Virus record (IMG/VR): IMGVR_UViG_3300014204_000154
Location: 1 to 64,000 of that record
DNA from: a virus
Taxonomy: Duplodnaviria > Caudoviricetes
Reading direction: 5' to 3' (one strand)
Length of the DNA: 64,000 nucleotides
Shown: in pieces, positions 1 to 64,000 of the stretch
Layout: each line of letters starts with the position of its first letter
Position numbering within the stretch: the stretch's first letter is position 1
The notes under the pieces: model-generated
What the model saw: the letters and a program-made list of their open reading frames with translations, nothing else
The model's database searches: none
Told to the model about the DNA's origin: nothing
Made by a program: the position numbers and the translations under genes

Positions 1-222
1 GTCCACCACGTCCGTCTCGTCCATCCCTACCGGCTCAATGACCAGTGGTACCGAATATCGCTGCATCCAGTCAACCCATGCCGGGATGATTCGGATGTTG
101 CCCGTGACAAGCAACGCTGCCCGTGCCTGTCCCAGACTCGCCTCTGTCGCATAGACCGCCTGCTGGACCTCTCCGGCGAATTGGAGGGCGTCTGACTTTT
201 CGGTGAATAGCTTGTGTCGCAT
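1..222 (-). CDS. Hypothetical protein, 5' part only (runs off the window)
   Basis: ATG at 222 follows the SD AAAGGAGG; the frame is open to base 1 (MRHKLFTEKSDALQFAGEVQQ...). Translated by hand; not in the ORF track. Confidence 0.65.
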   Translation of the reverse strand, partial: MRHKLFTEKSDALQFAGEVQQAVYATEASLGQARAALLVTGNIRIIPAWVDWMQRYSVPLVIEPVGMDETDVVD

Positions 223-232
223 GATCCCTCCT

Positions 233-1015
233 TTATGGTCTGGAAACCGTCACAACCTTCGTAACGGCGTTAGCATCTATCCCCCCATCCGTCAGCGCGG
301 CGGCGAGGATGCCGGTGGTGTCGGGGGTGAGGACTTTTTCCAACTTCATATTGCTTATGTTACCTGTCGCTTCCCCTACATGCCGTATACAAACTCGCAA
401 TTGCGTGGCATTACTCGTAACGTAAGTAGTTCCTACAGCGGAAGTCAAATTCAGTGGCGATCCGGTAGTCACTCCCGCTGTGTTAGAAAAATGCATCTTA
501 TCGCCAGAGTAATCAGATCCAAACGTCGCCTTGTATAATGCACCCAAAATTGTCTTATTGGTTGAGGTATATAACCCTCCTGTTCCGGTAGTGCTATACG
601 AATTAGAGTCTATGATTGTTGTAACGACTTCCGGTGTCCACCCACTTGTAAAATCCCATCCCGCTAGAATATCGGTATACGTCTCACTCGTCCCCGCCGT
701 AATCGCCCCGGAGAAAACCGCAGTCGTGGCAGGCGTGCCGGTAGCCGCGACGCTGTATTGGACGCCGGAGATGCCGGAGTAGCGGTTCAAATCGAAAGCG
801 ACACCGGCAGCCTTCACGTTGTGGATGAAATAGGCACCACTGACGAGGCTCATATAGAGGGTCAGGCTGGAGATCGTCAGGGGCGTGCCGGATTTGATCC
901 CCTTGATTTCGGCGTCGAGGGCGGCTACCTCGGCGGGGGTCATGGTTGGGTGGGCGGCGAAGTAAACCTCCGTCTCGAACTCCAGCCCTCTTTTAAACAT
1001 CCACGGCTTGATCAT
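233..1015 (-). CDS. Putative virion structural protein (Thr/Ser/Gly-rich, fibre- or appendage-like)
   Basis: Start moved to ATG 1015 (TAATG overlap with the upstream stop). Composition is T/S/G-rich and beta-like, and the gene lies downstream of the head-tail genes. Confidence 0.5.
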   Translation of the reverse strand: MIKPWMFKRGLEFETEVYFAAHPTMTPAEVAALDAEIKGIKSGTPLTISSLTLYMSLVSGAYFIHNVKAAGVAFDLNRYSGISGVQYSVAATGTPATTAVFSGAITAGTSETYTDILAGWDFTSGWTPEVVTTIIDSNSYSTTGTGGLYTSTNKTILGALYKATFGSDYSGDKMHFSNTAGVTTGSPLNLTSAVGTTYVTSNATQLRVCIRHVGEATGNISNMKLEKVLTPDTTGILAAALTDGGIDANAVTKVVTVSRP

Positions 1016-1584
1016 TATCCGGCCACCCATGTCCCAAAAATGGGGTTGCAGTACCAATCAAACCCACCATCAGCCGCCTTGAATGCGAACACAGAACAAG
1101 CCGCCCCGGTCACGTATCCTGAGTCCACGCCGACATACCCCGGCCCCGTCCCGGCAGTCCCGGAGAGGTAGATTTTATCCGTCCCCGCGCTTTGGAGGCG
1201 GAAATACTTGGCCCGGACGGCCGGGAGGATACACAGAAAGGCCAGCCCTTCAGCCGCAGCGGGAAGTGTGATGGAACAGTCCGCGTCTGTCATGCCGTAA
1301 TTGCTCACGATGGTCCCGGAGCATTGCAATGATGTTAAAGTAGCATTTGAGGCAATTGCAATTTCTTTAGTTAACCCATAAATAATTCCAGGGGTTGTCC
1401 CTCCAATTATTCCTGGCTCTTCCAAAGAAACCAGGATCTTTTTCAGCGTCCATCCCGTTTCGCCGTAGATATACACACGCTTGGTATCGGTTTCAAAGAC
1501 CTCATCCCCTGTATTCACATCGGTTGTCGGCTTAACGTCTGTCGAAAGGCCAACCCACCTTTTGGTTGCTCCGATGAGTCTCAT
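1015..1584 (-). CDS. Putative virion fibre/appendage protein with N-terminal GLSTDxKPT module
   Basis: ATG 1584 follows AAGGAGG and overlaps the upstream stop (ATGA). The N-terminal ~45 aa are paralogous to the upstream 57-aa gene. Confidence 0.55.
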   Translation of the reverse strand: MRLIGATKRWVGLSTDVKPTTDVNTGDEVFETDTKRVYIYGETGWTLKKILVSLEEPGIIGGTTPGIIYGLTKEIAIASNATLTSLQCSGTIVSNYGMTDADCSITLPAAAEGLAFLCILPAVRAKYFRLQSAGTDKIYLSGTAGTGPGYVGVDSGYVTGAACSVFAFKAADGGFDWYCNPIFGTWVAG

Positions 1585-1754
1585 TCTACTTCCTCCTTGC
1601 CGGTGCTGGTCCATGCGGCGTTGTTGTAAACGTACCAGTCACGGGTGTCAGACTCAAAGAAAGTGTCGCCCGTATTGACATCAGTTGTCGGCTTGGTATC
1701 GGTTGAAAGGCCAACCCACCTTTTTCTCACGATTCCTACCTGCTTCAGCGCCAT
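1581..1754 (-). CDS. 57-aa protein consisting of the GLSTDxKPT module alone
   Basis: Hand translation: MALKQVGIVRKRWVGLSTDTKPTTDVNTGDTFFESDTRDWYVYNNAAWTSTGKEEVE. Differences from the paralogous module are mostly synonymous third positions, which supports coding status. Below the ORF-track length cutoff. Confidence 0.75.
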   Translation of the reverse strand: MALKQVGIVRKRWVGLSTDTKPTTDVNTGDTFFESDTRDWYVYNNAAWTSTGKEEVE

Positions 1755-1767
1755 GACCAAACCTCTC

Positions 1768-2127
1768 TCACTTCAGATCGACTATGAACAAAACGGTTAT
1801 CCCGGCCGGTTTTATTGCAACTGTCTTCTCAGGAAACCAGGTTTCATTCCCGCTTACGATCTTGAAAGGAACCTTGTCCAGAGTCGGAACCCCTATTGCC
1901 GGGATAAGCGCCTGGAGCTTATCCGATTTCCCAAACGTTCCTTCCTGATTCTGGTTCGTCGGATTCTTCAAAACTATCTTTATGTTGTCGTATGTAACAG
2001 CAGTCTTTCCCAACGTATCCAATGTTGCATTATATGAACCCGTTAGAACTTCCTTGATAATGGAAACGGAAAGTCCATTCTTTTTTATCATCTTCTCAAC
2101 ATCTTTTTGAAGTTTGGACCAGTTCAT
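1768..2127 (-). CDS. Putative head-closure / head-tail joining protein
   Basis: 119 aa, directly after the adaptor gene; size and position are typical. Confidence 0.5.
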   Translation of the reverse strand: MNWSKLQKDVEKMIKKNGLSVSIIKEVLTGSYNATLDTLGKTAVTYDNIKIVLKNPTNQNQEGTFGKSDKLQALIPAIGVPTLDKVPFKIVSGNETWFPEKTVAIKPAGITVLFIVDLK

Positions 2128-2639
2128 ACTCGTTTCACCACAACCATGCCAGAATCTTCGATAAGATTTTTCAAAAATCCTTTTATAACAGGGTAAACCG
2201 TTTGCGCCGGATTTCTCCCCTCATATTCAATTTCAATGACATCAACTTTCTGACGTTTTATTCCAACATCTGCCGATTGCTGGAGGACATCTTGTTCCTC
2301 AGATTCCTCATAAGCTGCTCGACAAACCGCCCGTTTAAGTCCCTTGGGAATCTCGTTGATATATACCTCGATCCCTGCAATGTAATTCCCTGGATTGTCG
2401 TCATAAACACAAGCCCTGGGCCATTCTAAGGGGTTGTCAACGGATGTTTTATACCCCTTAAAGTTGAACGTTTCGATGAAAGACATCCCCCGAATTATGG
2501 CTGACTCCTTGTTCGCTGTCGCCAGTGTAGCCCAAGAAGTCAAGCCATAATTCGAGCAAAACGTATCAACCTCAGCCACGGTCACGTAACTATTGGCTGA
2601 TGCTGATGCAGCTGTTCCATCTTCGATAATGATGGACAT
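2124..2639 (-). CDS. Head-tail adaptor (DnaT-like phage family)
   Basis: N-terminal IIEDGT..ANSYVTVAEVD and a LEWPR motif, typical of this adaptor family; located in the head operon. Confidence 0.7.
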   Translation of the reverse strand: MSIIIEDGTAASASANSYVTVAEVDTFCSNYGLTSWATLATANKESAIIRGMSFIETFNFKGYKTSVDNPLEWPRACVYDDNPGNYIAGIEVYINEIPKGLKRAVCRAAYEESEEQDVLQQSADVGIKRQKVDVIEIEYEGRNPAQTVYPVIKGFLKNLIEDSGMVVVKRV

Positions 2640-2646
2640 CGTTCAT

Positions 2647-3018
2647 TTACCTCTGAATAGCCGGTTTTGCCTTCGATTCGCCATGTCCGCCCAGGGTCTT
2701 CCCCGTTCCGTCCACGACATTCTTGCCCTCCGGAGGAGGATTGGCCCCGCCACCCGGAGTCGGTGCGGCAACGCCGGATGCGGTCTTGTTCAATTCAACT
2801 CCATCGACCTGCTCTGCGCTTCCTTCGGCTCCTGGATCTTCCTTCTCTGTCTGTTCCTCTTCAACAGGTACGGGTTTCTTGGGATCACGAGCCAGATATT
2901 TCCCACCCCGAATTGCCATCAAATGATCAATGGCGTGAATGAAAGAAACTGGTTTCCCGTCTTCCTTCCCATACGCTACAAATGTTCGTCTGACCTTCTT
3001 TTTATCCCCGGTTGCCAT
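2647..3018 (-). CDS. Hypothetical head-operon protein with a low-complexity acidic/Pro/Gly C-terminal half
   Basis: 123-aa ORF with SD, between the glycosyltransferase and the adaptor. Confidence 0.55.
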   Translation of the reverse strand: MATGDKKKVRRTFVAYGKEDGKPVSFIHAIDHLMAIRGGKYLARDPKKPVPVEEEQTEKEDPGAEGSAEQVDGVELNKTASGVAAPTPGGGANPPPEGKNVVDGTGKTLGGHGESKAKPAIQR

Positions 3019-4207
3019 CTTTCTGTTCCTCCTTCTCGTTTTGTTTGATTTCTCTTTTGATGAATTTCACTGGAAAAGCGGATTCTGAAAGCTTCTTTTC
3101 CAAATCCGCCAAAATCTCCATCTTTGCTTCAGGCTTACATTTCTCACAAACTTGAAGAAATTTATTCAAATTGGCTGTCCCTCTCAACAGCTCAATCTCC
3201 ACAAGTCGCTTCAGGATTAATGAGAAGACTTCTGGCCGCATGGAGAAAGTGAAAACGTTTTTCTTGAGCCTGAGCTGAGGATCGGCCTCATGTTTCTCAT
3301 AAACGTCCACAAAATTCCGACCGGCACTATACTGCAAATCCTCATCATTTACCCACATCCCATATTCAAAAGCAGCCAGTGCAATATCGACGTTGCCCGG
3401 AAGATCCTTGACGGCTCTTTCCAACCAATCGTTGGTTTTTCCCTTGTTTCCTGACCGCATGTATTGACGAATCATCGTAAAATATATGGAATCATTGAAT
3501 TTCTTAATGTTGGGCTTTTCTGTCCAATACTTCTCTCCCCATTCAGAAGATTCAACGGGCATTCCGTTATCAGCATATAATTGACACAGATAAAAGTATG
3601 GGGAAAAGTTGTCCATTTTTCCCTCTTCGATCTGTTTCATGAGCAATGTTGAAGTCCTTTCAAATTTCTCGGCTTTCTTTTCCGGAGTTAAATCATATCC
3701 ATAATGCTTTATGGTAACCAAGGGGCAAAAAAGAGCCTCCCCCATAACCATTGGTTGATTATGGACAATCCCTTCGTAATGAATCTGTCCCCTTCGGAAA
3801 AAACGGGTGGTTGTGAAAGTCATTGTCGCCATTTCCTTATGAATATCCTTTAAGGCGACGGCGGATGCAGAAAGATTTGCAGGAATGGCTTCAATAAATT
3901 TGCGGAGCATCTTTGGAGTTGCGCCCTTTTCAAGACACAGCTCCTCATCCGCATCGATCACAAAACACCAACGACTTCTGGCATAAGATAAAGACTGATT
4001 GCGATGCTTAGAAAAATCAAATTCCCAGGGGTGTTCATAAATCTTGGCCCCGAATTCTCTGGCAATTTCCATTGTCTTATCGGTTGACCCCGTATCGACA
4101 ACAATAATTTCGTCCACCAAGCCCTTCAACGAGGAGAGGCACCTTTTCAGATTCCCCTCCTCGTTCCGGACCATCATGCAGGCAGAAATCAGCTTCCCGG
4201 TCTTCAT
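3002..4207 (-). CDS. GT2 glycosyltransferase with helical (TPR-like) C-terminus, of the protein-glycosylating type (SunS/flagellin-GT-like)
   Basis: ISACMMVRNEE..L.RCL.S, VVDTGSTD, WEFDFSKHRN, DADE (DxD) and HYGY motifs. Start moved to ATG 4207 (SD AAAGGAG). Confidence 0.85.
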   Translation of the reverse strand: MKTGKLISACMMVRNEEGNLKRCLSSLKGLVDEIIVVDTGSTDKTMEIAREFGAKIYEHPWEFDFSKHRNQSLSYARSRWCFVIDADEELCLEKGATPKMLRKFIEAIPANLSASAVALKDIHKEMATMTFTTTRFFRRGQIHYEGIVHNQPMVMGEALFCPLVTIKHYGYDLTPEKKAEKFERTSTLLMKQIEEGKMDNFSPYFYLCQLYADNGMPVESSEWGEKYWTEKPNIKKFNDSIYFTMIRQYMRSGNKGKTNDWLERAVKDLPGNVDIALAAFEYGMWVNDEDLQYSAGRNFVDVYEKHEADPQLRLKKNVFTFSMRPEVFSLILKRLVEIELLRGTANLNKFLQVCEKCKPEAKMEILADLEKKLSESAFPVKFIKREIKQNEKEEQKDGNRG

Positions 4208-4255
4208 TCTGCTATCTCCTTTCGTTGTTTGTTGGCGCCCTCGCTCCACCCGCGC

Positions 4256-4726
4256 TTACCGTTTGGACAGGTAAGATTTGAACTCAATGTCGGCCTCATT
4301 GACCGTCCCGCCGAAAACGCAATATTCACGCAGCCAGCGATAGACGGTGCCCCCGAAATCGTTATGGAACGGGATGATGTATCTGCCGGTATCAACGGAT
4401 GCCACTGTCGAATCCCCACCTAGGCGGGAGTGCTCGAACCCTGCTGCATTCTGGCCGATCTTCAGGCTGGCCAGACGGACGTGGGTGGTGAACGTACTGG
4501 TGCTGGAGCCTTCCAGGCAGATTTCAATGGTGTGGCACGATGCCGCCGTGGCCATGCCGGTGACCGCATCGATATCGATCACGAAAAGGCCAGGAGTGTA
4601 TCCGCCACCTGTGTCAAACGTTTTGGCAACCCCATCCACCGTCCCTGCGGCAGATGCAGCGATTGCGGCCGATCCGGTATCGGACAACTTGCAATCCACA
4701 TCGATGATCACTTTTCTGTTTCCCAT
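4256..4726 (-). CDS. Capsid cement/decoration protein (BPP-1 Bbp16-like)
   Basis: 156 aa immediately after the MCP; IID..LS..AIAASA N-terminus and RWLREY near the C-terminus recall Bbp16-type jelly-roll cement proteins. Confidence 0.6.
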   Translation of the reverse strand: MGNRKVIIDVDCKLSDTGSAAIAASAAGTVDGVAKTFDTGGGYTPGLFVIDIDAVTGMATAASCHTIEICLEGSSTSTFTTHVRLASLKIGQNAAGFEHSRLGGDSTVASVDTGRYIIPFHNDFGGTVYRWLREYCVFGGTVNEADIEFKSYLSKR

Positions 4727-4795
4727 CTCAAGACCTCCTTATCTTGAAAATCAATTGTTGTTGGTTGGTTCATCTCTTTCCGTGAGGATCGATCC

Positions 4796-5731
4796 TTACA
4801 CGGTAACAGCGCCGTCCACGATGCCTTCCAGACGTGCCGCAGCCCTGGGGCGCAGGATTGCCAGGGTGATGTACCATTCCACTCTGGTCCGCAGAACCGG
4901 CTTGTCGTGCTGTTCGCCCAGATCACGAACATCCATCTCGGAATTCTGGAGGCCCATAACGCCGTTTTCCGACAGGCTCACGCAGTAGATGGACGTGTAA
5001 GCCGAACCGCCACCGGCCGTCGCGGTTTCACCGAAGGGCAAAATGTCCTGATTGTCCTCATCCTTATCGGCGATAAGGATCGGCAGATCACCGTACTTGG
5101 TAATGCGCCGCCCGAAGGCATCCACGTCATAGGCGATGAATCCGCCCACCGTGGTCAGTCTGGCTGCGGCTGACAACTTCCGCTTCATTGCCTTGTTCAT
5201 GATGAGATGGGTCGGATCTTCCACAGCGTCGATCAACTCATCCAGTTTGGCCAGGGAGAGGGCGACACAGGTGGATGCCGAACCCGAAGTGACCAGCTGA
5301 TCGCCCAAGCAACGGACCTGGAGACCATCGAACCCCTTTGGGTCGGTCAGAACGGAACCCTTGATGACCTGCTTCGTAAGGCTCAAGGTCAGCGCCTTGA
5401 TCTTGAGCTGTTCCTGGGTTGACCTCTGGCTGTCACCGGCCGTCCGGACAAGGAAGATATCCACGTCCAGATCGCCACCGGCAATGGCCAGAGACTCGGT
5501 GACAGGATCGAATTCCCCGGTGCCCTCGTCATATCCCTCGTTCACACCACGGAACCCCACCGAAGGCAAGGTTTTTTCGCGGTTGAACTTCAGGGCATTT
5601 CCCTGGATATTCTCGAAGGGAAGCACAGCCATGATGTCGGAACCTCTGGCGAACAATTCCATCACCGTGGCCTTGAGGACTTCATCCCGCCCCATTGCGA
5701 TTTTTGCCGACTCAACAAGATTCAAAGCCAT
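4796..5731 (-). CDS. Major capsid protein (HK97 fold)
   Basis: 311 aa; LPFENIQGNALKFNREKTLPSVGFRGVNEGY, LAIAGGDLDVD and FDGL motifs. Strong SD AAGGAGG, directly after the scaffold gene. Confidence 0.9.
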   Translation of the reverse strand: MALNLVESAKIAMGRDEVLKATVMELFARGSDIMAVLPFENIQGNALKFNREKTLPSVGFRGVNEGYDEGTGEFDPVTESLAIAGGDLDVDIFLVRTAGDSQRSTQEQLKIKALTLSLTKQVIKGSVLTDPKGFDGLQVRCLGDQLVTSGSASTCVALSLAKLDELIDAVEDPTHLIMNKAMKRKLSAAARLTTVGGFIAYDVDAFGRRITKYGDLPILIADKDEDNQDILPFGETATAGGGSAYTSIYCVSLSENGVMGLQNSEMDVRDLGEQHDKPVLRTRVEWYITLAILRPRAAARLEGIVDGAVTV

Positions 5732-5775
5732 TTCACTACCTCCTTATTTCGTTTCATTTGTCGTTTATGATCAAT

Positions 5776-5823
5776 AAAAAATCCCGGAAGAATCTGATAG
5801 TTTCATCAAATCCCTCCGGGATT
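5776..5823 (-). terminator. Intrinsic terminator-like hairpin between scaffold and MCP
   Basis: Stem AATCCCGGA (5780-5788) / TCCGGGATT (5815-5823) with further internal pairing, followed on the minus strand by a T-run. Confidence 0.55.
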
Positions 5824-5913
5824 CCGTCTGTTGGCCTCCGGCCTTCGACTGCTTTTTTTTGCCTCTCATCCCCTCCGGAGAATCAAGACCTTATTGAAAG
5901 AACGTTGGATCAA

Positions 5914-6675
5914 TTATTTCTTGGTCTGAGCGTGAGCCATGTTAAGGCGCTCGCTGGGCGGAAGTTTTGCAACTTCTTCCCTGGACAATGGCCCCTGATG
6001 AGATTGAGCGCCATTGTTTCCTTGTCCACCGCTTCCGGCCGAAGATTCGAAGAGAAAAGGTGCCGTTTCCATCTGGACGACGGCCCATTCATCGAAGGTC
6101 ATTGCCGCTTTCCCATCCTTGCCATAAAGAACCTTGTCGCCTTCCTTGGGAATCGGTTTTCCATTCTCATCCAATGACCAGGTTCTGCGTCCCCGCGCTA
6201 GGATATCGTCCATTGCGCCCTTCCGGACCTTGCCGGCAACCGCCCTGGTAATTTCGGAGTCAATAAGGACGCTGGAAAGATGACCCTTGGTTTTGATAAT
6301 TTCCTTGTCCTTCGTCTCCAGAGCAGTCCGCATTTCAGTCAGCTGGTTTTCATAAGCGGTTTTCATCCGCTCCGTTTTCTGTTCCACCAGCTTGTCGATT
6401 TCGCCGGCATCCATCAACTTCTTGTCTTCCAGCTTCTGGATCTTTTCCTGATATTCCTTGTACTTGGCTGGATCAACATCCTTGTACTGGTCCCGAACCT
6501 CCTTCAATTCCTTCAGAAGCTTCGTGTTGTTGTCCCGGAATTCCTTCAGCTTCGCGGCGGCATCCGGATCTTCTTCTGCCTGTAAATGATAATTCCCATC
6601 CCCTCCCAGCTTGTACAGTTCCTGTATCGGCTGGCTCAACTTGTCAAACTCCTCTTTGGTAATCTTCCACTTCAT
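5914..6675 (-). CDS. Capsid scaffolding protein
   Basis: Coiled-coil rich (KLKEFRDNN..LLKEL), APFLF then a Gly-rich tail; lies between MuF and MCP. Confidence 0.75.
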   Translation of the reverse strand: MKWKITKEEFDKLSQPIQELYKLGGDGNYHLQAEEDPDAAAKLKEFRDNNTKLLKELKEVRDQYKDVDPAKYKEYQEKIQKLEDKKLMDAGEIDKLVEQKTERMKTAYENQLTEMRTALETKDKEIIKTKGHLSSVLIDSEITRAVAGKVRKGAMDDILARGRRTWSLDENGKPIPKEGDKVLYGKDGKAAMTFDEWAVVQMETAPFLFESSAGSGGQGNNGAQSHQGPLSREEVAKLPPSERLNMAHAQTKK

Positions 6676-6715
6676 AATGCCTTTTCCTCCCCGGTTAAGG
6701 AATTTTATCAGATGA

Positions 6716-6750
6716 TTATTCTATACTGTATTTTTTGACTGAGTAAAAGA
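6716..6750 (-). promoter_or_regulatory. Putative sigma70-like promoter for scaffold/MCP
   Basis: Minus strand TTTACT-N18-TAGAAT about 40 nt upstream of the scaffold start. Confidence 0.4.
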
Positions 6751-6767
6751 TATTTTTAATCATAACC

Positions 6768-6799
6768 AAAAAAAAAAATCCCGGAATAGATCCGGGATT
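6768..6799 (-). terminator. Rho-independent terminator
   Basis: Perfect 9-bp stem AATCCCGGA-ATAGA-TCCGGGATT followed on the minus strand by a long T-run, downstream of the 146-aa gene. Confidence 0.8.
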
Positions 6800-6826
6800 C
6801 TCTTATCAACGATATGATTTGTTGGT

Positions 6827-7267
6827 TTATGCTCTCCGATCCTCTCCCTGATAAACTCCACCTTCATCAAAACAATCATCAGCCCCATATGGTTTTGAAA
6901 AAAATGGATATCTCCGGCGTTGATTCCGATATGAAGCAGATATCATAGTGGACCAGACTTCAAGATAGATTTCCGCTCTTTCATGATTCTTTGCTGATAT
7001 AGCACTTTTGAAATTTGAATAATTGATATCCATCGAAGTCTTGGCCATATAATCCGCCCAGACAGTCGCCGGTAAAACAACCCTGTATTGATAATCAGTC
7101 CCTGCATCTTTCAAGATCCTGACGTGGATCTTGGTTTTCCTAAAAACAAAACGCTCCAGCCGCACGATGTCCATACGGAATCTGGAACGTATTGTCAATT
7201 CGTTTCTCTTGTCCTGACCTGGCTTTTGAACCACGCTGAAAAACCCATCCCGGTTAAACACCCACAT
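6827..7267 (-). CDS. Conserved hypothetical protein; candidate immunity protein for the MuF toxin
   Basis: MWVFNRDGFFSVVQ..TIRSR..TDYQYRVV..INYSNFK resembles a widespread uncharacterised family. The immunity role is positional inference. Confidence 0.55.
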   Translation of the reverse strand: MWVFNRDGFFSVVQKPGQDKRNELTIRSRFRMDIVRLERFVFRKTKIHVRILKDAGTDYQYRVVLPATVWADYMAKTSMDINYSNFKSAISAKNHERAEIYLEVWSTMISASYRNQRRRYPFFSKPYGADDCFDEGGVYQGEDRRA

Positions 7268-7615
7268 TTAGTCTATCCTTTCTACCTCCTTTAAATGGAA
7301 GTCAATCATCAATAAACGTTTCCGCTTCTCGTCAAGGTCTGGAAACTTCGCCCGATACAATAACCACTCTTCGTAGCTTTCCTGCATCATGCCATCTTCT
7401 TCTGTAATGGGAGAGACTTCTGCCAAACGGTCTTCATAATCTCTGAAAACTCTTTTGTCTCCTTTTTCCTCAACCAGTAATCCAAGCTGATGATCCGAAT
7501 GACTAGGAAGATCGATGCCGGCATCAAAAAAATAGTAATCCTTTCCAGAGAGATAGAGACTGTCAACAATCCTCTTCCCGATATCTTCCCCTTCCACTTT
7601 CAAACCAAGAGCCAT
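7268..7615 (-). CDS. Acidic hypothetical protein; candidate immunity protein
   Basis: 115 aa, first gene after MuF, with its own SD and a -10 element. Confidence 0.55.
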   Translation of the reverse strand: MALGLKVEGEDIGKRIVDSLYLSGKDYYFFDAGIDLPSHSDHQLGLLVEEKGDKRVFRDYEDRLAEVSPITEEDGMMQESYEEWLLYRAKFPDLDEKRKRLLMIDFHLKEVERID

Positions 7616-7640
7616 TTCGTTTCTCCTTCTTTCTTTTGAT

Positions 7641-7672
7641 ATTATATATCCTGTTTTTGATTTATCATCAAA
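7641..7672 (-). promoter_or_regulatory. Putative promoter for the two genes after MuF
   Basis: Minus strand TTGATG...AAAAACAGGATATATAAT, just downstream of the MuF stop. Confidence 0.5.
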
Positions 7673-7674
7673 AA

Positions 7675-10600
7675 TTATCGAACCACAATCACATCTTCCA
7701 GCTTACGTCCATCGGGCCATGTATTATATTTATGATTTTTCATGATCTGAATCATCTGGTCCTGAATCTGTTTGCTGCTAACGACCCATTTATCAAAACT
7801 CGGATCGAAGATAGAAATAGCCTGTTTGAAATTCGTCTCATTGGCATTATCCGAAATACGAACCCAATCCGCAATTGTTGATTTCCGATTCAGAACCGAA
7901 GTTCCTGTTGTCCTCCCATATGGATCGCCAGCAAAGGAAAGCGCATCAGTTCTTAACAAAGCTTCAGGCTTCCAAGCCATTGACCAATCTCCCTTTTCAA
8001 CTTGGTAAATTGGTTTGATACGAGTGAAAAAATAATCAGCGCCGCCGCTATCTAAGTCGGTTTCTGGAGACCATCCTCCAATATCCATACCCTTCCGTAA
8101 ACGTTCTGTGTTGGAAATCATCTCCCCGCCATTATTTAAGACATCCTCCAACGTCTCGGCTGGACCTTTTTCAATGCTCTTTACAATACGATACTCTTTT
8201 TCAAAATCTTGCCATTCTTTCCCATTAATATCGATATCCGGCCGATAATAATTCAAGCGCCCTGATTGAAATGTCGATGCAACCCCATCTGGATTATAGT
8301 ATGGCGATTTTGTTATATCAAATCCAACCTTATCGGAAAGTTTATTCTGAAGAAATCTTACTGCTTCCGATTCTCCTGTTATGGCGTTTGCCTGAGATAA
8401 AATATCATGTCCAAAAGAATCATTTCGAGCATAAGCCACCTGCTTCAAATACATCAATTCCTGTTGAATCGGAGTGGTCTTCGCCATATTGATTCCTGTA
8501 TTATCAGAAAATAGCTTCAAAGCTTTCTCAATATCTTCCGGAGACGATCCATCAGCAATAATCTGAACCCGACCATTCATGGCCCATGAAGAATTATTGC
8601 TCCAATAACGGATCTTTACACCATTATATTCTCCTTCATAAAAGTTCCGAATCTTATCAACTCCCTGAGCTCGGTCAAGAGTTTTCTCTGTTTCTTTCGC
8701 AAACCCTTTCCCAATTTCTTTCGCATATAAATTGCCACCTTCTTTTTTTACCAACTTCAAAGATGCCTTTTTTGTCTCTTCTGTTTTCTTTTCCATCAAG
8801 GAAAATCTTTGGAAGGCATCATGGATATCAGTATCATGAGCAATTTTCAATATCTTTCCTTCACCTAATTCAACAGCATCATTCAAAATATTAATCCATG
8901 GTTTATAGTGATTTTCAAAAGCAACAATATCTGTAACCGAATAACGACCTGACTTTTTAATGGACGCCAATTCTTTCCGATACGCGCTCAATGCATTATT
9001 TGCTCTAACGATATCTTTATCCCCTCTTAACGCGGCTCCATTTCTGGACTGCATTGCAATGCCGCGTAAGGCTTCCAATATTGGATCATGGATTTTTGCA
9101 ATCTCATATTCTCCTTTGGAAGAAGCGCCACCCAAAATGGTTTTTATCTTACTTTCCGCTTCACCACGGATTTTGAAACTAATGCCGGCGACATCCTTTC
9201 CAGCCTTGTTCTTTTCGATCCAAATTTGAATCTGATGATCCTCGATATCCTCAACATCTCCTTTAATCGTATAACCATTAATCCGGGAATGCTGAATTGC
9301 TTTCATCTCTGCCTGAGTAATCGCTTTGCCCTCTTCTTGTGCCGGAGCGCTTTGCCCCACTTTAATATGAGGGAATTGTTGTTGAATATATTGCTTTCGC
9401 GCAATTAACGTGTCGGCCAATTCTTTCCGATCCATCGGAGAAGTTGGACCATACTCATTAACTAGATTTCTGATTTGATCATCGGTAATGGAAAGAACCT
9501 TTCTAGCTCCAGCATCCAACTCCACTTGAGTTATGTTCTTGAAGACAGCCGCCGCTCTTGAATTCTGCGACATACTCCTCATCGAATTCAATTCAGTAAC
9601 TTCATTGCCGAAGTCCAAACCTTTCGGCAACCCCTGCGCCCGAAAGCGAAGAGAACCCCCAACATCGATCCGAACCCCCCTGGAGCCATCCTTAATCAAA
9701 AGATTATCGAAATTCTGGCCAACAACATCCCAATCTCCTAACCACGCATCAACAACAAAATTGTCCTGGATGCCGGCTCTGAACGTTCCGTTCTTTAGGA
9801 CAGTCGCGCCACGGTCAACTCCATCCATAACCGTGGAAGCAACTCCTGTACGACCATTAACATCAATTAATTGAAGATCCGGAACCTCAACGCCGGCCGC
9901 TTGATATAACTTTCCAGCCAACACTTCGTTCCGCGCTACTTCTGTATTGTTAGGGATCTTGATATAATATCGTTCTGCAGGATTGTCGATAGAATGGTAA
10001 AAACCACCCTCATTTGATCCGCCCTGCTCTCCGTACTGGACCATGGAATTGAAATCGATTCCTGATGCCTTTTTGGTGGAAGAAACGGGAGAGACGATGC
10101 CCTTCTTGGCTTGTTTCTTTCCGATACTTTGCTGAAGCTTCGCCTTCTCCGCTTCGTTCAATAAATCATAAGCGGCCTGTTCTGCTGGAGCAACCTTTTT
10201 GCCATAAGCTATTTTGTTGGCATACTCATTGACGTAAAACTTTTTTGATGCCTCAAACTTGGCCTTTTGTTCCGGGATGGAAAGATCGTATGTCGTCTTG
10301 CCAAGCTTGATTTTGTTGGCAATAATTTCGTTGCCAACCTTATCTTCTAATTTGGTGAAAACATCATTATAAATTGTGGCCCAAGACTTTGACCCCTTGA
10401 TGCCATCCAAATATTCATGAAAAGAGTTTGTCAATTTATGCCCAATCTCATATGGGTTTTCCGAAATGACTTTCGGATCTATCTTTAAAGCATAAAAATC
10501 TTCCATATTATTGATAGAATCTATTGGAACCTTATCCGCCAAATCTTTAAGCGTTGTTATCCTGTATTGAGATTTGACGGTTGCCCCTTCCTTCTTCGCC

Positions 10601-13600
10601 GTCGCAAACAAATTTTCAAAAGCGTTCTGTATCGTATCCCCTAGCGCCGGAAACATCTCCTTCGCCGTGGGAGACAGCTTGTCATAGACCGCCGTATATT
10701 TCCCTTGAACATCCTTAAATGATTTATAACCAAGATCGTTCAACTCCTTCAGCAAGATCCGTTCTGGAGAAATTGATTGCAATCCAATTGATTGTTCCAT
10801 TAATTTCTTTTCCGTAGTTCCAAGAAGTTCTGATGGGATTTCTATTCCTTTATTCTTCCAAGAAACCATGTATTCTCTTTTAACAGACGAATCAAGAGAT
10901 TTCCAAATTGAAATAAATTCATCTTTAAAATTAGAATCGATATTTGCCCAAGAATACTTAGCCTCCATCATACCAGAACCCATAGAAAAAGAATTAAATT
11001 CAGATTTACTTAAATCCGTCAATAACTTCCCGTTTAATTCTCCATGTTCAACAACAACCTTTTTATACTTTCCAGAAGATATAATCTCGTTCATCGTTTC
11101 TAGCCATTGCTTCGGCTTATTTTCATAAAGATCCTTCCAATCAATCCCATTTGTTTTTCCCCAGACCAAAGCTTCTTGTCCTTCTTTAGATATGTCAATT
11201 TTTGCTATTTGAGAATAATAATCTTTTTTTAGCACTTCTGCTGTCTTTTCTATTTGTTCAATCTTTTTGAGAGAGTCTAATTTATCAAATTTAGGATAAT
11301 CTTTCTTGATCTTAACCAAAGCCTCCCCCTGTATAGACTCCTTTTCTATCGAATTAAGATATACATCCAATTTGGTATTATATTCATTCGCCTCTTTTAT
11401 AATTGCTTCCATTTTCTTACCAACATCCATACTTTCAGAAATAGCTCCCGATTTTTTCAAGTTTTCGCTGGCTAATTTGGCATTCGGATTTTTGGCAATT
11501 AATTCTTCTAACGATTGCTTCCAACTATTCTCGGCAATGGCAATTGATTGTTTAATTTCTGCATAATCCGATAGAACGTTTTTTGTTAACACTTTATTTT
11601 TGTAAACGCTTCCCGCAACTGTACTCGGTTCGGCTTTGGCCCAATTGTCAATAGCTGTTTGCGCCTTATATTTCGCATTTGTTTCGATAAAAGCCTGTTT
11701 TTGAGCTGAAGAAAGGCTTTCCCAATTATCCATTTTCTTCAAATCCGCAAAAGCAGATTCGTAAAGGGATGGGTATTTCATTGCAAGTTCATTTAATGAT
11801 TCTTCAGCCATCGCATCCTTGGTCAGAAGTTTAAGACCTTCCTTGATATCTCCCTTCCCTAGCTCCATTGCCTTCTGATATTTGACAATAAAATCTTCGG
11901 CGATCTTTTTATCAATAGCGACATTCAAAACATCCTTCAATTGATTAATCGGAACCAGTTGAACAGCTTCTGATTCCCATCCCATCATCGTTGGCGTCCC
12001 GCCCGTCTTAACCCCAATATAGTATCGAGTAACCGAAGTGGTTTTTTTATAGTCGCCCAATAGTGCCAATGGTTCTGCTTGAAGGCCAGTTTCCTCAAAG
12101 ACCTCCTTAATGGCCTGTTTCTGGAAGGAGGAAATGCCAGTTGGCATAGTTCCTTTTGGAAACGTGTTTTTATAGCCACCAAATTGATTCTTTGGCGAGC
12201 AAAGCCAAACCTTTCCCGTCTCCTCATCAATTACAATCATTCCAGCCGATTGTTTATAGCCTTGAAGGGATTGAAATGGCATGGCAAGATCGGTATTAAC
12301 ATCCATTTTCAACTTGCCATATTTTGCTGGAACGTCTTCGGCCAGATGAGTCTCCGCTCCTTCTACCGGCGTATAGATCCCAGCGGGAATCTTCTGACCT
12401 GCTTTGAATGTAACTATTTCTTCCGGATCTGCAATATTTTTGATCAGCTTCGCTTCTGCTCGGGCAATCTTCTGTGCCTCCACAGTCCTCTGCATTTCAG
12501 CCCAATATTGCTCCCATCCGCCCTTCTCCTTAACAAGAGCAGAAACAGATTTAAAAGGCAATGGCGATAATGAAACGTTGTTGAAAAATTGATCTGCGCT
12601 TCTTGCCTCTAGGGCATATTGTTTAACCTTGTTCTCAAGAACAACCGCCTTTTCCGCAAGGATATCCCCCATGCTGGCTTGCAATTCTTTTATGGTCAAC
12701 TCCCGCCCAGCATTATTGATAAGATCGGCCATGTCAAGTTTATTTTCTTTCCAAAGCTTCCATTTTCCTTGTCCCAAGATTTCCTTTTGGACATCTTCTG
12801 GTTCAAATTTTATCCAATCGTCATAGGTTTGAAGTCCGGAAACAGGGCCATTCATTGATGCCCTTTCTCCGATTGGAATATTGGCATCTAATTCCTTGAT
12901 CACCTTTTGCGGCAATGGAGATTTTGCTCCAACCAATTCTGCGTAACTCTTTGTAATTCCTACCAAACAACTTCTGCAACCCCAGTGAAATGGTGGTCCT
13001 CCCTGTATTGGATACGGAATTTTATGACCAATTGGTTGAAAATCAAGATCGTATCTTTTCCCATCCAAAGCGCTGCAAAGCAAAGTCGTTCTATCGTCTA
13101 ATGTAGCAACGATTTCATACCCATTCAAAACGTCGGAATTGGCCTTTAAAGTCTCGTGCCTAACTGCTCCAGCAACTTGCATAACTGACGTTCTTGTAAG
13201 CGCCGCCGCTTCCCGTTTGGTTACACTCATCACTCCCGGCGTCAACTTCGTTCCGCGGACACGACTGATTAACTGCCCAACAGATTCTCCCTGAACCATT
13301 CCGATCTGAAGCGCTTGGGTTCCAGCAGCCATTTGGGCGACCAATTTGGATTTTGCAGTATCTTTTTGCTTATCCCACCATGCTCCGATGATGTTGCCAT
13401 CAATCATCGTATTTTGAACAATGGCAGTAACGTTTTCAGGGGTCAAGGTTACTTGAAATAGATCGACACCTATGGCCTTATTTGTGGCAGAAACGACATT
13501 GGAAGCTTGTGTATGGCCTACCTGTAACAGTTCCCCCAACGAGGTCTTTTTGATGTCTTTAAACGAGGAATCCAGAATGGCAGAAATATCCTCATTAAGC

Positions 13601-13800
13601 TTCTCTAGCCGAGCAGCTTTCCATTTGGTCATTGTTGGCGCTGTCGGATCGTTTTTGGCAATCGCTGCAACAATCTCCGATTGAGCAGTATCAAGAAGTT
13701 CAACAACTTTCTTGGAAAGGTTGATAGAATACCGATTCAGATTGACCTGATCCTTAATCGCTGCTGATGCCAGCTTATTTGGAATGGTTTTGTCAGCCAT
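7675..13800 (-). CDS. MuF (SPP1 gp7-like) minor head protein extended with Nudix, HipA/PI3K-like kinase and unknown C-terminal domains
   Basis: MuF: IVATLDDRTTLLCSALDG..PPFHWGCRS. Nudix box PKG..QAIKEVFEETGL at about 12250-11960. Kinase-like RYYIK / ARNEVLA / DAWLGDWDVVGQNFDN / RIDVGGSL at about 10035-9560. Confidence 0.85.
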   Translation of the reverse strand: MADKTIPNKLASAAIKDQVNLNRYSINLSKKVVELLDTAQSEIVAAIAKNDPTAPTMTKWKAARLEKLNEDISAILDSSFKDIKKTSLGELLQVGHTQASNVVSATNKAIGVDLFQVTLTPENVTAIVQNTMIDGNIIGAWWDKQKDTAKSKLVAQMAAGTQALQIGMVQGESVGQLISRVRGTKLTPGVMSVTKREAAALTRTSVMQVAGAVRHETLKANSDVLNGYEIVATLDDRTTLLCSALDGKRYDLDFQPIGHKIPYPIQGGPPFHWGCRSCLVGITKSYAELVGAKSPLPQKVIKELDANIPIGERASMNGPVSGLQTYDDWIKFEPEDVQKEILGQGKWKLWKENKLDMADLINNAGRELTIKELQASMGDILAEKAVVLENKVKQYALEARSADQFFNNVSLSPLPFKSVSALVKEKGGWEQYWAEMQRTVEAQKIARAEAKLIKNIADPEEIVTFKAGQKIPAGIYTPVEGAETHLAEDVPAKYGKLKMDVNTDLAMPFQSLQGYKQSAGMIVIDEETGKVWLCSPKNQFGGYKNTFPKGTMPTGISSFQKQAIKEVFEETGLQAEPLALLGDYKKTTSVTRYYIGVKTGGTPTMMGWESEAVQLVPINQLKDVLNVAIDKKIAEDFIVKYQKAMELGKGDIKEGLKLLTKDAMAEESLNELAMKYPSLYESAFADLKKMDNWESLSSAQKQAFIETNAKYKAQTAIDNWAKAEPSTVAGSVYKNKVLTKNVLSDYAEIKQSIAIAENSWKQSLEELIAKNPNAKLASENLKKSGAISESMDVGKKMEAIIKEANEYNTKLDVYLNSIEKESIQGEALVKIKKDYPKFDKLDSLKKIEQIEKTAEVLKKDYYSQIAKIDISKEGQEALVWGKTNGIDWKDLYENKPKQWLETMNEIISSGKYKKVVVEHGELNGKLLTDLSKSEFNSFSMGSGMMEAKYSWANIDSNFKDEFISIWKSLDSSVKREYMVSWKNKGIEIPSELLGTTEKKLMEQSIGLQSISPERILLKELNDLGYKSFKDVQGKYTAVYDKLSPTAKEMFPALGDTIQNAFENLFATAKKEGATVKSQYRITTLKDLADKVPIDSINNMEDFYALKIDPKVISENPYEIGHKLTNSFHEYLDGIKGSKSWATIYNDVFTKLEDKVGNEIIANKIKLGKTTYDLSIPEQKAKFEASKKFYVNEYANKIAYGKKVAPAEQAAYDLLNEAEKAKLQQSIGKKQAKKGIVSPVSSTKKASGIDFNSMVQYGEQGGSNEGGFYHSIDNPAERYYIKIPNNTEVARNEVLAGKLYQAAGVEVPDLQLIDVNGRTGVASTVMDGVDRGATVLKNGTFRAGIQDNFVVDAWLGDWDVVGQNFDNLLIKDGSRGVRIDVGGSLRFRAQGLPKGLDFGNEVTELNSMRSMSQNSRAAAVFKNITQVELDAGARKVLSITDDQIRNLVNEYGPTSPMDRKELADTLIARKQYIQQQFPHIKVGQSAPAQEEGKAITQAEMKAIQHSRINGYTIKGDVEDIEDHQIQIWIEKNKAGKDVAGISFKIRGEAESKIKTILGGASSKGEYEIAKIHDPILEALRGIAMQSRNGAALRGDKDIVRANNALSAYRKELASIKKSGRYSVTDIVAFENHYKPWINILNDAVELGEGKILKIAHDTDIHDAFQRFSLMEKKTEETKKASLKLVKKEGGNLYAKEIGKGFAKETEKTLDRAQGVDKIRNFYEGEYNGVKIRYWSNNSSWAMNGRVQIIADGSSPEDIEKALKLFSDNTGINMAKTTPIQQELMYLKQVAYARNDSFGHDILSQANAITGESEAVRFLQNKLSDKVGFDITKSPYYNPDGVASTFQSGRLNYYRPDIDINGKEWQDFEKEYRIVKSIEKGPAETLEDVLNNGGEMISNTERLRKGMDIGGWSPETDLDSGGADYFFTRIKPIYQVEKGDWSMAWKPEALLRTDALSFAGDPYGRTTGTSVLNRKSTIADWVRISDNANETNFKQAISIFDPSFDKWVVSSKQIQDQMIQIMKNHKYNTWPDGRKLEDVIVVR

Positions 13801-13809
13801 CTTAGTCTC

Positions 13810-15303
13810 CTATTTGATCACGGTATTTTCTCCAGCACCTGGATTTTCTCCCGGATTCTCAAATTTAGCATTCTGCTTTCCCTCAGCTTCGATTCTGATC
13901 TTTTCCTCTTCAATCGTTCGACCTGGGGGAAGGATTTCACCAACCTGCAACTGATACAGAAACGTATCCAGAGACATGCCGCCAGCTTGCCAAGATTGAA
14001 GAAGCGCCGTGATTTCCTGAGCCGAAAGCTTCTGTGCCACAAACTCTTTATTCAAGGAAATCTTGGCACCACTTTCTTGTTGTCCCGTCCATCGGGCAGC
14101 AAAATCGAAAGCTTTCATAAATCCTTCTTGGACGCTGTTCACAATTGTGGAAAGAGTTGCCGAATCGCCACTGGTCTTTAATTTTACTGTCTCAAAAGCT
14201 TCGGCTGCTTTCTTCTGCTCCTCGATTAAAACCCTGGCACCCATAACGGCCATCTGGCTTTCCAAATCAGATATAGCCGTCTTAACAGCAGCCAACCCCT
14301 GCCCTGTAAATTCAAGAAAACCGCATTTGGCGCTTTCATTTTCTGTGACCCAAGCGCGATGAGCACCAATAAACAATTGGGCATTTTTATCAAACCCACA
14401 AGCATACGGCGTAGGGATGGCGCAATAATGAAGACCATGGTAATAGTCCACAGTCAATTGCCAATGCTTCACATTGAGATTTGCTAGATCCATCAATGGA
14501 GGGGAGCAAGGCATCGGAGTATTAGAGACAGCTCCCAGGAAAACGAATGGAATATAATCAATCCGTTTCCCCAAAATCTTTGGTTCAATTACTTCTCCCG
14601 ATTGCTGCCATGTCTCCTTTGTTCCCGCCTGAACCTTCCGATAGATCCGAACACGAAGGAGCCCATATGTCTCTTCCTTGGTTGTATCCAGATCCATCAC
14701 CCGGATCTGTTGTACAGATTTTGTTCCAAATTCATTCTCTGGATCTGTTTGTGAAACGACTTCCAAAAGGGAAATCATCGTCAATCGATTTCCAGACCAT
14801 CTAAAGTTGAGAATTGAGTCCGCTGTATATAGAGCAAAATATGGCAGTTTAGATTCCCCTTCTCGAATTTCCTCCTGTGGGGGAAGATCCACCAAAATGC
14901 CATGGTAAGCATATTCAATAACCTTCTGAATACATACCCTGACAACTTCATTAAAAGATTCGTGTTGGGGCGTGATGTCTGAAAGCATCGGTTCCAATTT
15001 TCCTTGAATCTTTACTTCAGGATCTTTCCGGATAATCGCCCCGACCAATCCTTGAACTGTCCGGGAAAAAACATTGTAAAATGTGCCCCGGTTTTTGTAT
15101 TCTTCATACTCAGCTGGAGTCTGTCCAGAAAGTTTGGGCAATAACGACTCGCCCAATTCTTTGATCTTGGCTTCTCCACCTGTTAAAGCAGTAATTTTAA
15201 GCCAATTCCCTTCCTGTGATTTATATCCAATCCCTTTCGTGTCCGGCCGGTTTTCCGTACCCTTTGAGCTTTTATTACCATCTACCAGAGCAGACTTCTT
15301 CAT
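13810..15303 (-). CDS. Portal protein (DUF4055-type)
   Basis: 497 aa; TFYNVFSRTVQGLVG.IIRKDP and PPLMDLANLNVKHWQ..DY..GLHY motifs; directly upstream of MuF. Confidence 0.85.
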   Translation of the reverse strand: MKKSALVDGNKSSKGTENRPDTKGIGYKSQEGNWLKITALTGGEAKIKELGESLLPKLSGQTPAEYEEYKNRGTFYNVFSRTVQGLVGAIIRKDPEVKIQGKLEPMLSDITPQHESFNEVVRVCIQKVIEYAYHGILVDLPPQEEIREGESKLPYFALYTADSILNFRWSGNRLTMISLLEVVSQTDPENEFGTKSVQQIRVMDLDTTKEETYGLLRVRIYRKVQAGTKETWQQSGEVIEPKILGKRIDYIPFVFLGAVSNTPMPCSPPLMDLANLNVKHWQLTVDYYHGLHYCAIPTPYACGFDKNAQLFIGAHRAWVTENESAKCGFLEFTGQGLAAVKTAISDLESQMAVMGARVLIEEQKKAAEAFETVKLKTSGDSATLSTIVNSVQEGFMKAFDFAARWTGQQESGAKISLNKEFVAQKLSAQEITALLQSWQAGGMSLDTFLYQLQVGEILPPGRTIEEEKIRIEAEGKQNAKFENPGENPGAGENTVIK

Positions 15304-15315
15304 TGTAAATCCTCC

Positions 15316-16314
15316 TTAGAAAATCCCCGGACTATTTTTGATAACTGCTATTTTTGTTTCTTCAATTCCCATTCCAGACAAACGACATCTAGCAGCGACT
15401 TCTGCCGCTTTTAGACTCAAAATGACCAACTCAAACAGAATCTTATATGAAAGATATTCTCCATTGACTGGAGAATGGCCAAGCATCGGAGGAACGTCAG
15501 GATATATGGAAAAACCATTTCTTTTTAATTCAACATAATCAAAATTTCCCCTCACATTAATGATCTTGAGGAATGGGTTTTCTCTTACAAGCTTGGCTAT
15601 ATTCCCAAAATCATATCTTTCATTGTTGACGAAATCAGCGAAAATAACAGCATCAATCGTCTTATAAGATCCATCCCAATCAGAAGTGTGGCCATTGATA
15701 CTCCATACAATATCGATTCCAAGATTGTTAAACACCTGGACCACATATCCACCAATTTGAGAATCTGTTATGATAAGGAATTTCTCATTCCATACAGCCA
15801 TTCCCGCTTCGAATAACAACTTCAAGATCTTAAAGCCTACAGATAAGAGAAGGCTGGATTCATCGGTACCAACATAAAGGATTTCTTTTTGACGACATGC
15901 CTCCAGATCAACGTCTTTCTCCCGATATTCGAATGGCATCATCATCATTGGGATAACAGCAGTGGGTTTCATTCGATTAATGAAATACGAATCGATTGGG
16001 CGAACCTTTCCTGAATTCATCACAATGTCCGCTTCTCCCGCTCTCGGAAAACGAGGCATGACCCAACAGATCTGATCTTCTTTTTTGCCAATCAATTCTT
16101 TTGCCAACTGACAATCGGCAGCATCGGAAGAGGATAACACTGGAGAATAGGCAAAAACCTTGTTCGCTCCTGCCCAAGCCGCAATTAATGGAACAAATAG
16201 ATATGGTCCATTTGCCCATTCCGTAAAAACGCTTAAACCGGCCAAATTCAGGCCGGTCTCAGCGATCCGTTTCTGCGCATACCTTTTCATCTCAAAAGGC
16301 GATATCTTATCCAT
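15316..16314 (-). CDS. Hypothetical protein of the sugar cluster (possible Rossmann-like fold)
   Basis: 332 aa, coupled to the deacetylase gene. V.TE.A.GPY and VRPID..DVDLEAC segments recall uncharacterised proteins of polysaccharide loci. Confidence 0.45.
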   Translation of the reverse strand: MDKISPFEMKRYAQKRIAETGLNLAGLSVFTEWANGPYLFVPLIAAWAGANKVFAYSPVLSSSDAADCQLAKELIGKKEDQICWVMPRFPRAGEADIVMNSGKVRPIDSYFINRMKPTAVIPMMMMPFEYREKDVDLEACRQKEILYVGTDESSLLLSVGFKILKLLFEAGMAVWNEKFLIITDSQIGGYVVQVFNNLGIDIVWSINGHTSDWDGSYKTIDAVIFADFVNNERYDFGNIAKLVRENPFLKIINVRGNFDYVELKRNGFSIYPDVPPMLGHSPVNGEYLSYKILFELVILSLKAAEVAARCRLSGMGIEETKIAVIKNSPGIF

Positions 16315-16993
16315 CTGGAACCTCCGTCAAGAATTTGAAGATGTCTTTTCTTTGTCTGGTTAAGATTTCCAACAATATTGATCCAACACCAAACTCAGAC
16401 ATATTTCCATTCCATCCCCACTTCTCGATACCAGAGATATTATCTGATTTTGCGTGTCGTTTAAAGATATTATAACGCGCCATCGTTAAAGAATTCAAAA
16501 AAATGTGGATTGGATGGAAACACATGATCTGGATTGGATTGTCTGCTCCAACATCACCTAACATCCAAGCATCGTCAGCCCAGGTATAGGGAATGCGCCA
16601 AATAGTCTTATCCCCATATTGCTTCCGATATGGTCTGGCATTCGGATGATAAACACTACTATCAACCAACAACCCCTTCATGGCAAATAGCTCCGCCAAT
16701 TCCGCGGACCAAATCATGCCGTGAGTCCTGACGCATTTGGCCATAGGGAAGATGGCCAATAGGTTATCCATAATGGCCAAATGATTCTTGCCTTGCGTGC
16801 TCCCCGCACGAAAATTGGGGTGAATTCCGACCTCGATTAAAGGGTGCTCCGATAAGCGCCGGAGCGCCGGAGAATCGTGAGTCATGAACCATGTCGATTT
16901 GGTTCCAAGCGTCTCCAGATATCCAAACGTTTTTTCAATAACCGGATCTTGTGCCCAATCGGTATCAAACGTAAGGATCGCGTTACTCAGCAT
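16307..16993 (-). CDS. Polysaccharide deacetylase-fold protein (WbmS-like)
   Basis: ILTFDTDWA, TWFMTH, EVGIHPNF and VRTHG motifs. Confidence 0.75.
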   Translation of the reverse strand: MLSNAILTFDTDWAQDPVIEKTFGYLETLGTKSTWFMTHDSPALRRLSEHPLIEVGIHPNFRAGSTQGKNHLAIMDNLLAIFPMAKCVRTHGMIWSAELAELFAMKGLLVDSSVYHPNARPYRKQYGDKTIWRIPYTWADDAWMLGDVGADNPIQIMCFHPIHIFLNSLTMARYNIFKRHAKSDNISGIEKWGWNGNMSEFGVGSILLEILTRQRKDIFKFLTEVPDG

Positions 16994-17952
16994 TCTGATC
17001 TTCCCTCTTTCTTCATCAATCTTCTTCTGTTGGAATCAATAACCATCTCTTTCTTAAAATCGAACAAGCCTTGTCTGTAATCGTATCGGGGTGACCATCC
17101 CAATTTGCAGACAGCCTTGTTGATGTTGAAAATACAATTCTTCTTCCGAACCTCTGGAAGATCCCTCCGATAGATAATTTGAGGAGTCTTGAGAGGATTC
17201 CCAAACACTTGAATGATCTCCTTCACTTCATCTTCAATCGTATAACCCATCCCGGAACCAATGTTGAATGTCCCGTGTTCCTTGGATTTAAGCGCCGCAA
17301 CGAAAGCTGAACAAACGTCTTTGATATATATCATGTCCCGCTTCGTTGATGGAGGATCGCCCCAAACCTCGATATCTTCTCCATCAATCGCTTTCCGAAT
17401 GAACTGATGAAAAGGCGAATTGTAATGGGTATCCCGCGATCCATACCCCCTGATATTGGAAAGGCGCAGCGAAATTCCCTGAACAACTCCTTCTCGATCA
17501 TATGCTTCCACCATCTTCATGGCCGCGATCTTAGAAGCGATAAACGGGATGGCGTTATGCGCCGGATCAAAGGAATTGGTCCCAAAGACGCAATAGTCCT
17601 CGTGTTCGCTTACGAGGGGGAACGGCGACTTGTTTTGATCCGAATGGGTCATGGCATAAACGATTTTCTTGATCCCGGATCTTCGGCACATCTCCAGAAC
17701 ATTGTATGCCCCGAAGGAATTGACCCGGAAATACTCCTGGGCATGGTGACCATCGATCATAAGCAACGCGGCCAGATGGACAACCGCATCAGGTTTGAAC
17801 TTTTTGTCTTGAAAAAAAGAATCAATGCTTGATGGATTTGTAACATCCAATTCTTCCCGACCTGGAGTCATTACTGTCCAACCTTCTGCCGTAATGGCCC
17901 GGACAAGATATCTGGCAATGAATCCATGTCCACCTGTAATCAAAACTTTCAC
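16987..17952 (-). CDS. NAD-dependent nucleotide-sugar epimerase/dehydratase (extended SDR, atypical FxxxK)
   Basis: TGGHGFIA, VHLAA, FIASK, LRLSNIRG and RDMIYIKD. Start moved to GTG 17952 (SD GGAGG). Confidence 0.85.
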   Translation of the reverse strand: MKVLITGGHGFIARYLVRAITAEGWTVMTPGREELDVTNPSSIDSFFQDKKFKPDAVVHLAALLMIDGHHAQEYFRVNSFGAYNVLEMCRRSGIKKIVYAMTHSDQNKSPFPLVSEHEDYCVFGTNSFDPAHNAIPFIASKIAAMKMVEAYDREGVVQGISLRLSNIRGYGSRDTHYNSPFHQFIRKAIDGEDIEVWGDPPSTKRDMIYIKDVCSAFVAALKSKEHGTFNIGSGMGYTIEDEVKEIIQVFGNPLKTPQIIYRRDLPEVRKKNCIFNINKAVCKLGWSPRYDYRQGLFDFKKEMVIDSNRRRLMKKEGRSEC

Positions 17953-17954
17953 TT

Positions 17955-19061
17955 TTAATCCTCCTCTTCTTCCAAAAATCGAAATGGGATAACATAGAAA
18001 TATGGCCAACTCCGCAAACACATTTGTCTCGATAGACCAACGGGAACACCTTCATACATCCGCGTGTAATATTTGTAAGTGGTCCGGATCGCACCGAATT
18101 GCTGTTTGAAATGAATCACGCCATCCATCCCCTCCGGGAGCGATCCGCCCCAATTCCAATACCGACAACCCATTGAAGACGCATTATAGAAGGCGTAATA
18201 GATCAAAGGGTGTAACGGATTCTGGGAACGGTATTTCAATGATATTGCTGGCGTCATATAATCCACGGTCTTGTTATAGAACTTGATTAGAAGACATGCG
18301 GCCGGATCGCCATCCATCAATGAAACAGACAATGAATAATCCTTCCCTGCTTCGAACCTATCCCGGAGGATATCAAACTCAGCCATCTTTATTGGCGCTC
18401 CAACAGCCCCCATATTTTCGGCATGCATCTGTTTCAGCAATTCAAAATCTTCGAATTGATTATACCGGATTTGGAAACGATCCAGAGAAGTTTTTATTTG
18501 ATTGCGCACCTTCTGGTTTATCATTCTCATAAACTTAGTATTGTAGTCTTGATTCATCGGAGGAATTAACGACCGCATCCCAACTCGTTCATCAATCATT
18601 AACTCCTCGAAAATACCTGTTTGTACCATCAATTCTTCCCAGGATCGGTAGAACTTATCATCCCAAGGAGGAGAGATAATAGTTGCAGAGAAACAATCAT
18701 ATTTACGCGCCAAGACATAATAAAAATAATTGATCATCATAACCTTGACACTATTAGACGTTGCTATTACTCCCGGATTTGATCCGAACCATGGCATGGA
18801 GTTCAAAACATTTCCCCTTTTGGAACGGGAGACGAAAGCCGGCAAAGCACCAACCAATCTCTTCTCTTCATCATATGCAACCAGATAGGTTGGAAAACAA
18901 GCTGGTCCATGGCCGCCAATTCCTTCGATCTGACGGCCGCTAAGAAGACATTGAAGAAACTTCCGAAACTTCAATGAGGCATTGAACATCGATGTATCAA
19001 ATGAATTGACAAAATTGATCCAATTCAGTTCGTCTTCCGGCCGCATCTCTCGGATTTCCAT
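17955..19061 (-). CDS. GNAT / FemAB-like acyl- or aminoacyl-transferase
   Basis: SMPWFGSNPG, KVRNQIK, M.AVGAP and YWNWGGS..GVIHFKQQFGA pattern typical of FemAB-like proteins in polysaccharide loci. Start moved to ATG 19061. Confidence 0.7.
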   Translation of the reverse strand: MEIREMRPEDELNWINFVNSFDTSMFNASLKFRKFLQCLLSGRQIEGIGGHGPACFPTYLVAYDEEKRLVGALPAFVSRSKRGNVLNSMPWFGSNPGVIATSNSVKVMMINYFYYVLARKYDCFSATIISPPWDDKFYRSWEELMVQTGIFEELMIDERVGMRSLIPPMNQDYNTKFMRMINQKVRNQIKTSLDRFQIRYNQFEDFELLKQMHAENMGAVGAPIKMAEFDILRDRFEAGKDYSLSVSLMDGDPAACLLIKFYNKTVDYMTPAISLKYRSQNPLHPLIYYAFYNASSMGCRYWNWGGSLPEGMDGVIHFKQQFGAIRTTYKYYTRMYEGVPVGLSRQMCLRSWPYFYVIPFRFLEEEED

Positions 19062-19062
19062 T

Positions 19063-20076
19063 TTATCTCCCCTTCTGCGAAACGTACCATGCAATGGTTC
19101 TATCTAACCCTAATTTCATCCCAATCCTATGCTCAAACCCCAGAACGTCCTTGGCCTTCAAGATGTTGGCGATATGCCGCATAACGTCTCCCGGCCGGGA
19201 AGCCTGATGTTGAATCTTTTTTGTTGTATACCCTTGACCATGCATTAAACTAACAATCTCCTGGACCAGCCAGAGGATCGAAACATCATGCCCGGAAGCA
19301 ACATTGATTATCTCTCCCTTTACTTTGCAAGGATACATTTCGGCCATCATAATCGCTGCTCGAACGGTATCGGCGACATAAATGTAATCCCGCGTCTGAT
19401 GGCCGTCGCCGAAGATAACCGGCGCTTTCCCATCCAAGATCCGATTGATGGTTAATGGAATTATCCCAGCATAGGAACCCGCGTTCTGGCGCGGACCATA
19501 GTTGTTAAATGGTCGAATGATTGAAATGTTGCAGCCGAAGGTCCGGACATACGACATACAGATCAAATCTCCAGCCGCCTTGCTGGCCGCATATGGCGTG
19601 GACGCTTCCAGCGGGTGCTTCTCGCACATGGGTTCATATTGAGCTGTCCCATAGACTTCCGAAGAGGAGAAGTGGATCAAACGTTGAAATCTCCCCTTCC
19701 AAAGTATATAACAAAGATTGTTAACAATAGCGACATCTGCATCAATATTTTGACGCGGTTGAGTTAGTGATTGCGGAAGAGGCAAGACGGCAAGATTGAA
19801 AACAATCTCTGGAGAAATACGTTTGATAAACCCAGACAGTTCCATCAAATCACAGGCATCTATCTTTGCAAATGGAACTGCATCTGATAAAAAATTCCCT
19901 CTGGTCCATGAATTCATTGCGACAATCTCTTTGGGAAGGTTTTCCAACTTCCCTAAAGACAAATCATCGACAACAGAAACCTTGGCACCAACTGCCAACA
20001 ATCCATCAACAAGATGCGATCCAATAAATCCCGCACCCCCAACAACTAGCACTTTCTTCCCGGATAGGCTTTCCAT
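19063..20076 (-). CDS. NAD-dependent nucleotide-sugar epimerase/dehydratase (extended SDR)
   Basis: GGAGFIGSH, FSSSEVYG, YAASK, RPFNNYGP, DGHQTRDYIYV and RPGDV. Confidence 0.9.
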   Translation of the reverse strand: MESLSGKKVLVVGGAGFIGSHLVDGLLAVGAKVSVVDDLSLGKLENLPKEIVAMNSWTRGNFLSDAVPFAKIDACDLMELSGFIKRISPEIVFNLAVLPLPQSLTQPRQNIDADVAIVNNLCYILWKGRFQRLIHFSSSEVYGTAQYEPMCEKHPLEASTPYAASKAAGDLICMSYVRTFGCNISIIRPFNNYGPRQNAGSYAGIIPLTINRILDGKAPVIFGDGHQTRDYIYVADTVRAAIMMAEMYPCKVKGEIINVASGHDVSILWLVQEIVSLMHGQGYTTKKIQHQASRPGDVMRHIANILKAKDVLGFEHRIGMKLGLDRTIAWYVSQKGR

Positions 20077-20328
20077 ATCACCCCCCTACATTTTAGTCTG
20101 AAGTTATTATACCGTGGATGAGGGTTTTCTTTGAATTTAATCGATTTTGGACGTGGATGGGATTGAATGGGGGAATATTTTTTATACCTGAAAAAATCAC
20201 ACAATCTCATTAACTCATGAAATGAAATGCCACTATAAGAAAGAGAAAAGCTGCCCAATATTGAATCATTGGCGCAATCTTCATCTCCAACAACACTACA
20301 TGTTGCGGGATAATATGGTGCCATATTA

Positions 20329-20613
20329 TCAATCTCCCCAGACTTGATTCTGCGGATCTACGAAATGATGGAACATTCCCTGACCCACCATTTCGGCATC
20401 GGCGAAGATTGGCCCCATTCCCGGTTCATCCAGCTGCATCTGGACGCTGATCAATTCCGTATATTCCACGATCCGACCGTCAACCAGTTCCGCAAAGGTC
20501 CGGTCCCGGCCTTCGTCCCTGAGCTTGCGCCATTGAAGCTTCGAAAAATACAGATCCCCCGTAATGTCCACCTTCGATCTTACCACACCCAACTGAACTC
20601 CTGCCATCGTCAA
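20329..20613 (-). CDS. Hypothetical protein (94 aa)
   Basis: ATGA-coupled to the aminotransferase stop. Confidence 0.55.
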   Translation of the reverse strand: MTMAGVQLGVVRSKVDITGDLYFSKLQWRKLRDEGRDRTFAELVDGRIVEYTELISVQMQLDEPGMGPIFADAEMVGQGMFHHFVDPQNQVWGD

Positions 20614-22481
20614 TTCCCTTTCCCCGTTATCCCCAGATTGTTGACCACAAGATTCTGAAACATTGGCAACGATATCGCGTTGTCAAACAAAAGATCTGAA
20701 ATGGGAAATGTTGCCCCTTTTCGAATATATTTCTGAAACAGCGGCTGACGATGGCATGCATAAGTTCCAATCCCCGTCTCCATTCCCTGAGTACCAAACC
20801 ACTTGATTGCTTCGTCCCTGTTCCAGTTCTTTAGAAGGCAAACGAAAGATTGATACGCATGCCGTTTATTGGCAAGCGCTACCGGAGGAATGATTTCAAA
20901 CTCTCCTCCATCTGGCCGCAACCAAGTCGCTGCTTCGATAATCCTCCGCCAGTCGTTTGCGATCTTCTGACGTTCTTCAATAATTGAATCCAGCCGGCGC
21001 ATCTGAGCCACACCGATGGCTGCGGTCAAATCGCTCATTTTGAAGTTGAATCCCATCTCCGTGAAGGAAGGGACAGCCCCCCGGCCATGAGCATCTTCTA
21101 TGCCAAAGTTTGAGGCTTTTCTGACATAGTCTGCGATGGCTTTATCGTCAGTCGTAATAAAGCCGCCTTCTCCGGTGGTCAAAACCTTCCGGGCATGAAG
21201 AGAGAAGCAACCAACGTCGCCCAATTTCCCAGCCGGAAATCCGAAGTGTCTGGCCCCCAGAGCGCAAGCCGCATCTTCGACCACCTTCAAGCCAAATCTC
21301 TTCGCCAATGAGGTAATGACCTGAATGTCAACCATCTGGCCAAAGAGGTGGACCGGGATGATGGCCACAGTCTTGTCCGTAATCTCACGGGTGATCAAAT
21401 CGATATCGATGTTGTATGTCCTTTCGTTCACATCGACAAAGACCGGCTTCAACCCCGCCATGATAACCGCCAGCGCCGTTGCCGGGAAGGTATAGTCAGG
21501 CACGATGACCTCCGATCCCTTCTTGAACCCGAAAGCCATCAGGGAAAGGTACAGTGCCGCAGTACAGTTGGAAACCGTCACAGCGTACTGACACCCCGTC
21601 TCGGCACAAATCATCGCTTCCAATTCGGCGCACTTGGGTCCGCGGGATACCCACCCCGAAACCATGACCTTGCGAACCTCCTCAAGATCATCAACCTCGA
21701 AATATGGTCTAGCTAATGGAATCATATAATCATCCTCCTTTCGATTGCAAAAACCATTCTTGTCGCAATCCTCTTCAGAAACTCCAGCCCGAATAAGACT
21801 GCCCCGATCCCTACATGAACGAATTGAAATATCAATACCCATCGGATGGGCCAATAAAAGCTTTCTTCCATCGCTCAACGATGCTCTCATTGCAAGATAT
21901 TCTTCCCCATGCTCCCCCAGACACGCACCAAGATCCTCCAAATGAAGAATCTTCGGCTTCATGATTTCTCCTCTTTCGCATTGAACACATGGCAAAATGA
22001 TCCGCCGCGCTGGATTCCCAATAACCCTCCATCCAGATGGGATATCCTCTGTCACAATTGTCCCAGCTCCAATCAGTGCCTTCTCTCCAATCACAACGCC
22101 TGGAAGAATTACAGATCCAGCGCCGATAGAAGCGCCTTGCTGAACCAATATCTTTCCCCAGCCATCCTTTCCCTTCGAAGGAGGATATTTGTCATTGGTA
22201 AAAACGCAGCCCGGCCCGATAAAACAATCATCTTCGATTGTCACGCCTTCTGGAATAAAACAATGAGCAGCGATGCGAACGCAATTGCCGATAACAACTC
22301 CAGGACCAATCTCAACGAAAGATCCGATATTACAATTGGCGCCAATGATACAATTGCCATAAATATTGCAAAGTTTTGGATGCCAGATTTTTGTTGTTCT
22401 ATGAATCCATGGTCCGAGAGGATCATATGATGGATTGTAGCTAGTATTGATATGATTGAAAGGAAAAGGAGGGTTGTTCAT
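20610..22481 (-). CDS. In-frame fusion: LbH N-acetyltransferase (WbpD/WlbB-like) + 79-aa unknown + DegT-family sugar aminotransferase (WbpE/WlbC-like)
   Basis: Hexapeptide repeats and FTNDKYP in aa 1-170; DAACALGA and FSLHARKVLTTGEGG (PLP Lys) from aa 253. Internal SD+ATG sites at 21962 and 21725. Confidence 0.9.
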   Translation of the reverse strand: MNNPPFPFNHINTSYNPSYDPLGPWIHRTTKIWHPKLCNIYGNCIIGANCNIGSFVEIGPGVVIGNCVRIAAHCFIPEGVTIEDDCFIGPGCVFTNDKYPPSKGKDGWGKILVQQGASIGAGSVILPGVVIGEKALIGAGTIVTEDIPSGWRVIGNPARRIILPCVQCERGEIMKPKILHLEDLGACLGEHGEEYLAMRASLSDGRKLLLAHPMGIDISIRSCRDRGSLIRAGVSEEDCDKNGFCNRKEDDYMIPLARPYFEVDDLEEVRKVMVSGWVSRGPKCAELEAMICAETGCQYAVTVSNCTAALYLSLMAFGFKKGSEVIVPDYTFPATALAVIMAGLKPVFVDVNERTYNIDIDLITREITDKTVAIIPVHLFGQMVDIQVITSLAKRFGLKVVEDAACALGARHFGFPAGKLGDVGCFSLHARKVLTTGEGGFITTDDKAIADYVRKASNFGIEDAHGRGAVPSFTEMGFNFKMSDLTAAIGVAQMRRLDSIIEERQKIANDWRRIIEAATWLRPDGGEFEIIPPVALANKRHAYQSFVCLLKNWNRDEAIKWFGTQGMETGIGTYACHRQPLFQKYIRKGATFPISDLLFDNAISLPMFQNLVVNNLGITGKGN

Positions 22482-22501
22482 ATTATCGAGTCTCCATTTT
22501 A

Positions 22502-22605
22502 TGGTTCATAGGAAAGGATTTGAACCTTTAATGCGCTGGTTTTGGCTACAGTTAAGATTGGTGGATTTCACGGTCGTTCTCATTTATGGTAGTTTAAACC
22601 TATGG
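22502..22605 (-). ncRNA. tRNA-like element or degenerate tRNA (possible CCA anticodon)
   Basis: Acceptor CCATAGG/CCTATGA (6 pairs plus C1.A72), T-arm AAAGG-TTCAAAT-CCTTT, encoded ACCA end. No recognisable D-arm, an imperfect anticodon stem, and 104 nt long. Confidence 0.4.
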
Positions 22606-22652
22606 GTTGCTTGCCATATTTGATCTATCACCAATCTCATATTATATAAAAT

Positions 22653-22729
22653 TGGTCGAGGCGGCAGGATTTGAACCTGCGACATCTTGCTCCCAAAGCA
22701 AGCGCGCTACCGGGCTGCGCCACGCCCCG
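22653..22729 (-). tRNA. trnP: tRNA-Pro (TGG)
   Basis: CGGGGCG/CGCCTCG acceptor, CTTGC-TTTGGGA-GCAAG anticodon arm, GCAGG-TTCAAAT-CCTGC T-arm and encoded CCA; 77 nt. Confidence 0.95.
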
Positions 22730-22741
22730 GTTTAAAACAAT

Positions 22742-22790
22742 GCCTTCCGGAGGTAAAGTGTTTCAATCAATAATAACTCCTCCGGAAGGC
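22742..22790. repeat. 12-bp perfect inverted repeat just upstream of tRNA-Pro
   Basis: GCCTTCCGGAGG (22742-22753) and CCTCCGGAAGGC (22779-22790). Confidence 0.8.
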
Positions 22791-22931
22791 CAAAGAACAT
22801 CGTCATAATCCCCAAAAGGTGCGTATGGCCGCCGCCTCTAGTTAATCATTGGTCGATCCTCCATATTCAAGTTGCTTATAATGGCCCTTTTTGATCATTT
22901 CATTCCTGCTTTTATTCAACCGGATAAAGAT

Positions 22932-22942
22932 ATTATACCCTG
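22932..22942 (-). promoter_or_regulatory. CAGGGTATAAT promoter motif upstream of the tRNAs and sugar operon
   Basis: Minus strand AAAAGCAGGGTATAAT; the same 11-mer occurs at 50759-50769. Confidence 0.55.
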
Positions 22943-22954
22943 CTTTTCTGTTTC

Positions 22955-23944
22955 TTAATAGATATTTTTCGCCCCAATAAAACCATTCTGTTGCGCTTGA
23001 CGATTCATTATCAAATCAATCAGGTACATATACCTCTTGATGATCGTGCGTGTATTGAAATTGGTGTAGGCAAAATCCTGACTCTCCTGACTCAAGAGGA
23101 GTCTCTGCTGAAAATCCATATGACAGATTTCCCAGATCTTCTGTTTCAACGTTTCTTTCTTGATATGGATCGTCGGTGATTCCGGATACATGGAGAGAAT
23201 CCACGGATCAAGACAACTCATGACCAGATGACCCATCAGCATCGACTCAATTCCGGAGATGCCCCATGCTCCGTGAAGACTGGTGAAAGTGACCCAACTG
23301 GCCCTTTTCCGATCAAGGCAAGCTTCGTTCTTGATCCCCTGGATAACGTCCAATTCAACCTTCTCCCCTTCCGCCCGAAGTTCATCAACCGCCTTTTTCA
23401 GAAGATCATACCTCTTCAGCGGCGATCCAGCTGACCCACAACAGATCCTGACCGGCTTTCTATCTTCCATAATGGAAGGGTCAATCCCCGGCAAGTCGCA
23501 AAACGGCATATCCCCATACCGTGTAAAGTATGATCCCAAATGGTAGAAAGCACCGGGAAGGAGAGAGGCAATGGACCAGTCTGTGCCGGCGATCGCTGCG
23601 ATTCCAGAATTGGCATGAAATTTGGCAATCTCTCCCGGATTGTTTCGCAACTCTGATCCATAGTATTTGATACAGCAATTGTCCTTCGTAATGATCTTGT
23701 TCCAATCGATTCCCGGCCATCCGATAATACCCCGGCCAAAGTGGAAGAAATCGCACTGCTTCACCCATGCAGTCGCTTCTTCCATCGCTTCCTTCGTATT
23801 GACAATAATGTCCCTATCATATGACAGGAAATCGTCTGTTCCAATGATGCATCTGGCCTGATGCGGAGTGTACTTGTTGATGGCCCTCATAAGCGCCGTT
23901 GGCTGTCCCGCAATATTGTAGTCGCTGATGATTGCTATCTTCAT
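22955..23944 (-). CDS. GT-B glycosyltransferase (GT4-like)
   Basis: CDFFHF, YYGSELR, SPLKRYD and GAWGISGIESMLMG (Ex7-type sugar-binding region). Confidence 0.7.
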   Translation of the reverse strand: MKIAIISDYNIAGQPTALMRAINKYTPHQARCIIGTDDFLSYDRDIIVNTKEAMEEATAWVKQCDFFHFGRGIIGWPGIDWNKIITKDNCCIKYYGSELRNNPGEIAKFHANSGIAAIAGTDWSIASLLPGAFYHLGSYFTRYGDMPFCDLPGIDPSIMEDRKPVRICCGSAGSPLKRYDLLKKAVDELRAEGEKVELDVIQGIKNEACLDRKRASWVTFTSLHGAWGISGIESMLMGHLVMSCLDPWILSMYPESPTIHIKKETLKQKIWEICHMDFQQRLLLSQESQDFAYTNFNTRTIIKRYMYLIDLIMNRQAQQNGFIGAKNIY

Positions 23945-24068
23945 AAAAATAACCTCCTCAATGCCGAATCAAATATGGCATCAAGATGTTCGAACGCGGA
24001 AATGGCACCCAATATAATCAAGCACCATTTAATGATTTTGCCCAATCCGCTGCGAAACGTCTTGTGAG

Positions 24069-24293
24069 TCATGAGCGAACCTTCCCTTTCGAAAGACGCA
24101 TTGGCCAATCATGGATCATTGGATCGCATTTTTGATCCACGCCCCTAAGATTCATAAATTCTTTCAATGCTTCTACCATTGGCGCCGCATTACTGGAAGA
24201 GGAACAAATCAATTTCTCTTTGCGGGTGGTTAAAAAACCCGCAAAGTCGAATAAAACCCCAGATACAACATGGTCCAAAGATTCTTGACTCAT
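24069..24293 (-). CDS. Hypothetical protein
   Basis: Likely start ATG 24293 (MSQESLD...), within ORF-track 24069..24437. Confidence 0.5.
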   Translation of the reverse strand: MSQESLDHVVSGVLFDFAGFLTTRKEKLICSSSSNAAPMVEALKEFMNLRGVDQKCDPMIHDWPMRLSKGKVRS

Positions 24294-24310
24294 CTCTTTC
24301 TCCTTTTCAT

Positions 24311-24535
24311 TTATACCCCGAACCACCGGAGGATCTTGATAAGCATGTTGAGTAAATCCAGAACTGTCTGGACTATGCCAACAATGACCAGATATGAAAT
24401 GGCCATCTTGACACCAAACTCTTTCCAGGCAACCCACTTTCCCCGAACCTGCTTAAACTTCACTCTCAACTCAATCTTCATTTCATCACCCCATTCATCT
24501 TCAGGATAATCTCCGTGATCCAGGACGGCCACCAT
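24311..24535 (-). CDS. Small hypothetical protein with a hydrophobic C-terminal segment
   Basis: MAISYLVIVGIVQTVLDLLNMLIKIL is a possible TM helix. Confidence 0.4.
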   Translation of the reverse strand: MVAVLDHGDYPEDEWGDEMKIELRVKFKQVRGKWVAWKEFGVKMAISYLVIVGIVQTVLDLLNMLIKILRWFGV

Positions 24536-25191
24536 TTATGGAGAAGGATAGCGTTGGGAATAATACAGTGTCCACCAATATTGCCAAGAGGAGCATGAAG
24601 AATATAACGCTGGTATTCTGGAACCCCCATGGCGCGATTCAGAGCATTGTAGTCTGAATCATACTCCATAATCCGATCATAATCCATCCCGATCATTTTT
24701 GCAGCCTTCCGGGATTGACGCGCAAACTCAATTGCCAGCCCATAAGCAGCGGTGGATCTGAGCTTCAAATATTCGGTTTGGCGGCTATCTTCCAACACTT
24801 TGACTTGAAACCCGACTTCCTGAAAGAACCAAACCGCCGTTTCATCCTGCGGAGCCATCCAGCGGGGCCAATGGAACATATAGCTGGCCATATTGTTGCT
24901 GTGCAGCGCCTCTATCGGGGAATGCACAGCGCCCAACTTTCGGCAAGTCCCCACCGGAACGGTAGAAAAGACGATGGTGACGATTGGCAAAAATCTCTCC
25001 TGCAATTTCTTAACGTCTTTTACAAAATTACTGGACCATGGAATGGCGATTAACAAAACCTCATCGCGGAAGGAAAAGCTGTCCACCACATATCCCTTCA
25101 CCGGATCGTGGAATCGAAGAGAATGGATATGTTTCATTGAATCAAAAAGACAATGGCCAACTTCTCCAGCGCCAACAATAATGCCTTTCAT
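24478..25191 (-). CDS. Compact UDP-sugar 6-dehydrogenase (UDP-glucose/GDP-mannose dehydrogenase family)
   Basis: GAGEVG, STVPVGT, HSP, EYLKL (catalytic Lys region) and IGGHCII (catalytic Cys). Only 237 aa. Confidence 0.8.
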   Translation of the reverse strand: MKGIIVGAGEVGHCLFDSMKHIHSLRFHDPVKGYVVDSFSFRDEVLLIAIPWSSNFVKDVKKLQERFLPIVTIVFSTVPVGTCRKLGAVHSPIEALHSNNMASYMFHWPRWMAPQDETAVWFFQEVGFQVKVLEDSRQTEYLKLRSTAAYGLAIEFARQSRKAAKMIGMDYDRIMEYDSDYNALNRAMGVPEYQRYILHAPLGNIGGHCIIPNAILLHKWWPSWITEIILKMNGVMK

Positions 25192-25605
25192 CTATCGTCT
25201 TGCCTCCTGAGTCTGAGTCTTTGATAACACCTTTGTCATCTCCTTCTCTGCTTGTTGTTCCTGGCGAATCCGCAAACAGATATCAAGGAGACCCTTTCTA
25301 GCGACCAGCACCACAGCCCAGATAGCGACACAACGGGCGCAGAAAGATCCGAAGACTTCCTTGACTCCAAAGAATGGAATGATGTGGCGCGGATCGGAAA
25401 CTGCCGCCACTGGCGCTTCGCCCTTCTTTTTAAGCTTCGCCTTCTTCTTGGCTTCCTCCACCGCTTCCTTGATTGTATTGAAATTGATCATTGGCTGGAA
25501 ATAGATCCGGAGAGGGACCGATTTGCTGTTCAAACAACGTGGGCATGAATCTCCATCAAACAATTCGTCGCAATCCAAGCAAATCTTGGCTGTTGATACT
25601 TTCAT
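25192..25605 (-). CDS. Hypothetical protein with an N-terminal Zn ribbon
   Basis: CLDC..CPRC. Confidence 0.55.
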   Translation of the reverse strand: MKVSTAKICLDCDELFDGDSCPRCLNSKSVPLRIYFQPMINFNTIKEAVEEAKKKAKLKKKGEAPVAAVSDPRHIIPFFGVKEVFGSFCARCVAIWAVVLVARKGLLDICLRIRQEQQAEKEMTKVLSKTQTQEARR

Positions 25606-25697
25606 CGATCAAATCCTCCTTAACAGAATAACAGGGAAATCAAATCAAGTCCCGGTCTTGACTAAATTATAACCCTGCTTTTGAAGATTCGCCGATT

Positions 25698-25898
25698 TTA
25701 TTTGTCCCTCTTGATTGATGGCTTAGCCGCGGGGATAAGCTCCAGCGCCTGATCCACCAGACCCGCCAGCGCCGGAATGGTCCCCGTTGCCTCTCTGGCC
25801 ATATCCTCGAAAGTGTTGTTGGGTTTCTTCCTCAGCGCGTTCCACTTCGCCACCGCCGCATCCGCCGCTTCCTTGATCTTCCGTTTCTCCTCTTCCAT
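25698..25898 (-). CDS. Hypothetical protein
   Basis: ATG 25898 spaced correctly from GGAGG. Confidence 0.5.
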   Translation of the reverse strand: MEEEKRKIKEAADAAVAKWNALRKKPNNTFEDMAREATGTIPALAGLVDQALELIPAAKPSIKRDK

Positions 25899-25900
25899 TT

Positions 25901-26338
25901 TCATTCCTCCATGATTTTCAAAATTTTGTTTTCCCATTCAAATGTGTATACAACCGCAATCCCGGCGTTGATTATCATTCTCGAACAGAGAAGGCATGGC
26001 TTGGCACAAATCAAATTTCCTGACACCATATCCTTCCCAACCAGATATAGCGTTGAACCAATGCACCGTTCTCTTCCCGCTGCGATAATGGCGTTGGATT
26101 CGGCATGAACGCTGACGCAAAGCTCATAACGTTCTCCCGGCTTCGCACCAACCTCGTTCCGTTTACAAGTATGAATATCACAACAATTTGTCTCTCCCCG
26201 CGGCGCTCCTGTATATCCAGTGCTGACAATTTGATCGTTTTTTACGATAACAGCGCCGTAATTCCGTCTAATACAAGTGCCACGCTCCAGAACAATCGTG
26301 GCAATCCGCATATAATATTCGATCTTGGATGGTCTCAT
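25901..26338 (-). CDS. dCMP deaminase (ComEB-like)
   Basis: RGTCIRRNYGAVIV, STGYTG, HAESNAI and PCLLC zinc motifs. Confidence 0.9.
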   Translation of the reverse strand: MRPSKIEYYMRIATIVLERGTCIRRNYGAVIVKNDQIVSTGYTGAPRGETNCCDIHTCKRNEVGAKPGERYELCVSVHAESNAIIAAGRERCIGSTLYLVGKDMVSGNLICAKPCLLCSRMIINAGIAVVYTFEWENKILKIMEE

Positions 26339-26970
26339 TTGTTTACCTTTTCAACGTTCTTTGCCTCGATGGCAAATTCCGCGTAAGTTGATTGATGCAT
26401 CCTCCTGCCCCAATCCTCATCTTCTTCCATCGGGTGCGGCTCCATTGAACACAACATATCAATGCCACGGATCATAACGCAAAGAATCTTGTGAGTTTTC
26501 TCGTTCCCTAGCTCTGGCGGTTCATATTCTGGCTGTGAATCCCACGTTCCACTACTCCATCCGCCAGAATAATAATTGCCTGTCTTCACAATGAAAGAAT
26601 CGACCACTTCAAGGATCGCACCTTTTAGGTGTGGTTTATCTGCGGTTATAATCCGCCTTTCCCGGCCACCAAACCCCTTCTGCTTGAGATATGCATAAGC
26701 CACCCCTCTCATGATTTCCTTATATTGTTTGGAAGCGGTTAGATCAATCTCCTGCATCATTAGCAATTTGAATCTGACCGGATTTTCCTCTTTGGGATCA
26801 ACTCCATTGTTAAAGACTTTTCGAATCAGGCGCAGAACGTCCTCTTTATAGATCTGTTCCACCTCCTTAAATGCCCCAAAAAGAGACAGCGGATAGCCGC
26901 ACCTTACATATGTTAGCGGTTCTATGACCCGTACCCTGTCCCCAACCCTTATGATGTCTTTACGGCCCAT
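26335..26970 (-). CDS. Hypothetical protein (211 aa)
   Basis: ORF coupled by an ATGA overlap to the deaminase. Confidence 0.6.
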   Translation of the reverse strand: MGRKDIIRVGDRVRVIEPLTYVRCGYPLSLFGAFKEVEQIYKEDVLRLIRKVFNNGVDPKEENPVRFKLLMMQEIDLTASKQYKEIMRGVAYAYLKQKGFGGRERRIITADKPHLKGAILEVVDSFIVKTGNYYSGGWSSGTWDSQPEYEPPELGNEKTHKILCVMIRGIDMLCSMEPHPMEEDEDWGRRMHQSTYAEFAIEAKNVEKVNK

Positions 26971-26982
26971 TTTTCGATCCTT

Positions 26983-27204
26983 TCACTGAACCGTAATTGG
27001 CCCAGCTGAATTCTGTTTTTCTTCCAAATATACATCGATGCTAATCGATGGGCAAATAATTCCTTTTTTCCCACTCCGAACATTAAGCATATCAAGCAGC
27101 TTTTGCATTTCCTCTCGGCAATGCTGGAATTGTTTCTTTAATTCCGGATCGGAGATAATCAGAGATTCCATCCAATAAGCTTCTTGTTCTTCTTTTGTTG
27201 ACAA
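26983..27204 (-). CDS. Hypothetical protein
   Basis: 73-aa ORF with SD AAGGAG. Confidence 0.5.
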   Translation of the reverse strand: MSTKEEQEAYWMESLIISDPELKKQFQHCREEMQKLLDMLNVRSGKKGIICPSISIDVYLEEKQNSAGPITVQ

Positions 27205-27209
27205 TGTAT

Positions 27210-27416
27210 TTACTCCTTAATATGCCATTTATCTCGATAAGCGATTTCCAACTTGACAAGATCATAAAGGTCTTTGAATTTCTCCTCGAACCATTCCTGT
27301 TCCAAGATCCAATTCAGATACGACTTCGGAACGTCACAGATCAAAACATCTCTATGCGCTCCGAAGGGGAATGGTTTATCTTCATAGGTCCGTTTGTACT
27401 TTGGATCAATTTCCAC
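27210..27416 (-). CDS. DUF3820-like small protein
   Basis: FPFGAHR..ICDVPKSYLNWI matches the PFGK..G..L..LP..YL.W pattern. Confidence 0.6.
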   Translation of the reverse strand: MEIDPKYKRTYEDKPFPFGAHRDVLICDVPKSYLNWILEQEWFEEKFKDLYDLVKLEIAYRDKWHIKE

Positions 27417-27774
27417 CTTTCTCCTCCTTCGCGGTCAGCGTCTGGGTTGCATAAACTGTTCCAAGATCCTCTCCCTTAAAGGATCTAAGTTTTGCCCTCA
27501 TATTAACTGGTTCCCCATTCTTATCGAATTCCCAAAATGGTTGAACATATCTTGTTCCCTCAACAATTTCCAAATCAAATGTTCTCTTCACTTCACCAGA
27601 TACGCCGTAAAGAGAAAGTTGAAATGTAACGGATTGGGGAGCCAATGGAATAACAACAGGCGGAAGAGAATAAGTCAATTTAACAAGGTTGGCCCTTTTC
27701 CGTATCCGCAAAAACAAAATAAATATCAAAAGATACAGAATAAGCCACAAAGACATCGTTTGAAATTGATCCAT
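27406..27774 (-). CDS. Hypothetical protein with an N-terminal membrane anchor
   Basis: LWLILYLLIFILFL followed by RIRKR. Confidence 0.55.
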   Translation of the reverse strand: MDQFQTMSLWLILYLLIFILFLRIRKRANLVKLTYSLPPVVIPLAPQSVTFQLSLYGVSGEVKRTFDLEIVEGTRYVQPFWEFDKNGEPVNMRAKLRSFKGEDLGTVYATQTLTAKEEKGGN

Positions 27775-27786
27775 TTCAATTCCCTC

Positions 27787-28044
27787 CTATGAAAAAAGTG
27801 CAGTTTGCATTCCGTGTAAGATTCCCTTTTCATCCAACCAAAGTGACTTTAATTCGGCATCATCTTTTATAACCCAAACTCCATCTATCCTAACGTCATA
27901 GTGAAGAGCCTTCCCTGCGATCCGAAAACGACAAACGCAACGGCCCAATCCACCCTTGATAAACTCTCCTGGATATATTTCAAGCCATCCTTGTCGGAGC
28001 AACCACCATTTGATCTGTTTTGATGTCATTGGGTCTTCGCCCAA
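27787..28044 (-). CDS. Hypothetical protein
   Basis: 85-aa ORF in the co-oriented run. Confidence 0.5.
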   Translation of the reverse strand: MGEDPMTSKQIKWWLLRQGWLEIYPGEFIKGGLGRCVCRFRIAGKALHYDVRIDGVWVIKDDAELKSLWLDEKGILHGMQTALFS

Positions 28045-28244
28045 TTCGTTGTGACATCTCTCTCGCTTTCCATATCAATCTTCAAATCGGATCGTAAAAG
28101 CTGTTCAACAGATCCATCCGGAAGACGGACCCAGACTTCATCGTCTCCACAATAACAAGATACCTTTACCAACCTCCCAATGAATGGATGTCCTGGCTTT
28201 ATAATCTCAGCGATCCGATAAAGAATGTCTGTTTTTAATGGCAC
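28026..28244 (-). CDS. Hypothetical protein
   Basis: 72-aa ORF in the co-oriented run. Confidence 0.45.
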   Translation of the reverse strand: MPLKTDILYRIAEIIKPGHPFIGRLVKVSCYCGDDEVWVRLPDGSVEQLLRSDLKIDMESERDVTTNWAKTQ

Positions 28245-28372
28245 AATAAACGCCCCATCAAATTATTTGGATTGGGCAGGTCCGGGCTGGCTACCAGATG
28301 CGGAAGGCTTCCCTATATTCGCAAGATTAACTCCTGCCCATTTCACTTATTATATCCCTGCCTGTTTATTTC

Positions 28373-29281
28373 TCAAAGAAAATCCTTCCCAATCTGGATC
28401 AACTGGTTCATCCCGCCCCGATATCCATACTTGTCGCTGTATCGATTCAGAACCCAAGTCAGATAAAACAGATCCTTCGGTTTGACCCCTTTGCCTTTTA
28501 GGATATCGGCATACATTCGATTGTAGCAGCCCTGCATATCGACCTTCATGATGTCGAATTCAACCGCTTGAATTCGTTCGGGCAAATCGATAGACCATTT
28601 CAATTGATCTGAACTGGGTCTGAATCCTGCCCGTATCCAATCTGTCGATGTAAAAATCCCCTCTTTCTTCATAGCCATCATTTCAAAAAGTTCAAATGTT
28701 TTTGTCTCTGCTGGCCGCTGTTCTGTATAAACAACCTTTCTTTCCTGAATACCCTTCGGTAAGACAATCCCTTCAAACTCCGCTCCCAGCTGGATTGCCA
28801 GATCGATGTAGTGGATGAAGAATTCATAGAGGTTTCCTCCAGCCAATCTGGGATCGCCCTTCCAGGTCTTGAAAAATTCCCCATCCCGGATCATGACCGC
28901 CTTAACCAGATCCGCCTTCTTTGGCAAATCCTTGATCCACCGAAGCTGAAGCACGATGTTGATTCTGTCATCGTCAATCGGCGGCTCCCACGGAAGGCAA
29001 AGCGGCTTCTCACAGATCACATACTTGCCATGATCCAAAGCCATCTTGACATGTTCCCGATGAAGATGAGTCGGCGAGCAGATCACGATATATTCGACAT
29101 TATCATACATGCTTTCTGTGGGCAGAGCCTTGGAACAAAGCAAAAGAGGGGTTTTCAAATCAACATAATTGTCCATAAATGCAGTATCATGGATCCACTG
29201 AAGCCTTCCACCAACCGCTTTAATGGCCTCCTTATGTCTGGCCGCAATCGTTCCGTTTCCGATCAATCCGAAGTTAATCAT
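28373..29281 (-). CDS. Gfo/Idh/MocA oxidoreductase, WbpB/WlbA-like (UDP-GlcNAcA 3-dehydrogenase type)
   Basis: FGLIGNGTIAARH, ICSPTHLH, ICEKPL, VLQLR and TWKGD...GG..IHYID. Start moved to ATG 29281. Confidence 0.75.
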   Translation of the reverse strand: MINFGLIGNGTIAARHKEAIKAVGGRLQWIHDTAFMDNYVDLKTPLLLCSKALPTESMYDNVEYIVICSPTHLHREHVKMALDHGKYVICEKPLCLPWEPPIDDDRINIVLQLRWIKDLPKKADLVKAVMIRDGEFFKTWKGDPRLAGGNLYEFFIHYIDLAIQLGAEFEGIVLPKGIQERKVVYTEQRPAETKTFELFEMMAMKKEGIFTSTDWIRAGFRPSSDQLKWSIDLPERIQAVEFDIMKVDMQGCYNRMYADILKGKGVKPKDLFYLTWVLNRYSDKYGYRGGMNQLIQIGKDFL

Positions 29282-30090
29282 GACTTCTTCTCCTTCTCCC
29301 AGAATAACTCCCATTTATGGGAATGGCTATTGTAACAGTCAATCGAACACTTATCAAAACAACTTGATGCAAAGACGATGTTGGAAAAACGATCAAACAA
29401 AAACTCCTTCTTTTCCGAATCAAGCCAGAAACAACGCCTAATCCTCAACTTTAACGTATGCCCCGGACCTCTTCCCATAATGCTCTCAATCGCCATTTTA
29501 CAACCATTCTTCGAAGCATGATGTTGAATTTGATAGCCAAGATTCTCCCCCAGATAGGTCCGGACCAAGAAGCAAAACTCAACCTGATCTATGAAGTATT
29601 TGGATGCAATTGGCTCCAACGACGAAATGAGGATTGGTTTTCTCGATAGCGCCATCATCTTCATCCAAGGAATATTCCAGCAGACAACCATCTTCCCGAA
29701 CACATTTGGATCTTTGATGTCGTTCAACTCCTCCACATCTTCGATGGAAAACAGATTGATATAAACCTCAAAACCCGGAGGGAATGGGCCATCTTTCAGA
29801 ATCCGCTTGTAATCCCCTATCCTGAGATTGGTTCGAAAGTTATCCAAGCAAGTATTGAAAAAGATCCTATTAAATGAGGACCAATCAAACAGGCTGGAAT
29901 CTCCAACGCCAAACATGATAATAGAGTGTGTCCTGGAATACTCCCAGAGAGACGGAAAGAGCGCCGCAACCATTTCAACATCCATGATCTTTGGATCTTG
30001 CCGCGGCGCTTCACAATCCAGATGACAACGATTCAAACAACCCTGAACCACTTCCAGAAATATTCCCGTTTTTCGATTCATCATCAACAT
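29278..30090 (-). CDS. Cys-rich hypothetical protein, possibly a divergent radical-SAM-like Fe-S protein
   Basis: LEVVQGCLNRCHLDC (CX3CX3C) near the N-terminus and CFDKCSIDC near the C-terminus. Confidence 0.35.
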   Translation of the reverse strand: MLMMNRKTGIFLEVVQGCLNRCHLDCEAPRQDPKIMDVEMVAALFPSLWEYSRTHSIIMFGVGDSSLFDWSSFNRIFFNTCLDNFRTNLRIGDYKRILKDGPFPPGFEVYINLFSIEDVEELNDIKDPNVFGKMVVCWNIPWMKMMALSRKPILISSLEPIASKYFIDQVEFCFLVRTYLGENLGYQIQHHASKNGCKMAIESIMGRGPGHTLKLRIRRCFWLDSEKKEFLFDRFSNIVFASSCFDKCSIDCYNSHSHKWELFWEKEKKS

Positions 30091-30458
30091 CTCCCCTCAT
30101 GATCTGATTCCATAAAACCCCTCCAATAACAATGATAATAGACTTCTCGTTTTCCCTTGCATAATAAACAATCGATCTTTTTTATTCCCTCTGTCTGTAT
30201 ATTTCCAGAGAATTGATTTGTTGACCCGATACCTTTACAAAAAGGACATTTGAAAGGACCGATTAGAATATCTTCATTGTCAATATTTTTCGGTTTATCT
30301 GGGGTAATATTGTCTGTATGAATAGTCATTGACTTTGAATGCTTTTTTCTTAGCTCTTCAATCTTCAAATTCCACCTATGATAAGATTGCGAATGCTCCA
30401 AATCGCATTTGTTTTCGACTTTCTTCATTTCAGCCGCGATATCTGATAATAAACTCAT
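30084..30458 (-). CDS. Hypothetical protein with a DnaJ-like Zn finger
   Basis: CPFCKGIG..CLLCKGK. Confidence 0.55.
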   Translation of the reverse strand: MSLLSDIAAEMKKVENKCDLEHSQSYHRWNLKIEELRKKHSKSMTIHTDNITPDKPKNIDNEDILIGPFKCPFCKGIGSTNQFSGNIQTEGIKKIDCLLCKGKREVYYHCYWRGFMESDHEGRC

Positions 30459-30649
30459 TTCAAAATCCCCCTTTTGGCCAACTCTTCATACAATGCTGTC
30501 CCTGCCGACATATATCCAGATCCGGAAGACCATTGCGGATAATCGCCCCGAAGTCTGGCTGCATCATTATCCCCTTGCATCTGAACTGCCTCCAAATTGG
30601 CTACCGCAGCCAATGCAATCAATTCAACGTCATTCATATAATTCCCCAA
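30455..30649 (-). CDS. Hypothetical protein
   Basis: 64-aa coupled ORF. Confidence 0.45.
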   Translation of the reverse strand: MGNYMNDVELIALAAVANLEAVQMQGDNDAARLRGDYPQWSSGSGYMSAGTALYEELAKRGILK

Positions 30650-31415
30650 TGTGTTTTGCTATCCGCTGCCTGCCGATCTCAAAATAGGTTGGATCGCGCT
30701 CGATGCAGATGTATTTACGGTTGGTGTTTATGCAAGCGATGGCAGTGGTAAATGAGCCTGCAAATGGGTCAAGGATTGTATCGCCGGGGTTACTCCACGA
30801 GAGGATATGGTCGGTGGCGAGTTGTTGTGGAAACGGAGCGGGATGGCCCTTGACGCTCTCGCTTACCTGTTCCCATATATTAAATCTCTGCCCATTCTCA
30901 GCAATGGTGATTATTTTGCTCATTGGCTTTGTCGATCCATCGGCTTGCCGAATTGTCCCACGTCCGACATTTCCGGCACACTTATTCGGTTTATCTTTCA
31001 ATGGGTTGAATGTTTTTATAGGGCCTTTTGTAAAAATAAACATGTATTCAAATACGGGAGCGTATCGAGTCTTTAGCGCACCGATAGCACTAAATCTGCC
31101 CTTGTTCCAGATCATCGTATCGTGAATATTAAATCCTGCCTCCTTGAAATACAATGCCTGCTTGAATGATGTTCCTGTTTCACTGCCTTTGATGGTTGCA
31201 TCACCGACTACCCACACAACCACACCACCAGGTTTTGTCACTCTGAACAATTCCCGAATTACCGGCTTCCAGATATGCTCACCCCAATCAAGCGAATCAT
31301 TATACGTCCTGAGATTATCGTATGGAGGCGAGGTTACAGTTAAATCCACATTCCCATCCTCAATCTTCTGCATTTCAATCAAACAATCACCAAGCAACCG
31401 CTTACCGTATCCCAT
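30630..31415 (-). CDS. Amino-methyltransferase, beta class (N4C/N6A)
   Basis: TSPPY, FEYMFIF, HPAPFP and DPFAGSFTT. Confidence 0.9.
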   Translation of the reverse strand: MGYGKRLLGDCLIEMQKIEDGNVDLTVTSPPYDNLRTYNDSLDWGEHIWKPVIRELFRVTKPGGVVVWVVGDATIKGSETGTSFKQALYFKEAGFNIHDTMIWNKGRFSAIGALKTRYAPVFEYMFIFTKGPIKTFNPLKDKPNKCAGNVGRGTIRQADGSTKPMSKIITIAENGQRFNIWEQVSESVKGHPAPFPQQLATDHILSWSNPGDTILDPFAGSFTTAIACINTNRKYICIERDPTYFEIGRQRIAKHIGELYE

Positions 31416-31430
31416 TTCAGGCTCCTTTGA

Positions 31431-31745
31431 TTAATTCTCGTTCCGGGTGCCAATCCCGTAATCGGCGCAAATTTTATTCCCGAAAGAGGAAAGATATGGT
31501 AATGGAAGGAGGATGGAAACGTAATGGGCGGAGAAGCGCCATCGGTGAGCTTGTTCTAAGACGGGAAGACCGAAGGCCAGCTTTGCTTCGATGGCCCAAA
31601 TGATCTGGCCACGTTTCGCTACAAGGTCGCAAACGCCACAACCACCAGAGACTTCCTGATATACTTCCCAACCCCAATCCTTCAGAACGTCTACCAGTAA
31701 AGCGGCCAACTCAGATTCTGTGATTTGTACCTTATGCCGCCTCAT
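31431..31745 (-). CDS. PD-(D/E)xK nuclease-like protein, apparently truncated
   Basis: VYQEV..CDLVA..AIEAK..LEQA; the ORF ends shortly after YGIG. Confidence 0.55.
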   Translation of the reverse strand: MRRHKVQITESELAALLVDVLKDWGWEVYQEVSGGCGVCDLVAKRGQIIWAIEAKLAFGLPVLEQAHRWRFSAHYVSILLPLPYLSSFGNKICADYGIGTRNEN

Positions 31746-32113
31746 CGGTTTATCCGTCTCCCGGCTCCTCTAAGCGCATCGAAAAGTTCCACCGCTTTCG
31801 CCAGCCCTTTGCTCCTAGTTGACTTTCCATACTCCACGCCATATCGTTCCTTGAATACGCTCCCATCAACCGTACCGATCAAATATTCAGGCCGATAATA
31901 TTTGTCATCCCCCTGGCCACACCAACAAGATCCTCCTCCAATCCGGAAGATGATTCTGTTGTCCTCCCTTTTGATGATTGATATCTTGCCGTGATACTCA
32001 AGGCCAGGGAAACAAATCCTTTGCGAATAGATCCTGAATTCCTGTCCACGATGAAACAGGCTGGCTTCCCTGACCTCGATATCATCCTTGCTGCTATCTG
32101 ACCAGTGGGCCAT
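31742..32113 (-). CDS. Hypothetical protein
   Basis: 123-aa coupled ORF. Confidence 0.55.
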   Translation of the reverse strand: MAHWSDSSKDDIEVREASLFHRGQEFRIYSQRICFPGLEYHGKISIIKREDNRIIFRIGGGSCWCGQGDDKYYRPEYLIGTVDGSVFKERYGVEYGKSTRSKGLAKAVELFDALRGAGRRINR

Positions 32114-32291
32114 GGGTCATCTCCATCAGCATCTTTCCAGCCCGATATCCCGCCATAAATATCATCCTGTTTCTGGCCTTCCGATCCGGGAGACATTGCC
32201 AATTTTCCTCCTGTTCCTTCACGAAAGCCTCATATGCTTCACTGGCTTCCGTCTCTGGGTTTTCTTGGTCGATGGATTCTTGTTCCGACAT
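32094..32291 (-). CDS. Hypothetical protein
   Basis: 65-aa ORF with SD AAGGAG. Confidence 0.5.
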   Translation of the reverse strand: MSEQESIDQENPETEASEAYEAFVKEQEENWQCLPDRKARNRMIFMAGYRAGKMLMEMTHGPLVR

Positions 32292-32574
32292 GCCAAATCT
32301 CCTTCTTTTTCAATCGATGATAAAATCGATATTCATTGTTGATCTTCTCGTAACCTGGAGACAGCCGATTGCTCCATGTCATCCAAAGATCCCATTCTGA
32401 ATGTTCCCTATTGAGGACCAACCCCCAAGCCATCGATGGAGACGGACAAAAACAGACATATGGCGGCTTCCATTGGCCGTCCCTCGATTTACAACCAGGG
32501 CAAAGACCGCGCTTCAGGATGCTCTGGCGACGTTCCACCGGCGACCAGTGAAAGAGAAGGAATGGCTGGCCCAT
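32239..32574 (-). CDS. Small ADP-ribosyltransferase-fold protein (H-clade-like)
   Basis: LFHWSP..RRQSILKRGL.P, YVCF and late EYR follow the H..sI...GL / aromatic / E layout of ART folds. Confidence 0.45.
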   Translation of the reverse strand: MGQPFLLFHWSPVERRQSILKRGLCPGCKSRDGQWKPPYVCFCPSPSMAWGLVLNREHSEWDLWMTWSNRLSPGYEKINNEYRFYHRLKKKEIWHVGTRIHRPRKPRDGSQ

Positions 32575-32580
32575 GATGGC

Positions 32581-32781
32581 TTATTTGTCCATATCAACAA
32601 CCATATAACCTCTGTTGCCTTCTAAAAGCGCGAATCCACTGACTATATGTGCAAAATGGGATGTTGCGATAACAACACTTGCCAATTCTCCAGGATTATC
32701 GGATGTTCCTGGACCAACTGCGAATCCTCTGGGGAACCTCTCCATCAACTCCCCAACTGTCGTCTTACTATCGACCTTCAT
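32581..32781 (-). CDS. Hypothetical protein
   Basis: Likely start ATG 32781 after AAAGGGGG. Confidence 0.45.
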   Translation of the reverse strand: MKVDSKTTVGELMERFPRGFAVGPGTSDNPGELASVVIATSHFAHIVSGFALLEGNRGYMVVDMDK

Positions 32782-32785
32782 ATTG

Positions 32786-32998
32786 TTATACCCCCTTTCT
32801 AAAAATCCTTTTAAATCCGTTAGCGGCTCCATATTGTTCATTGAATTCTTCGTCAGGAAGATGCTGGATTTCTCCAACAATCTTCTCGTGCATATATGTA
32901 ATCGTCCGGAAAGGAGTCAACCCCGCATGTCTTCCGAAGATTTCAACTTCAATAAGCAGTTCATCCTCTCTGGTTGGTTTTCTCCTTCTGACTTCCAT
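32786..32998 (-). CDS. Hypothetical protein
   Basis: 70 aa, SD GGAGG, -10 box at 33021-33026. Confidence 0.5.
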   Translation of the reverse strand: MEVRRRKPTREDELLIEVEIFGRHAGLTPFRTITYMHEKIVGEIQHLPDEEFNEQYGAANGFKRIFRKGV

Positions 32999-33021
32999 TT
33001 CCTCTTACCTCCTACTGGCTA

Positions 33022-33459
33022 TTATACCTTCTTCTTAACAATCTTCGGTTTCTTTTTAACGGCCATCATTTCGCTGTATAACGCAATCAAACGCTGCGTG
33101 ATGGCTTGGATCGAATAAGCCTCAAACTCCAGACTTGGTTCGTATTCACCTATACAATCGCAAATCCGTTGCCAGACATGGACTGCCTCATGGACGATAA
33201 GACCGACAACTTCATTTGGATTTCTTTTGGGATCATACCGGGCGCAGACAATGATACAACGATGAAAATCTTCTTCCTCCTCAAAAACATGCACTTTGCC
33301 ATCGCAACCATCTAAAATCCATTTCAACGGCTGTTGAGCAGGAGACACATTTAATCTCTTGATTGCTCTTTTAAATTGATCCTCATCAATACATAATCCG
33401 ATACAATATGGAGATTGAACCATCTCCCTTGGAATCCAGCCAATGCCGTCTTTCATCAC
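33022..33459 (-). CDS. HExxH-containing protein (possible metallopeptidase)
   Basis: IVHEAVHVWQ..E..AY. Confidence 0.55.
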   Translation of the reverse strand: MMKDGIGWIPREMVQSPYCIGLCIDEDQFKRAIKRLNVSPAQQPLKWILDGCDGKVHVFEEEEDFHRCIIVCARYDPKRNPNEVVGLIVHEAVHVWQRICDCIGEYEPSLEFEAYSIQAITQRLIALYSEMMAVKKKPKIVKKKV

Positions 33460-33779
33460 TTATACCCATTCTCTTCCAGGAAGTCGAAGACCTCCTTTGC
33501 GTTCACCGTGCAAGACGGCCATGAATTGATGGTCCCGGCACAGATGCAAAACTTTTCGCTGTCGATTGGATTCTTCAAAAGAGAGTCAATGAAATAATTC
33601 TCATATCCAGTTGGACCACCATGGAAGAGAAGAACCGGCCGTGGATTTCCATCTTTAGAGACAATTTCCATCTCAATCTCTTTGGTAGATTGAACCGCTT
33701 TGATATCTCGATATTCCCCCGGAGGATCTGTCCAACGGCCGGTCTTCTTGACCCATATGGAATTGATCTTCTGCTTCAT
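33456..33779 (-). CDS. Hypothetical protein
   Basis: Likely start ATG 33779 (ATGA overlap), within ORF-track 33456..33977. Confidence 0.5.
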   Translation of the reverse strand: MKQKINSIWVKKTGRWTDPPGEYRDIKAVQSTKEIEMEIVSKDGNPRPVLLFHGGPTGYENYFIDSLLKNPIDSEKFCICAGTINSWPSCTVNAKEVFDFLEENGYK

Positions 33780-34189
33780 TTCTTCCACCCTTCCTTCTCC
33801 ACCAGGATCGTGGGGAAATCGTCGCCGTTCTTCAGTCGGACAAGGCTCAGCAATTCTCTCATCGGATCTGAGCCCAACGCGGCTTGGAAAGCGATCCTCA
33901 TTGCTGGAGTAACAAGATCGAATGGAAGGCGAACCGATATGTGGCAAGCCGGCAATCCAGATTTGGATGCCCAGCATTTGATTAACTCCCGATCAAGGCC
34001 AACAATATTCCGTTCCAAGATTTCCAGCTGTTGGAGGAATGTATTGTATTGATCTGTTGTATCAATATCAATCAACAACTCGTTTGCCTCTGGATAGTTG
34101 ATGACCATCCCTTTGGCTTCCTGCCTCTTTATGAAATCCAACCGCTCCGTATTGGCATATGATTCGTCGTCATACTCTTCCATTTCCAT
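33776..34189 (-). CDS. Hypothetical protein
   Basis: 137 aa with SD GAGGAG; ELLIDID..SKSG..H..QAALGSDPMRE. Confidence 0.55.
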   Translation of the reverse strand: MEMEEYDDESYANTERLDFIKRQEAKGMVINYPEANELLIDIDTTDQYNTFLQQLEILERNIVGLDRELIKCWASKSGLPACHISVRLPFDLVTPAMRIAFQAALGSDPMRELLSLVRLKNGDDFPTILVEKEGWKK

Positions 34190-34196
34190 AATCTCC

Positions 34197-34763
34197 TCAC
34201 TTCTGGAATTCGACTGCTCCCCGCTGGATGCGCGGCCGGGAAGGAACCACCGGCGCTTCCTTCTTCGCCTCCGCTTCTTGCTCGTATGCCAATTTGACGA
34301 TTTCAGCCACCCGATTTGCCCAGCCAGGTTCGTCCTTGTTCAAGGAGACTTCAATGGCAAAATCCTCAATATCGTGTGGCAAAACCTGCCAGCAATTCTT
34401 GGAGTCCGGATTGTAAAGAATATGGCGCAACTCGTGACGGATCAACCGGATCTTATCCAGCACATCCGTAAGGGTCCACGCCTTCTTATCGATGAACATG
34501 ATGTAATCGCAGCCCAGAGACACTAGATGCTCCGTAAGGTTGCGGATAAGATCGTTGGCCTTCATGATCCGACCCAAAACCAGCTTGGGGCCAACCATCC
34601 TCTTCTTCAGATCGAACAGGGATTTGATAACAGGGCCAGCGTCTTCCTCCTGCACGAAGTGCGGGAAGTATTGGATCAAGACCTCCTTGATCATTTCATC
34701 CACGGCCGCAGGAGCGTTCTCAAATCTGATACCGTTGTCTTGATTGTTATCCTCTGTTTCCAT
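34197..34763 (-). CDS. Putative phage metallopeptidase
   Basis: LGRIMKA..DYIMFI..LIRHELRHI..HDIEDF. Confidence 0.75.
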   Translation of the reverse strand: METEDNNQDNGIRFENAPAAVDEMIKEVLIQYFPHFVQEEDAGPVIKSLFDLKKRMVGPKLVLGRIMKANDLIRNLTEHLVSLGCDYIMFIDKKAWTLTDVLDKIRLIRHELRHILYNPDSKNCWQVLPHDIEDFAIEVSLNKDEPGWANRVAEIVKLAYEQEAEAKKEAPVVPSRPRIQRGAVEFQK

Positions 34764-34804
34764 TGTCGATCCTCCCTTTTCAAATTACCATTTATGAATT
34801 AATG

Positions 34805-34839
34805 CAAAAATATGGGCTGGCGTTTATTCCAGCCCATAT
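34805..34839 (-). terminator. Rho-independent terminator
   Basis: 11-bp stem ATATGGGCTGG / CCAGCCCATAT followed by TTTT on the minus strand. Confidence 0.7.
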
Positions 34840-35256
34840 CTGCGGGTGATGGGGATGCTCGGTGATCGAAGTCGCTGGAGCATCCGCTGGCGAACCCGAC
34901 TTGACCTGTATTACAGGGCGTCAAAAATACAGCCGATGGCTGGTGAACGTCTATCCGATGGTCAGAGCATCGGGGTGCCGTTTGGTTTCCCACTTCATGG
35001 GAACCTCCTTGATTGATTGGTGGCCAACATGGTGGCCTTTTGGGGGTCAGGCCGATGCCGTGGAGCTGGCGACGATGATGAGCAACTGGTTATCAAGGCA
35101 TATGGTGGTGTTTACCCAAGGCGGCGACTTACATTTCTTCATAACTCCTCCTTTCTGTCCGCTTAATGATCCAACTGGTTTAACTGCTTTGAAACTCCCT
35201 CCACCAAATGAACGGGAAGGGACCATTTGTCTATTATTCCCTCAAGGCTTCATCGC

Positions 35257-35481
35257 CTAAGACTCTTTTTGGGAATTAATAGCAGGTGTTGCCGTCTGTC
35301 CTCCTTGGCACCTTTTGCAAGTTGTTTCGGTGTCAGCCACAGAAAAGAATCGCCGCATACAGCGCCTGAAATGCTTGTGTCCGACCTTCAACGTTACAGA
35401 CATCGCTCCCATTGTTATCCGGGCACGCCTATGGCGTTTTCCAGCCTGTCGTTCACGCTTTCCAGGGTTATTGCGTCTCAT
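35257..35481 (-). CDS. Small basic Zn-finger-like protein
   Basis: CRRC-like CMRRF..CKRC; Arg-rich. Confidence 0.4.
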   Translation of the reverse strand: MRRNNPGKRERQAGKRHRRARITMGAMSVTLKVGHKHFRRCMRRFFSVADTETTCKRCQGGQTATPAINSQKES

Positions 35482-35561
35482 CGTTCTGTTACCTCATCTG
35501 CCTACTCTTCCCCGCATGCGCCAACCGCACGAACAAATGGAACCCTTCCCGTCTCAAATCT

Positions 35562-35591
35562 ATTATACTCGGAGAATCGATTTCTTGTCTA
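35562..35591 (-). promoter_or_regulatory. sigma70-type promoter directly downstream of terL
   Basis: Minus strand TAGACA-N18-TATAAT. Confidence 0.6.
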
Positions 35592-35596
35592 AAAAA

Positions 35597-37087
35597 TTAC
35601 ACGCCACCAACCACAGCCATTCCGCCGCCGATATTGTGGACTGGAAACTCCTTATGGAAATAGTAACCAACTGCGTCTGATATGTGGGTCAGCGTGATAT
35701 CATGCTTCTTGTCTATTTCCCCACTTCCACCCTCGATAAGCCGAACCCCTTCAAAATCCCGGACCACATGGGGCGCTTTGGATGGATCGATCAAAGCGCG
35801 TACCTTTCCACTCATAGTCAGGAAACGAGAGTTGACAGCATTGATCCGATCCCGTTCTGGTGGATTCCCTTTGGCGACATGGAAATGAACCCGCTCCTCT
35901 CCAAAGTGGGCATAAAGGATTCTCTTTACAATATCCCAATCCGATCCAGCAAGCTTGGCGCTTCCTTTATTCCCGCCTGTCGCATCGCCATATACTAGGA
36001 TATGGCCCTGATGTGCACCCCAATCCCTGATGAATCGGTTACAAACCAATTGCGTGTTGGAATTGCGTGGAATATAGACCTCTCCAATCACTGCAGATAC
36101 GGATTCCCCAATTAGGACCGCCCCTGTACCAATTTCCCTTACAGTCTTTTCCTGGATAATCGCCGCAACGCCTGGAGCCACGTTAAAGTCCAGACAAAGG
36201 ATCAATGGTTGCTTCGGATCGTATAGGATCTTGGCCAGATGTCTCCGCTCATCGTATGCGTAGTATGCGCGGCCCTGGAAATTGATAAATGAAGCGCAAT
36301 ACTCCTGCAAATAAGTCAACTCATCCAAATCCCGCTTCGCCGCATCGATTTCACTCTTGGGCAATATGTCGGCACTGATCCACCAGAAATAATCCCATTC
36401 CCCAGTAGTATCGGCCTTGGCCTTCTGCGCTAAATCATAATAATGGTTTCTTCCTTCTGGTACTCCAATGAAATCGCACCAACCTAGCCGATCCGATAAA
36501 GCTGGCCGAACATGCATTGGCCAAGCTTCCTTCTTCATATTGCCATATTCGTCCAGACCGCCGCCATCCCATGGCCGTCCTTCGATCCGCTCCGGCTTAT
36601 CCATTCCCAAAACTTGGACCATAGATCCGATCTTGAACCTGATAATCAGGTCAGATTCGTTCGGAACTCCTAACATGGCCCACTTCGGCGTCAATCGCTT
36701 TAAATCATCCCAATATATCTGCTTGGCCTGATCCCGTGTGGGTGCAGCTGCGAAAAAACGTGGATCATCAAATGCAGTACCCTTCATAGCTGCTCGAATA
36801 AGCTTGCGTTTAAATATCTCCGTCTTTCCACTGCGCCTTCCAGCTGGATTAACATTAAAGCGCTTTGGTTGGGTCCGGAGACGATACTGTTCAGGATGAT
36901 ATCGCAACAGCGTCCATCGAGAGGTTGTATATTCAAATTGTTGCACAGGTAGTTTAGATTGCTTCTGATTACATTGTGGAATAGCTGGAGTTTTGTAATG
37001 TTTGTAACTTGGATCTTTGGTTTTGCGCCATCGTTCCAGGGCTGCGGCCTGTTTAACTGGATCTTTGGTGGATGAATCCTTAGCCAT
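35597..37087 (-). CDS. terL: Terminase large subunit
   Basis: Walker A AGRRSGKTE, APTRDQAK, Walker B GLDEY, GVPEGRNHYY, nuclease LCLDFNV and HISDAVGY. Confidence 0.95.
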   Translation of the reverse strand: MAKDSSTKDPVKQAAALERWRKTKDPSYKHYKTPAIPQCNQKQSKLPVQQFEYTTSRWTLLRYHPEQYRLRTQPKRFNVNPAGRRSGKTEIFKRKLIRAAMKGTAFDDPRFFAAAPTRDQAKQIYWDDLKRLTPKWAMLGVPNESDLIIRFKIGSMVQVLGMDKPERIEGRPWDGGGLDEYGNMKKEAWPMHVRPALSDRLGWCDFIGVPEGRNHYYDLAQKAKADTTGEWDYFWWISADILPKSEIDAAKRDLDELTYLQEYCASFINFQGRAYYAYDERRHLAKILYDPKQPLILCLDFNVAPGVAAIIQEKTVREIGTGAVLIGESVSAVIGEVYIPRNSNTQLVCNRFIRDWGAHQGHILVYGDATGGNKGSAKLAGSDWDIVKRILYAHFGEERVHFHVAKGNPPERDRINAVNSRFLTMSGKVRALIDPSKAPHVVRDFEGVRLIEGGSGEIDKKHDITLTHISDAVGYYFHKEFPVHNIGGGMAVVGGV

Positions 37088-37310
37088 CGTCTCTCTCCGC
37101 TAATAACTGGCGAAGATACATGGCTGCATCTAATATCTCCTGATAAGCATCCATCAACGCATCCCGACCATTGTGCGATTCCAGCGTTGTGCCATACTTT
37201 TTTATGCCAACATAATTTCTCTGTTTTAAATCATTAATCACTAGTGGCAGGATCGCGTCTTTTCCGACGATTGGCATTGGTTCTTTCTTTGATGCATCTT
37301 TTTTTGTCAT
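37080..37310 (-). CDS. Conserved small phage protein, possibly all-alpha NTP pyrophosphatase-like
   Basis: GIKKYGTTL..NGRDALMDAYQEILDAAMYL. Confidence 0.4.
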   Translation of the reverse strand: MTKKDASKKEPMPIVGKDAILPLVINDLKQRNYVGIKKYGTTLESHNGRDALMDAYQEILDAAMYLRQLLAERDDG

Positions 37311-37957
37311 GATGGACTCCCACTTTTCTCATCCATTTCACGCAAAGCTGCTTTTGTCATTCTAGCCAGCTCTATTGGGTCTTCTTTATCATTCTTTCCA
37401 CCACCATTTCCGTTGCCAAAACTGTCCGAGACCAAGCCTACGTGGCGCGCGACAAGATTCAGTGAATCTTGCTTGTTGTACGTGCGAAACTTGATTCCAA
37501 CCCCATAATTACCAGGAATGATTTGTATTTCCGAAATAACAGCCACTTGGTCTCTTGTTAGCTCATCGAATGGTTTTAATATAAAATTATTTCCATCCCA
37601 ATCAGAAATATCTTTCATATTTTGAAACGCTATAAGGGATAGCTCCTTTAGGACTCTCTCTTGGGTTATTTCGACCGCTTTAGCTCTTTTGTCCATTCCC
37701 TCCGCTATTAACTGTTGTACATCTGGTCTCTGGAAAGCTCTGTTGGCTTGTATCCTATCTTCCTGATTTGTGAACTTTCCATAACCACATCTCTCCCATG
37801 CTTTATATATATTCAAATCGACTAGATATTCATCCACAAACCTCTTGATTTTAAAGTATTTTTTTTGGTTTGTGGGGTTCTTAAAGTCATGGCGTTGTTT
37901 GGGTTTTATTGGCTCCGGGATGGGATTAGATTGCGTATTGTCTCGGTAGATTCTCAT
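37307..37957 (-). CDS. terS: Terminase small subunit
   Basis: FVDEYLVDLN..A..GY, ITQERVLKELSLIAF and K.DSLNLVARHVGL. Confidence 0.85.
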   Translation of the reverse strand: MRIYRDNTQSNPIPEPIKPKQRHDFKNPTNQKKYFKIKRFVDEYLVDLNIYKAWERCGYGKFTNQEDRIQANRAFQRPDVQQLIAEGMDKRAKAVEITQERVLKELSLIAFQNMKDISDWDGNNFILKPFDELTRDQVAVISEIQIIPGNYGVGIKFRTYNKQDSLNLVARHVGLVSDSFGNGNGGGKNDKEDPIELARMTKAALREMDEKSGSPS

Positions 37958-38192
37958 ACAAACGAATTTAACCGATAATTGGTTATAAATAAAGATATTT
38001 TAGATATCTTTTCCTGGATAATTTCCGGAAATCTTTTCCTGGCATTTATAAATATATAAAATTACTTAGAAATCATCCACAGGATTTTATAAGCAGGATA
38101 CATGCGATAACATTTATAACCGTTACGCCATGACTTATATTATATGATTTTATTTCGTTGATCTTCTGTAAACATGATGCGCTCCTTTTTGA

Positions 38193-38230
38193 TAAAAAAG
38201 AAGGGGTGGCTTGTCGCGTCCACCCCTTCT
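38193..38230 (-). terminator. Rho-independent terminator
   Basis: 11-bp stem AGAAGGGGTGG / CCACCCCTTCT plus a T-run on the minus strand, after the Hc1-like gene. Confidence 0.75.
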
Positions 38231-38271
38231 CTCCCTTCTTCCCCTTGGGCTGGTAATGCGATGACCAATGG

Positions 38272-38457
38272 CTATTTGGCCGCTTTGCCCAGGGACTGGA
38301 GCTTGATGTTCTTGATGATCGGTGCTACCTGGGCGATCCCTGCCCGGAGACGAACGCCGGCCGCTTTGTTGCCCTTGTCTACCTTGGTGCCATGATCTTT
38401 GGCGTCCTGTAAAACGGCGATTGCATCATCCAACTGTTCAACGATTGTTTTGGGCAT
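38272..38457 (-). CDS. Histone H1-like (Hc1-family) small protein
   Basis: KGNKAAGVRLR hallmark; 61 aa, strong SD. Confidence 0.65.
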   Translation of the reverse strand: MPKTIVEQLDDAIAVLQDAKDHGTKVDKGNKAAGVRLRAGIAQVAPIIKNIKLQSLGKAAK

Positions 38458-38498
38458 CTTCTTCTTTCCTCCTTCATTCGTTCATTCGTTTTGGTTTT

Positions 38499-38723
38499 TT
38501 ACATCTGGAAATCACTGCCATCAAAGGAAAACGTGACCTTGGGCTTGTATGCGAAGATCCGGCGATCATCGACCATGGTTTGACCCCATTCCATCCGGAT
38601 TCCTACCGGCCGCAAACCCGTCTTTGTTTCGAATTCCTCCAGGATTGGCTCCAGTTTCTCCTTGAGCATCCTGACGTCTTCCCTCAACTCCGGATATTTC
38701 GTCTTTTCCCCCATTTCAATCAC
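38499..38723 (-). CDS. Hypothetical protein
   Basis: 74 aa with SD AAAGGAG. Confidence 0.5.
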   Translation of the reverse strand: MIEMGEKTKYPELREDVRMLKEKLEPILEEFETKTGLRPVGIRMEWGQTMVDDRRIFAYKPKVTFSFDGSDFQM

Positions 38724-38898
38724 GCTCCTTTGTTCCTACCGTGTTTGTTTCCCTCAGCCATGGCTTCGGATGGCTGGCCCCTTTATGATCGCCTCCATCC
38801 ATTCCTTGCCCCGATCCTTTACAGTTGGGGCACGTTCTTAATCCGTATGATTTCAGCTTCAAATAACCATTACCCTCACACCAGATGCATCGCTTCAT
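38716..38898 (-). CDS. Small DnaJ-type Zn-finger protein
   Basis: CIWCEGNG..CPNCKGSG. Confidence 0.55.
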   Translation of the reverse strand: MKRCIWCEGNGYLKLKSYGLRTCPNCKGSGQGMDGGDHKGASHPKPWLRETNTVGTKERD

Positions 38899-38923
38899 TC
38901 CTCCTTTCCTTTCGCCATCATTG

Positions 38924-40267
38924 TCATTGTTCCGTCTTCTTCATGATCAGGGCGGCGGCCAATTCCAGCCATGAGCTGTCCATAATCCCATCTATAACCT
39001 TTCTTATCTGTTTCTCAATCCTCTTGCCATCAACTTCCAGGGAGAGAAAGACGGATTTTGGCAACGGTTTCTTTCTTTCATAATGATACTCTTTGGATTC
39101 CTTGAATTTCAAACCATCCATCGGCGACCTCGATGCGATGCCGCCCTTGGCATTGTCCCAGTAATTCCAAAGAACAGCAAATGGCGGCCAATCTGAATAG
39201 GATGAATCAAATATCGGTTTGATGTTACAATGGCACCGAAATCTGGGCAGTGGCGGAGGAGGAGGGACCTGTTTGTAAAAATAATCAAAATAACTCTTCG
39301 CCGTCAAATCATTTCCGGTAAAACATGGAGGAAATGCCAATTCCGTTTTCAACAGACTTTCCTCTTCCTTCTTCCGGATCTCCTGCGCCCGATCCTTGCA
39401 AATGTCAATCGCTGGACCAATCCACGACTGAGCACCGCAATCACATCCCTCCACCAGTTTCTCCTGGCATTTCTCCAGCGTCTTCCGGATATAGGCCCAT
39501 TCTGCCGCTTCCAACTCCGGACCTGTAAAATCCTTGAACGCCTTATGCTCGGCGATATGAGGAGTGACGATCAACCCCATGAATTCCTTGTTCGGATCAT
39601 AAGGATTGAATGACGGATCGGAGAAATTTTTTGAAAAGAAGGCTGGATAATCCTTCCGTGGGTTTTCCTTATCCAGCCTTGAACAACTATTTGCGTTTCT
39701 TACCACAAGACATCTCTTGCAACCAACGCCCATCTTCAAGGCCAGATCATAGATCTCCTCATAATCGTCCGCATTGGTCAATTTCCTATTTTCAATCGCA
39801 TCTCTCAATGCTCCTGCATTTTCTCCGCCACATTCCGCCATAACCTTGATGCGGACCATTCCCCCACCAATGCTCACAATGGAAATCAATGCTGGGATTT
39901 GATTGCCATCTTTGATTGGGATTTGGATAACCCGAAGATAATAAGAGCTTCCGCCGGCCCAACGAGGATTGAAACGAGGATCTGAAAATGTCGCCATATG
40001 CCGATCAAAAAGATCGGAATCCAAACTGGCCTTTTTCCCTTCCCACCAGATATATCGGTTATTCATGACAACCAAATCGGATTCGCTGCCAAACCCGACT
40101 TGAAGGGCTATGGCGTAGATATTTAGCAATGAATCCTTCTCTGTTATTTTTCTTCTTTTGATCTCATCGATCAATTTGTCTACATTGTAGCCATTGCTCC
40201 CGGCGACAACCTTGATAACCGTCTTCCCATCCTTATCTACCAATGAAAGCAATCCTTGCGTTGCCAT
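38924..40267 (-). CDS. Hypothetical protein with an internally duplicated ~100-aa domain
   Basis: Two copies, both ending in FSDPxFNP. Start moved to ATG 40267 (SD AAAGGAG). Confidence 0.65.
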   Translation of the reverse strand: MATQGLLSLVDKDGKTVIKVVAGSNGYNVDKLIDEIKRRKITEKDSLLNIYAIALQVGFGSESDLVVMNNRYIWWEGKKASLDSDLFDRHMATFSDPRFNPRWAGGSSYYLRVIQIPIKDGNQIPALISIVSIGGGMVRIKVMAECGGENAGALRDAIENRKLTNADDYEEIYDLALKMGVGCKRCLVVRNANSCSRLDKENPRKDYPAFFSKNFSDPSFNPYDPNKEFMGLIVTPHIAEHKAFKDFTGPELEAAEWAYIRKTLEKCQEKLVEGCDCGAQSWIGPAIDICKDRAQEIRKKEEESLLKTELAFPPCFTGNDLTAKSYFDYFYKQVPPPPPLPRFRCHCNIKPIFDSSYSDWPPFAVLWNYWDNAKGGIASRSPMDGLKFKESKEYHYERKKPLPKSVFLSLEVDGKRIEKQIRKVIDGIMDSSWLELAAALIMKKTEQ

Positions 40268-40369
40268 TGTCTCACTCCTTTTCTTTCTACCATCCAATTA
40301 ATACCCCGACCAAGATTATAAAAATAATTTCTTCCATCGCCAATCTCCCGGTTGGTTCTTTGGAAAGAA

Positions 40370-40909
40370 TTACATCTTTATCTTTTTCAGAATGTCCAGA
40401 ATCTCCTTGATTTTTCGGCGAAGATAAGGTTCAAGGGGTTCATAAATCTTCCTCTTTCGTTCCCCCTCCTCAATATAATCCCTTTCATCATTCACATTGT
40501 TCCAAATCTCGATGCCACAGAATTCCAAAACTATCATGTTACAAGCCGTTTTGGTAAGGAGAAACGTTGGACGAAATCCTTCCGATGAGATCTGATGGAA
40601 AATGTCCCGGTTGATCCTCCAAATAACTTCCACCACTTCATTGAAGGCGCTTTCTGGAGATTCGCGCATATCACTGATACAAAGCTGATCTTCATTGCCG
40701 ATAAAAAACTTTGATACATCCTCTTTGCGATATTCATTCCATTTTCCACCAAGCAACTTTTCGCTGACCATCATATCTCCGAAAAAACTACGCCGAAAAC
40801 CATTAAAACCATAAATGCCGCTAGGTTCTTTTCGAAGATAAACTTCAGTCCCTTTCTGATTACGATATTGATGTCGCAAAAGCCATTGAATCATCGCTTC
40901 TTTTTTCAT
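40370..40909 (-). CDS. Hypothetical protein
   Basis: 179-aa ORF with SD GAGGG. Confidence 0.55.
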   Translation of the reverse strand: MKKEAMIQWLLRHQYRNQKGTEVYLRKEPSGIYGFNGFRRSFFGDMMVSEKLLGGKWNEYRKEDVSKFFIGNEDQLCISDMRESPESAFNEVVEVIWRINRDIFHQISSEGFRPTFLLTKTACNMIVLEFCGIEIWNNVNDERDYIEEGERKRKIYEPLEPYLRRKIKEILDILKKIKM

Positions 40910-40923
40910 CCATCAACCCTCTT

Positions 40924-41451
40924 TCATCTTGTCCATCCCGGCCTTTCAACTCTAGCCGCCACGGTTGCCCCACATTCGTCGCAAACTCTCCCGGCGAAGC
41001 CAACCCGATGCGTCTCAACATTTTCCTTGCCGCAATAGTTGCAACGGCGCTGACCAGCTGTTATCTTCTCCCAATCATAAAACTCAGGAGGAATAATGGC
41101 CAGCCCGTCTGGACCCCAAATGTTAATATCCACTCGATACTCGTATTTGGCACAAACTCCGGTGCGAGTCAGGATCATGCACTTGAATCCTTCCTTTTCA
41201 AGATCCGTTGCCCGTTCCAATGATTCATTATCGAAAGACGGTTTGATGCTCCATCCATCGGCAACCATCGCTTCCCGGAATTGAACTGCCTTCTCATAAT
41301 ACTCTTTGTCATTTGTCAAACCGAATTTGTCAGCCACTTTTCTGACCTCCTTTTCCGGTATTATAACCGCTCCCGGTGGGAATTGCGGAAATAAATTTAG
41401 GGCAACTGTCTTTTCACCCCTTCTTGACGGGACAACAACAATCTTTTTCAT
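40924..41451 (-). CDS. Hypothetical protein with a C-terminal Zn ribbon
   Basis: RRCNYCG..RVGFAGRVCDEC. Confidence 0.6.
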   Translation of the reverse strand: MKKIVVVPSRRGEKTVALNLFPQFPPGAVIIPEKEVRKVADKFGLTNDKEYYEKAVQFREAMVADGWSIKPSFDNESLERATDLEKEGFKCMILTRTGVCAKYEYRVDINIWGPDGLAIIPPEFYDWEKITAGQRRCNYCGKENVETHRVGFAGRVCDECGATVAARVERPGWTR

Positions 41452-42014
41452 CTCTTCTCGGTCACCAGATAATACAATTCCCTGGCCTTCTGCGCATCAT
41501 ACAACGCATCATGAAGTTTGGTTGCATCGTATGGGATCTTGAAATATTCCAGCGCAGTTTCCAATTTAAAATTCCGGACCTCTTGCCGCCGTCCAACCAG
41601 ATATTGCATCGCCAGAACCATGACGTCAATGGGCGGGTGCCAGAACCATGACCCATAATAATCGTCACCGTTCTTCAACCACCACTGCCTCATCACTTCG
41701 GCGTCGAATTCCGCCCCGTAGTTGATGAAATAAAACTTGTCCTTCTTGTCGAATTTGTCAACAAACCTTCCCAACATCTCCTGAAATTGACCGAAGATCC
41801 TTCCCGGATCTGGCTTGGCGGCCAGCGCTTCAATGCTCAATTTATGCATCTCAAGCGCTTCTTTGTTGACTTCGTCTTCGCTGAAGATATCGCATTCCAA
41901 AAGGAATTCTTCGCAACGCTTCCCGACCTCGATAATGCCGCCAATTTGCCAGACTCCGCAGGTCATTCGATTAACGCTTGTGGTTTCTGTATCCAAAAAT
42001 ATTCTTTTCACCAT
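41448..42014 (-). CDS. DEDDh 3'-5' exonuclease (DnaQ-like)
   Basis: IFLDTETT, YGAEFD and LHDALYDA. Confidence 0.85.
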   Translation of the reverse strand: MVKRIFLDTETTSVNRMTCGVWQIGGIIEVGKRCEEFLLECDIFSEDEVNKEALEMHKLSIEALAAKPDPGRIFGQFQEMLGRFVDKFDKKDKFYFINYGAEFDAEVMRQWWLKNGDDYYGSWFWHPPIDVMVLAMQYLVGRRQEVRNFKLETALEYFKIPYDATKLHDALYDAQKARELYYLVTEKR

Positions 42015-42096
42015 GTTGCAACTCCCTTCTGATCTTCATCAATAAACGTCCAAGGTGATTATATCCCCGATTTTTACAAACCCTGAAATTCCCGAA

Positions 42097-42639
42097 TCAT
42101 AATAAAGCCTCATCAATTGATCCTGTTTCCATAAACTGATTAACCATTTGACAAGTAGGGCAAACCCGATCATACAACCGACCATCCGCAGAACGGATCT
42201 TGGATTCAAAAGACTTCTCGCAACGTAAACAGAGAGTCAAGACCGTTCCAAAACTCTCCGTTTTCCGCACCATCTTCCGCTTTTTTCTTTGATAAGGATC
42301 TTTCCCTGCCTTCCTTCGACAAAGAAGACACCAGTCATCAGATTCATCTGGTTCCTTCTCCGGCTCTGCCCCCGGCTTTCGAATCCTGAAAAGGTTGATG
42401 GGCAGCGACTTCCCGCACTTGGGACAAGGCCGTTTGCGACCATAGTTGTTGATTTTCAGAATGTCCTTGCGAATCAGGCACACATCCTTGATTGTCATCT
42501 CGCAAATGCCGGCAATCTCCGCATCTGTCTTCCCTTGATTCAAGACCAGATCGCGGATCTTATCGTGCAATTCTACGTTTGACAGGCTTGGCGACTTCTG
42601 TTGGTTCTCCCTCAATTCTTCTGGCATCGGCGCACTCAC
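42097..42639 (-). CDS. HTH plus multiple Zn-finger protein
   Basis: KTDAEIAGICEM (HTH-like); CPKC, CLLC, CLRC and CPTC. Confidence 0.55.
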   Translation of the reverse strand: MSAPMPEELRENQQKSPSLSNVELHDKIRDLVLNQGKTDAEIAGICEMTIKDVCLIRKDILKINNYGRKRPCPKCGKSLPINLFRIRKPGAEPEKEPDESDDWCLLCRRKAGKDPYQRKKRKMVRKTESFGTVLTLCLRCEKSFESKIRSADGRLYDRVCPTCQMVNQFMETGSIDEALL

Positions 42640-43261
42640 CCTTGATACATTTCACCAGGGATTTTGTCCCATCGTGGCTTATCTGATAAACCTTATCGCC
42701 AATTTCAATCAATTCATCGTCATGTGTGATGATAATCAATTGGATTCCCAACCCGTGAGAGATTTCCCTGAGAACTTTACCGCCCAGAGTAATCATCTTG
42801 CCCATATTTTTCAATGGTTCGTCAAGGATGATAACTGGACGGCAAGGTGGTTTTTGAAGAGACAAAAGAACAACCCGAAAGGCGAAGGAAATGATATCAA
42901 GAAGACCGCCGCCAACGTCATACTCCGGATCATCATATGTATTTGTAACATCCTTGTCCCCTTCAGAGATAACCGGCCGACACTCCAGCTTGTTTCTCTT
43001 CCGTTCAAATTCCAGCTGAAAGGAAAACGGCCGATCAAAAACGCTCCGGATTGCGCTGGTCACCAACGTTTCAACCTTGGCCTTAAAACGCAGCTGAGTT
43101 TGCTTCGCAACTTCGGTTATCGCCCACCTTGCTTTTATCTGCCGCGCAACGTCTTCCCGTAATGAGACAAGAGTGGCGTTCTTTTGGCGCAGGTTGGTTT
43201 GAAGGATGTCCCTTTGGGCCGTTACCCGCGTCAATGTATCAACAACGTCCTGAGTGGTCAT
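42560..43261 (-). CDS. Rad50/SbcC/gp46-like ATPase, C-terminal half
   Basis: Coiled coil, signature VGGGLLDIISF, Walker B IILDEP and H-loop IITHD. Confidence 0.85.
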   Translation of the reverse strand: MTTQDVVDTLTRVTAQRDILQTNLRQKNATLVSLREDVARQIKARWAITEVAKQTQLRFKAKVETLVTSAIRSVFDRPFSFQLEFERKRNKLECRPVISEGDKDVTNTYDDPEYDVGGGLLDIISFAFRVVLLSLQKPPCRPVIILDEPLKNMGKMITLGGKVLREISHGLGIQLIIITHDDELIEIGDKVYQISHDGTKSLVKCIKGECADARRIEGEPTEVAKPVKRRIAR

Positions 43262-43294
43262 TTTATGAACGATCCTTTCCCTGCCGAATCGTGC

Positions 43295-43570
43295 TCAAAT
43301 GCGGTATTTTGAAAGCTTCTCTTCCGCCTCTTTCAACAATTCCGCCCTTTGCTCCGTGGCAATCTCAATATCTGCCTTCATCTGTTCCAGAAGGGCATAA
43401 GCGCCATCCAAGTCTTTGACCCCAAATTCCTTGATCAATCGGTCAAGGATTGACTTCAACGCCCCTTCCCCTTGAGCCTTTTCGGTCTTGATTTTTTCAA
43501 TCGTCGCCTTCAGACTCTCCAAAATCTTGGCTTCTCTTTGATTATCGATCTTTTCCATTTTTCTCTCCAA
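43295..43570 (-). CDS. Small coiled-coil protein in the SbcCD cluster
   Basis: 91 aa, heptad-rich. Confidence 0.55.
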   Translation of the reverse strand: MERKMEKIDNQREAKILESLKATIEKIKTEKAQGEGALKSILDRLIKEFGVKDLDGAYALLEQMKADIEIATEQRAELLKEAEEKLSKYRI

Positions 43571-44528
43571 TCTTCGCTTGAAGGTCCGTTATTATTTCAG
43601 CCAGCAAATCTATAACACCCTGATCAATATTATTGTTTCTGATGAATTCCCAAAGATTCTCGACAAAAGAAACGCCATCGCCAACGTCCTCCATTTCCGG
43701 GTGCGCTTCCTTCATCGAACCGACAAACTCATCCAGAAGGTTCTGGGCCGCAATTTTCTTCTCAATATGAGCCCTGCTCAGGATATCTTCGGCCGGTACG
43801 CAAGGAATATCAATCCATTCTAATTCTCCGTTGTCTGTATTCAAAATAGCCAATCCCGGACGATGAATGAAATTGTATTCCGTAGCTTCCAACCGGAGCA
43901 ATGGCCCCGTATTCAGTATGCGCCGCCCAGCCTTCCCCTCCACGTTAAACGACTGCGGCATGTCCATGTAAAACATGCGGTGGATATCGCCGCAAAGAAT
44001 GAAATCATATGAACTGTTTTCCTCAATAAAATCTGATGGCTTCGAAAAGACGTGCCCCGGATACATTGCCCTGTCAGAAATTGATGCGTGGATAACGCCC
44101 AACGTGAAGCCATTGCGCATCACCTTGCCCAATTTCTGGCCGAAATTCGCACCGAATATTTGAACCTTCCCCCCACCTAAGATCGCCGGGCAATCCGGCC
44201 GCAGGAGAGTGATCAACCCCGCCTTTGCCAAAATGCCAATATTCGTCCGGTCCCGCGTCTCTTCCGAATACATATATGTGTCGTGCTGCCCATACACTGC
44301 ATAATAGTCAACCCCGTGTCGCTTCCAGAACTCTATCAAGACAGGAAGCAATCCCCAGCTTCTCGGTTTGTCGCAAAGATCCCCCGCTTGAACGATTGGC
44401 GCATTGTACCTTTTTGCCGTTTCGAAAACGAAGGCCAGCTTGTCAAACTGAGTTTCTATCAGGTTATCCTGACGGGCAACCGGATTATCGAAAACCAAAT
44501 GAACATCAGAAATAAGCGCCAGATTCAT
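43542..44528 (-). CDS. Mre11/SbcD/gp47-like nuclease
   Basis: ISDVH, QAGDLCD, VYGQHD, VIH and CGDIH metallophosphoesterase motifs. Confidence 0.9.
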   Translation of the reverse strand: MNLALISDVHLVFDNPVARQDNLIETQFDKLAFVFETAKRYNAPIVQAGDLCDKPRSWGLLPVLIEFWKRHGVDYYAVYGQHDTYMYSEETRDRTNIGILAKAGLITLLRPDCPAILGGGKVQIFGANFGQKLGKVMRNGFTLGVIHASISDRAMYPGHVFSKPSDFIEENSSYDFILCGDIHRMFYMDMPQSFNVEGKAGRRILNTGPLLRLEATEYNFIHRPGLAILNTDNGELEWIDIPCVPAEDILSRAHIEKKIAAQNLLDEFVGSMKEAHPEMEDVGDGVSFVENLWEFIRNNNIDQGVIDLLAEIITDLQAKIGEKNGKDR

Positions 44529-45772
44529 ATTTCCCTCTCGATTCTTGCCATCTGATCTTCGGTCAATTTCTCAGTCAAACATGAGGGGCACTGCCCGATC
44601 TTTCTCAAATGTTCAACGTATTGCGCCCTGGAATCGGCCAAACATTTAGACAACGTTGCCCCAGACTCCTGCAATTGATTCAAATCCTTTGTCAAGGAAA
44701 ACAGAATCATCATTTTCGTCCGGTCAACCTTCGCCTTGTCTATTTTATCCTGAATCAAAGAAAGGTCTAAAATTTCCTTCCCCAATACTTCTTGACGCTG
44801 AGACAACGCTTTGCCTCTCTCGCAAAGAGATATGAAAGAATCATTCCGATTTCCAGTATAAATCGAATCTTCCAGCTGAACCAGAACGACTTCCAACGAT
44901 TGATAATTCAACCCCGTAATCTTCAACGCTCCCGCTTCGTATTCCGACAATATTGAAACAAGCCGATCATACTTGTTGATCTCAGCTTGCAATTTATCTA
45001 TCTTGATAAGGTATCTTTCACAACGCGCAAATTCTTCAATCCTGTCCTGACTCCTTCTTTTCGTCTCGTACTCAACCAATAATGCGTCAAGAATCTTCTC
45101 CCTTTGAACCAATTTATTCAAATTGGCCGATATGGCAGAAAGATCCGCAACAATCCTTCTTGTCTCCTCAAGATCGGAATATAATTCAAGATCGTCCTGA
45201 ATCCCTTTTATTTCAGTTTCTAACAATACGATGTTTGCATTATTCTTGTCGATTTTGGAAGTTAAGGAAGAAACCCATTCATCAGTTTGTTCAAGATTTG
45301 TAATCCTGTTGATCGTCCGGGCAATCTCCCCAGCCGAAGTCGCCGAAGAAACCAGAAATGGAGGCTCAAATTGTCTTTGAAGATTCAAATCAGAAAGGTT
45401 AAGGGCGGCGGCAACAACGTCTGGAACATTCTCCCCAACACCATTAAAATCAAAATCCTTTCCCTCAAAATTGACTTTATAGTTTGTTGATAAAACGTCT
45501 TTCTTTCCGCTTTTCGTTTTATGAATCGATTTGATAAGAGAAACGGAAGCGCCGGTCATTCCCAGATCAATCCTGGTCTCCCCGTTAAACCCCGCAAAAT
45601 TGGAAAAGAATTTGCCCCCAGATGGGCGATTCTTCGTCAATAAACGATATGCCCTCAAAATGGAAGTCTTCCCCACCGTACTTGGACCCTGGATGACATT
45701 GACAAATGGAGAAAACTCAAACAACGAATCCTCGTGGGATTGAAAATTTCGAACCCTGAAATATTTAAACAT
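44525..45772 (-). CDS. Rad50/SbcC/gp46-like ATPase, N-terminal half with terminal Zn hook
   Basis: RNFQSH, Walker A GPSTVGKTS, QRQFEPPFL, coiled coil and CPSC near the C-terminus. Confidence 0.85.
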   Translation of the reverse strand: MFKYFRVRNFQSHEDSLFEFSPFVNVIQGPSTVGKTSILRAYRLLTKNRPSGGKFFSNFAGFNGETRIDLGMTGASVSLIKSIHKTKSGKKDVLSTNYKVNFEGKDFDFNGVGENVPDVVAAALNLSDLNLQRQFEPPFLVSSATSAGEIARTINRITNLEQTDEWVSSLTSKIDKNNANIVLLETEIKGIQDDLELYSDLEETRRIVADLSAISANLNKLVQREKILDALLVEYETKRRSQDRIEEFARCERYLIKIDKLQAEINKYDRLVSILSEYEAGALKITGLNYQSLEVVLVQLEDSIYTGNRNDSFISLCERGKALSQRQEVLGKEILDLSLIQDKIDKAKVDRTKMMILFSLTKDLNQLQESGATLSKCLADSRAQYVEHLRKIGQCPSCLTEKLTEDQMARIEREI

Positions 45773-46031
45773 TTATCCTCTCCCAACAAACGTCTTTATC
45801 GTTCCATTTATACATCAAGCGGATCGAAGGAAGCTCAATAACAAACTGCCGTTTGCCCCCAACTTCCTTGAGACATTCCATAATATCTTCGAAAGGACCA
45901 GCAATCATTCCATATTCATTTATATCGTGCTTGATGCCAATCCCATACCGAACTGGCAACTCAACGGGCAATCCTTTTTCCCCCAGGGGATAATACTTGG
46001 CTGGAAGGGGTTGATTTTTCTTCTCTGACAT
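45765..46031 (-). CDS. Hypothetical protein
   Basis: 88 aa, preceded by AGGGGTATAAT at 46052-46062. Confidence 0.5.
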   Translation of the reverse strand: MSEKKNQPLPAKYYPLGEKGLPVELPVRYGIGIKHDINEYGMIAGPFEDIMECLKEVGGKRQFVIELPSIRLMYKWNDKDVCWERINV

Positions 46032-46707
46032 AATTCGTCTCCGTTGATTCTATTATACCCCTAATATCTGGAATCCACTCAAAAAAATCCTTGAGTGAAA
46101 GAATACACATCTTCATCGAAATTTGTATCACAATAGCGCTTGGATATCCGAAGAAGTCCACCAGTTTCCCAAAGTAACCTCTGGAGAAACAAATGCACGC
46201 TTCCCTTCGATTCCTCCGGAAAACCATAACTGGAACCCGATGGGATAATTCAGCATCGCGCAACGCCTGTTTCCAAAACGTAATAATGACAGCTTCCTTC
46301 TGCCTTGAATCAACAATGTCCAGAAGATCCCAAAGGATGAGACTCTTTTTGTCTTTCCATCCAATGATCTTCCGCTCAGAATCTGGCTTTTTCTTTTCTC
46401 CCTTCTTTGTAGGTTCAAAGATTGGAATTTTTATAACGTCTCCATCCGCATCCTTGACTTTACTCTTGTCGGCATATCCGGTCTTCAACTCGATGCTCCA
46501 ACAACGCTCCAGCGGTTTTCCTTCCTCGCAAGTTGCGCAAATGTCTCCGTGTTGGGTTTCCGATTTCTTCCCATTCTTCAAGCGATTGGTGGCCATTCCG
46601 CCAGATCCGGCAGTATGCCAAAACCAATCGTCACTTACCCCCCATGAAAACCAAAGGGATAGTTTCCTAGAAAATGACCTTTCGAAGTCGCCACCCTTTG
46701 ACATCAT
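45961..46707 (-). CDS. Holliday junction resolvase (Hjc-like PD-(D/E)xK)
   Basis: KGGDFERSFSRKLSLW, GSGG, GDI and IELKTGY. Start moved to the ATGA overlap at 46707. Confidence 0.7.
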   Translation of the reverse strand: MMSKGGDFERSFSRKLSLWFSWGVSDDWFWHTAGSGGMATNRLKNGKKSETQHGDICATCEEGKPLERCWSIELKTGYADKSKVKDADGDVIKIPIFEPTKKGEKKKPDSERKIIGWKDKKSLILWDLLDIVDSRQKEAVIITFWKQALRDAELSHRVPVMVFRRNRREACICFSRGYFGKLVDFFGYPSAIVIQISMKMCILSLKDFFEWIPDIRGIIESTETNYVREEKSTPSSQVLSPGGKRIAR

Positions 46708-47564
46708 TTCACCCCAAAGAATGATTTCATCCACTTTGCTTCCGCTTCCGCAGTCAATAAAGAACGGAACCCATATTGACCAAATCCCGCTTTGAACTTG
46801 GTTGGCGAAATCTCATCTTCATCCAAATTAATCGGCTTGATCGGCTTCTTCCCGGCGAAGGGCAGACCAACCAATCGCTGATTGAACTGTATGAGCTGTT
46901 TTGAATCCTCTATCAAACCCCGTTTACTGCCCAAAAGGATTTTTGCAACATACTTCGCCGCCGTAATTTCCCCGACTCCCGGAACCCCAACCACATTGTC
47001 GCTTGTACAACCGCTGATCGCCTTAACGTTTGGCCAATCTATCGGCTTCAATCCAAACCAACTCTTTGAAAATTCCTCTTCGGTATTAATCACTTTAAAA
47101 TTCCACATCCGCACAGGACAAAAGCGATCATTCTTCAACAACTGAAATAGATCGTTGTCAGCCGAAACGATCATTGTATCATCCGGGATGCGATAAACTA
47201 TGTAAGCGATAAGATCATCGGCTTCATATCCTCCTTGATGGAATATGTTCTTGAATCCCAGATATGGCAGAAACCTCTCCCTCAATTCGTCAAATTGAGC
47301 ATAAGCATCCTCAAGGTCTGCCGTTTCTTCCTCTGTCATATCAACACGCCGATGCGCCTTATATTCCGGATATATCAATTTGCGATAGGAGTGCCGGGAA
47401 TCCCAACAGAATATGAATTTGTTCGTCTTGAATTCGTCCGCCAACTTCAAGATTTGAAGCATAAACCCGAAGATCACCCCAACCCTCTTTTCGTCATAAG
47501 ACAACCCGCTCATCTTATGAAAGGATCGATATGCCAGATATGCGCAATCAACGACGATTCTCAT
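46704..47564 (-). CDS. 5'-3' exonuclease (T4 RNase H / FEN-like)
   Basis: VDCAYLAYRS, WD..SYRK..YPEYKAHR, YEADDLI, SADNDL and SDNVVGVPGVGEITA. Confidence 0.9.
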   Translation of the reverse strand: MRIVVDCAYLAYRSFHKMSGLSYDEKRVGVIFGFMLQILKLADEFKTNKFIFCWDSRHSYRKLIYPEYKAHRRVDMTEEETADLEDAYAQFDELRERFLPYLGFKNIFHQGGYEADDLIAYIVYRIPDDTMIVSADNDLFQLLKNDRFCPVRMWNFKVINTEEEFSKSWFGLKPIDWPNVKAISGCTSDNVVGVPGVGEITAAKYVAKILLGSKRGLIEDSKQLIQFNQRLVGLPFAGKKPIKPINLDEDEISPTKFKAGFGQYGFRSLLTAEAEAKWMKSFFGVK

Positions 47565-47567
47565 TGA

Positions 47568-48776
47568 TTAATACCTCTTTTCACGATCCGTTTTGATAGC
47601 CGATTCAATTTCCAGCCAAGCCTCTTCCGCCCGATCCGCCAGAACGTCCTGAAGATGCTCCCTTTCAATCTTGGAAACCAAATCGGCTCTTTTATAACCG
47701 CCTCCAGCCTCTTCCAACTCCTTCTTGCTGAGATCGTCCCAATTGATTTTATCAACCTTTGGCCCATAAAGATAGGCCAGACACGAAGAAATATCATCAA
47801 CCCCGTAATCAAACAAAGCTTGAAATTCCGCTTCACGAAACGGCTTGCCCACTTTGTTTCGCTCAATCCGGGCAAGAACACGAACACCATGCGGCCTTTT
47901 CTCCCCCCGGAATTGTGTTATCATCTTTTCCTGTTCGTATAGCCACGCAACAACATGGGTATAGAAATTGAGCGCCTTGCCACCATTCCGTTTATACTTC
48001 TTTCCATATGTGACGCCAATCGCTTCCCGAATCTGAGAAACGATCATAAGCGTGACATCCTTCCCAGACATGCGATCACAGATATTGTCAAAGAATGAAT
48101 CGCTCAAATATTTCGCTTTTTCCGCTCCCGCTCCATAAGATCCTTCTTCTGCCTTATCGGTTTTTGCCGCCTTATCAAACCGTTCCTTTGCTTCTTCGGT
48201 CGAAGTCGCATCCAAAGAGTCCAAGATATAAAGCAACAACTCTCCCGGTTTATTGGCATCCAATGCCCTCGTAAACCGGCGACCAAACTGTTCCACCGTT
48301 CTTGACCGGACCCATTCAACAACGCGATTCGGATCAACTGGAATATTGGGGTTTATCTTCCCATCATACCCATTGGCAAACTGTTCCCCGTACATCTCTG
48401 GCACTGGAAAGTCCATCACCCCCTCAACGTTGTCGTAAATGATCCTGATTTTCTTGACCCGCGGAAAATTGCGGGAGACTGATCCCATCATCTTGTAAAA
48501 TACCCTTGCCGCCAATTCCAACATCAACAACGTCTTTCCGCTTGAACCGTCTCCAACAACATTTGATATCCGGCCTCTGGGCCATCCACCCCTTCGACCC
48601 ATACCGGAAATTGCCAAATTGATCATCGTACAACCGGAATGGAGAAAATCAATAACAGAATCAACAATTGCTCCGCAAACCCCCTTGCGTTCTTCAATAA
48701 TTTCCTTCGCAGGTTCCGGCCGTGATTCCTCCGCATGAAAAACTCCAACGCCGCCGCCATCCCGATTGATTTTCAT
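47568..48776 (-). CDS. recA: RecA/UvsX-like recombinase
   Basis: Walker A GDGSSGKT, ILDSLDA, VSQIREAIG, NGGKALNFY and RNKVGKPFR. Confidence 0.85.
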   Translation of the reverse strand: MKINRDGGGVGVFHAEESRPEPAKEIIEERKGVCGAIVDSVIDFLHSGCTMINLAISGMGRRGGWPRGRISNVVGDGSSGKTLLMLELAARVFYKMMGSVSRNFPRVKKIRIIYDNVEGVMDFPVPEMYGEQFANGYDGKINPNIPVDPNRVVEWVRSRTVEQFGRRFTRALDANKPGELLLYILDSLDATSTEEAKERFDKAAKTDKAEEGSYGAGAEKAKYLSDSFFDNICDRMSGKDVTLMIVSQIREAIGVTYGKKYKRNGGKALNFYTHVVAWLYEQEKMITQFRGEKRPHGVRVLARIERNKVGKPFREAEFQALFDYGVDDISSCLAYLYGPKVDKINWDDLSKKELEEAGGGYKRADLVSKIEREHLQDVLADRAEEAWLEIESAIKTDREKRY

Positions 48777-48854
48777 AATTTCCTCTTCTCAAGAAAAATG
48801 GGGAAACCGGCCGATTCAATATGGTTGGCCGATTTCCCCTGGGTTCAAATCCCG

Positions 48855-50051
48855 TTACCGTGCTGCGCGCTCAAGCCGGTCATTCTCCTTGGCGCAATCC
48901 TTCCATCTGGGGCACTTCTCGCATTCCGGCTTTTCATCGATATCCTTGCCGAAAACGTGGCCAGACGGGCATCCATCCGTAGCCGCCCCGCCAACCGGCG
49001 CTGCCGATGCTGCTGATGTCGCCGCTATTGCCGCAGCGGACCCGGAAGGCTGTTGAGCAGGAGCTGCCGCTTGCTCCTTTTTCTTCTTCAAAGCGGCCAG
49101 CCTTGCCTCCAATTCCTCAGCCTCCAATTCTTCCGGAGACTTGGCCGGGGCAACGGGCTGAGCAATGGTGGTTGGAACATCCTTTTCCGCCGCCGTGGTG
49201 GTTCCGGCATCATATTTCGCCGCTCTATCTGCATTTGTCTGGGCACCCCCCGAAGACGGAACAAAAACGCCGGCCGCATTCTTGTCCATCGGAATCCCAT
49301 AGAACGATTCATATGCTGACGCAACCGTGGGCCAGGCAATGAGATCATCCAGGGCATGAGTCGCCTTCAAAACCTCATCCGGTATCGGGGTGCGACGATC
49401 TTCGAATTTAACCCCGATGAATTTGGTTTTCTCATCAGTGCCCTGCCGATCAAAGGCGATGGACCTGCCTTCGTCATCGTCCATATAAGGCACGTAATTC
49501 TCGATACCGGCCGCTTCTCCGGGCAAAACGGTCCTGCGGGAAATGGAATCCAGATATTGCTGGAGCAAATATGCCGATGTTTCGAAAACCTGAGCGCCAT
49601 CCCCCGGATTGCGACGATCATAGACATTATAGATCGTCCGGGGCCAATTGGCGTACTTGAGTTTGTCAGTGACTTCCTTCCCCGCTCCTGCTGCCGACTT
49701 CAGGCGATATTCCTTGCAAACCGGGCAAAAGGCGCCATGACCAAAGATTTCTTCCCGCCGCCGTTGATCCTTGAACGTCTGCTCAATGCAAATGATGTCG
49801 CTTCCATCTGTTGCAGCGCCCCGATGGATAAAAATCCGAAGCACATAGGCCATCGAACAGGCATAGATCGGATCGAATTTTCCCGACATATACATCAAGA
49901 TGTCGAAAAGGTTTGGCCCCTCCTTGCATTTGTAATACTTGACCCCCCGAACATCCGCCCGGAAAAGACTGCCGGTGCGCCGATAATACTGATTTTCGGT
50001 GTCCATCCGCTTTTGCATTTCCTCTTTCATTGAACGTCTTGATTCCCTCAT
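48855..50051 (-). CDS. ssDNA-binding protein (T4 gp32-like) with Ala/Pro linker and C-terminal Cys4 motif
   Basis: IHRG..ICIEQ..CPVC..RTIYNV core; adjacent to UvsX- and UvsY-like genes; tail CPSGH..CEKCPRWKDC. Confidence 0.6.
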   Translation of the reverse strand: MRESRRSMKEEMQKRMDTENQYYRRTGSLFRADVRGVKYYKCKEGPNLFDILMYMSGKFDPIYACSMAYVLRIFIHRGAATDGSDIICIEQTFKDQRRREEIFGHGAFCPVCKEYRLKSAAGAGKEVTDKLKYANWPRTIYNVYDRRNPGDGAQVFETSAYLLQQYLDSISRRTVLPGEAAGIENYVPYMDDDEGRSIAFDRQGTDEKTKFIGVKFEDRRTPIPDEVLKATHALDDLIAWPTVASAYESFYGIPMDKNAAGVFVPSSGGAQTNADRAAKYDAGTTTAAEKDVPTTIAQPVAPAKSPEELEAEELEARLAALKKKKEQAAAPAQQPSGSAAAIAATSAASAAPVGGAATDGCPSGHVFGKDIDEKPECEKCPRWKDCAKENDRLERAAR

Positions 50052-50204
50052 ACTTCATTCCTCCTTCTTGATTGCTTTGATTTTCGATCAAACCATAATT
50101 TTGCCTGAAAGTAGCTTCTGAGCGCTCCATATGTCAAGATGCGCCAAACGATATACCCAATCAGGATAGACGCCGGAACTATGAAAAGCCACTTTCCATC
50201 CATT

Positions 50205-50732
50205 TTATCTCCTTATCCCCACACGCCCCGTTGCCTGAGCCTTCTTCTCTTGCGCCTCTCTCTGAACCCGCTCCTGCTCCACCGATTCCTCATTTTTCCG
50301 ATCAATCGCCTCTTCGCGCTTCGCAGCGGTGTATCCTTCGGGCATTGTGCGTTTCCGATCCGAATCATCAGAGAAATGATCCAAAGCCTTCTTCTTGTGC
50401 TCCATTGCCCATTTCAACCCGTCCAGGCGCTCATACTCCGCTTCGGCATCAATCAACGTTCTGGACACCGCCTCATAACGCGGATCGGCGTGAACCTCAT
50501 TGTCCACCCGCGTATCACTTGGCGGTTTCCCGTCCAAGGCGGTCAGAGCGGCCCGATGTTCCTTGAACAACTGCGCCTTGAGAACCTTCTTGTCCAGCCA
50601 TGCCTCGTTCTTCTTCTTCAAAGCATCAGCACATTGATCCACATAGTTGGCATAGACTCCCGCCTGTCTGATCCACTCGCCATCCAGATCGTTTCGATTG
50701 ACTTCAAAATCCTTTGAATTGCTTCCCAACAT
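50205..50732 (-). CDS. Recombination mediator (UvsY-like)
   Basis: LDGEWIRQA..Y..A..LKWAMEHKKKAL helical pattern; preceded by CAGGGTATAAT. Confidence 0.55.
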   Translation of the reverse strand: MLGSNSKDFEVNRNDLDGEWIRQAGVYANYVDQCADALKKKNEAWLDKKVLKAQLFKEHRAALTALDGKPPSDTRVDNEVHADPRYEAVSRTLIDAEAEYERLDGLKWAMEHKKKALDHFSDDSDRKRTMPEGYTAAKREEAIDRKNEESVEQERVQREAQEKKAQATGRVGIRR

Positions 50733-50775
50733 AATTTCCTCCTTGACCTTTCTTAGATATTATACCCTGTTTTAT

Positions 50776-51699
50776 TTATTTTTGAGGAAGATTCGATAAC
50801 ATATAACACGCATATGTTATCCCACTTTTCCCACTAAATGACGGCAACCTTAAAAACTCCTCCAATATCAATGCCGCCATGTCGTCTTTTTTCCCATTTA
50901 CAAGGATGGCGGCCACATATCCTTGAACCCCCATTCTGATTTTCTCCGCATCGTCAGTGAGTGATCTTACAATCGCCGCTGTTTCCTTCCACGGCTTTCT
51001 GTTCAACAACGATTGAATCAGATCCTTTGTAACATGGCTCACGGCGGATCGAATCAATGAAATTGCTTCATCGTCATTTTCGATCCCGCGCACCGTATCC
51101 ATAGTGACCAGGATTTCCCTTGGGATTCCTTCACATGAATCGATGATTGCTTGGCGAACAGCGGGAGATAGCCGGAACCCTTCCTCATGACAAACCATTT
51201 TGATCAAAAAGGCTTGATCAATAACGGTCAATGGCGCAACTTCATAAACCTTGGCGCGGCTCTTAACCGTAGTTGGAACCTTGTTGAGATCTGTTGTACA
51301 CAAGGCAAAATAGCAAAACTCAGGCGGATTTTCCAATGTCTTGAGAAGAGAATCTGCCGCCGCACCAGAGAGACGATGACATTCGTCAATAATGTACATC
51401 TTATTTTTTCCATGAAGCGGATAACTTTGCGCAGCCTCCTTAATGGATCTGGCATTATCGACTCCGGTGTTGTCAGCAGCATCAATTTCCATCAAATCTA
51501 ACCCTTTGGCGCCAACGCTATCCCCAATCAACCGGGCAATGGTGGTTTTCCCACACCCTCTCGGTCCACAAAGCAGGAACGTCCTTGTGCGGGGAATTGC
51601 TGGGACAAGAGACTTTTTCAAGACCTCATTGCCAATCAAATCATCAAACGTTGCCGGCCGATACTTCAAGTGAAGCTCAACTCTCTTCTCCTCTGTCAT
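50776..51699 (-). CDS. dnaX: Clamp loader ATPase (DnaX-like)
   Basis: LKYRPATFDDLIGN, GPRGCGKTT, EIDAADNTGVD, IIDECHRLS and LLKTLENPP. Confidence 0.9.
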   Translation of the reverse strand: MTEEKRVELHLKYRPATFDDLIGNEVLKKSLVPAIPRTRTFLLCGPRGCGKTTIARLIGDSVGAKGLDLMEIDAADNTGVDNARSIKEAAQSYPLHGKNKMYIIDECHRLSGAAADSLLKTLENPPEFCYFALCTTDLNKVPTTVKSRAKVYEVAPLTVIDQAFLIKMVCHEEGFRLSPAVRQAIIDSCEGIPREILVTMDTVRGIENDDEAISLIRSAVSHVTKDLIQSLLNRKPWKETAAIVRSLTDDAEKIRMGVQGYVAAILVNGKKDDMAALILEEFLRLPSFSGKSGITYACYMLSNLPQK

Positions 51700-54600
51700 C
51701 TCAATCCTCCTATTGAATTAATCTTATCAGCAAAATTCCGTATACCCTCTTGAAATAATTTCTTATTTTCTGGATTCCTTAAAACGGAAGACGGATGAAG
51801 ACCCCAGCAAACCCACACTCCCTTGGAAGGTATCCATTCCGTTGTGCCACACAATTTCGTGATGCCGCCATCCTCGTTCTTGAAATACTTCAAAGCGACA
51901 TTACCCAAAGCCAGACACAACCTCGTTCCGGTATTCTTGATTTCTTCGTCAAGCCATCGGGAACAGGCAGCAATATGGATATCCTTTGGAGTCCTTGTTA
52001 TACTTGGGAAGCATTTAACCACATTCGTAACATGAAACTGCCTTCGCGTGAGACCATAGATGAACAACGTCTCCCAAAGAAGATCGCCAGAGCGCCCAAC
52101 AAACCCTTTCCCTTCAAGGTCTTCATTACTTCCCGGCGCTTCCCCGACAATCATTGCGTTGTAAATACCCATCGAAGGAAGCACCGGCTGTCTGGCTTCC
52201 CCCCTCAAGGCGCAATCCTTACAATAAAGCAATTCGACATCTCTCCAGCGTCTCTGAAGCACAAAGCATTCCCGGTCCTGCGGCTTTCCGATAATCGAAA
52301 CGATATCAAATGAAAAATATTTGGCCAAATCGCCAGTCGGTTCAGATCCGTCTAAACCGACCTCTTTGATGATTTTATCCATCTTGACAGAATGTTTCAC
52401 CGGCTCAAGATCGCCCAAGCTAAATGCCCTTTCATCCTTGACTCTATATTGAGCATAATCCCCAGCAGTTTTGTCTCCTATGCCTTTGATTTCTACAAAT
52501 GGGACATATATGTTGCCGTCTCTGGAAATCCATTGTTTGGCATCAGAAATCCCAAGCCGGGGCAAGATAACTTTCAACCCTCTTCGAAGCGCCTCTTTCA
52601 CCAAATCGTCTTTCTTGTCATCCTTCCCTAATGTAAGGTTGGCACAGATGAATTCGGCCGGGAAAAATAGTTTCAAAAAGGCGCACCAATAGGCAATTAT
52701 GGAATACTCAACTGAATGAGATTTATTGAAGGAATATCTCGCATGATTCTGAAGGGCTTCCCAAAATTCTATGGCTTCCTGCTCGTTAAACGTCTTCTGT
52801 TCCAAACATCCGTTAATGAATGCTTCTTCGTATGGCTTGAACTCCTTCGCATCCCTCTTCTTTCCAATAACCTTCCGGATCTTATCTGCTGTCGAATAAG
52901 GCAACCCTGCCACCAGATTGATCACCTGCATCACTTGTTCTTGATAAACGACGATTCCATATGTATTCTTTGTAATATTTTCATAAATCCGATTCTTCTT
53001 CTGCCATTTCGCTCCATGCTTCCTCTTAACATAATCATCAGTGAGACCACTATCCGATGGCCCCGGACGAACCAAAGCAATGACATCGCTCATCAACCCG
53101 AAATTTTCAATCCCAACCTGTTTTACAAGCTTGGTGGTCGAATATGTATTGAATTGAAAAACTCCTTCAGTTTCTCCTTTTGAGAGCATTTCAAATACTT
53201 GAGGGTTATCCAAGGAAATATGATCGAAATCAATTTCTTTTCCATGGTTTTTCAAAATCAATCGCCGACTCTCATTTAAAATTGAAAGAGTATTAAGACC
53301 AAGAGCGTCAAGCTTCATCAAGCCCATATATTCTGCGTCATCTTTTGCCCAATTGATAACATCCTGGTCTGATCTGATCGCAAGATTTCCTCTAGTCCCC
53401 AAAGTCAAATCTTCTGCAGAAACTATAATTGCTGCAGCATGCTGCGAATATCCTCGAATTTGGCCCTCAAGCCGAACAGCATAATCAACGACATTTGGAT
53501 ACTTATCAACAAACGGATGGCGTTGTTCTTCAATCGATTGTTGAACAGAATTGTTATCATTACCTTCGTCTTCAATAATTTTGACAAATTCATTTACTTC
53601 TGAAATCGGGACATCGAAAACCCGCGAAACATCCCTAACAATCCCCCTCCCCTTCATTCTTTGAAAAGTCGTAACCGATGCAATATGATTCTTCCCATAC
53701 AATTCCTCAAGATGCTGCCGAACCAATGGCCGTTTAACATCTTCGAAGTCAATATCAATATCTGGCAACCCTTGCCTTTCCTCGTCAATAAATCGAGAGA
53801 AGAGAAGGTCATACTTAATTGGATCGGCAACCCTAGTTATCCCCATCAAATAAGCAATCAAACTGCCCCCAACCGATCCGCGGCCAGGTCCTACGAAAAT
53901 GTCATTTTCTTTACACCATAATATCAACTCGTGGATTAAAAGGAAATAACGGATGAATTTTTTCTTCTTGATCAATTCAAACTCTTCCCAGAAACGATCC
54001 AGATATTTTTGATCCCATTCGGAAGATCCGAACAGCCGTTCATAGCCTTCAAAACATAACTTCTTCAAAAAATCTGGTTCTTGATCCTCTGGAACTGATT
54101 TAAGTGTTGGCAACCAAATGCTCTTTTCTTGAATAAAAAAAGACGAACACTTTTCAGCAATTGCCATTGCGTTCCGCATTGCCAAAAGATACTGACCCCT
54201 TAACAATACTCCTTGAGCAGCAAAAGCGTCCTTCATTTCCTGCTCGGATCGAAGGAAAAGACCTTGGATTTTGAATTTGAAACGGTCCTCCTCATTCCAT
54301 GTTTTCTTGGTCTGAATCGCCAACAAGACCTCTTGAAGATCACTATCGCCTTCATCAACATAATGGCAATCATTGGTAGCCACCATCTCTATTCCATATG
54401 TTTCATGAATCGAAACGCAAAATTGATTAACAGACAATTGATCCGGGAATGAATGCGGCATAACTTCCAGATAAACGTCGCCTGGGATCTTCTCATTCAA
54501 TCGAAGAATAAAGTTATATCCAGACTTATCCAACAATGGCGTGGCCGCACAGCCGGAGAGGAAAACAAGACCGTCACAATGATCCAGAATGAAATTGAAA

Positions 54601-54950
54601 TCCGCTCTTGGCCTTGAATAGAATCCTTTCAAATTTGCCACAGTAAGAATCTGACAAAGGTTCTGGAATCCTTTCTCATCCTTGATTAACGCCGTAACAT
54701 GAAAGCGGTGATCAGAAGGAATCTTAACAACCATATCCGGAACAACATATAATTCACAACCATATATCGGAGTTATCCCGGCCTTCTTCGACTCTGATTG
54801 AAAATTCAACAACCCGTCTATATTGGCGTGATTGGTAAGAGCCAAATGGGTTTGCCCCAATTCCTTGGCCCTTTTCAGATATTGATCCGCTTTTCCAACG
54901 CCATCAAGGATAGAATACTCATTGTGGACGTGAAGATGGCAAAATGACAT
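51696..54950 (-). CDS. dnaE: DNA polymerase III alpha subunit fused to a C-terminal family-4 uracil-DNA glycosylase domain
   Basis: PHP HLHVHNEYSILDG, GRGSVGGS, PDIDIDF, KLDALGL, YSFNKSHS; then CKDC..VGEAPG..GFVGRSG..NVVKC..C..HPS. Confidence 0.93.
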   Translation of the reverse strand: MSFCHLHVHNEYSILDGVGKADQYLKRAKELGQTHLALTNHANIDGLLNFQSESKKAGITPIYGCELYVVPDMVVKIPSDHRFHVTALIKDEKGFQNLCQILTVANLKGFYSRPRADFNFILDHCDGLVFLSGCAATPLLDKSGYNFILRLNEKIPGDVYLEVMPHSFPDQLSVNQFCVSIHETYGIEMVATNDCHYVDEGDSDLQEVLLAIQTKKTWNEEDRFKFKIQGLFLRSEQEMKDAFAAQGVLLRGQYLLAMRNAMAIAEKCSSFFIQEKSIWLPTLKSVPEDQEPDFLKKLCFEGYERLFGSSEWDQKYLDRFWEEFELIKKKKFIRYFLLIHELILWCKENDIFVGPGRGSVGGSLIAYLMGITRVADPIKYDLLFSRFIDEERQGLPDIDIDFEDVKRPLVRQHLEELYGKNHIASVTTFQRMKGRGIVRDVSRVFDVPISEVNEFVKIIEDEGNDNNSVQQSIEEQRHPFVDKYPNVVDYAVRLEGQIRGYSQHAAAIIVSAEDLTLGTRGNLAIRSDQDVINWAKDDAEYMGLMKLDALGLNTLSILNESRRLILKNHGKEIDFDHISLDNPQVFEMLSKGETEGVFQFNTYSTTKLVKQVGIENFGLMSDVIALVRPGPSDSGLTDDYVKRKHGAKWQKKNRIYENITKNTYGIVVYQEQVMQVINLVAGLPYSTADKIRKVIGKKRDAKEFKPYEEAFINGCLEQKTFNEQEAIEFWEALQNHARYSFNKSHSVEYSIIAYWCAFLKLFFPAEFICANLTLGKDDKKDDLVKEALRRGLKVILPRLGISDAKQWISRDGNIYVPFVEIKGIGDKTAGDYAQYRVKDERAFSLGDLEPVKHSVKMDKIIKEVGLDGSEPTGDLAKYFSFDIVSIIGKPQDRECFVLQRRWRDVELLYCKDCALRGEARQPVLPSMGIYNAMIVGEAPGSNEDLEGKGFVGRSGDLLWETLFIYGLTRRQFHVTNVVKCFPSITRTPKDIHIAACSRWLDEEIKNTGTRLCLALGNVALKYFKNEDGGITKLCGTTEWIPSKGVWVCWGLHPSSVLRNPENKKLFQEGIRNFADKINSIGGLR

Positions 54951-54979
54951 TTCCCGCTCCTCTTTTCAATCAACCGAAT

Positions 54980-56017
54980 CTATTTGACCAGCGCGATGAC
55001 TCCGGCAAACTTGCCCGACTTGAAAAGAAGATAACGGTCATCCTTGGGATAATACTCCCGGCCTTGGGATAGGATGTTCATCAGAAAATTCGGATTGACC
55101 TTTAAGGAAGCTCCGGGAGGAAACGACCACTTGTCACTCTTGAGGAATTTCTCATTGATTTCTCCAAACTGCCGTTCTCCGTGAATAATCAAATTCCCCT
55201 TGGGATCAAGCGACAACAAAACAAACTCTCCCCCGTTTTCCCCGGCAGAGGAAAGGACAGCGGCCCGATCCAACGATTTGATCATGTCTTCCGGAAAAAG
55301 AAATGGCGCCCCCAACCCATCAAAATTGAGAAGGTTCTTGATTCCCTCCCTTGGGAAATCGCCTTTCCTCTTCCGAACACTAAACAAAACTCCGTCTTGT
55401 GATCGGAAATGAAGCCAACCCTCAACGGACGAAAACGATTCCATGTTACCAAATTTCAAGATTTCGCCAACCGCCTTGATGGGCAAAATCGATTCGTCTT
55501 CAACCGGGATTGACATTTCGTAAAATCCTGCGCGGAACCCGTCCGTGGCCGCCAATCCATCCGGTCCAATTGACACGCCGCATCGCGCAGGGAATGCTGA
55601 ATTGGTTGCCGCAAAGCCTTCTACCAATGCCAGCCCATTCGTGAAATCCGCTGGCAATTTGACCCATTTAATGTCAGAGAGAGACAGGTTATCCACCATG
55701 GCAAGGATCGAAGCTGGATTTGACGACACCATCTTCAAAACCGTCTTCCCCCCGGAAACTTGAATTTTGTTCTCATCAAGCAGCACAAGCCTGATTTCTT
55801 CCGTATCGATCTTGGAAACGATCTTGAAGAATTCGACTGCCCGAACAAGGCAACGGACCTCTGCCTTAAACGGTATCGAAACGGAAATGTCATCATTGAA
55901 GGTCTTGATCCATTCCGTATCGAACATGAAAGAATCCGCCCCTTCAAGCAATACATTCTTACTTTCCACTCCCGGCATAACCTTCTTCAACGCTTCCAGC
56001 AATTCAACCCTCTTCAT
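54980..56017 (-). CDS. dnaN: DNA polymerase III beta sliding clamp-like protein
   Basis: About 345 aa with three-domain clamp pattern (ELLEALKKV, ATDGFR, GDFP, LDRAAVLS, VNPNFL). Start moved to ATG 56017 (SD GGAGG). Confidence 0.8.
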   Translation of the reverse strand: MKRVELLEALKKVMPGVESKNVLLEGADSFMFDTEWIKTFNDDISVSIPFKAEVRCLVRAVEFFKIVSKIDTEEIRLVLLDENKIQVSGGKTVLKMVSSNPASILAMVDNLSLSDIKWVKLPADFTNGLALVEGFAATNSAFPARCGVSIGPDGLAATDGFRAGFYEMSIPVEDESILPIKAVGEILKFGNMESFSSVEGWLHFRSQDGVLFSVRKRKGDFPREGIKNLLNFDGLGAPFLFPEDMIKSLDRAAVLSSAGENGGEFVLLSLDPKGNLIIHGERQFGEINEKFLKSDKWSFPPGASLKVNPNFLMNILSQGREYYPKDDRYLLFKSGKFAGVIALVK

Positions 56018-56765
56018 AAACCCCTCCATTCGATGCCAAAGAAAAGACCTTGAAAACCCGGAATGGGCGCAACTTCATCTTAAAATGATAAAGATTGTCA
56101 TCCCCCAAACAACCGCCATCGTTGACCAACTTATCGTCGCCAATATGGGTATAGAACAAAAGCCGCATATATTCGCTCAAGAATTGCCCCGGATAGCAAA
56201 AGCAATACCGATAATTCACAAATCTATGATTTGAATCCCAAATATTCACGCCATATATCGCGCCGTTCTGATCAACCAAAACCCAACGATTCTTCCCCGA
56301 ATCGATATATTTCAAAATGACATCGGCATCCTGAACAATTCTTTCCCGACCTTCTAGCCAAGAAACCATCAAGGCGCTCAAATCATCGGTGGGGGTGGCT
56401 TCTCTATACAGGAGGGTCAATTCAGGATGTCTAGCCGCAAATTTGCGCGAATTCTTGCGAAAAACGGCAACGTCCCCTCCCGTCAAATTGCGGAACAACG
56501 CCGGCATATACAAAAAATTATAATCAAGAAACTCCCCGGAAGATAAACCCGGCAAGGAAGACCAAACGGGAACTGAACAATGATGAACAATCCCCGTCTT
56601 CAATTCTATCGGCGGCAACATCAAGTGGCCTTCTGAATCGGAAACGTACACCGAACCGCCTGAAGTGTACGTTTCCCATCCAGCCGCTTCAAAATATTCT
56701 TCAGAGCACCAAAAATTCGGATCGATTCGAAAGCGCTCCAAAGTCTCAAGGTATTTATTTGTCAT
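56004..56765 (-). CDS. DUF2156 / MprF-C-terminal-like GNAT aminoacyl-tRNA-dependent transferase
   Basis: DYNFLY..L.GG..FRKN.RKF and VNDGGCLG..LYHFKMKL.P match the DUF2156 layout; no TM segment. Start likely ATG 56765. Confidence 0.6.
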   Translation of the reverse strand: MTNKYLETLERFRIDPNFWCSEEYFEAAGWETYTSGGSVYVSDSEGHLMLPPIELKTGIVHHCSVPVWSSLPGLSSGEFLDYNFLYMPALFRNLTGGDVAVFRKNSRKFAARHPELTLLYREATPTDDLSALMVSWLEGRERIVQDADVILKYIDSGKNRWVLVDQNGAIYGVNIWDSNHRFVNYRYCFCYPGQFLSEYMRLLFYTHIGDDKLVNDGGCLGDDNLYHFKMKLRPFRVFKVFSLASNGGVYEEG

Positions 56766-56883
56766 CAAGACCCAATCCCTTGTCTGCCGCCTTTTGCGTT
56801 GCGTTCTTACTGGCCTTGCCACTCTTGATCTTATCGATCAACTTCTTTGATATCGTTCCAGTTTTCCGACTCTTTCCGCCCAT
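56755..56883 (-). CDS. 42-aa Lys-rich peptide
   Basis: Hand translation MGGKSRKTGTISKKLIDKIKSGKASKNATQKAADKGLGLDDK, after a perfect AAGGAGG SD. Not in the ORF track. Confidence 0.6.
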   Translation of the reverse strand: MGGKSRKTGTISKKLIDKIKSGKASKNATQKAADKGLGLDDK

Positions 56884-56901
56884 AATCACAATCCTCCTTA
56901 A

Positions 56902-57683
56902 TTATAATTTTAATCCTCTTGTAAGGATTTTCCATGCCAATTCAACCACTGATGGAATTTGCCCATTGCCAATGGCTTTAATTCTGTCCAGTTTATCGGC
57001 CAATCCATCATCCATTCGGCAAAGCAAGGGTGAACATGTATATGCTTCTCTGGGCATTTTTGATGGTTCTTCAAATTCAATTCCATTCCAATTAAATAAT
57101 GGGAAAGGCGGGTAGTCGATTGCCAAGTTTCTGTTGTCCGGATATTCCCATTGGCAAATTGAATCGCTTCTGAACTCATGACTGTAGGCAAGAATCCACA
57201 ATCGTTTCCTCTCATGCGGTGCTCCAACATTATCCCCTCCCACAAGGCACCATCGACAATCATACCCAATTGAGGAAATATCTGCAAGGATTCTTCCGAA
57301 ATAAATGGTAGAGATGAGCCCTGAAACATTTTCCAAAAATGCAAATTTTGGTCGTATTTTCCCAATAACCTCAAAAGTTTCAGGCCACATATTGCGACTA
57401 TCCAATTCTTTTTTACGCTGCCCTGACATTGAGAATGGTTGACATGGGAATCCTCCTGAGACAACATCAACCAATCCCTTATAGCTGTCGGCGAACCCTT
57501 CATCAATGAATGTTTTGATATCGCTGAATATGGGAGCATCATCTAAAATACCATCCTGAATTCTTTGAGCAATTAATCTTTGACAAAAATCATTCCATTC
57601 AACATAACCTAATGTTTTCCAGCCCAACAATTTAGAACCAAGAAGACCGCCACCCCCCCAGAAAACAAAGATAATTCCTTCAT
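56902..57683 (-). pseudogene. C5-cytosine DNA methyltransferase alpha polypeptide, frameshifted at a G7 tract
   Basis: ATG 57683 gives MKELSLFSGG then stops after 24 aa; one extra G restores FSGGGGGLLG (motif I) in frame with GGFPCQ, ENV, PHERKR and AIGNG (motif X). Confidence 0.8.
56910..57542 (-). CDS. Nested beta polypeptide of an EcoHK31I-type two-subunit C5 MTase (motif IX)
   Basis: A 210-codon open frame inside the alpha gene ending in HPCFAEWMMDWPINWTELKPL. Possible start ATG 57329, overlapping the ENV codons. Confidence 0.65.
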   Translation of the reverse strand: MMLPYSAISKHSLMKGSPTAIRDWLMLSQEDSHVNHSQCQGSVKKNWIVAICGLKLLRLLGKYDQNLHFWKMFQGSSLPFISEESLQIFPQLGMIVDGALWEGIMLEHRMRGNDCGFLPTVMSSEAIQFANGNIRTTETWQSTTRLSHYLIGMELNLKNHQKCPEKHIHVHPCFAEWMMDWPINWTELKPLAMGKFHQWLNWHGKSLQED

Positions 57684-57686
57684 TTT

Positions 57687-58394
57687 TTACTTTCCCAAAA
57701 CTTCAATCCTGCCCAACTCATCAAAAAGACACCAACTTAACAGACCAGTCAAGTCGGTTGTCTTTCCCTTCACAATGAAATAATTTCCGCCCGGAACGAA
57801 CGAAAAGGACAATTCCTGATCATAATTGAACAGAGCGTCCAAATCAACCGTCCGGATACCGATTGGCTCAAACCTCTCCAACTTCTCCTGAGACGCAAAA
57901 TCAAGACCGCTGGCGTCATTTACAATTTCAATGATGGTTCCTGAAAAGATATCGCGCTGGACAACCTTCAACCCGTTGTCCCAATGAATCTCCACATGGC
58001 TTAAATCATCCTGCAAGGCGCTCATAATCGCCTTCCGGAGAGTAAATCTTGAAGTCGCCTTCTTCCGGGCATAACGATAATACAACCGAAATATTTCATC
58101 AAAGGAAAGCGACTTACTTGACCCACACTTCTTCTTCCGAACATAGCCGTCTTGAACCGTCTTGAAAACAATTGAATCCCCTTCAACGTAAAAATTCGCC
58201 GAATCATAATCATTGGCGTCAAAAATGACGGTTTCCTTAAACGCGGCGCTTGTCTCCGGAAGGGCAAACCTCAACAGAATCGTCCTATCAGAATTGATAA
58301 CCAAAACGTCACGCTCATTGCAAAGAATGGTGTTTCTCATCCTTCCACTCTGGTCAAGCGCCGCCGCATATGAAAAAATTTCTTCCCTGTCCAC
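57687..58394 (-). CDS. Hypothetical protein (235 aa) in the modification/replication block
   Basis: ORF with SD GGAGGG; no family recognised. Confidence 0.6.
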   Translation of the reverse strand: MDREEIFSYAAALDQSGRMRNTILCNERDVLVINSDRTILLRFALPETSAAFKETVIFDANDYDSANFYVEGDSIVFKTVQDGYVRKKKCGSSKSLSFDEIFRLYYRYARKKATSRFTLRKAIMSALQDDLSHVEIHWDNGLKVVQRDIFSGTIIEIVNDASGLDFASQEKLERFEPIGIRTVDLDALFNYDQELSFSFVPGGNYFIVKGKTTDLTGLLSWCLFDELGRIEVLGK

Positions 58395-58408
58395 TTTATT
58401 CCCTCCGT

Positions 58409-59092
58409 TTAATCAAATAGACCATTTTCTTCTTTACAGAACTTTTCGCATCCCAACCGTCCTGCTGCTCCGGCGCAATATTCCTCATCGATTTCAAAAG
58501 CATCCAACTTAAATCCCAAATCCCGACAAGCAATGGCGCTTGATCCACTACCCAAATGGGTATCGATAATAGTATAACCCGGTTTTGCGTATTTCTTTAA
58601 TAACCATTTATATAAAGCAACTGGTTTTTGCGTTGGATGAATTCTCTTTTCTTTGTTTTTCATATCTCCTTGTAAAAAACCTTGCCAACGATATGAAAAC
58701 ATGCGAGTTGATGTATCAAAAGAAGTCCAAGCCAATTCGCAATCAGCAAAATTATTTTTTCCATTAACTTTATCCCATACAATAAAACAATTTGTGTTTC
58801 TTAAAAATTCTATAAAATAATTACCCCCAAAAACAATCTGATGTTTGCTTATCCGAAATAATTCAACAAAAAAATCTCCTTTAGGAACTAAAGAATCCCA
58901 ATTTTTATATTCAATGTCTCTTCTAACAGAAGCCAAGCTGTCAAATTGCATTTTATAAGCTGCTTGAAAATTTTCAACATATGGAGGATCGACAATTGCC
59001 AAATCATACTTCTTATCTGGCATCAATTTCATTTCTGGAAGACAATCGCAACAAAAGATTCTTATGTCATCCTGTTCATAAAAAGGGTTCAA
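58409..59092 (-). CDS. N6-adenine DNA methyltransferase, beta class
   Basis: IVDPPY, IVFGGNYF, ADCELAWTSF, HPTQKPV and DTHLGSGS. Confidence 0.9.
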   Translation of the reverse strand: MNPFYEQDDIRIFCCDCLPEMKLMPDKKYDLAIVDPPYVENFQAAYKMQFDSLASVRRDIEYKNWDSLVPKGDFFVELFRISKHQIVFGGNYFIEFLRNTNCFIVWDKVNGKNNFADCELAWTSFDTSTRMFSYRWQGFLQGDMKNKEKRIHPTQKPVALYKWLLKKYAKPGYTIIDTHLGSGSSAIACRDLGFKLDAFEIDEEYCAGAAGRLGCEKFCKEENGLFD

Positions 59093-60502
59093 TCAAACAA
59101 CCCTCCTCAGCATTTCCTCTCGGAAATCGTATTTTGGATCATAGACCCAAACAAGGCCATCCCTATCCTGCCCCACCGGCCGCAGACCTGCCGCCCAATC
59201 GATGGAAAATGAAGTGTCTCCCATAAGGTTCCAAAGATGCTTCACTTCATCCCGGAACGAATTGGACAGAAACCCATTCCCCTCGTTGACCCACTTCTCA
59301 AAATCGCTCCACGCCGTCTTCGCTCCCTTCCGGCTCACGATAAAACGGATGGCGCTGGTGGTATTCCCTGAACAAAACTTGGCGCGGCCAAACAGATCGC
59401 TGACCGAACAACAAATATCATCGTCGTTGGTTGGAACGTTCCCGGCATCGAAGGTGGAACACTCGATTCCACACTGCCGGAAATAATCCATATATTTCCC
59501 TAACAATAAAGACCCCAAAAATTGAGCCTTCGACATCATTTCATACATCCGTTCAAAGTCGTGACCCAGACGGGCGAAACTGTTCTTGATCCCCGATCCC
59601 GCCGCTGAATAGGAATAACAGTCAAACGTCATATGGCGAATTCCGGCTTCAAGAATCTGCTCAATATAATCGTCCGTCATTCCCTTCTCGTCATTCAAGA
59701 AGACCATGAACGGTTCAATCCTTGCGACAACCCGGACACCAGCATCACAAAGATTTTTGCACCCACGAATTCTCTCCTTGAAAGTCGGCGCTCCCGGCTC
59801 CAAACCTTTCAAGAAAGCTTCGTTGGATGAAATCATCGTAACGTGGACCGCCGCCCCTGCCCTATTCCGGGCAAACGCTTTCACATATTCATCATCGCCA
59901 ACAAGATCCGACTTCGTATTGACCATGATTGGATATTCGGCATCAGCAAGGAAATTCAGCATCTCCAGAGCTATCCTGTTTTTCGTCTCTATCGGCCGGA
60001 CAAAATCCTCAAAGCGAATTCCCAGCCGCAATGGCATCTCCATTGCTATCGCCTTTGAAACGTCCGCCAGATCCTTCTTCGATCCCCGATGCTTGAACAA
60101 CTCTGTCAATTCCTTCTTGAAGAAATCCGGAGAACAAACCCGCATCCCCATCCCCTTCGTATTGTCAAAAAAGGAAGAGTAAAGGCTGGCCCTGGCATAA
60201 TCGGCGAAGCAATACCGGCAACGATACGGGCAAAGCTTGGAGTCATAGATGTCCAGATTTAATGACATCGGACAAGCTTGAGACCTCAAGCTCACTTCGA
60301 TAAATGATTGCATTTCCTCAAGATTCAAAAGGCGCTCTTTCTTGATCATTTCGCCTTTCTCAAGATCAAACTGGAAATAATTCGACTTTCTCCCCTTCTC
60401 CTTAACGAGACTCTGCTTGTCCCGTTCTTCAACGAATACCGAAAGACGCGGAATTATTTTTGAAACCAGCTTTCTCAATTCCCAATAATTCATGTTATTC
60501 AC
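59093..60502 (-). CDS. Radical SAM enzyme (spore photoproduct lyase-like clade), paralog 2
   Basis: CPYRCRYC (CX3CX2C), NTKSDL, ARIEPF and a C-terminal CC. Confidence 0.85.
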   Translation of the reverse strand: MNNMNYWELRKLVSKIIPRLSVFVEERDKQSLVKEKGRKSNYFQFDLEKGEMIKKERLLNLEEMQSFIEVSLRSQACPMSLNLDIYDSKLCPYRCRYCFADYARASLYSSFFDNTKGMGMRVCSPDFFKKELTELFKHRGSKKDLADVSKAIAMEMPLRLGIRFEDFVRPIETKNRIALEMLNFLADAEYPIMVNTKSDLVGDDEYVKAFARNRAGAAVHVTMISSNEAFLKGLEPGAPTFKERIRGCKNLCDAGVRVVARIEPFMVFLNDEKGMTDDYIEQILEAGIRHMTFDCYSYSAAGSGIKNSFARLGHDFERMYEMMSKAQFLGSLLLGKYMDYFRQCGIECSTFDAGNVPTNDDDICCSVSDLFGRAKFCSGNTTSAIRFIVSRKGAKTAWSDFEKWVNEGNGFLSNSFRDEVKHLWNLMGDTSFSIDWAAGLRPVGQDRDGLVWVYDPKYDFREEMLRRVV

Positions 60503-60567
60503 GTGGCGGTCCTTTCACAAGATCGTCTAATGCAATAAAGTGGATTTGGATGCGGATGGGGAGGTTT

Positions 60568-61119
60568 TCATGGCTGCGCCGCCTCCAAAACTATATCGCT
60601 TTCTACCTCATTGCCCCACACATCCCATCCTTCAGTTTTCTGGCGAGCAAACAATTCGATACGATTCCCGCATGGATATAAACTTTCGATCATCCTGCGA
60701 GCAATTATCGGCTTACGAGAATGGATAGTTGCTGCTTCTCTCAAAACAGTTGTATATTTCCCTCTTTGCTCAACCGCCACTGGAATAAACTTACCCTTGT
60801 AAAGCCAAAGTAAATATTCATGTGAATATCTTACTGTAAAACAAGGGGCAACTCCATTTTCCTTATCCCATATAATCCGAGCATGAAGTCGATGCTGAGA
60901 GAAAAGTCTTTCCGCGTCCATTAGATATTTATCTATCGTCCAGAGAAAAAGAATATAATTGTCCTCAACGGGAACACTTTCAATAATGTTTTTAATGTCA
61001 GCGAGTTCTAACGTATTATAATCTAAACTTCTGCCTTGATGGGGCCTGCAATTCCTTAGTCCGCCTTTTTTTTGAACCCAAGGAGGATCAGCATAAATTA
61101 CTTGATATTTTTTATTCAA
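60568..61119 (-). CDS. MT-A70-family N6-adenine methyltransferase
   Basis: IYADPPW, LFLWT, HSRKP and IELFARQ..GWDVWGNE. Confidence 0.9.
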   Translation of the reverse strand: MNKKYQVIYADPPWVQKKGGLRNCRPHQGRSLDYNTLELADIKNIIESVPVEDNYILFLWTIDKYLMDAERLFSQHRLHARIIWDKENGVAPCFTVRYSHEYLLWLYKGKFIPVAVEQRGKYTTVLREAATIHSRKPIIARRMIESLYPCGNRIELFARQKTEGWDVWGNEVESDIVLEAAQP

Positions 61120-61139
61120 TTTACTCCTCCAATCCCGCG

Positions 61140-61280
61140 TTACTTACCTTGCCAAATCCAAGCAGGCCGATCAACAGCAGCATCTCGATCTCGGGGCATG
61201 CCGCATTCGTCGCAAACCTCGATGCCGCCACCATCGGGCCAATCTTCGTTGTGAGTTTTCAAATGGCCGCATTTATCCAT
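61140..61280 (-). CDS. 46-aa Cys/His peptide (possible Zn binder)
   Basis: Hand translation MDKCGHLKTHNEDWPDGGGIEVCDECGMPRDRDAAVDRPAWIWQGK; starts 2 nt after the PLP gene stop. Confidence 0.5.
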   Translation of the reverse strand: MDKCGHLKTHNEDWPDGGGIEVCDECGMPRDRDAAVDRPAWIWQGK

Positions 61281-61281
61281 A

Positions 61282-62094
61282 TCACGCTCCTATATTCCAA
61301 AAAAGGATTGGCCCCTCAAGACTGTTTTTGTTTTGCTTTAACCAAGACCATGCTTTCAAATCGTAATACGGATTGCAAGGGAATGGACACCCCGTCACAA
61401 CTCTATCCGTGTATTCATATCCCATATCAATTAGTTTGAAATCCGGATCGTCCAATAAATAACCGGCCGCACCAACAATCTTCTCTCTTTTCTTGTTTTG
61501 TTGACAAGATTCTCTACAAAGAACCCCTCTAACTTTTATATTATACCCCTTTTCTCGGATTCCTCTTAAAACTCCTGCCGCCATCGTTCCAGAACCAATA
61601 CACATAACTATCGTCTGGAATCTATCCACGTTTGAGCACTTGACTTCCTTTGCAACCTCAACAACCGTCTCCAATAGCGGAAGACCCAATGGCAATAAGA
61701 CAGCCTTGGGCCCAAATTCCTCCGCAAGAGCGTTCCGGCTGATATAATAATTCACCTTCGCCATACCGGCCTTGACGTTCCTGATCTCAGCGCCGAATTC
61801 AATCCACTTGCTTTTATGATATTCAAGAACCTCGTGTGACTCTTTATAGACAGGGTTGTAAATAACGGCCGTCATGCCCAATTCTCTGGCTATGGCGCAA
61901 ATGCCAATGCCTGCCATAGAAATCGATGTTTCTGTATATCCAACAACAGTCACCCCTTCCCTCTTTAATTTCTGAAGATGTTTCTCCAATCCTCTTACCT
62001 TAGCAAAAGGAGGAAGAGGAGGAAGTGCACATAAATCTTCCCTTTTAACGTAAATCCCGTCATATTCCTCGATTGGAGTGTTATTTATTATCAT
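61282..62094 (-). CDS. Fold-type-II PLP-dependent enzyme (D-cysteine desulfhydrase / ACC deaminase-like)
   Basis: YVKREDL, FAKVRG (Schiff-base Lys), CIGSGTMAAG and YYDLKAW..LFWNIG. Confidence 0.8.
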   Translation of the reverse strand: MIINNTPIEEYDGIYVKREDLCALPPLPPFAKVRGLEKHLQKLKREGVTVVGYTETSISMAGIGICAIARELGMTAVIYNPVYKESHEVLEYHKSKWIEFGAEIRNVKAGMAKVNYYISRNALAEEFGPKAVLLPLGLPLLETVVEVAKEVKCSNVDRFQTIVMCIGSGTMAAGVLRGIREKGYNIKVRGVLCRESCQQNKKREKIVGAAGYLLDDPDFKLIDMGYEYTDRVVTGCPFPCNPYYDLKAWSWLKQNKNSLEGPILFWNIGA

Positions 62095-62651
62095 TCGTTA
62101 ACCGCCTTTGATGTCTTTCTTCGCTTTTGGGCAGCAAATTTAAGTTTATTGACATGTTCCTCAGAAAGCTTCTTCCCTTTCCAAAACGATCCTCCTCCGG
62201 GATGTCTCGCATGGTTTCTTCTATATACATCATCCTGCCATAATTTCTTAGTCAATGCGCTTTGCTTCTCTCGTTCACCATCATTTTCATATCTTCTCAA
62301 CGTAACAATCCTTGCTTTCTCTGATTGAGATTTTCTCATACTTTCAGTCCAATTAATTATTCCCAATCCTCCTTCCACCATATTATATCCATTAGGAACA
62401 ATGGAATTGTTTTCTTTGATATAATCTCGTTCCAACTCTCCAGCTTCCTCCGGAGTCAATCCACTATGCAATAAAACCATATAGAAATTATTGATGCCGT
62501 ATTTCCGAATAGAACTATGAAGGGCATACAAACTTCCAGATTTAACTTTATCCAAATGAGCCTTCCAACGACTCTTAATTGATTGGCTAGTAACGCCAAA
62601 ATACTTTTTATGATTTATATTATTTTCAATAACATAAACAATATACTTCAT
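62091..62651 (-). CDS. GIY-YIG homing endonuclease (Seg-like) with NUMOD3-like tail
   Basis: IVYVIEN..YFGVT..RWKAH..E..YI..GYN; KGKKLSEEH. Start likely ATG 62651 (ATGA overlap). Confidence 0.85.
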   Translation of the reverse strand: MKYIVYVIENNINHKKYFGVTSQSIKSRWKAHLDKVKSGSLYALHSSIRKYGINNFYMVLLHSGLTPEEAGELERDYIKENNSIVPNGYNMVEGGLGIINWTESMRKSQSEKARIVTLRRYENDGEREKQSALTKKLWQDDVYRRNHARHPGGGSFWKGKKLSEEHVNKLKFAAQKRRKTSKAVNE

Positions 62652-63694
62652 AATAGTCCGCAATCCTTTAGCGAATACATATCTGGTTCCTTGCCATCAA
62701 AAACTCTTCTGCCCTGTTCAAGATCGCCGATCCCATCCCAACTCGATTGAAAGACCTCTTCCCGGTCTTCCCCCGCTAAGATCCGCCGTTTAAAATTGAT
62801 CAAATTGAATGTAGTGGGATTTGGCACCGTAACGCCGCAACAGGTGTTTGTTGATTCCCTATACAGACCGGAGTTAACAAAGTCAGGACAGCCCAAAACG
62901 ATGCCATATTTCTTGGCAATCTCGATAAGCTGAACCAAGATCGGTTTCCAATATTGATCCCGGTTATGAAACCAAATCTTCTCAATATCAATCCCGATCC
63001 CATGGAGGCGCTTAGCAACGAAGTCGTTGAAGTGAAAATTGTAGGTGTTATAATTCAAGATCCCATGGGATTTTAGCCGACGCATTAAGGATCGGAATTG
63101 AGCCACGGTATGATACCCTGGAATGAAAGGTTCTCCGTTGACTCCCACCCTAACGCCGTTGCTCTTCAAAAGCAATATGTGAACAATCCGATCCTCAACC
63201 GGAGTCGTGCACCGCCGTTCTAATACCTCCCAATCGCTTTCCGCTCCCGGAGATATAATTGGCTGGACAATGCAAAGATCCTTCATCCGGACGATATCAT
63301 CAAAATAATCCATCATGACTTCGGTGAACATGGTCTGAATCAAAAACGACCACCGATGCCCCTCAAGAATTTTCAAGACCTCTCCGGATACGCGGTGAAT
63401 CCGCTCCGCTGATTGAAACGGATCTGCTTTGTTGCCAAACCGAATTGTCTTCTTATGATGCAGCGCCCAAGCCAGAGAGGATCGCGGATTTTTGTTTTTC
63501 AACCCGTTTGACAATGTTCTTGAAAAGGATTCGATATCCAGAGGCTTCAAATCGTACCCCCAGATGTGATTAAGACGGCGAAGATAGCAATGAAGGCAAT
63601 CCGCCTCGCAATTGCCATATGAATCAAGAGAAAATGACAATGGACAATAAATGGAATCGCCCCTGATTGTTAAGCCTTGTTTCAATCTTTCCAA
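62648..63694 (-). CDS. Radical SAM enzyme (spore photoproduct lyase-like clade), paralog 1
   Basis: CEADCLHC (CX3CX2C), RFGNKADPFQ, GEPFIPG and C-terminal TCCG. Confidence 0.85.
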   Translation of the reverse strand: MERLKQGLTIRGDSIYCPLSFSLDSYGNCEADCLHCYLRRLNHIWGYDLKPLDIESFSRTLSNGLKNKNPRSSLAWALHHKKTIRFGNKADPFQSAERIHRVSGEVLKILEGHRWSFLIQTMFTEVMMDYFDDIVRMKDLCIVQPIISPGAESDWEVLERRCTTPVEDRIVHILLLKSNGVRVGVNGEPFIPGYHTVAQFRSLMRRLKSHGILNYNTYNFHFNDFVAKRLHGIGIDIEKIWFHNRDQYWKPILVQLIEIAKKYGIVLGCPDFVNSGLYRESTNTCCGVTVPNPTTFNLINFKRRILAGEDREEVFQSSWDGIGDLEQGRRVFDGKEPDMYSLKDCGLL

Positions 63695-63720
63695 TGACTT
63701 ATGTCCTCTGAAAAATAGGC

Positions 63721-63755
63721 GAAAAAGAAGGGGGCAGAACTTCCTGCCCCCTTCT
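63721..63755 (-). terminator. Rho-independent terminator
   Basis: 12-bp stem AGAAGGGGGCAG / CTGCCCCCTTCT plus TTTTT on the minus strand. Confidence 0.8.
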
Positions 63756-63778
63756 CCGAAAACGTGGACCGGCCGGGG

Positions 63779-64000
63779 TTACTTGCGGGTGATTTTCCCA
63801 TCGGCGATGGCGAAAAGGTCGAACGCTTCCACGGCCGCCAGGACTGTCTTCATGGCCCAAGCCGCCTCTTTCTCATTGGCCTTGCCGCCCTCTTTGGCGT
63901 ACTCCGCATCTGCCGCCTTGATGAGATCTGTCACCGTTTCGCCCTTGGCCTTGGCAAGAATGGATGCGGAAATGAAAAGCCGCCCCTTCTTCTTCTCCTT
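63779..64000 (-). CDS. 3' end of a Lys/Ala-rich hypothetical protein (starts outside the window)
   Basis: Hand translation ...KEKKKGRLFISASILAKAKGE..AIADGKITRK-stop. Confidence 0.6.
   Translation of the reverse strand, partial: KEKKKGRLFISASILAKAKGETVTDLIKAADAEYAKEGGKANEKEAAWAMKTVLAAVEAFDLFAIADGKITRK

Follow-up and report, generated by a model that had tools for sequence, protein, structure and literature searches.

The enzymes WbpA-WbpB-WbpE-WbpD(-WbpI) (WlbA-D) of Pseudomonas aeruginosa and Bordetella lead to UDP-2,3-diacetamido-2,3-dideoxy-uronic acids. In giant viruses, amino-sugar synthesis encoded by the virus itself serves the particle glycans, and serotype-converting phages are well established. 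Virion glycosylation has also been described in mycobacteriophages (Freeman et al. 2023, as cited in PMC12619734).

The locus analysed here belongs to an uncultivated phage (IMG/VR IMGVR_UViG_3300014204_000154; 83,665 bp, ~84 kb, 94% complete), of which positions 1 to 64,000 form the window. The record carries TerS, TerL, portal and capsid genes, so the first-pass annotation was right to place the sugar pathway in a phage, and the open reading frames that it listed are all present at its coordinates on the minus strand. The terminase and portal genes and the other cluster features and glycosyltransferase genes given below are on this strand as well. The sugar genes sit inside the terminase-portal-head block, between TerS and TerL (35597..37957; PF03592 6e-20, PF03237 weak), the upstream boundary of this block, and the portal gene (13810..15303; DUF4055 8e-34, with phage portal genes found by tblastn), the downstream boundary of the cluster. 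Our preferred reading, with a probability of about 0.45, is a late-operon module that would convert host UDP-HexNAc to an N-acylated 2,3-diamino sugar, to be attached to phage particle proteins by phage glycosyltransferases.

The two dehydrogenases

The gene at 28373..29281, with the ATG at 29281 as its likely start, encodes a NAD-dependent sugar 3-dehydrogenase of the GFO/IDH/MocA fold (PF01408). The single sequence matched WbpB (PDB 3oa2) at 2.5e-10, and profile A2, built from five phage sequences, matched it at 1.4e-30 and 110 bits, followed by WlbA (3o9z) at 96 bits, with the next MocA enzyme at 62 bits. The phage sequences share with these enzymes the EKP and KSWKGDP motifs, the latter in the form (K)T/SWKGDP. 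The protein thus belongs to the WbpB/WlbA family, as first annotated, and a WbpB-type C3 oxidation step is supported. Its start overlaps, in an ATGA arrangement, the stop of an orphan gene, p270 (29278..30090), which bears two CX3CX3C motifs, gave no match in Pfam, NCBIfam or PHROG and has a sole homologue found, at 36% identity.

On the other side lies a variable insert of ~3 kb (25192..28244), outside the conserved sugar module, with small ORFs and a dCMP deaminase gene (25901-26338; PF00383 2e-16). Of the small ORFs, only the one at 27210-27416 could be matched, and this in a single relative (L002), while the rest are without counterparts among the relatives; in L002 the genes for the WbpB-like enzyme and the mini-dehydrogenase adjoin with nothing inserted between them.

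The mini-dehydrogenase (mini-UGDH; 24478..25191, 237 aa) comprises the NAD and central domains of UDP-sugar 6-dehydrogenases (UGDHs) and lacks the UDP-binding C-terminal domain, PF03720 being found nowhere in the whole phage genome. The ORF gave no match in Pfam, NCBIfam or PHROG, while its profile A1 matched the UDP-ManNAc dehydrogenase 4r16 at 8e-8, and Foldseek matched its AF2 model (pLDDT 93) to UGDHs with TMq 0.71-0.78. Alignment with E. coli WecC by hhalign (96% probability) mapped the STVPVGT, E..K and GGHC motifs, the cysteine of the last, the predicted catalytic Cys209, being aligned with the WecC cysteine. The original label of UDP-sugar 6-dehydrogenase therefore stands for distant kinship and the retained GGHC, but not for a protein of 237 aa without the UDP-binding domain; judged by sequence, the mini-UGDH is a domain-truncated, distant relative of these enzymes, and its UDP-sugar substrate is putative.

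No fewer than 796 sequence clusters make up this family, which is represented on at least 181 viral contigs; searches of 50,697 deposited phage genomes and of 401 sampled genomes of Pseudomonadota gave no match. The mini-UGDH is a member of a large, undescribed and phage-only family of shortened sugar dehydrogenases. Some members are fused to LbH acetyltransferases. At the equivalents of Asn208 and Asp264, which we take to be catalytic positions of UGDHs, members of the family carry Thr/Leu and mostly Asn, respectively, which, like the missing UDP-binding domain, speaks against the preferred reading.

If the mini-UGDH were not a sugar 6-dehydrogenase, the product would be a neutral UDP-2,3-diacetamido-2,3-dideoxy-hexose made by GnnA/GnnB-like logic, and the enzyme would have a different role, general to phage sugar clusters. 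The lost UDP-binding domain is in keeping with such a role, and so is the occurrence of mini-UGDHs in NeuB/CMP-type clusters and alone, by which the role may indeed be more general; moreover, five distant phage loci carry WbpB-like, aminotransferase, LbH and WecB genes with no UGDH of any kind. We nonetheless hold a neutral sugar to be very unlikely, since the Cys, Lys, Glu and STVPxGT motifs never vary across the family, whose nearest relatives are UDP-HexNAc dehydrogenases sharing the GGHC motif, and since within this phage clade a WbpB-like gene always comes together with a mini-UGDH (6/6 informative loci), full-length UGDH being found in 0/16 viral loci. In addition, a uronic acid is the established substrate of both WbpB and WlbA.

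The fusion protein and the remaining cluster genes

The DegT aminotransferase and LbH acetyltransferase annotated in 20610-22481 are both there, encoded by a single ORF of 623 aa. The N-terminal LbH domain (21957..22400; Hexapep PF00132) has FdtD-like 4mzu (3e-31), 7s43, QdtC 3fs8 and WlbB 3mqg (3e-22) as its best PDB matches and is 37-44% identical to the products of bacterial LbH genes adjoining wbpB; its tree left the branching unresolved, and assignment as an acetyltransferase of the QdtC/FdtD/WlbB kind is supported. The C-terminal aminotransferase domain (20646..21725; PF01041 2e-94) is the single DegT match in the genome. Among solved structures ArnB scored best (190 bits, 7.7e-55), ahead of QdtB (167) and WbpE (143), the top NCBIfam models were all 4-aminotransferases, and ArnB, PseC and perosamine synthase, which are 4-aminotransferases, scored above WbpE. 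In the tree, the domain and its phage orthologues make up a separate clade that lies apart from the one of bacterial wbpB-adjacent, WbpE-type aminotransferases (support 98/96), on the side that holds ArnB and WecE (weak support, 91/89).

The identification of this domain as WbpE is thus not supported, and its tree and scores go part of the way towards a grouping with unrelated 4-amino sugar pathways, which had been named beforehand as evidence against the pathway, while the WbpB-type and LbH assignments are supported. The near-complete WbpA/B/E/D set claimed at first accordingly holds for B and D and, in an altered, truncated form, for A, but finds no support for E, and an insert intervenes.

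Both extended SDRs of the first-pass annotation carry PF01370, whereas the specific likeness to WbmF/G/H ascribed to them was found for neither, these proteins being absent from the best 60 PDB matches listed for either SDR. SDR2 (19063..20076; PF01370 1.9e-53) keeps an intact S-Y-K triad (SSSEVYG, YAASK), and its best PDB matches are 6dnt, 6wjb, which we take to be PelX, and 4zrm. The structure 6wjb is cited in a preprint on the UDP-GlcNAc C4-epimerase PelX (10.1101/2020.05.26.111013). In alignment, SDR2 reads SSE where RffG has TDE and ArnA has TSE, and from such residues and matches it appears most like C4-epimerases or C4-oxidising enzymes. SDR1 (16987..17955; PF01370 3.5e-39) is atypical, as its catalytic Tyr is changed to Phe (FIASK), a change shared in the alignments by the L009 orthologue.

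An Arn-like amination at C4 would use the same genes in another way: the mini-UGDH would provide a uronic acid, SDR2 would oxidise C4 with or without decarboxylation (as ArnA/UXS), the aminotransferase would act like ArnB to give a C4 amine, the LbH domain would protect this amine, the WbmS-like enzyme would deacylate it as ArnD, and the WbpB-like enzyme would serve a separate or additional step. The aminotransferase scores and its weak placement near ArnB/WecE agree with this route, as do the S-S-E and Y-K of SDR2, which resemble the T-S-E of ArnA/UXS and differ from the dehydratase T-D-E. In the relatives L083/L084, a second aminotransferase inside the WbpE-type clade and a second LbH could serve the WbpB-like enzyme, and the orthologue of the present aminotransferase may therefore do another job there. 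We consider the C4 route unlikely all the same, because it would leave the WbpB-type 3-dehydrogenase partnerless in a genome with one aminotransferase. In the unrelated phage L058 (gene order capsid-SDR-miniDH-AT-WbpB-LbH-GT2/MT-WecB-GT1), too, the WbpB-like enzyme comes with a lone aminotransferase that is not of the WbpE type. The LbH domain of the present phage is similar to enzymes adjoining wbpB, and the closest solved relatives of SDR2 are C4-epimerases, not decarboxylases.

Next to SDR1 lies a gene for a WbmS-like polysaccharide or sugar N-deacetylase (16307..16993), whose earlier description as a WbmS-like protein of deacetylase fold is borne out by PF22537 (2.7e-44) and by WbmS itself (PDB 3hft, 3e-27). 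The gene at 17955..19061 encodes a FemAB-family transferase of the GNAT fold (TIGR03019 2.5e-12; PF13480 0.0018), again in agreement with its first description, and PF02388 and/or PF13480 occur in 40/42 of its homologues, the window's own protein excluded. Between the aminotransferase and SDR2 genes, a conserved 94-aa ORF (20329..20613) with no match in a Pfam search recurs at the equivalent place in L002, L009, L083 and L084 (42-47% identical), and a tRNA-Pro (UGG) gene was located by ARAGORN within the cluster (22653..22729). The 332-aa protein first listed as of unknown function, p332 (15316..16314), still has no family match (Pfam, NCBIfam, PHROG); its fold, of two domains, is similar to that of 2-hydroxyacid dehydrogenases or DpaA, with no clear GxGxxG motif, and in an Atlas structure search it matched 2-hydroxyacid dehydrogenases at TM 0.6 and unnamed bacterial clusters at TM 0.88. 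The module and its gene order are preserved in L002, L009, L010, L083-85, L099 and L107, related phages with TerL 63-71% identical, and the unrelated L058 has mini-dehydrogenase, aminotransferase, WbpB-like, LbH and WecB-like genes grouped together; both observations favour the preferred reading.

Proposed route and destination of the sugar

In the preferred reading, the starting substrate would most likely be UDP-GlcNAc and the product probably a uronic acid. Oxidation at C6 by the mini-UGDH would be followed by oxidation at C3 by the WbpB-type enzyme on its presumed substrate, amination of the keto group by the aminotransferase half of the fusion protein and acetylation of the new amine by the LbH half, the fusion suggesting that these last two steps are consecutive. 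SDR2 would then invert or oxidise C4. The WbmS-like deacetylase would free one amine and the FemAB-family enzyme re-acylate it, for which an aminoacyl-tRNA might supply an amino acid; this exchange is suggested by a WbmS-LbH fusion in L009 and by a WbmS gene followed by a formyltransferase gene in the Pelagibacteraceae locus L087. We infer both the carbon that is aminated and the target of attachment.

Transfer of the sugar would fall to two glycosyltransferases. The soluble p329 (22955..23944, 329 aa) had no match in a Pfam search, has GT1/GT4-like Atlas neighbours and is kept at 54-62% identity in L002, L009, L008 and L010. Confidence in its AF2 model is low (pLDDT 63), and the Foldseek matches ahead of rank 39 were GT-B enzymes (PimA, PglA, BshA, MshA, WaaG) with TM about 0.5, so the GT-B enzyme of the first-pass annotation is retained as a tentative, GT4-like assignment from a structure model. 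The second, a GT2-family enzyme (3002..4249; PF00535 1.6e-19), is encoded just after the capsid gene (4796-5731; PF20911) and is a candidate partner using the sugar.

With the same chemistry, the product could instead be built into envelope glycans of the infected host, whether LPS, capsule or S-layer, a surface change that might, for instance, keep out other phages or prevent progeny from re-adsorbing to debris. The serotype-converting phages are a precedent, and the bacterial counterparts all serve surface polysaccharides, as in L087 with its ABC transporter and phosphoglycosyl transferase. This destination is quite unlikely, as PF00953, PF02397 and PF01943 are all missing from the phage genome, which thus lacks a phosphoglycosyl transferase, a flippase and any other lipid-carrier enzyme, the cluster lies among morphogenesis genes with the second glycosyltransferase after the capsid gene, and in many unrelated phages the clusters with a mini-UGDH border on portal, adaptor or capsid genes, the mini-UGDH gene itself standing just before the portal or adaptor gene in other phages.

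Phage glycosyltransferases paired with sugar epimerases decorate DNA with HexNAc, HexA and further sugars (bioRxiv 10.1101/2023.12.21.572611), and p329 might likewise modify bases, as in phages with glycosylated 5hmC/5hmU. Both the T4 alpha-glucosyltransferase among the Foldseek matches of p329 and the dCMP deaminase in the genome are consistent with this use, which is highly improbable nevertheless: no TET/JBP dioxygenase or thymidylate-synthase-like (ThyA-like) hydroxymethylase is found in the phage genome to make the acceptor, the cluster keeps company with morphogenesis rather than replication genes, and the T4 enzyme ranked below many GT4 enzymes of equal TM.

Of the three proposed uses, glycosylation of the virion fits best, as it is favoured by the location in the morphogenesis block, by the capsid-adjacent GT2 and by the lack of lipid-carrier and hydroxymethyl-base enzymes. 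If this is true, the phage probably coats its own particle with a rare acylated amino sugar derived from a host nucleotide sugar.

Comparison with described systems

Like the Wbp/Wlb pathway, the phage has a WbpB/WlbA-type 3-dehydrogenase with KSWKGDP, a DegT aminotransferase, an LbH N-acetyltransferase that is broadly of the same kind, and an enzyme of the UGDH family that bears the GGHC cysteine motif, to which phage L058 adds a WecB/WbpI-like 2-epimerase. It differs in a dehydrogenase that has lost the UDP-binding domain, in an aminotransferase outside the WbpE-type clade that is fused to the acetyltransferase, and in the setting of its genes in a morphogenesis block without lipid-carrier assembly genes.

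The Bordetella wbm O-antigen locus (PMC2279256) likewise has a WbmS-family deacetylase gene adjoining extended SDR genes in a diamino-uronic-acid context, an arrangement similar to that of L087. In contrast, neither phage SDR is specifically related to WbmF/G/H, SDR1 is without its catalytic Tyr where WbmF lacks Ser/Thr, and the phage deacetylase is paired with a FemAB-family enzyme instead of formyl- or other acyltransferases.

With the E. coli Arn pathway (Ugd, ArnA, ArnB, ArnC, ArnD), the phage shares ArnB as the best solved match of its aminotransferase and, possibly, the series of uronic acid formation, C4 oxidation, transamination, N-acyl protection, GT2 transfer and deacylation. Different from Arn, it has a WbpB-type 3-dehydrogenase, an LbH enzyme rather than a formyltransferase for N-acylation, a deacylase of the WbmS type (classed without comparison with ArnD) and no ArnT/E/F-like membrane proteins.

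As in mycobacteriophages, virus-encoded glycosyltransferases lie among the structural genes of the present phage. To our knowledge, mycobacteriophages carry glycosyltransferases only and take the sugars from the host, whereas this phage encodes a multi-step amino-sugar pathway.

Placement of the sugar cluster in the phage genome

The record is 83,665 bp long and is estimated by IMG/VR to be 94% complete; the window covers its first 64 kb, and almost all window genes are carried on the minus strand. In transcription order, the genes for the terminase small subunit (37307-37957, minus strand) and large subunit (TerL, 35597-37087, minus strand) come first and second, followed by a metallopeptidase gene with small ORFs and an N6/N4 DNA methylase gene (30630-31415), which lies just upstream of the sugar cluster. 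The cluster extends from about 30090 to 15316 on the minus strand and is succeeded by the portal gene (DUF4055, 13810-15303), the gene of a 2041-aa protein, the major capsid protein gene (4796-5731) and, directly after the capsid gene, a GT2 glycosyltransferase gene (3002-4249). The window DNA had no match to any deposited phage, and the portal showed at most 31% identity to deposited phages.

The ORFs listed in the first-pass annotation were all present at the coordinates it gave, and family searches bore out a WbmS-like protein, two extended SDRs, an LbH-DegT fusion ORF, a FemAB-family protein and a MocA-fold oxidoreductase. Its overall reading, a near-complete diamino-uronic-acid pathway, was largely right as an observation and partly right as an interpretation, in that a WbpB-centred pathway stood while WbpE orthology and Wbm-type SDRs did not. 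The ten cluster proteins submitted to PHROGs gave zero matches, and a promoter and terminator scan gave no signal above that of shuffled sequence, so that operon limits are left undrawn. A variable insert of about 3 kb (25192-28244), consisting of small ORFs and a dCMP deaminase gene (25901-26338), was assigned outside the sugar module, because only one of its small ORFs has a counterpart in a relative and the genes flanking it lie side by side in the related phage L002. A tRNA-Pro (UGG) gene (22653-22729) also lies within the cluster. The 332-aa protein encoded at 15316-16314 (minus strand) has an Atlas model with a TM of about 0.6 to two-domain 2-hydroxyacid dehydrogenases and DpaA, and of 0.88 to unnamed bacterial proteins.

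A truncated family related to UDP-sugar dehydrogenases

The 237-aa ORF at 24478-25191 (minus strand), here termed mini-UGDH, is a new truncated form of WbpA and a putative UDP-sugar dehydrogenase. It matched nothing in Pfam, NCBIfam or PHROG, and its ancestry was recognized by profile and structure. The family profile A1 matched the UDP-ManNAc dehydrogenase 4r16 in the PDB at 8e-8, together with other UDP-sugar dehydrogenases, and the AF2 model (pLDDT 93) gave UGDHs as the top Foldseek matches over the N-terminal and central domains, with TMq values of 0.71-0.78. Comparison with E. coli WecC by hhalign reached 96% probability and paired STVPVGT with STSPVGS, the E..K helix with its counterpart, and IGGHCI with VGGHCI, the cysteine of which we take to be catalytic. 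In 48 family members, G7, G9, G12, S76-T77-V78-P79, G81, H97, E140 and G207-H208-C209 were invariant, and K143, forming the catalytic Lys/Glu helix with E140, was present in 47. Three sequence motifs of the UGDH family, namely the GG(H/S)C cysteine, the Lys/Glu helix and the STxPxGT loop, are found in mini-UGDH. At the positions matching the UGDH residues Asn208 and Asp264, mini-UGDHs have Thr/Leu and mostly Asn, respectively.

The protein stops about 25 residues past the cysteine, whereas WecC runs 150 further, and the three-domain architecture of UGDHs (PF03721, PF00984, PF03720) is not retained; PF03720, the UDP-binding domain, was found in none of the six frames of the whole phage genome. 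In the bacterial counterpart from Pelagibacteraceae (L087), all three UGDH domains are present. The earlier designation as UDP-sugar 6-dehydrogenase was thereby sustained as to ancestry, by the A1 profile, the fold and the motifs shared with WecC, but not as to architecture, as the UDP-binding domain is missing. A possible origin of the 237-aa ORF from a single disrupted dehydrogenase, of which the 137-aa ORF upstream and the 122-aa ORF downstream would be the other fragments, was considered and rejected, since family members consistently measure about 220-260 aa and the flanking ORFs carry neither a UGDH signal nor PF03720.

The family comprises at least 796 clusters at 50% identity (E <= 1e-30), and at least 181 relatives were found in IMG/VR, which surfaced only once alignments replaced single-protein queries; IMG/VR scans with the single WbmS-like or mini-UGDH protein had found no relatives. 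Searches by tblastn with two mini-UGDH queries returned zero matches in 50,697 deposited phage genomes, and the profile at 1e-12 found none in 401 sampled Pseudomonadota genomes, the same profile scoring 3.8e-63 on a phage contig within a MAG. Judged from these searches, the family looks large and phage-specific. Its neighbours in 80 loci include DegT, LbH, SDR, NeuB, CMP-transferase, UDP-GlcNAc 2-epimerase, methyltransferase and GT genes, and in these loci mini-UGDH often directly precedes the portal or adaptor gene, while in some it is solitary. Some members are fused to HNH homing endonucleases or to LbH acetyltransferases; in the relatives P0079 and P0081, the HNH/NUMOD homing-endonuclease fusion is a mark of mobile-endonuclease invasion of phage genes. 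In the related phage L009, a NADAR-domain protein is encoded directly after mini-UGDH (L009:10723-11166), and the ORF at this place is unrelated in the window and in L002.

A WbpB-centred set of sugar enzymes

WbpB and WlbA oxidize UDP-GlcNAcA at C3, with the cofactor recycled by 2-oxoglutarate. The WbpB-like protein (28373-29281, minus strand) is a MocA-fold oxidoreductase (PF01408), which as a single sequence matched P. aeruginosa WbpB (3oa2) at 2.5e-10 only. The profile A2, built from five phage copies, scored 110 bits (1.4e-30) against 3oa2 and 96 bits against Thermus WlbA (3o9z), with the next MocA enzyme at 62 bits, and its alignment with 3oa2 runs from position 1 to 225 of the 253-position profile and from residue 3 to 290 of the 318-residue chain. 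Invariant in A2 are G19, G21, E102-K103-P104, W151-K152, G159-G160, H168 and D171, and the WbpB/WlbA motif set was recovered in the form of the Rossmann GxGxxA, the EKP lysine motif and the C-terminal-domain KSWKGDP...GG...H..D, the phage FFK(T/S)WKGDP aligning with YLKSWKGDP of WbpB (counterpart YLKSWKGDPRKS). The score margin of A2 and the near-full-length alignment including this motif support the predicted membership of the window enzyme in the WbpB/WlbA family, and the earlier WbpB/WlbA-like call from the TWKGD motif was upheld by the same scores and alignment. The ATG at 29281 is the likely start codon and overlaps, as ATGA, the stop of the upstream gene at 29278-30090 (minus strand). 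The latter, translationally coupled to the WbpB-like gene by this overlap, encodes a 270-aa protein with CX3CX3C motifs near each end, a near-orphan with a single homologue among 5.8 billion proteins.

The aminotransferase gene is the only DegT gene in the phage genome (PF01041 at 2e-94) and forms, with that of the LbH acetyltransferase, a single 623-aa ORF (20610-22481, minus strand), the two halves being connected through a linker of some 80 aa. The fusion is peculiar to the window, since every related phage encodes LbH and the aminotransferase separately, on either side of a small zinc-ribbon ORF; derivation of the linker from the corresponding small ORF of L002 was rejected, as no homology was found. 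The DegT fold with its PLP lysine is present (motif SLHARKVLTTGEGG), the aminotransferase being paired here with the ACETYLTRANSFERASE. Its best PDB matches were ArnB (190 bits), perosamine synthases and QdtB (167 bits), with WbpE at 143 bits, and its top NCBIfam models were 4-aminotransferases throughout, each below its cut-off.

A maximum-likelihood tree was computed from the phage aminotransferases including that of the window, E. coli ArnB and WecE, and five bacterial aminotransferases chosen by synteny with adjoining wbpB-like and LbH genes; ArnB and WecE were its only biochemically characterised members. In this tree, the enzyme of the window grouped with its orthologues from L002, L009, L083 and L084 in a separate clade (100/100). 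The WbpE-type clade as defined by synteny (98/96) excluded this group but included a second aminotransferase of L083. The WbpE orthology proposed in the first-pass annotation was consequently abandoned on the basis of this separate clade and of the lower score with WbpE (143 bits) than with ArnB (190 bits). Grouping of the enzymes with unrelated pathways, such as those of 4-amino sugars, had been named beforehand as evidence against the diamino-uronic-acid reading, and this is borne out in part by the position of the aminotransferase outside the WbpE-type clade. A different regiochemistry is argued against by three arrangements: the window offers no second aminotransferase to work with the WbpB-type enzyme, the one present is fused to LbH, and in the unrelated phage L058 a WbpB-like gene likewise goes with just one aminotransferase, which is not of the WbpE type.

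The LbH half matches solved enzymes from residue 28 onward, too early in the chain for a PglD-type N-terminal domain to precede the match, and its closest PDB entries were the FdtD-like 4mzu (3e-31), 7s43, QdtC (3fs8) and WlbB (3mqg, 3e-22). A short LbH closest to QdtC, FdtD and WlbB is the pattern of the WbpD/WlbB type; identity to bacterial LbH genes adjoining wbpB was 37-44%, and the LbH tree resolved no specific clade for the window sequence. Most LbH enzymes of this kind, though not all, act on 3-amino sugars, and the kinship may serve as a lead towards a 3-amino sugar.

Both extended SDRs belong to PF01370. SDR2 (19063-20076, minus strand) has an intact S-Y-K triad (SSSEVYG, YAASK) and lacks the dehydratase Asp, as it aligns S-S-E with T-D-E of RffG and T-S-E of ArnA. 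In the PDB search it was nearest to C4-epimerases, its nearest solved relatives being 6wjb, which we take to be PelX itself, and 6dnt, presumably also a UDP-GlcNAc 4-epimerase. The entry 6wjb is cited in a preprint on the UDP-GlcNAc C4-epimerase PelX (10.1101/2020.05.26.111013). SDR1 (16987-17955, minus strand) has Phe for the catalytic Tyr (FIASK), a conservative exchange, as does its L009 orthologue (L009:19268-20182, FISSK). In Bordetella, WbmG and WbmH have T-Y-K triads and WbmF is without Ser/Thr (PMC2279256), in contrast to SDR1, which is without Tyr. No chain named WbmF, WbmG or WbmH was among the 60 PDB matches listed for each SDR. The suggestion that the SDRs are WbmF/G/H-like is left unsupported by this absence among the listed matches and by the differing triads, with SDR1 lacking Tyr rather than Ser/Thr. 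Between the aminotransferase and SDR2 genes lies a 94-aa ORF (20329-20613) without family match, which has 42-47% identity to ORFs at the same site in four related phages.

The WbmS-like protein (16307-16993, minus strand) matched PF22537 at 2.7e-44 (151.8 bits, model positions 1-184 of 186) and WbmS 3hft in the PDB at 3e-27, and the earlier WbmS-like call held over the full length of both the model and the solved WbmS. The FemAB protein (17955-19061, minus strand), previously described as a FemAB-like GNAT, was confirmed at family level by TIGR03019 (2.5e-12), and 40 of its 42 homologues, its own protein left out of the count, carried PF02388 and/or PF13480; aminoacyl-tRNA would be its putative donor. 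In L009, a 405-aa protein (L009:16333-17550) fuses the WbmS-like deacetylase to an LbH acyltransferase, which suggests an acyl-swap enzyme. The Pelagibacteraceae locus L087 has the order full-length WbpA, WbpB, aminotransferase, WecB, SDR, ABC transporter, SDR, WbmS, formyltransferase, unknown gene and phosphoglycosyl transferase. The L009 fusion and the WbmS-formyltransferase pair of L087 both fit a scheme in which one N-acetyl group is first removed and a new acyl group is then added. In the window, the first step would fall to the WbmS-like enzyme, and the nearby candidate for the second is the FemAB-family enzyme.

Neither the FemAB protein nor the profile of the 329-aa protein at 22955-23944 (minus strand) had a PDB sequence match. 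The latter matched no family, and its AF2 model reached a pLDDT of only 63; in this low-confidence model, the Foldseek matches ahead of rank 39 were GT-B folds (TM about 0.5), including PimA, PglA, BshA, MshA and WaaG. Its language-model neighbours were GT1/GT4-like, and hhalign against a phage Glyco_trans_1_2 cluster was weak.

Conservation and possible use of the sugar

Relatives with TerL 63-71% identical to that of the window (L002/L105, L009/L102, L010, L099, L107 and, in MAG bins, L083-L085) share the order TerL ... WbpB-like, mini-UGDH, small ORF, the 329-aa protein, LbH, aminotransferase, 93-aa ORF, SDR2 and FemAB, while the ends vary. In the unrelated phage L058/L110 (TerL 25% identical to the window's), a run at L058:6776-16685 encodes capsid, SDR, mini-UGDH, aminotransferase, WbpB-like protein, LbH, a GT2-methyltransferase (717 aa), a WecB-like 2-epimerase and GT1, and is a mini-WbpA/E/B/D/I set beside the capsid gene. 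Full-length UGDH was found in none of 16 viral loci carrying a WbpB-like gene; mini-UGDH was present in all six informative loci of the window's clade, and five distant WbpB-like loci had neither form. L084 and L085 gave identical matches to the window proteins in nearly every gene, and their bins were assigned to Paceibacterota and Sulfuricurvum, the related L083 contig lying in an Omnitrophota bin. These taxa were rejected as host clues and are likely binning artefacts, because L084 and L085, with these shared matches, come from bins of different phyla.

Genes for a phosphoglycosyl transferase (PF00953, PF02397) or a Wzx-type flippase (PF01943) are missing from the phage genome, so the phage cannot build a lipid-linked glycan alone. 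Phage GT and epimerase pairs elsewhere glycosylate DNA (10.1101/2023.12.21.572611); among the enzymes that provide acceptors for DNA glycosylation, no TET/JBP dioxygenase and no thymidylate-synthase-like hydroxymethylase were found in the phage genome. From gene position alone, with the cluster placed between the terminase and portal genes and a GT2 gene after that of the capsid, attachment of the sugar to virion proteins would be the best-fitting use.

Taken together, a phage WbpB-centred amino-sugar pathway is supported, and its product is probably a 2,3-diamino-uronic acid. A broader reading, to which we give a probability of roughly three in ten, is that uncultivated phages with a private UGDH lacking the UDP-binding domain encode complete rare-sugar pathways among their morphogenesis genes and coat their capsids with the products, in this case an aminoacylated 2,3-diamino-uronic acid, in a widespread and undescribed form of virion glycosylation. 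If this tentative reading is true, tailed phages beyond mycobacteriophages glycosylate their particles with exotic self-made sugars, which would matter for how hosts, predators and immune systems recognize phages. The mini-UGDH family would then be a natural experiment in a UDP-sugar dehydrogenase working without its nucleotide-binding domain, and a WbmS deacetylase paired with a FemAB-type enzyme would point to a way of making N-aminoacyl amino sugars, a chemistry with no established enzymology known to us. The pathway logic is already known from bacteria; what is new is that phages carry and conserve it within morphogenesis operons, together with the phage-only family of mini-UGDHs and the deacetylase-FemAB pairing.

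What the first reader, a model, noticed from the sequence alone, without database searches (positions are those of the whole stretch)
56004..63694. Candidate DNA hypermodification module: two SPL-like radical SAM enzymes, a PLP enzyme and a soluble aminoacyl-transferase, directly upstream of the polymerase
Seen: rSAM1 (62648-63694), PLP fold-II enzyme (61282-62094), 46-aa Cys peptide, rSAM2 (59093-60502), 235-aa unknown and DUF2156-like GNAT (56004-56765), co-oriented with the clamp and DnaE-UDG. The two rSAMs share CP(L/M)S.(S/N)LD.Y before CX3CX2C and a C-terminal CC, suggesting paralogs or a heterodimer. Known: thymidine hypermodification in Pseudomonas phage M6 combines an amino-acid:DNA transferase, a radical SAM isomerase and a PLP enzyme; SPL acts on thymine in DNA; DUF2156/MprF-type domains transfer amino acids from aa-tRNA. 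Inference: a new base-modification route in which a DUF2156 enzyme supplies the amino acid. No hmU synthase, hmU kinase or aGPT-Pplase is visible in this window, so the substrate is unknown.
Basis: partly seen in the sequence, partly recalled or inferred. Interest (0 to 1): 0.85.

Follow-up and report, generated by a model that had tools for sequence, protein, structure and literature searches.

The report
Kinase-free phage DNA hypermodification module
An uncultured 84-kb phage carries, inside its replication genes, a conserved all-or-none gene set (two radical-SAM enzymes, an extra PCNA-like clamp, a tiny lysine-rich peptide, a tRNA-type amino-acid transferase, plus a PLP decarboxylase) that most likely puts an amino-acid-derived group on its DNA bases, without any of the enzymes that start the known pathways.

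Summary
The inventory needed correction. Four interspersed genes (a GIY-YIG homing endonuclease and three DNA methyltransferases) are lineage-specific insertions. The 46-aa Cys ORF is not conserved. The "235-aa unknown" is a PCNA-like clamp-fold protein. A conserved 42-aa peptide (MGGKSRK... head, 56755-56883) was missed.

The core is rSAM1, rSAM2, PCNA-like protein, peptide and DUF2156-like transferase. It is kept in this order between DnaB and the beta-clamp in more than 40 distinct IMG/VR contigs and is all-or-none. Sister phages lacking it carry a 7-deazaguanine (DpdA/QueCDE/FolE) cassette or a TAGT DNA glycosyltransferase in the same slot.

The PLP enzyme is a full-length homolog of phage M6 gp52, and some relatives carry a PaMx11 gp47-like flavoenzyme instead. 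The DUF2156 call holds by fold (2hqy Z 21.5; MprF, FemX).

No thymidylate-synthase-type hydroxymethylase, 5-hmdU kinase, amino-acid:DNA transferase or TET/JBP enzyme occurs in this 94%-complete genome or in 7 relatives at least 93% complete. I therefore read it as a DNA hypermodification pathway with a new entry route. The target base and step order are inferred only.

This scan has flagged the same module in at least 10 other genomes. I found no paper describing it.

The parts
62648..63694 (-). rSAM1: SplB/COG1533-like radical SAM enzyme, core gene. CX3CX2C at C29/C33/C36, plus invariant C17, C269, C285, C286 (possible second cluster).
   Evidence: (phrog_13321; PA0069-like at 50 bits, far below cut-off). 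Distant homology to M6 gp53. Present in 38/41 loci.
62091..62663 (-). GIY-YIG homing endonuclease. An insertion between rSAM1 and PLP, not part of the conserved module.
   Evidence: Pfam GIY-YIG 4.9e-10 and phrog_314 3.7e-31. Absent at this position in relatives.
61282..62094 (-). Fold-type II PLP enzyme, homolog of phage M6 gp52 (the Calpha-glycinylthymidine decarboxylase). An optional tailoring gene of the module.
   Evidence: tblastn 37% identity over 100% of length to M6 and related phages. phmmer 1.3e-50. Lys32 (= M6 K36), the SGT loop and C-terminal motifs are shared. Present in 21/41 loci. Function of gp52: PMC8989533.
61140..61280 (-). 46-aa ORF with CxH...CxxC (small Zn-ribbon-like). 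Lies next to the MT-A70 insertion and is not conserved.
   Evidence: In the closest relative, PLP abuts rSAM2 directly.
60568..61119 (-). MT-A70-family DNA methyltransferase (insertion).
   Evidence: Pfam MT-A70 5.2e-14, phrog_359 1e-39. Not conserved.
59093..60502 (-). rSAM2: paralog of rSAM1 with an N-terminal extension of about 75 aa, core gene. CX3CX2C at C91/C95/C98, plus invariant C77, C123, C364, C365.
   Evidence: Present in 41/41 and 44/44 loci. About 60 clusters at 50% identity with E<=1e-30 in 1.84 billion representatives.
58409..59092 (-). N6_N4 DNA methyltransferase (insertion). Similar MTases sit at varying positions in relatives.
   Evidence: Pfam N6_N4_Mtase 7.3e-14, phrog_23224 3e-43. 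Cluster of 11 at varying positions.
57687..58394 (-). PCNA-like two-domain sliding-clamp-fold protein, core gene. It is additional to the phage's beta-clamp.
   Evidence: AF2 model pLDDT 85.4. All top Foldseek PDB hits are PCNA/Rad9/beta clamps, E about 4e-9. The Atlas structure search agrees. Never found without rSAM2 plus DUF2156-like (44/44). Absent from all 37 module-less sister loci.
56902..57630 (-). C5-cytosine-methyltransferase-like ORF (insertion). Matches only profile positions 27-168 of 324.
   Evidence: Pfam DNA_methylase 3.4e-25, phrog_363 3e-44. Not conserved.
56755..56883 (-). Conserved 42-aa Lys-rich peptide gene, core gene. It has an invariant head GGKSRK.G..S..L(I/V), a Lys-rich middle and a short hydrophobic/acidic patch near the C-terminus. 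Its stop overlaps the start of the DUF2156-like gene.
   Evidence: Eight residues are invariant despite synonymous codon switches (Ser AGY/TCN, Arg AGR/CGN), and there is a GGAGG-type SD upstream. Always between the PCNA-like and DUF2156-like genes. Module-specific. C-terminal patch in 47/73 versus 1.6 expected, using a post-hoc motif.
56004..56765 (-). Soluble DUF2156/MprF-C-domain-like tandem-GNAT protein, a predicted aminoacyl-tRNA-dependent aminoacyl transferase, core gene.
   Evidence: AF2 pLDDT 92.7. Foldseek: 2hqy, MprF, L-PGS/A-PGS, Sbb17, FemX. VIA: 2hqy Z 21.5 over 243 aa, MprF Z 15-16. 18/43 family members hit PF09924. Family of 267 proteins.
54980..56029 (-). Beta-type sliding clamp (replisome backbone), the downstream boundary of the slot.
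   Evidence: phrog_947 7e-25. Downstream of the module in 46/47 loci.
51696..54950 (-). DnaE polymerase with a C-terminal family-4 UDG domain (context).
   Evidence: NCBIfam TIGR00594 1.3e-216 and TIGR00758 1.7e-29 at residues 910-1071.

Best explanation
This is a post-replicative DNA base hypermodification cassette with a new entry route.

Shown here:
- A five-gene core (rSAM1, rSAM2, PCNA-like clamp protein, 42-aa peptide, DUF2156-like transferase) is inherited as an all-or-none unit in the DnaB-to-beta-clamp slot of a diverse phage lineage.
- The same slot holds known DNA-modification cassettes in sister phages.
- The variable genes between rSAM1 and rSAM2 are homologs of enzymes that trim amino-acid-thymine conjugates in DNA: an M6 gp52-type PLP decarboxylase (in this window) or a PaMx11 gp47-type flavoenzyme. 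Other variable genes are an aldo/keto reductase, an amidoligase and methyltransferase-fold proteins.
- All enzymes that start the known pathways are absent.

Inferred mechanism:
1. The two SplB-like radical-SAM paralogs, each with conserved extra cysteines that could hold an auxiliary cluster, do the C7/thymine-type radical chemistry that SPL and M6 gp53 are built for. They activate an unmodified base in duplex DNA, most likely the thymine methyl group. This replaces dUMP hydroxymethylase plus kinase.
2. The DUF2156-like enzyme brings the amino acid from a host aminoacyl-tRNA. It either delivers it directly to the activated or aminated base, or first loads it on the invariant head of the small peptide. 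Mu Mom is the precedent for tRNA-dependent aminoacylation of DNA.
3. In this phage the gp52-like PLP enzyme then decarboxylates the appended amino acid to an amine.
4. The PCNA-like protein tethers the enzymes, and probably the peptide via its C-terminal patch, to newly replicated DNA.

The three methyltransferases and the homing endonuclease are later insertions into this island.
For: - Synteny and co-occurrence: rSAM2 41/41, PCNA-like 41/41, rSAM1 38/41, PLP 21/41, clamp downstream 46/47; 44/44 from the PCNA-like anchor.
- All-or-none: among 51 beta-clamp-anchored loci, 37 lack all five searched genes (rSAM1, rSAM2, PLP, PCNA-like, DUF2156-like), 14 have the core, and there are no partial patterns.
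- Slot equivalence: the close relative L142 (DnaE 50% identity) has a TAGT DNA glycosyltransferase there (PF20691 1e-47). Of 31 other relatives, 16-22 carry each gene of the QueE/QueC/FolE/QueD/DpdA-like set in that slot.
- PLP equals the M6 gp52 family over its full length with the catalytic Lys. gp52 and gp53 functions are experimental (PMC8989533).
- rSAM1 and rSAM2 profiles match M6 gp53 (hhalign prob 96 and 90).
- A relative's slot holds a homolog of the PaMx11 gp47-position flavoenzyme, and others hold Amidoligase_2 and AKR.
- DUF2156 fold.
- tRNA-dependent DNA aminoacylation precedent: PMC13219725.
- Absence of TS family, HMUDK, ADDT and Tet_JBP in this 94%-complete genome and in 7 relatives at least 93% complete, 4 of them with terminal repeats. 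The ADDT search was positive on the M6 control.
- DNA methyltransferases repeatedly insert into the module.
Against: - All evidence is contextual or by homology. No modified nucleoside has been observed.
- All loci come from one broad phage lineage with a syntenic replisome, so part of the co-occurrence is shared ancestry.
- Similarity of the rSAMs to gp53 is at radical-SAM-core level only. rSAM2 versus gp53 is not significant pairwise.
- DUF2156 enzymes with known function acylate lipids, not DNA. The window protein itself scores no Pfam hit.
- The adjacent invariant peptide could be the true acceptor.
- PLP is missing from half the modules, so the gp52 analogy covers only a subset.
- A host-supplied or unrecognised hydroxymethylase cannot be excluded.
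Confidence: 0.68

Rival explanations
1. Peptide-directed pathway (RiPP- or PEARL-like). The DUF2156-like enzyme aminoacylates the invariant GGKSRK head of the 42-aa peptide. The rSAMs, PLP and other tailoring enzymes then modify that residue. The end product is a modified peptide or a released small molecule (for example an anti-defence or replication factor bound to the clamp), not a modified DNA base.
For: The peptide gene is conserved, with an invariant 8-residue head under purifying selection. It is translationally coupled to the transferase gene. The fold relatives FemX, Sbb17, ATE1 and L/F-transferase acylate peptide or amine acceptors. Radical-SAM plus small-peptide neighbourhoods are typical of RiPPs (established knowledge).
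Against: The cassette occupies the slot that sister phages use for DNA-base modification. The tailoring enzymes are homologs of DNA-acting gp52 and gp47. A dedicated DNA-clamp-fold protein is an obligate member. The rSAMs belong to the DNA-acting SplB/gp53 branch. No protease, transporter or RiPP recognition element was seen.
Confidence: 0.14
2. Ordinary M6-like thymidine hypermodification that still starts from 5-hmdU. The hydroxymethylase, kinase and transferase would be supplied by the host, by the missing ~6% of the genome, or by proteins too divergent to detect.
For: gp52-like PLP and distant gp53-like rSAM. This contig is linear and 94% complete. 2 of 17 relatives have a TS-family hit.
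Against: TS family, HMUDK, ADDT and Tet_JBP are absent from the 7 relatives at least 93% complete, four of which have terminal repeats. The ADDT profile did detect M6 gp51. No M6 gp51/54/55/58 hit occurs in 41 loci. 5-hmdU kinases and ADDT are not known as host enzymes (established knowledge of these phage families).
Confidence: 0.06
3. DNA repair or replication accessory set. The SplB-like rSAMs repair UV or radical thymine lesions on a PCNA-like platform. PLP and the GNAT are unrelated neighbours.
For: COG1533/SplB-like similarity. Location within the replisome operon.
Against: Scores are far below the cut-offs of SPL-related families, with no SPL model hit. Linkage to an aa-tRNA-type transferase, a peptide and swappable PLP/FAD/AKR/amidoligase genes is obligate. 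Replacement by deazaguanine or TAGT cassettes argues for modification, not repair.
Confidence: 0.03

Closest known systems
Pseudomonas phage M6 (Yuavirus) 5-(2-aminoethyl)-dU pathway: gp58 dUMP hydroxymethylase, gp54/gp55 5-hmdU DNA kinase, gp51 amino acid:DNA transferase, gp53 rSAM isomerase, gp52 PLP decarboxylase (PMC8989533)
   Same: Full-length gp52 homolog (37% identity, catalytic Lys). SplB-like rSAM distantly related to gp53. The cluster lies among replication genes. Tailoring enzymes are swappable.
   Different: No hydroxymethylase, kinase or ADDT. Two obligate rSAM paralogs instead of one. Obligate DUF2156-like transferase, PCNA-like protein and small peptide. PLP is optional.
Pseudomonas phage PaMx11 5-acetylaminomethyl-dU pathway (gp46 ADDT, gp47 flavin lyase, gp48 GNAT acetyltransferase, gp49 kinase)
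   Same: A relative (L049) has a gp47-position FAD enzyme homolog (28-32% identity) in the variable slot. A GNAT-fold enzyme is part of the pathway.
   Different: This window has PLP, not FAD. The GNAT here is a tandem DUF2156 type predicted to use aa-tRNA, not acetyl-CoA.
Phage Mu Mom (Gly-tRNAGly-dependent N6-dA glycylation followed by on-base isomerisation; PMC13219725)
   Same: Works like: a phage GNAT-superfamily enzyme using charged tRNA to put an amino acid on DNA.
   Different: No sequence relationship (hhalign prob 0.1). Mom is a single-domain GNAT acting alone. Here a tandem-GNAT DUF2156 fold works with rSAMs, a clamp and a peptide.
DUF2156 / LPG_synthase_C (PF09924): MprF C-domain, L-PGS, A-PGS, and the soluble Bacteroides protein 2hqy
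   Same: Same fold over the whole protein (2hqy Z 21.5; MprF Z 15-16). Some family members reach the Pfam model.
   Different: Soluble, phage-encoded, with no flippase domain. The acceptor is presumably nucleic acid or peptide rather than phosphatidylglycerol.
Phage 7-deazaguanine (DpdA/QueC/QueD/QueE/FolE) and TAGT DNA-modification cassettes
   Same: They occupy the identical DnaB-to-clamp slot in sister phages. Presumed anti-restriction role.
   Different: Unrelated enzymes and chemistry.
Spore photoproduct lyase (SPL)
   Same: Radical-SAM core of the SplB/COG1533 branch, which handles thymine C7 radicals in DNA.
   Different: No SPL model hit. Extra conserved Cys pattern (CP[LM], CC). Two paralogs. 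Biosynthetic context.

Membership tests
M6-type thymidine hypermodification pathway | dUMP hydroxymethylase of the thymidylate synthase family (PF00303) | tested here: not met
   No match in the own genome. 0 of 7 relatives at least 93% complete and 2 of 17 overall. The control rang in 10 known genomes.
M6-type thymidine hypermodification pathway | 5-hmdU DNA kinase (PF18748, PF18723) | tested here: not met
   No match in the own genome or in 8 near-complete genomes. No phmmer hit of M6 gp54/gp55.
M6-type thymidine hypermodification pathway | Amino acid:DNA transferase ADDT / aGPT-Pplase2 (PF18724) | tested here: not met
   0 in the own genome and 0 in 17 relatives. The same search finds M6 gp51 at 2.3e-48.
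M6-type thymidine hypermodification pathway | gp52-type PLP decarboxylase | tested here: met
   37% identity over full length. phmmer 1.3e-50. Conserved Lys and motifs. Decarboxylase activity itself was not tested.
M6-type thymidine hypermodification pathway | gp53-type rSAM isomerase | tested here: inconclusive
   rSAM1 21% identity over 211 aa, E 2e-6 pairwise. Profile comparison prob 96 (rSAM1) and 90 (rSAM2) over the rSAM core only. rSAM2 pairwise is not significant.
DUF2156 / LPG_synthase_C aminoacyl-tRNA-dependent transferases | Match to Pfam PF09924 | tested here: inconclusive
   The window protein has no hit. 18 of 43 close family members hit, best 9.9e-7.
DUF2156 / LPG_synthase_C aminoacyl-tRNA-dependent transferases | Tandem-GNAT fold of the MprF C-domain / 2hqy | tested here: met
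   Model pLDDT 92.7. Foldseek E 2.5e-8 to 2hqy, then MprF, PGS, FemX. VIA Z 21.5 and 15-16.
DUF2156 / LPG_synthase_C aminoacyl-tRNA-dependent transferases | Uses aminoacyl-tRNA as donor | not testable with these tools
   Needs a biochemical assay. No dedicated tRNA lies near the module.
Spore photoproduct lyase | CX3CX2C radical-SAM motif | tested here: met
   Invariant in both families.
Spore photoproduct lyase | Reaches a curated SPL / SplB-family model | tested here: not met
   Only PA0069 and Rv2578c models hit, at 24-52 bits against cut-offs of 360-430. No SPL model is listed.
PCNA-type sliding clamp | Two tandem clamp domains | tested here: met
   Model pLDDT 85.4. Foldseek top hits are PCNA, Rad9 and beta clamps. 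Atlas structure rows agree.
PCNA-type sliding clamp | Forms a closed ring on DNA | not tested
   No oligomer model was made.
Mom family (Mu gp55) | Sequence or profile similarity to Mom | tested here: not met
   hhalign probability 0.1.
RiPP / PEARL-type peptide pathways | Conserved precursor or scaffold peptide next to the enzymes | tested here: met
   42-aa ORF with an invariant head in essentially all modules.
RiPP / PEARL-type peptide pathways | LanB-like PEARL ligase, leader peptidase or exporter | tested here: not met
   No such Pfam or PHROG family among the module genes of the window or the sampled variable-slot genes.

The most novel reading that the evidence does not exclude
An oxygen- and hmU-independent way to hypermodify DNA using a clamp-borne carrier peptide. 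The DUF2156-like enzyme loads an amino acid from host aminoacyl-tRNA onto the invariant GGKSRK head of the 42-aa peptide. The peptide rides on a dedicated PCNA-like ring through its C-terminal patch. The two SplB-like radical-SAM paralogs then join that amino acid by radical C-C or C-N coupling to an unmodified base (thymine C7) in duplex DNA. Swappable PLP, FAD, AKR or amidoligase enzymes finish it.
Probability: 0.15. Interest if true: 0.95.

Novelty: new variant of a known kind. Interest (0 to 1): 0.8.

Why it matters
Every characterised amino-acid or polyamine hypermodification of thymidine starts from 5-hmdU made at the nucleotide level, followed by a DNA kinase and a glycosylase-fold transferase. 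Metagenome surveys have used the kinase as their marker (PMC8989533), so they cannot see this module.

If the reading holds, a sizeable group of uncultured phages makes hypermodified DNA by radical-SAM chemistry on ordinary DNA, with charged tRNA as the amino-acid source. Here that group is more than 40 distinct loci, about 60 rSAM2 clusters at 50% identity and 267 transferase clusters at 90%. It would be a second tRNA-dependent DNA modification system after Mom. It would also be the first with its own clamp and a dedicated peptide.

It would add new bases and new enzymes for DNA labelling. It would also bear on phage resistance to restriction and on sequencing artefacts in anaerobic metagenomes.

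Tried and rejected
- Megablast of the region against 50,697 phage records: no match. tblastn of rSAM2 found one weak hit and tblastn of the DUF2156-like protein found none, so no cultured phage has the module.
- Profile searches of rSAM1 and rSAM2 against PDB sequences gave nothing meaningful.
- Complex prediction of the PCNA-like protein with the DUF2156-like protein returned no verdict (score 0.01). It is not used as evidence either way.
- The 189-aa ORF between DnaB and rSAM1 (genome 63779-64348) has no Pfam, PHROG or Atlas lead. Its family is poorly conserved, and it stays in the module-less relative L142. I therefore assign it to the replication backbone, not the module.
- Search for longer proteins carrying the peptide motif as a fused domain: none found, which is weak evidence.
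- No dedicated tRNA is conserved near the module.
- The scan of 185,579 species genomes with the rSAM2 profile gave only 5 MAG contigs and no host assignment.
- The idea that the 46-aa Cys ORF is a precursor peptide is rejected, because it is not conserved.
- The idea that the peptide's N-terminal glycine is the fixed acceptor is weakened. The head is preceded by 1-3 residues in different relatives.

Full report
**Observation.** The window is a phage genome piece. The whole record is one IMG/VR contig of 83,665 bases, estimated 94% complete. All genes are on the minus strand.

In transcription order, the region 64348 to 54980 encodes:
- a 189-aa unknown;
- rSAM1 (62648-63694);
- a GIY-YIG homing endonuclease (62091-62663);
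- a fold-II PLP enzyme (61282-62094);
- a 46-aa CxH...CxxC ORF;
- an MT-A70 methyltransferase (60568-61119);
- rSAM2 (59093-60502);
- an N6_N4 methyltransferase (58409-59092);
- a 235-aa ORF (57687-58394);
- a C5-methyltransferase-like ORF (56902-57630);
- a 42-aa ORF (56755-56883);
- the DUF2156-like ORF (56004-56765);
- the beta-clamp, DnaE-UDG4 and DnaX.

The endonuclease, the three methyltransferases and the 42-aa ORF were not in its list.

**What is conserved.** Loci were fetched with three anchors: rSAM1 (7 loci), the DUF2156-like protein (65 loci) and the 235-aa protein (58 loci). All show one gene order: DnaB, a variable small gene, rSAM1, a variable slot, rSAM2, the 235-aa gene, the small peptide, the DUF2156-like gene, then the beta-clamp.
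- Among 41 distinct loci with enough upstream sequence, rSAM2 and the 235-aa gene are present in 41, rSAM1 in 38 and PLP in 21. The other three loci carry another rSAM paralog plus a DUF362 protein.
- From the 235-aa anchor, 44 of 44 loci have rSAM2 and the transferase.
- The window's endonuclease and methyltransferases have no counterparts at those positions in relatives. They are insertions.

**All-or-none, and what sits there otherwise.** I anchored on the beta-clamp, which is backbone. Of 51 loci, 37 lack all five searched genes (rSAM1, rSAM2, PLP, PCNA-like, DUF2156-like) and 14 have the core. There are no partial patterns.
- The module-less close relative L142 (DnaE 50%, clamp 49% identity) has a single TAGT-family DNA glycosyltransferase between the 189-aa homolog and the clamp.
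- Most other module-less relatives carry QueE-like, QueC, FolE, QueD and DpdA-like genes in the slot. That is the known 7-deazaguanine DNA modification set.

The slot is thus a DNA-modification locus, and this cassette is one of its alternative occupants. This is the strongest contextual argument that the product is modified DNA.

**The parts.**
- *PLP enzyme.* It is a full-length homolog of M6 gp52 (37% identity, phmmer 1.3e-50). It has the predicted aldimine lysine and shares the C-terminal motifs. gp52 was shown experimentally to decarboxylate C-alpha-glycinylthymidine in DNA (PMC8989533).
- *rSAM1 and rSAM2.* They are paralogs (hhalign E 4e-20). Each has CX3CX2C and four further invariant cysteines. 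They hit only PA0069/Rv2578c (COG1533, SplB-like) models, far below cut-off. They match M6 gp53 at profile level over the radical-SAM core. They are not ordinary spore photoproduct lyases.
- *253-aa protein.* It models with pLDDT 92.7. Its best structural matches are the soluble DUF2156 protein 2hqy (Z 21.5), then MprF C-domains, aa-tRNA-dependent peptide synthases and FemX. 18 of 43 family members reach Pfam PF09924.
- *235-aa protein.* It models as a two-domain sliding clamp (pLDDT 85.4). The top matches are PCNA, Rad9 and beta clamps.
- *42-aa ORF.* It is a real gene. G2, G3, K4, S5, R6, K7, G9 and S12 are invariant in 48 versions despite synonymous changes, including Ser and Arg codon-family switches. 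A Shine-Dalgarno site precedes it, and its stop overlaps the transferase start. Its tail is Lys-rich, with a short hydrophobic/acidic patch near the end (post-hoc motif). That patch resembles clamp-binding tails, which is an inference.

**Variable slot.** Besides PLP, relatives carry:
- an aldo/keto reductase;
- a DAO-type FAD oxidoreductase, which by tblastn is a homolog of the enzyme at the PaMx11 gp47 position in Abidjanvirus phages;
- an Amidoligase_2 protein;
- methyltransferase-fold proteins with weak hits;
- in some loci, a third rSAM.

This swappable set is the same tool kit that trims amino-acid-thymine conjugates in known pathways (PMC8989533).

**What is missing.** There is no thymidylate-synthase-family hydroxymethylase, no 5-hmdU kinase, no ADDT/aGPT-Pplase and no TET/JBP enzyme. 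This holds for this genome and for 7 relatives at least 93% complete, four with terminal repeats. The ADDT search finds M6 gp51 as a positive control. The entry into the pathway therefore differs from every characterised thymidine hypermodification.

**Mechanism (inferred).** The SplB-like rSAMs most plausibly activate an unmodified base in DNA by hydrogen abstraction. SPL and gp53 both work through a thymine C7 radical, so the thymine methyl group is the likeliest target. The DUF2156-like enzyme supplies an amino acid from charged host tRNA. Mu Mom shows that tRNA-dependent aminoacylation of DNA exists (PMC13219725), although the two proteins are unrelated in sequence. In this phage the gp52-like enzyme would then decarboxylate the adduct. 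The PCNA-like protein would hold the enzymes, and perhaps the peptide, on new DNA.

Whether the transferase acylates DNA directly, caps an amine made earlier (as the PaMx11 acetyltransferase does), or first loads the peptide cannot be decided here. The target base is also unknown.

**Rivals.**
- *Peptide-directed (RiPP/PEARL-like) product.* This is the main rival because of the invariant peptide. The slot equivalence, the clamp and the gp52/gp47 homologs argue against it.
- *hmU-dependent pathway with hidden entry enzymes.* This is unlikely given the complete genomes.
- *Repair.* This does not explain the obligate transferase, the peptide or the tailoring genes.

**Novelty and prior notes.** No paper in the searchable library combines these elements. 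The published metagenome survey of thymidine hypermodification clusters was anchored on the kinase. No cultured phage and no isolate genome carries the module.

Within this scan, other agents flagged the same module in at least 10 other genomes and read it the same way. I took from them the lead to look for the small peptide and tested it here. The slot equivalence and the all-or-none pattern I established independently, before reading those notes.

**Limits.** No chemistry was observed. The complex prediction gave no verdict. The read-level test could not be run.

Noticed in passing
window 56902-57630 (-): The C5-cytosine methyltransferase-like ORF matches only profile positions 27-168 of 324 (PHROG 73-311 of 327), so it seems to lack the N-terminal SAM-binding part. 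Another first-stage note reads it as a gene-inside-gene alpha/beta methyltransferase.
   Followed up: no
window 62091-62663 (-): The free-standing GIY-YIG homing endonuclease is wedged between rSAM1 and PLP, overlapping both neighbours by a few bases. Together with three different DNA methyltransferases, this makes the module look like a landing pad for mobile and anti-restriction genes.
   Followed up: partly
L145:1125-8974 and about 20 other loci: Sister phages carry a full 7-deazaguanine set (QueD, QueE-like, QueC, FolE, DpdA-like) between DnaB and the beta-clamp. Several unknown genes (503, 215, 200 and 214 aa) lie in the same cassette.
   Followed up: partly
L142:6556-7653: A close relative has a TAGT-family (TET-associated) DNA glycosyltransferase in the slot. 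No TET/JBP or hydroxymethylase was seen within the 17.7 kb locus held (not specifically searched there).
   Followed up: no
L010:11004-12458, L011:11033-12493, L026, L054, L062: Some relatives have a third SplB-like radical-SAM gene (484-520 aa, phrog_13321) between the DUF2156-like gene and the beta-clamp.
   Followed up: no
L020, L027, L036, L074 (e.g. L027:4176-5030): In three to four relatives rSAM1 is replaced by a shorter rSAM2-like paralog (377-397 aa), preceded by a DUF362 protein (PF04015, 7e-36).
   Followed up: no
genome 63779-64348 (L002:79-648, -): A poorly conserved Lys-rich family of 180-270 aa always sits between DnaB and the slot. It stays in module-less relatives. Function unknown, possibly a replisome accessory.
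   Followed up: partly
L042:7310-7711 and 13 other loci: An unknown family of 133-148 aa recurs inside or just after the module in 14 loci. It has no Pfam or PHROG hit.
   Followed up: no
window 51696-54950 (-): DnaE polymerase carries a family-4 uracil-DNA glycosylase domain at residues about 907-1075.
   Followed up: no
window 22653-22729 (-): A single tRNA-Pro(TGG) gene lies far from the module. Other first-stage notes describe a nucleotide-sugar pathway (15316-29281) and a glycosyltransferase in the head operon in this phage.
   Followed up: no
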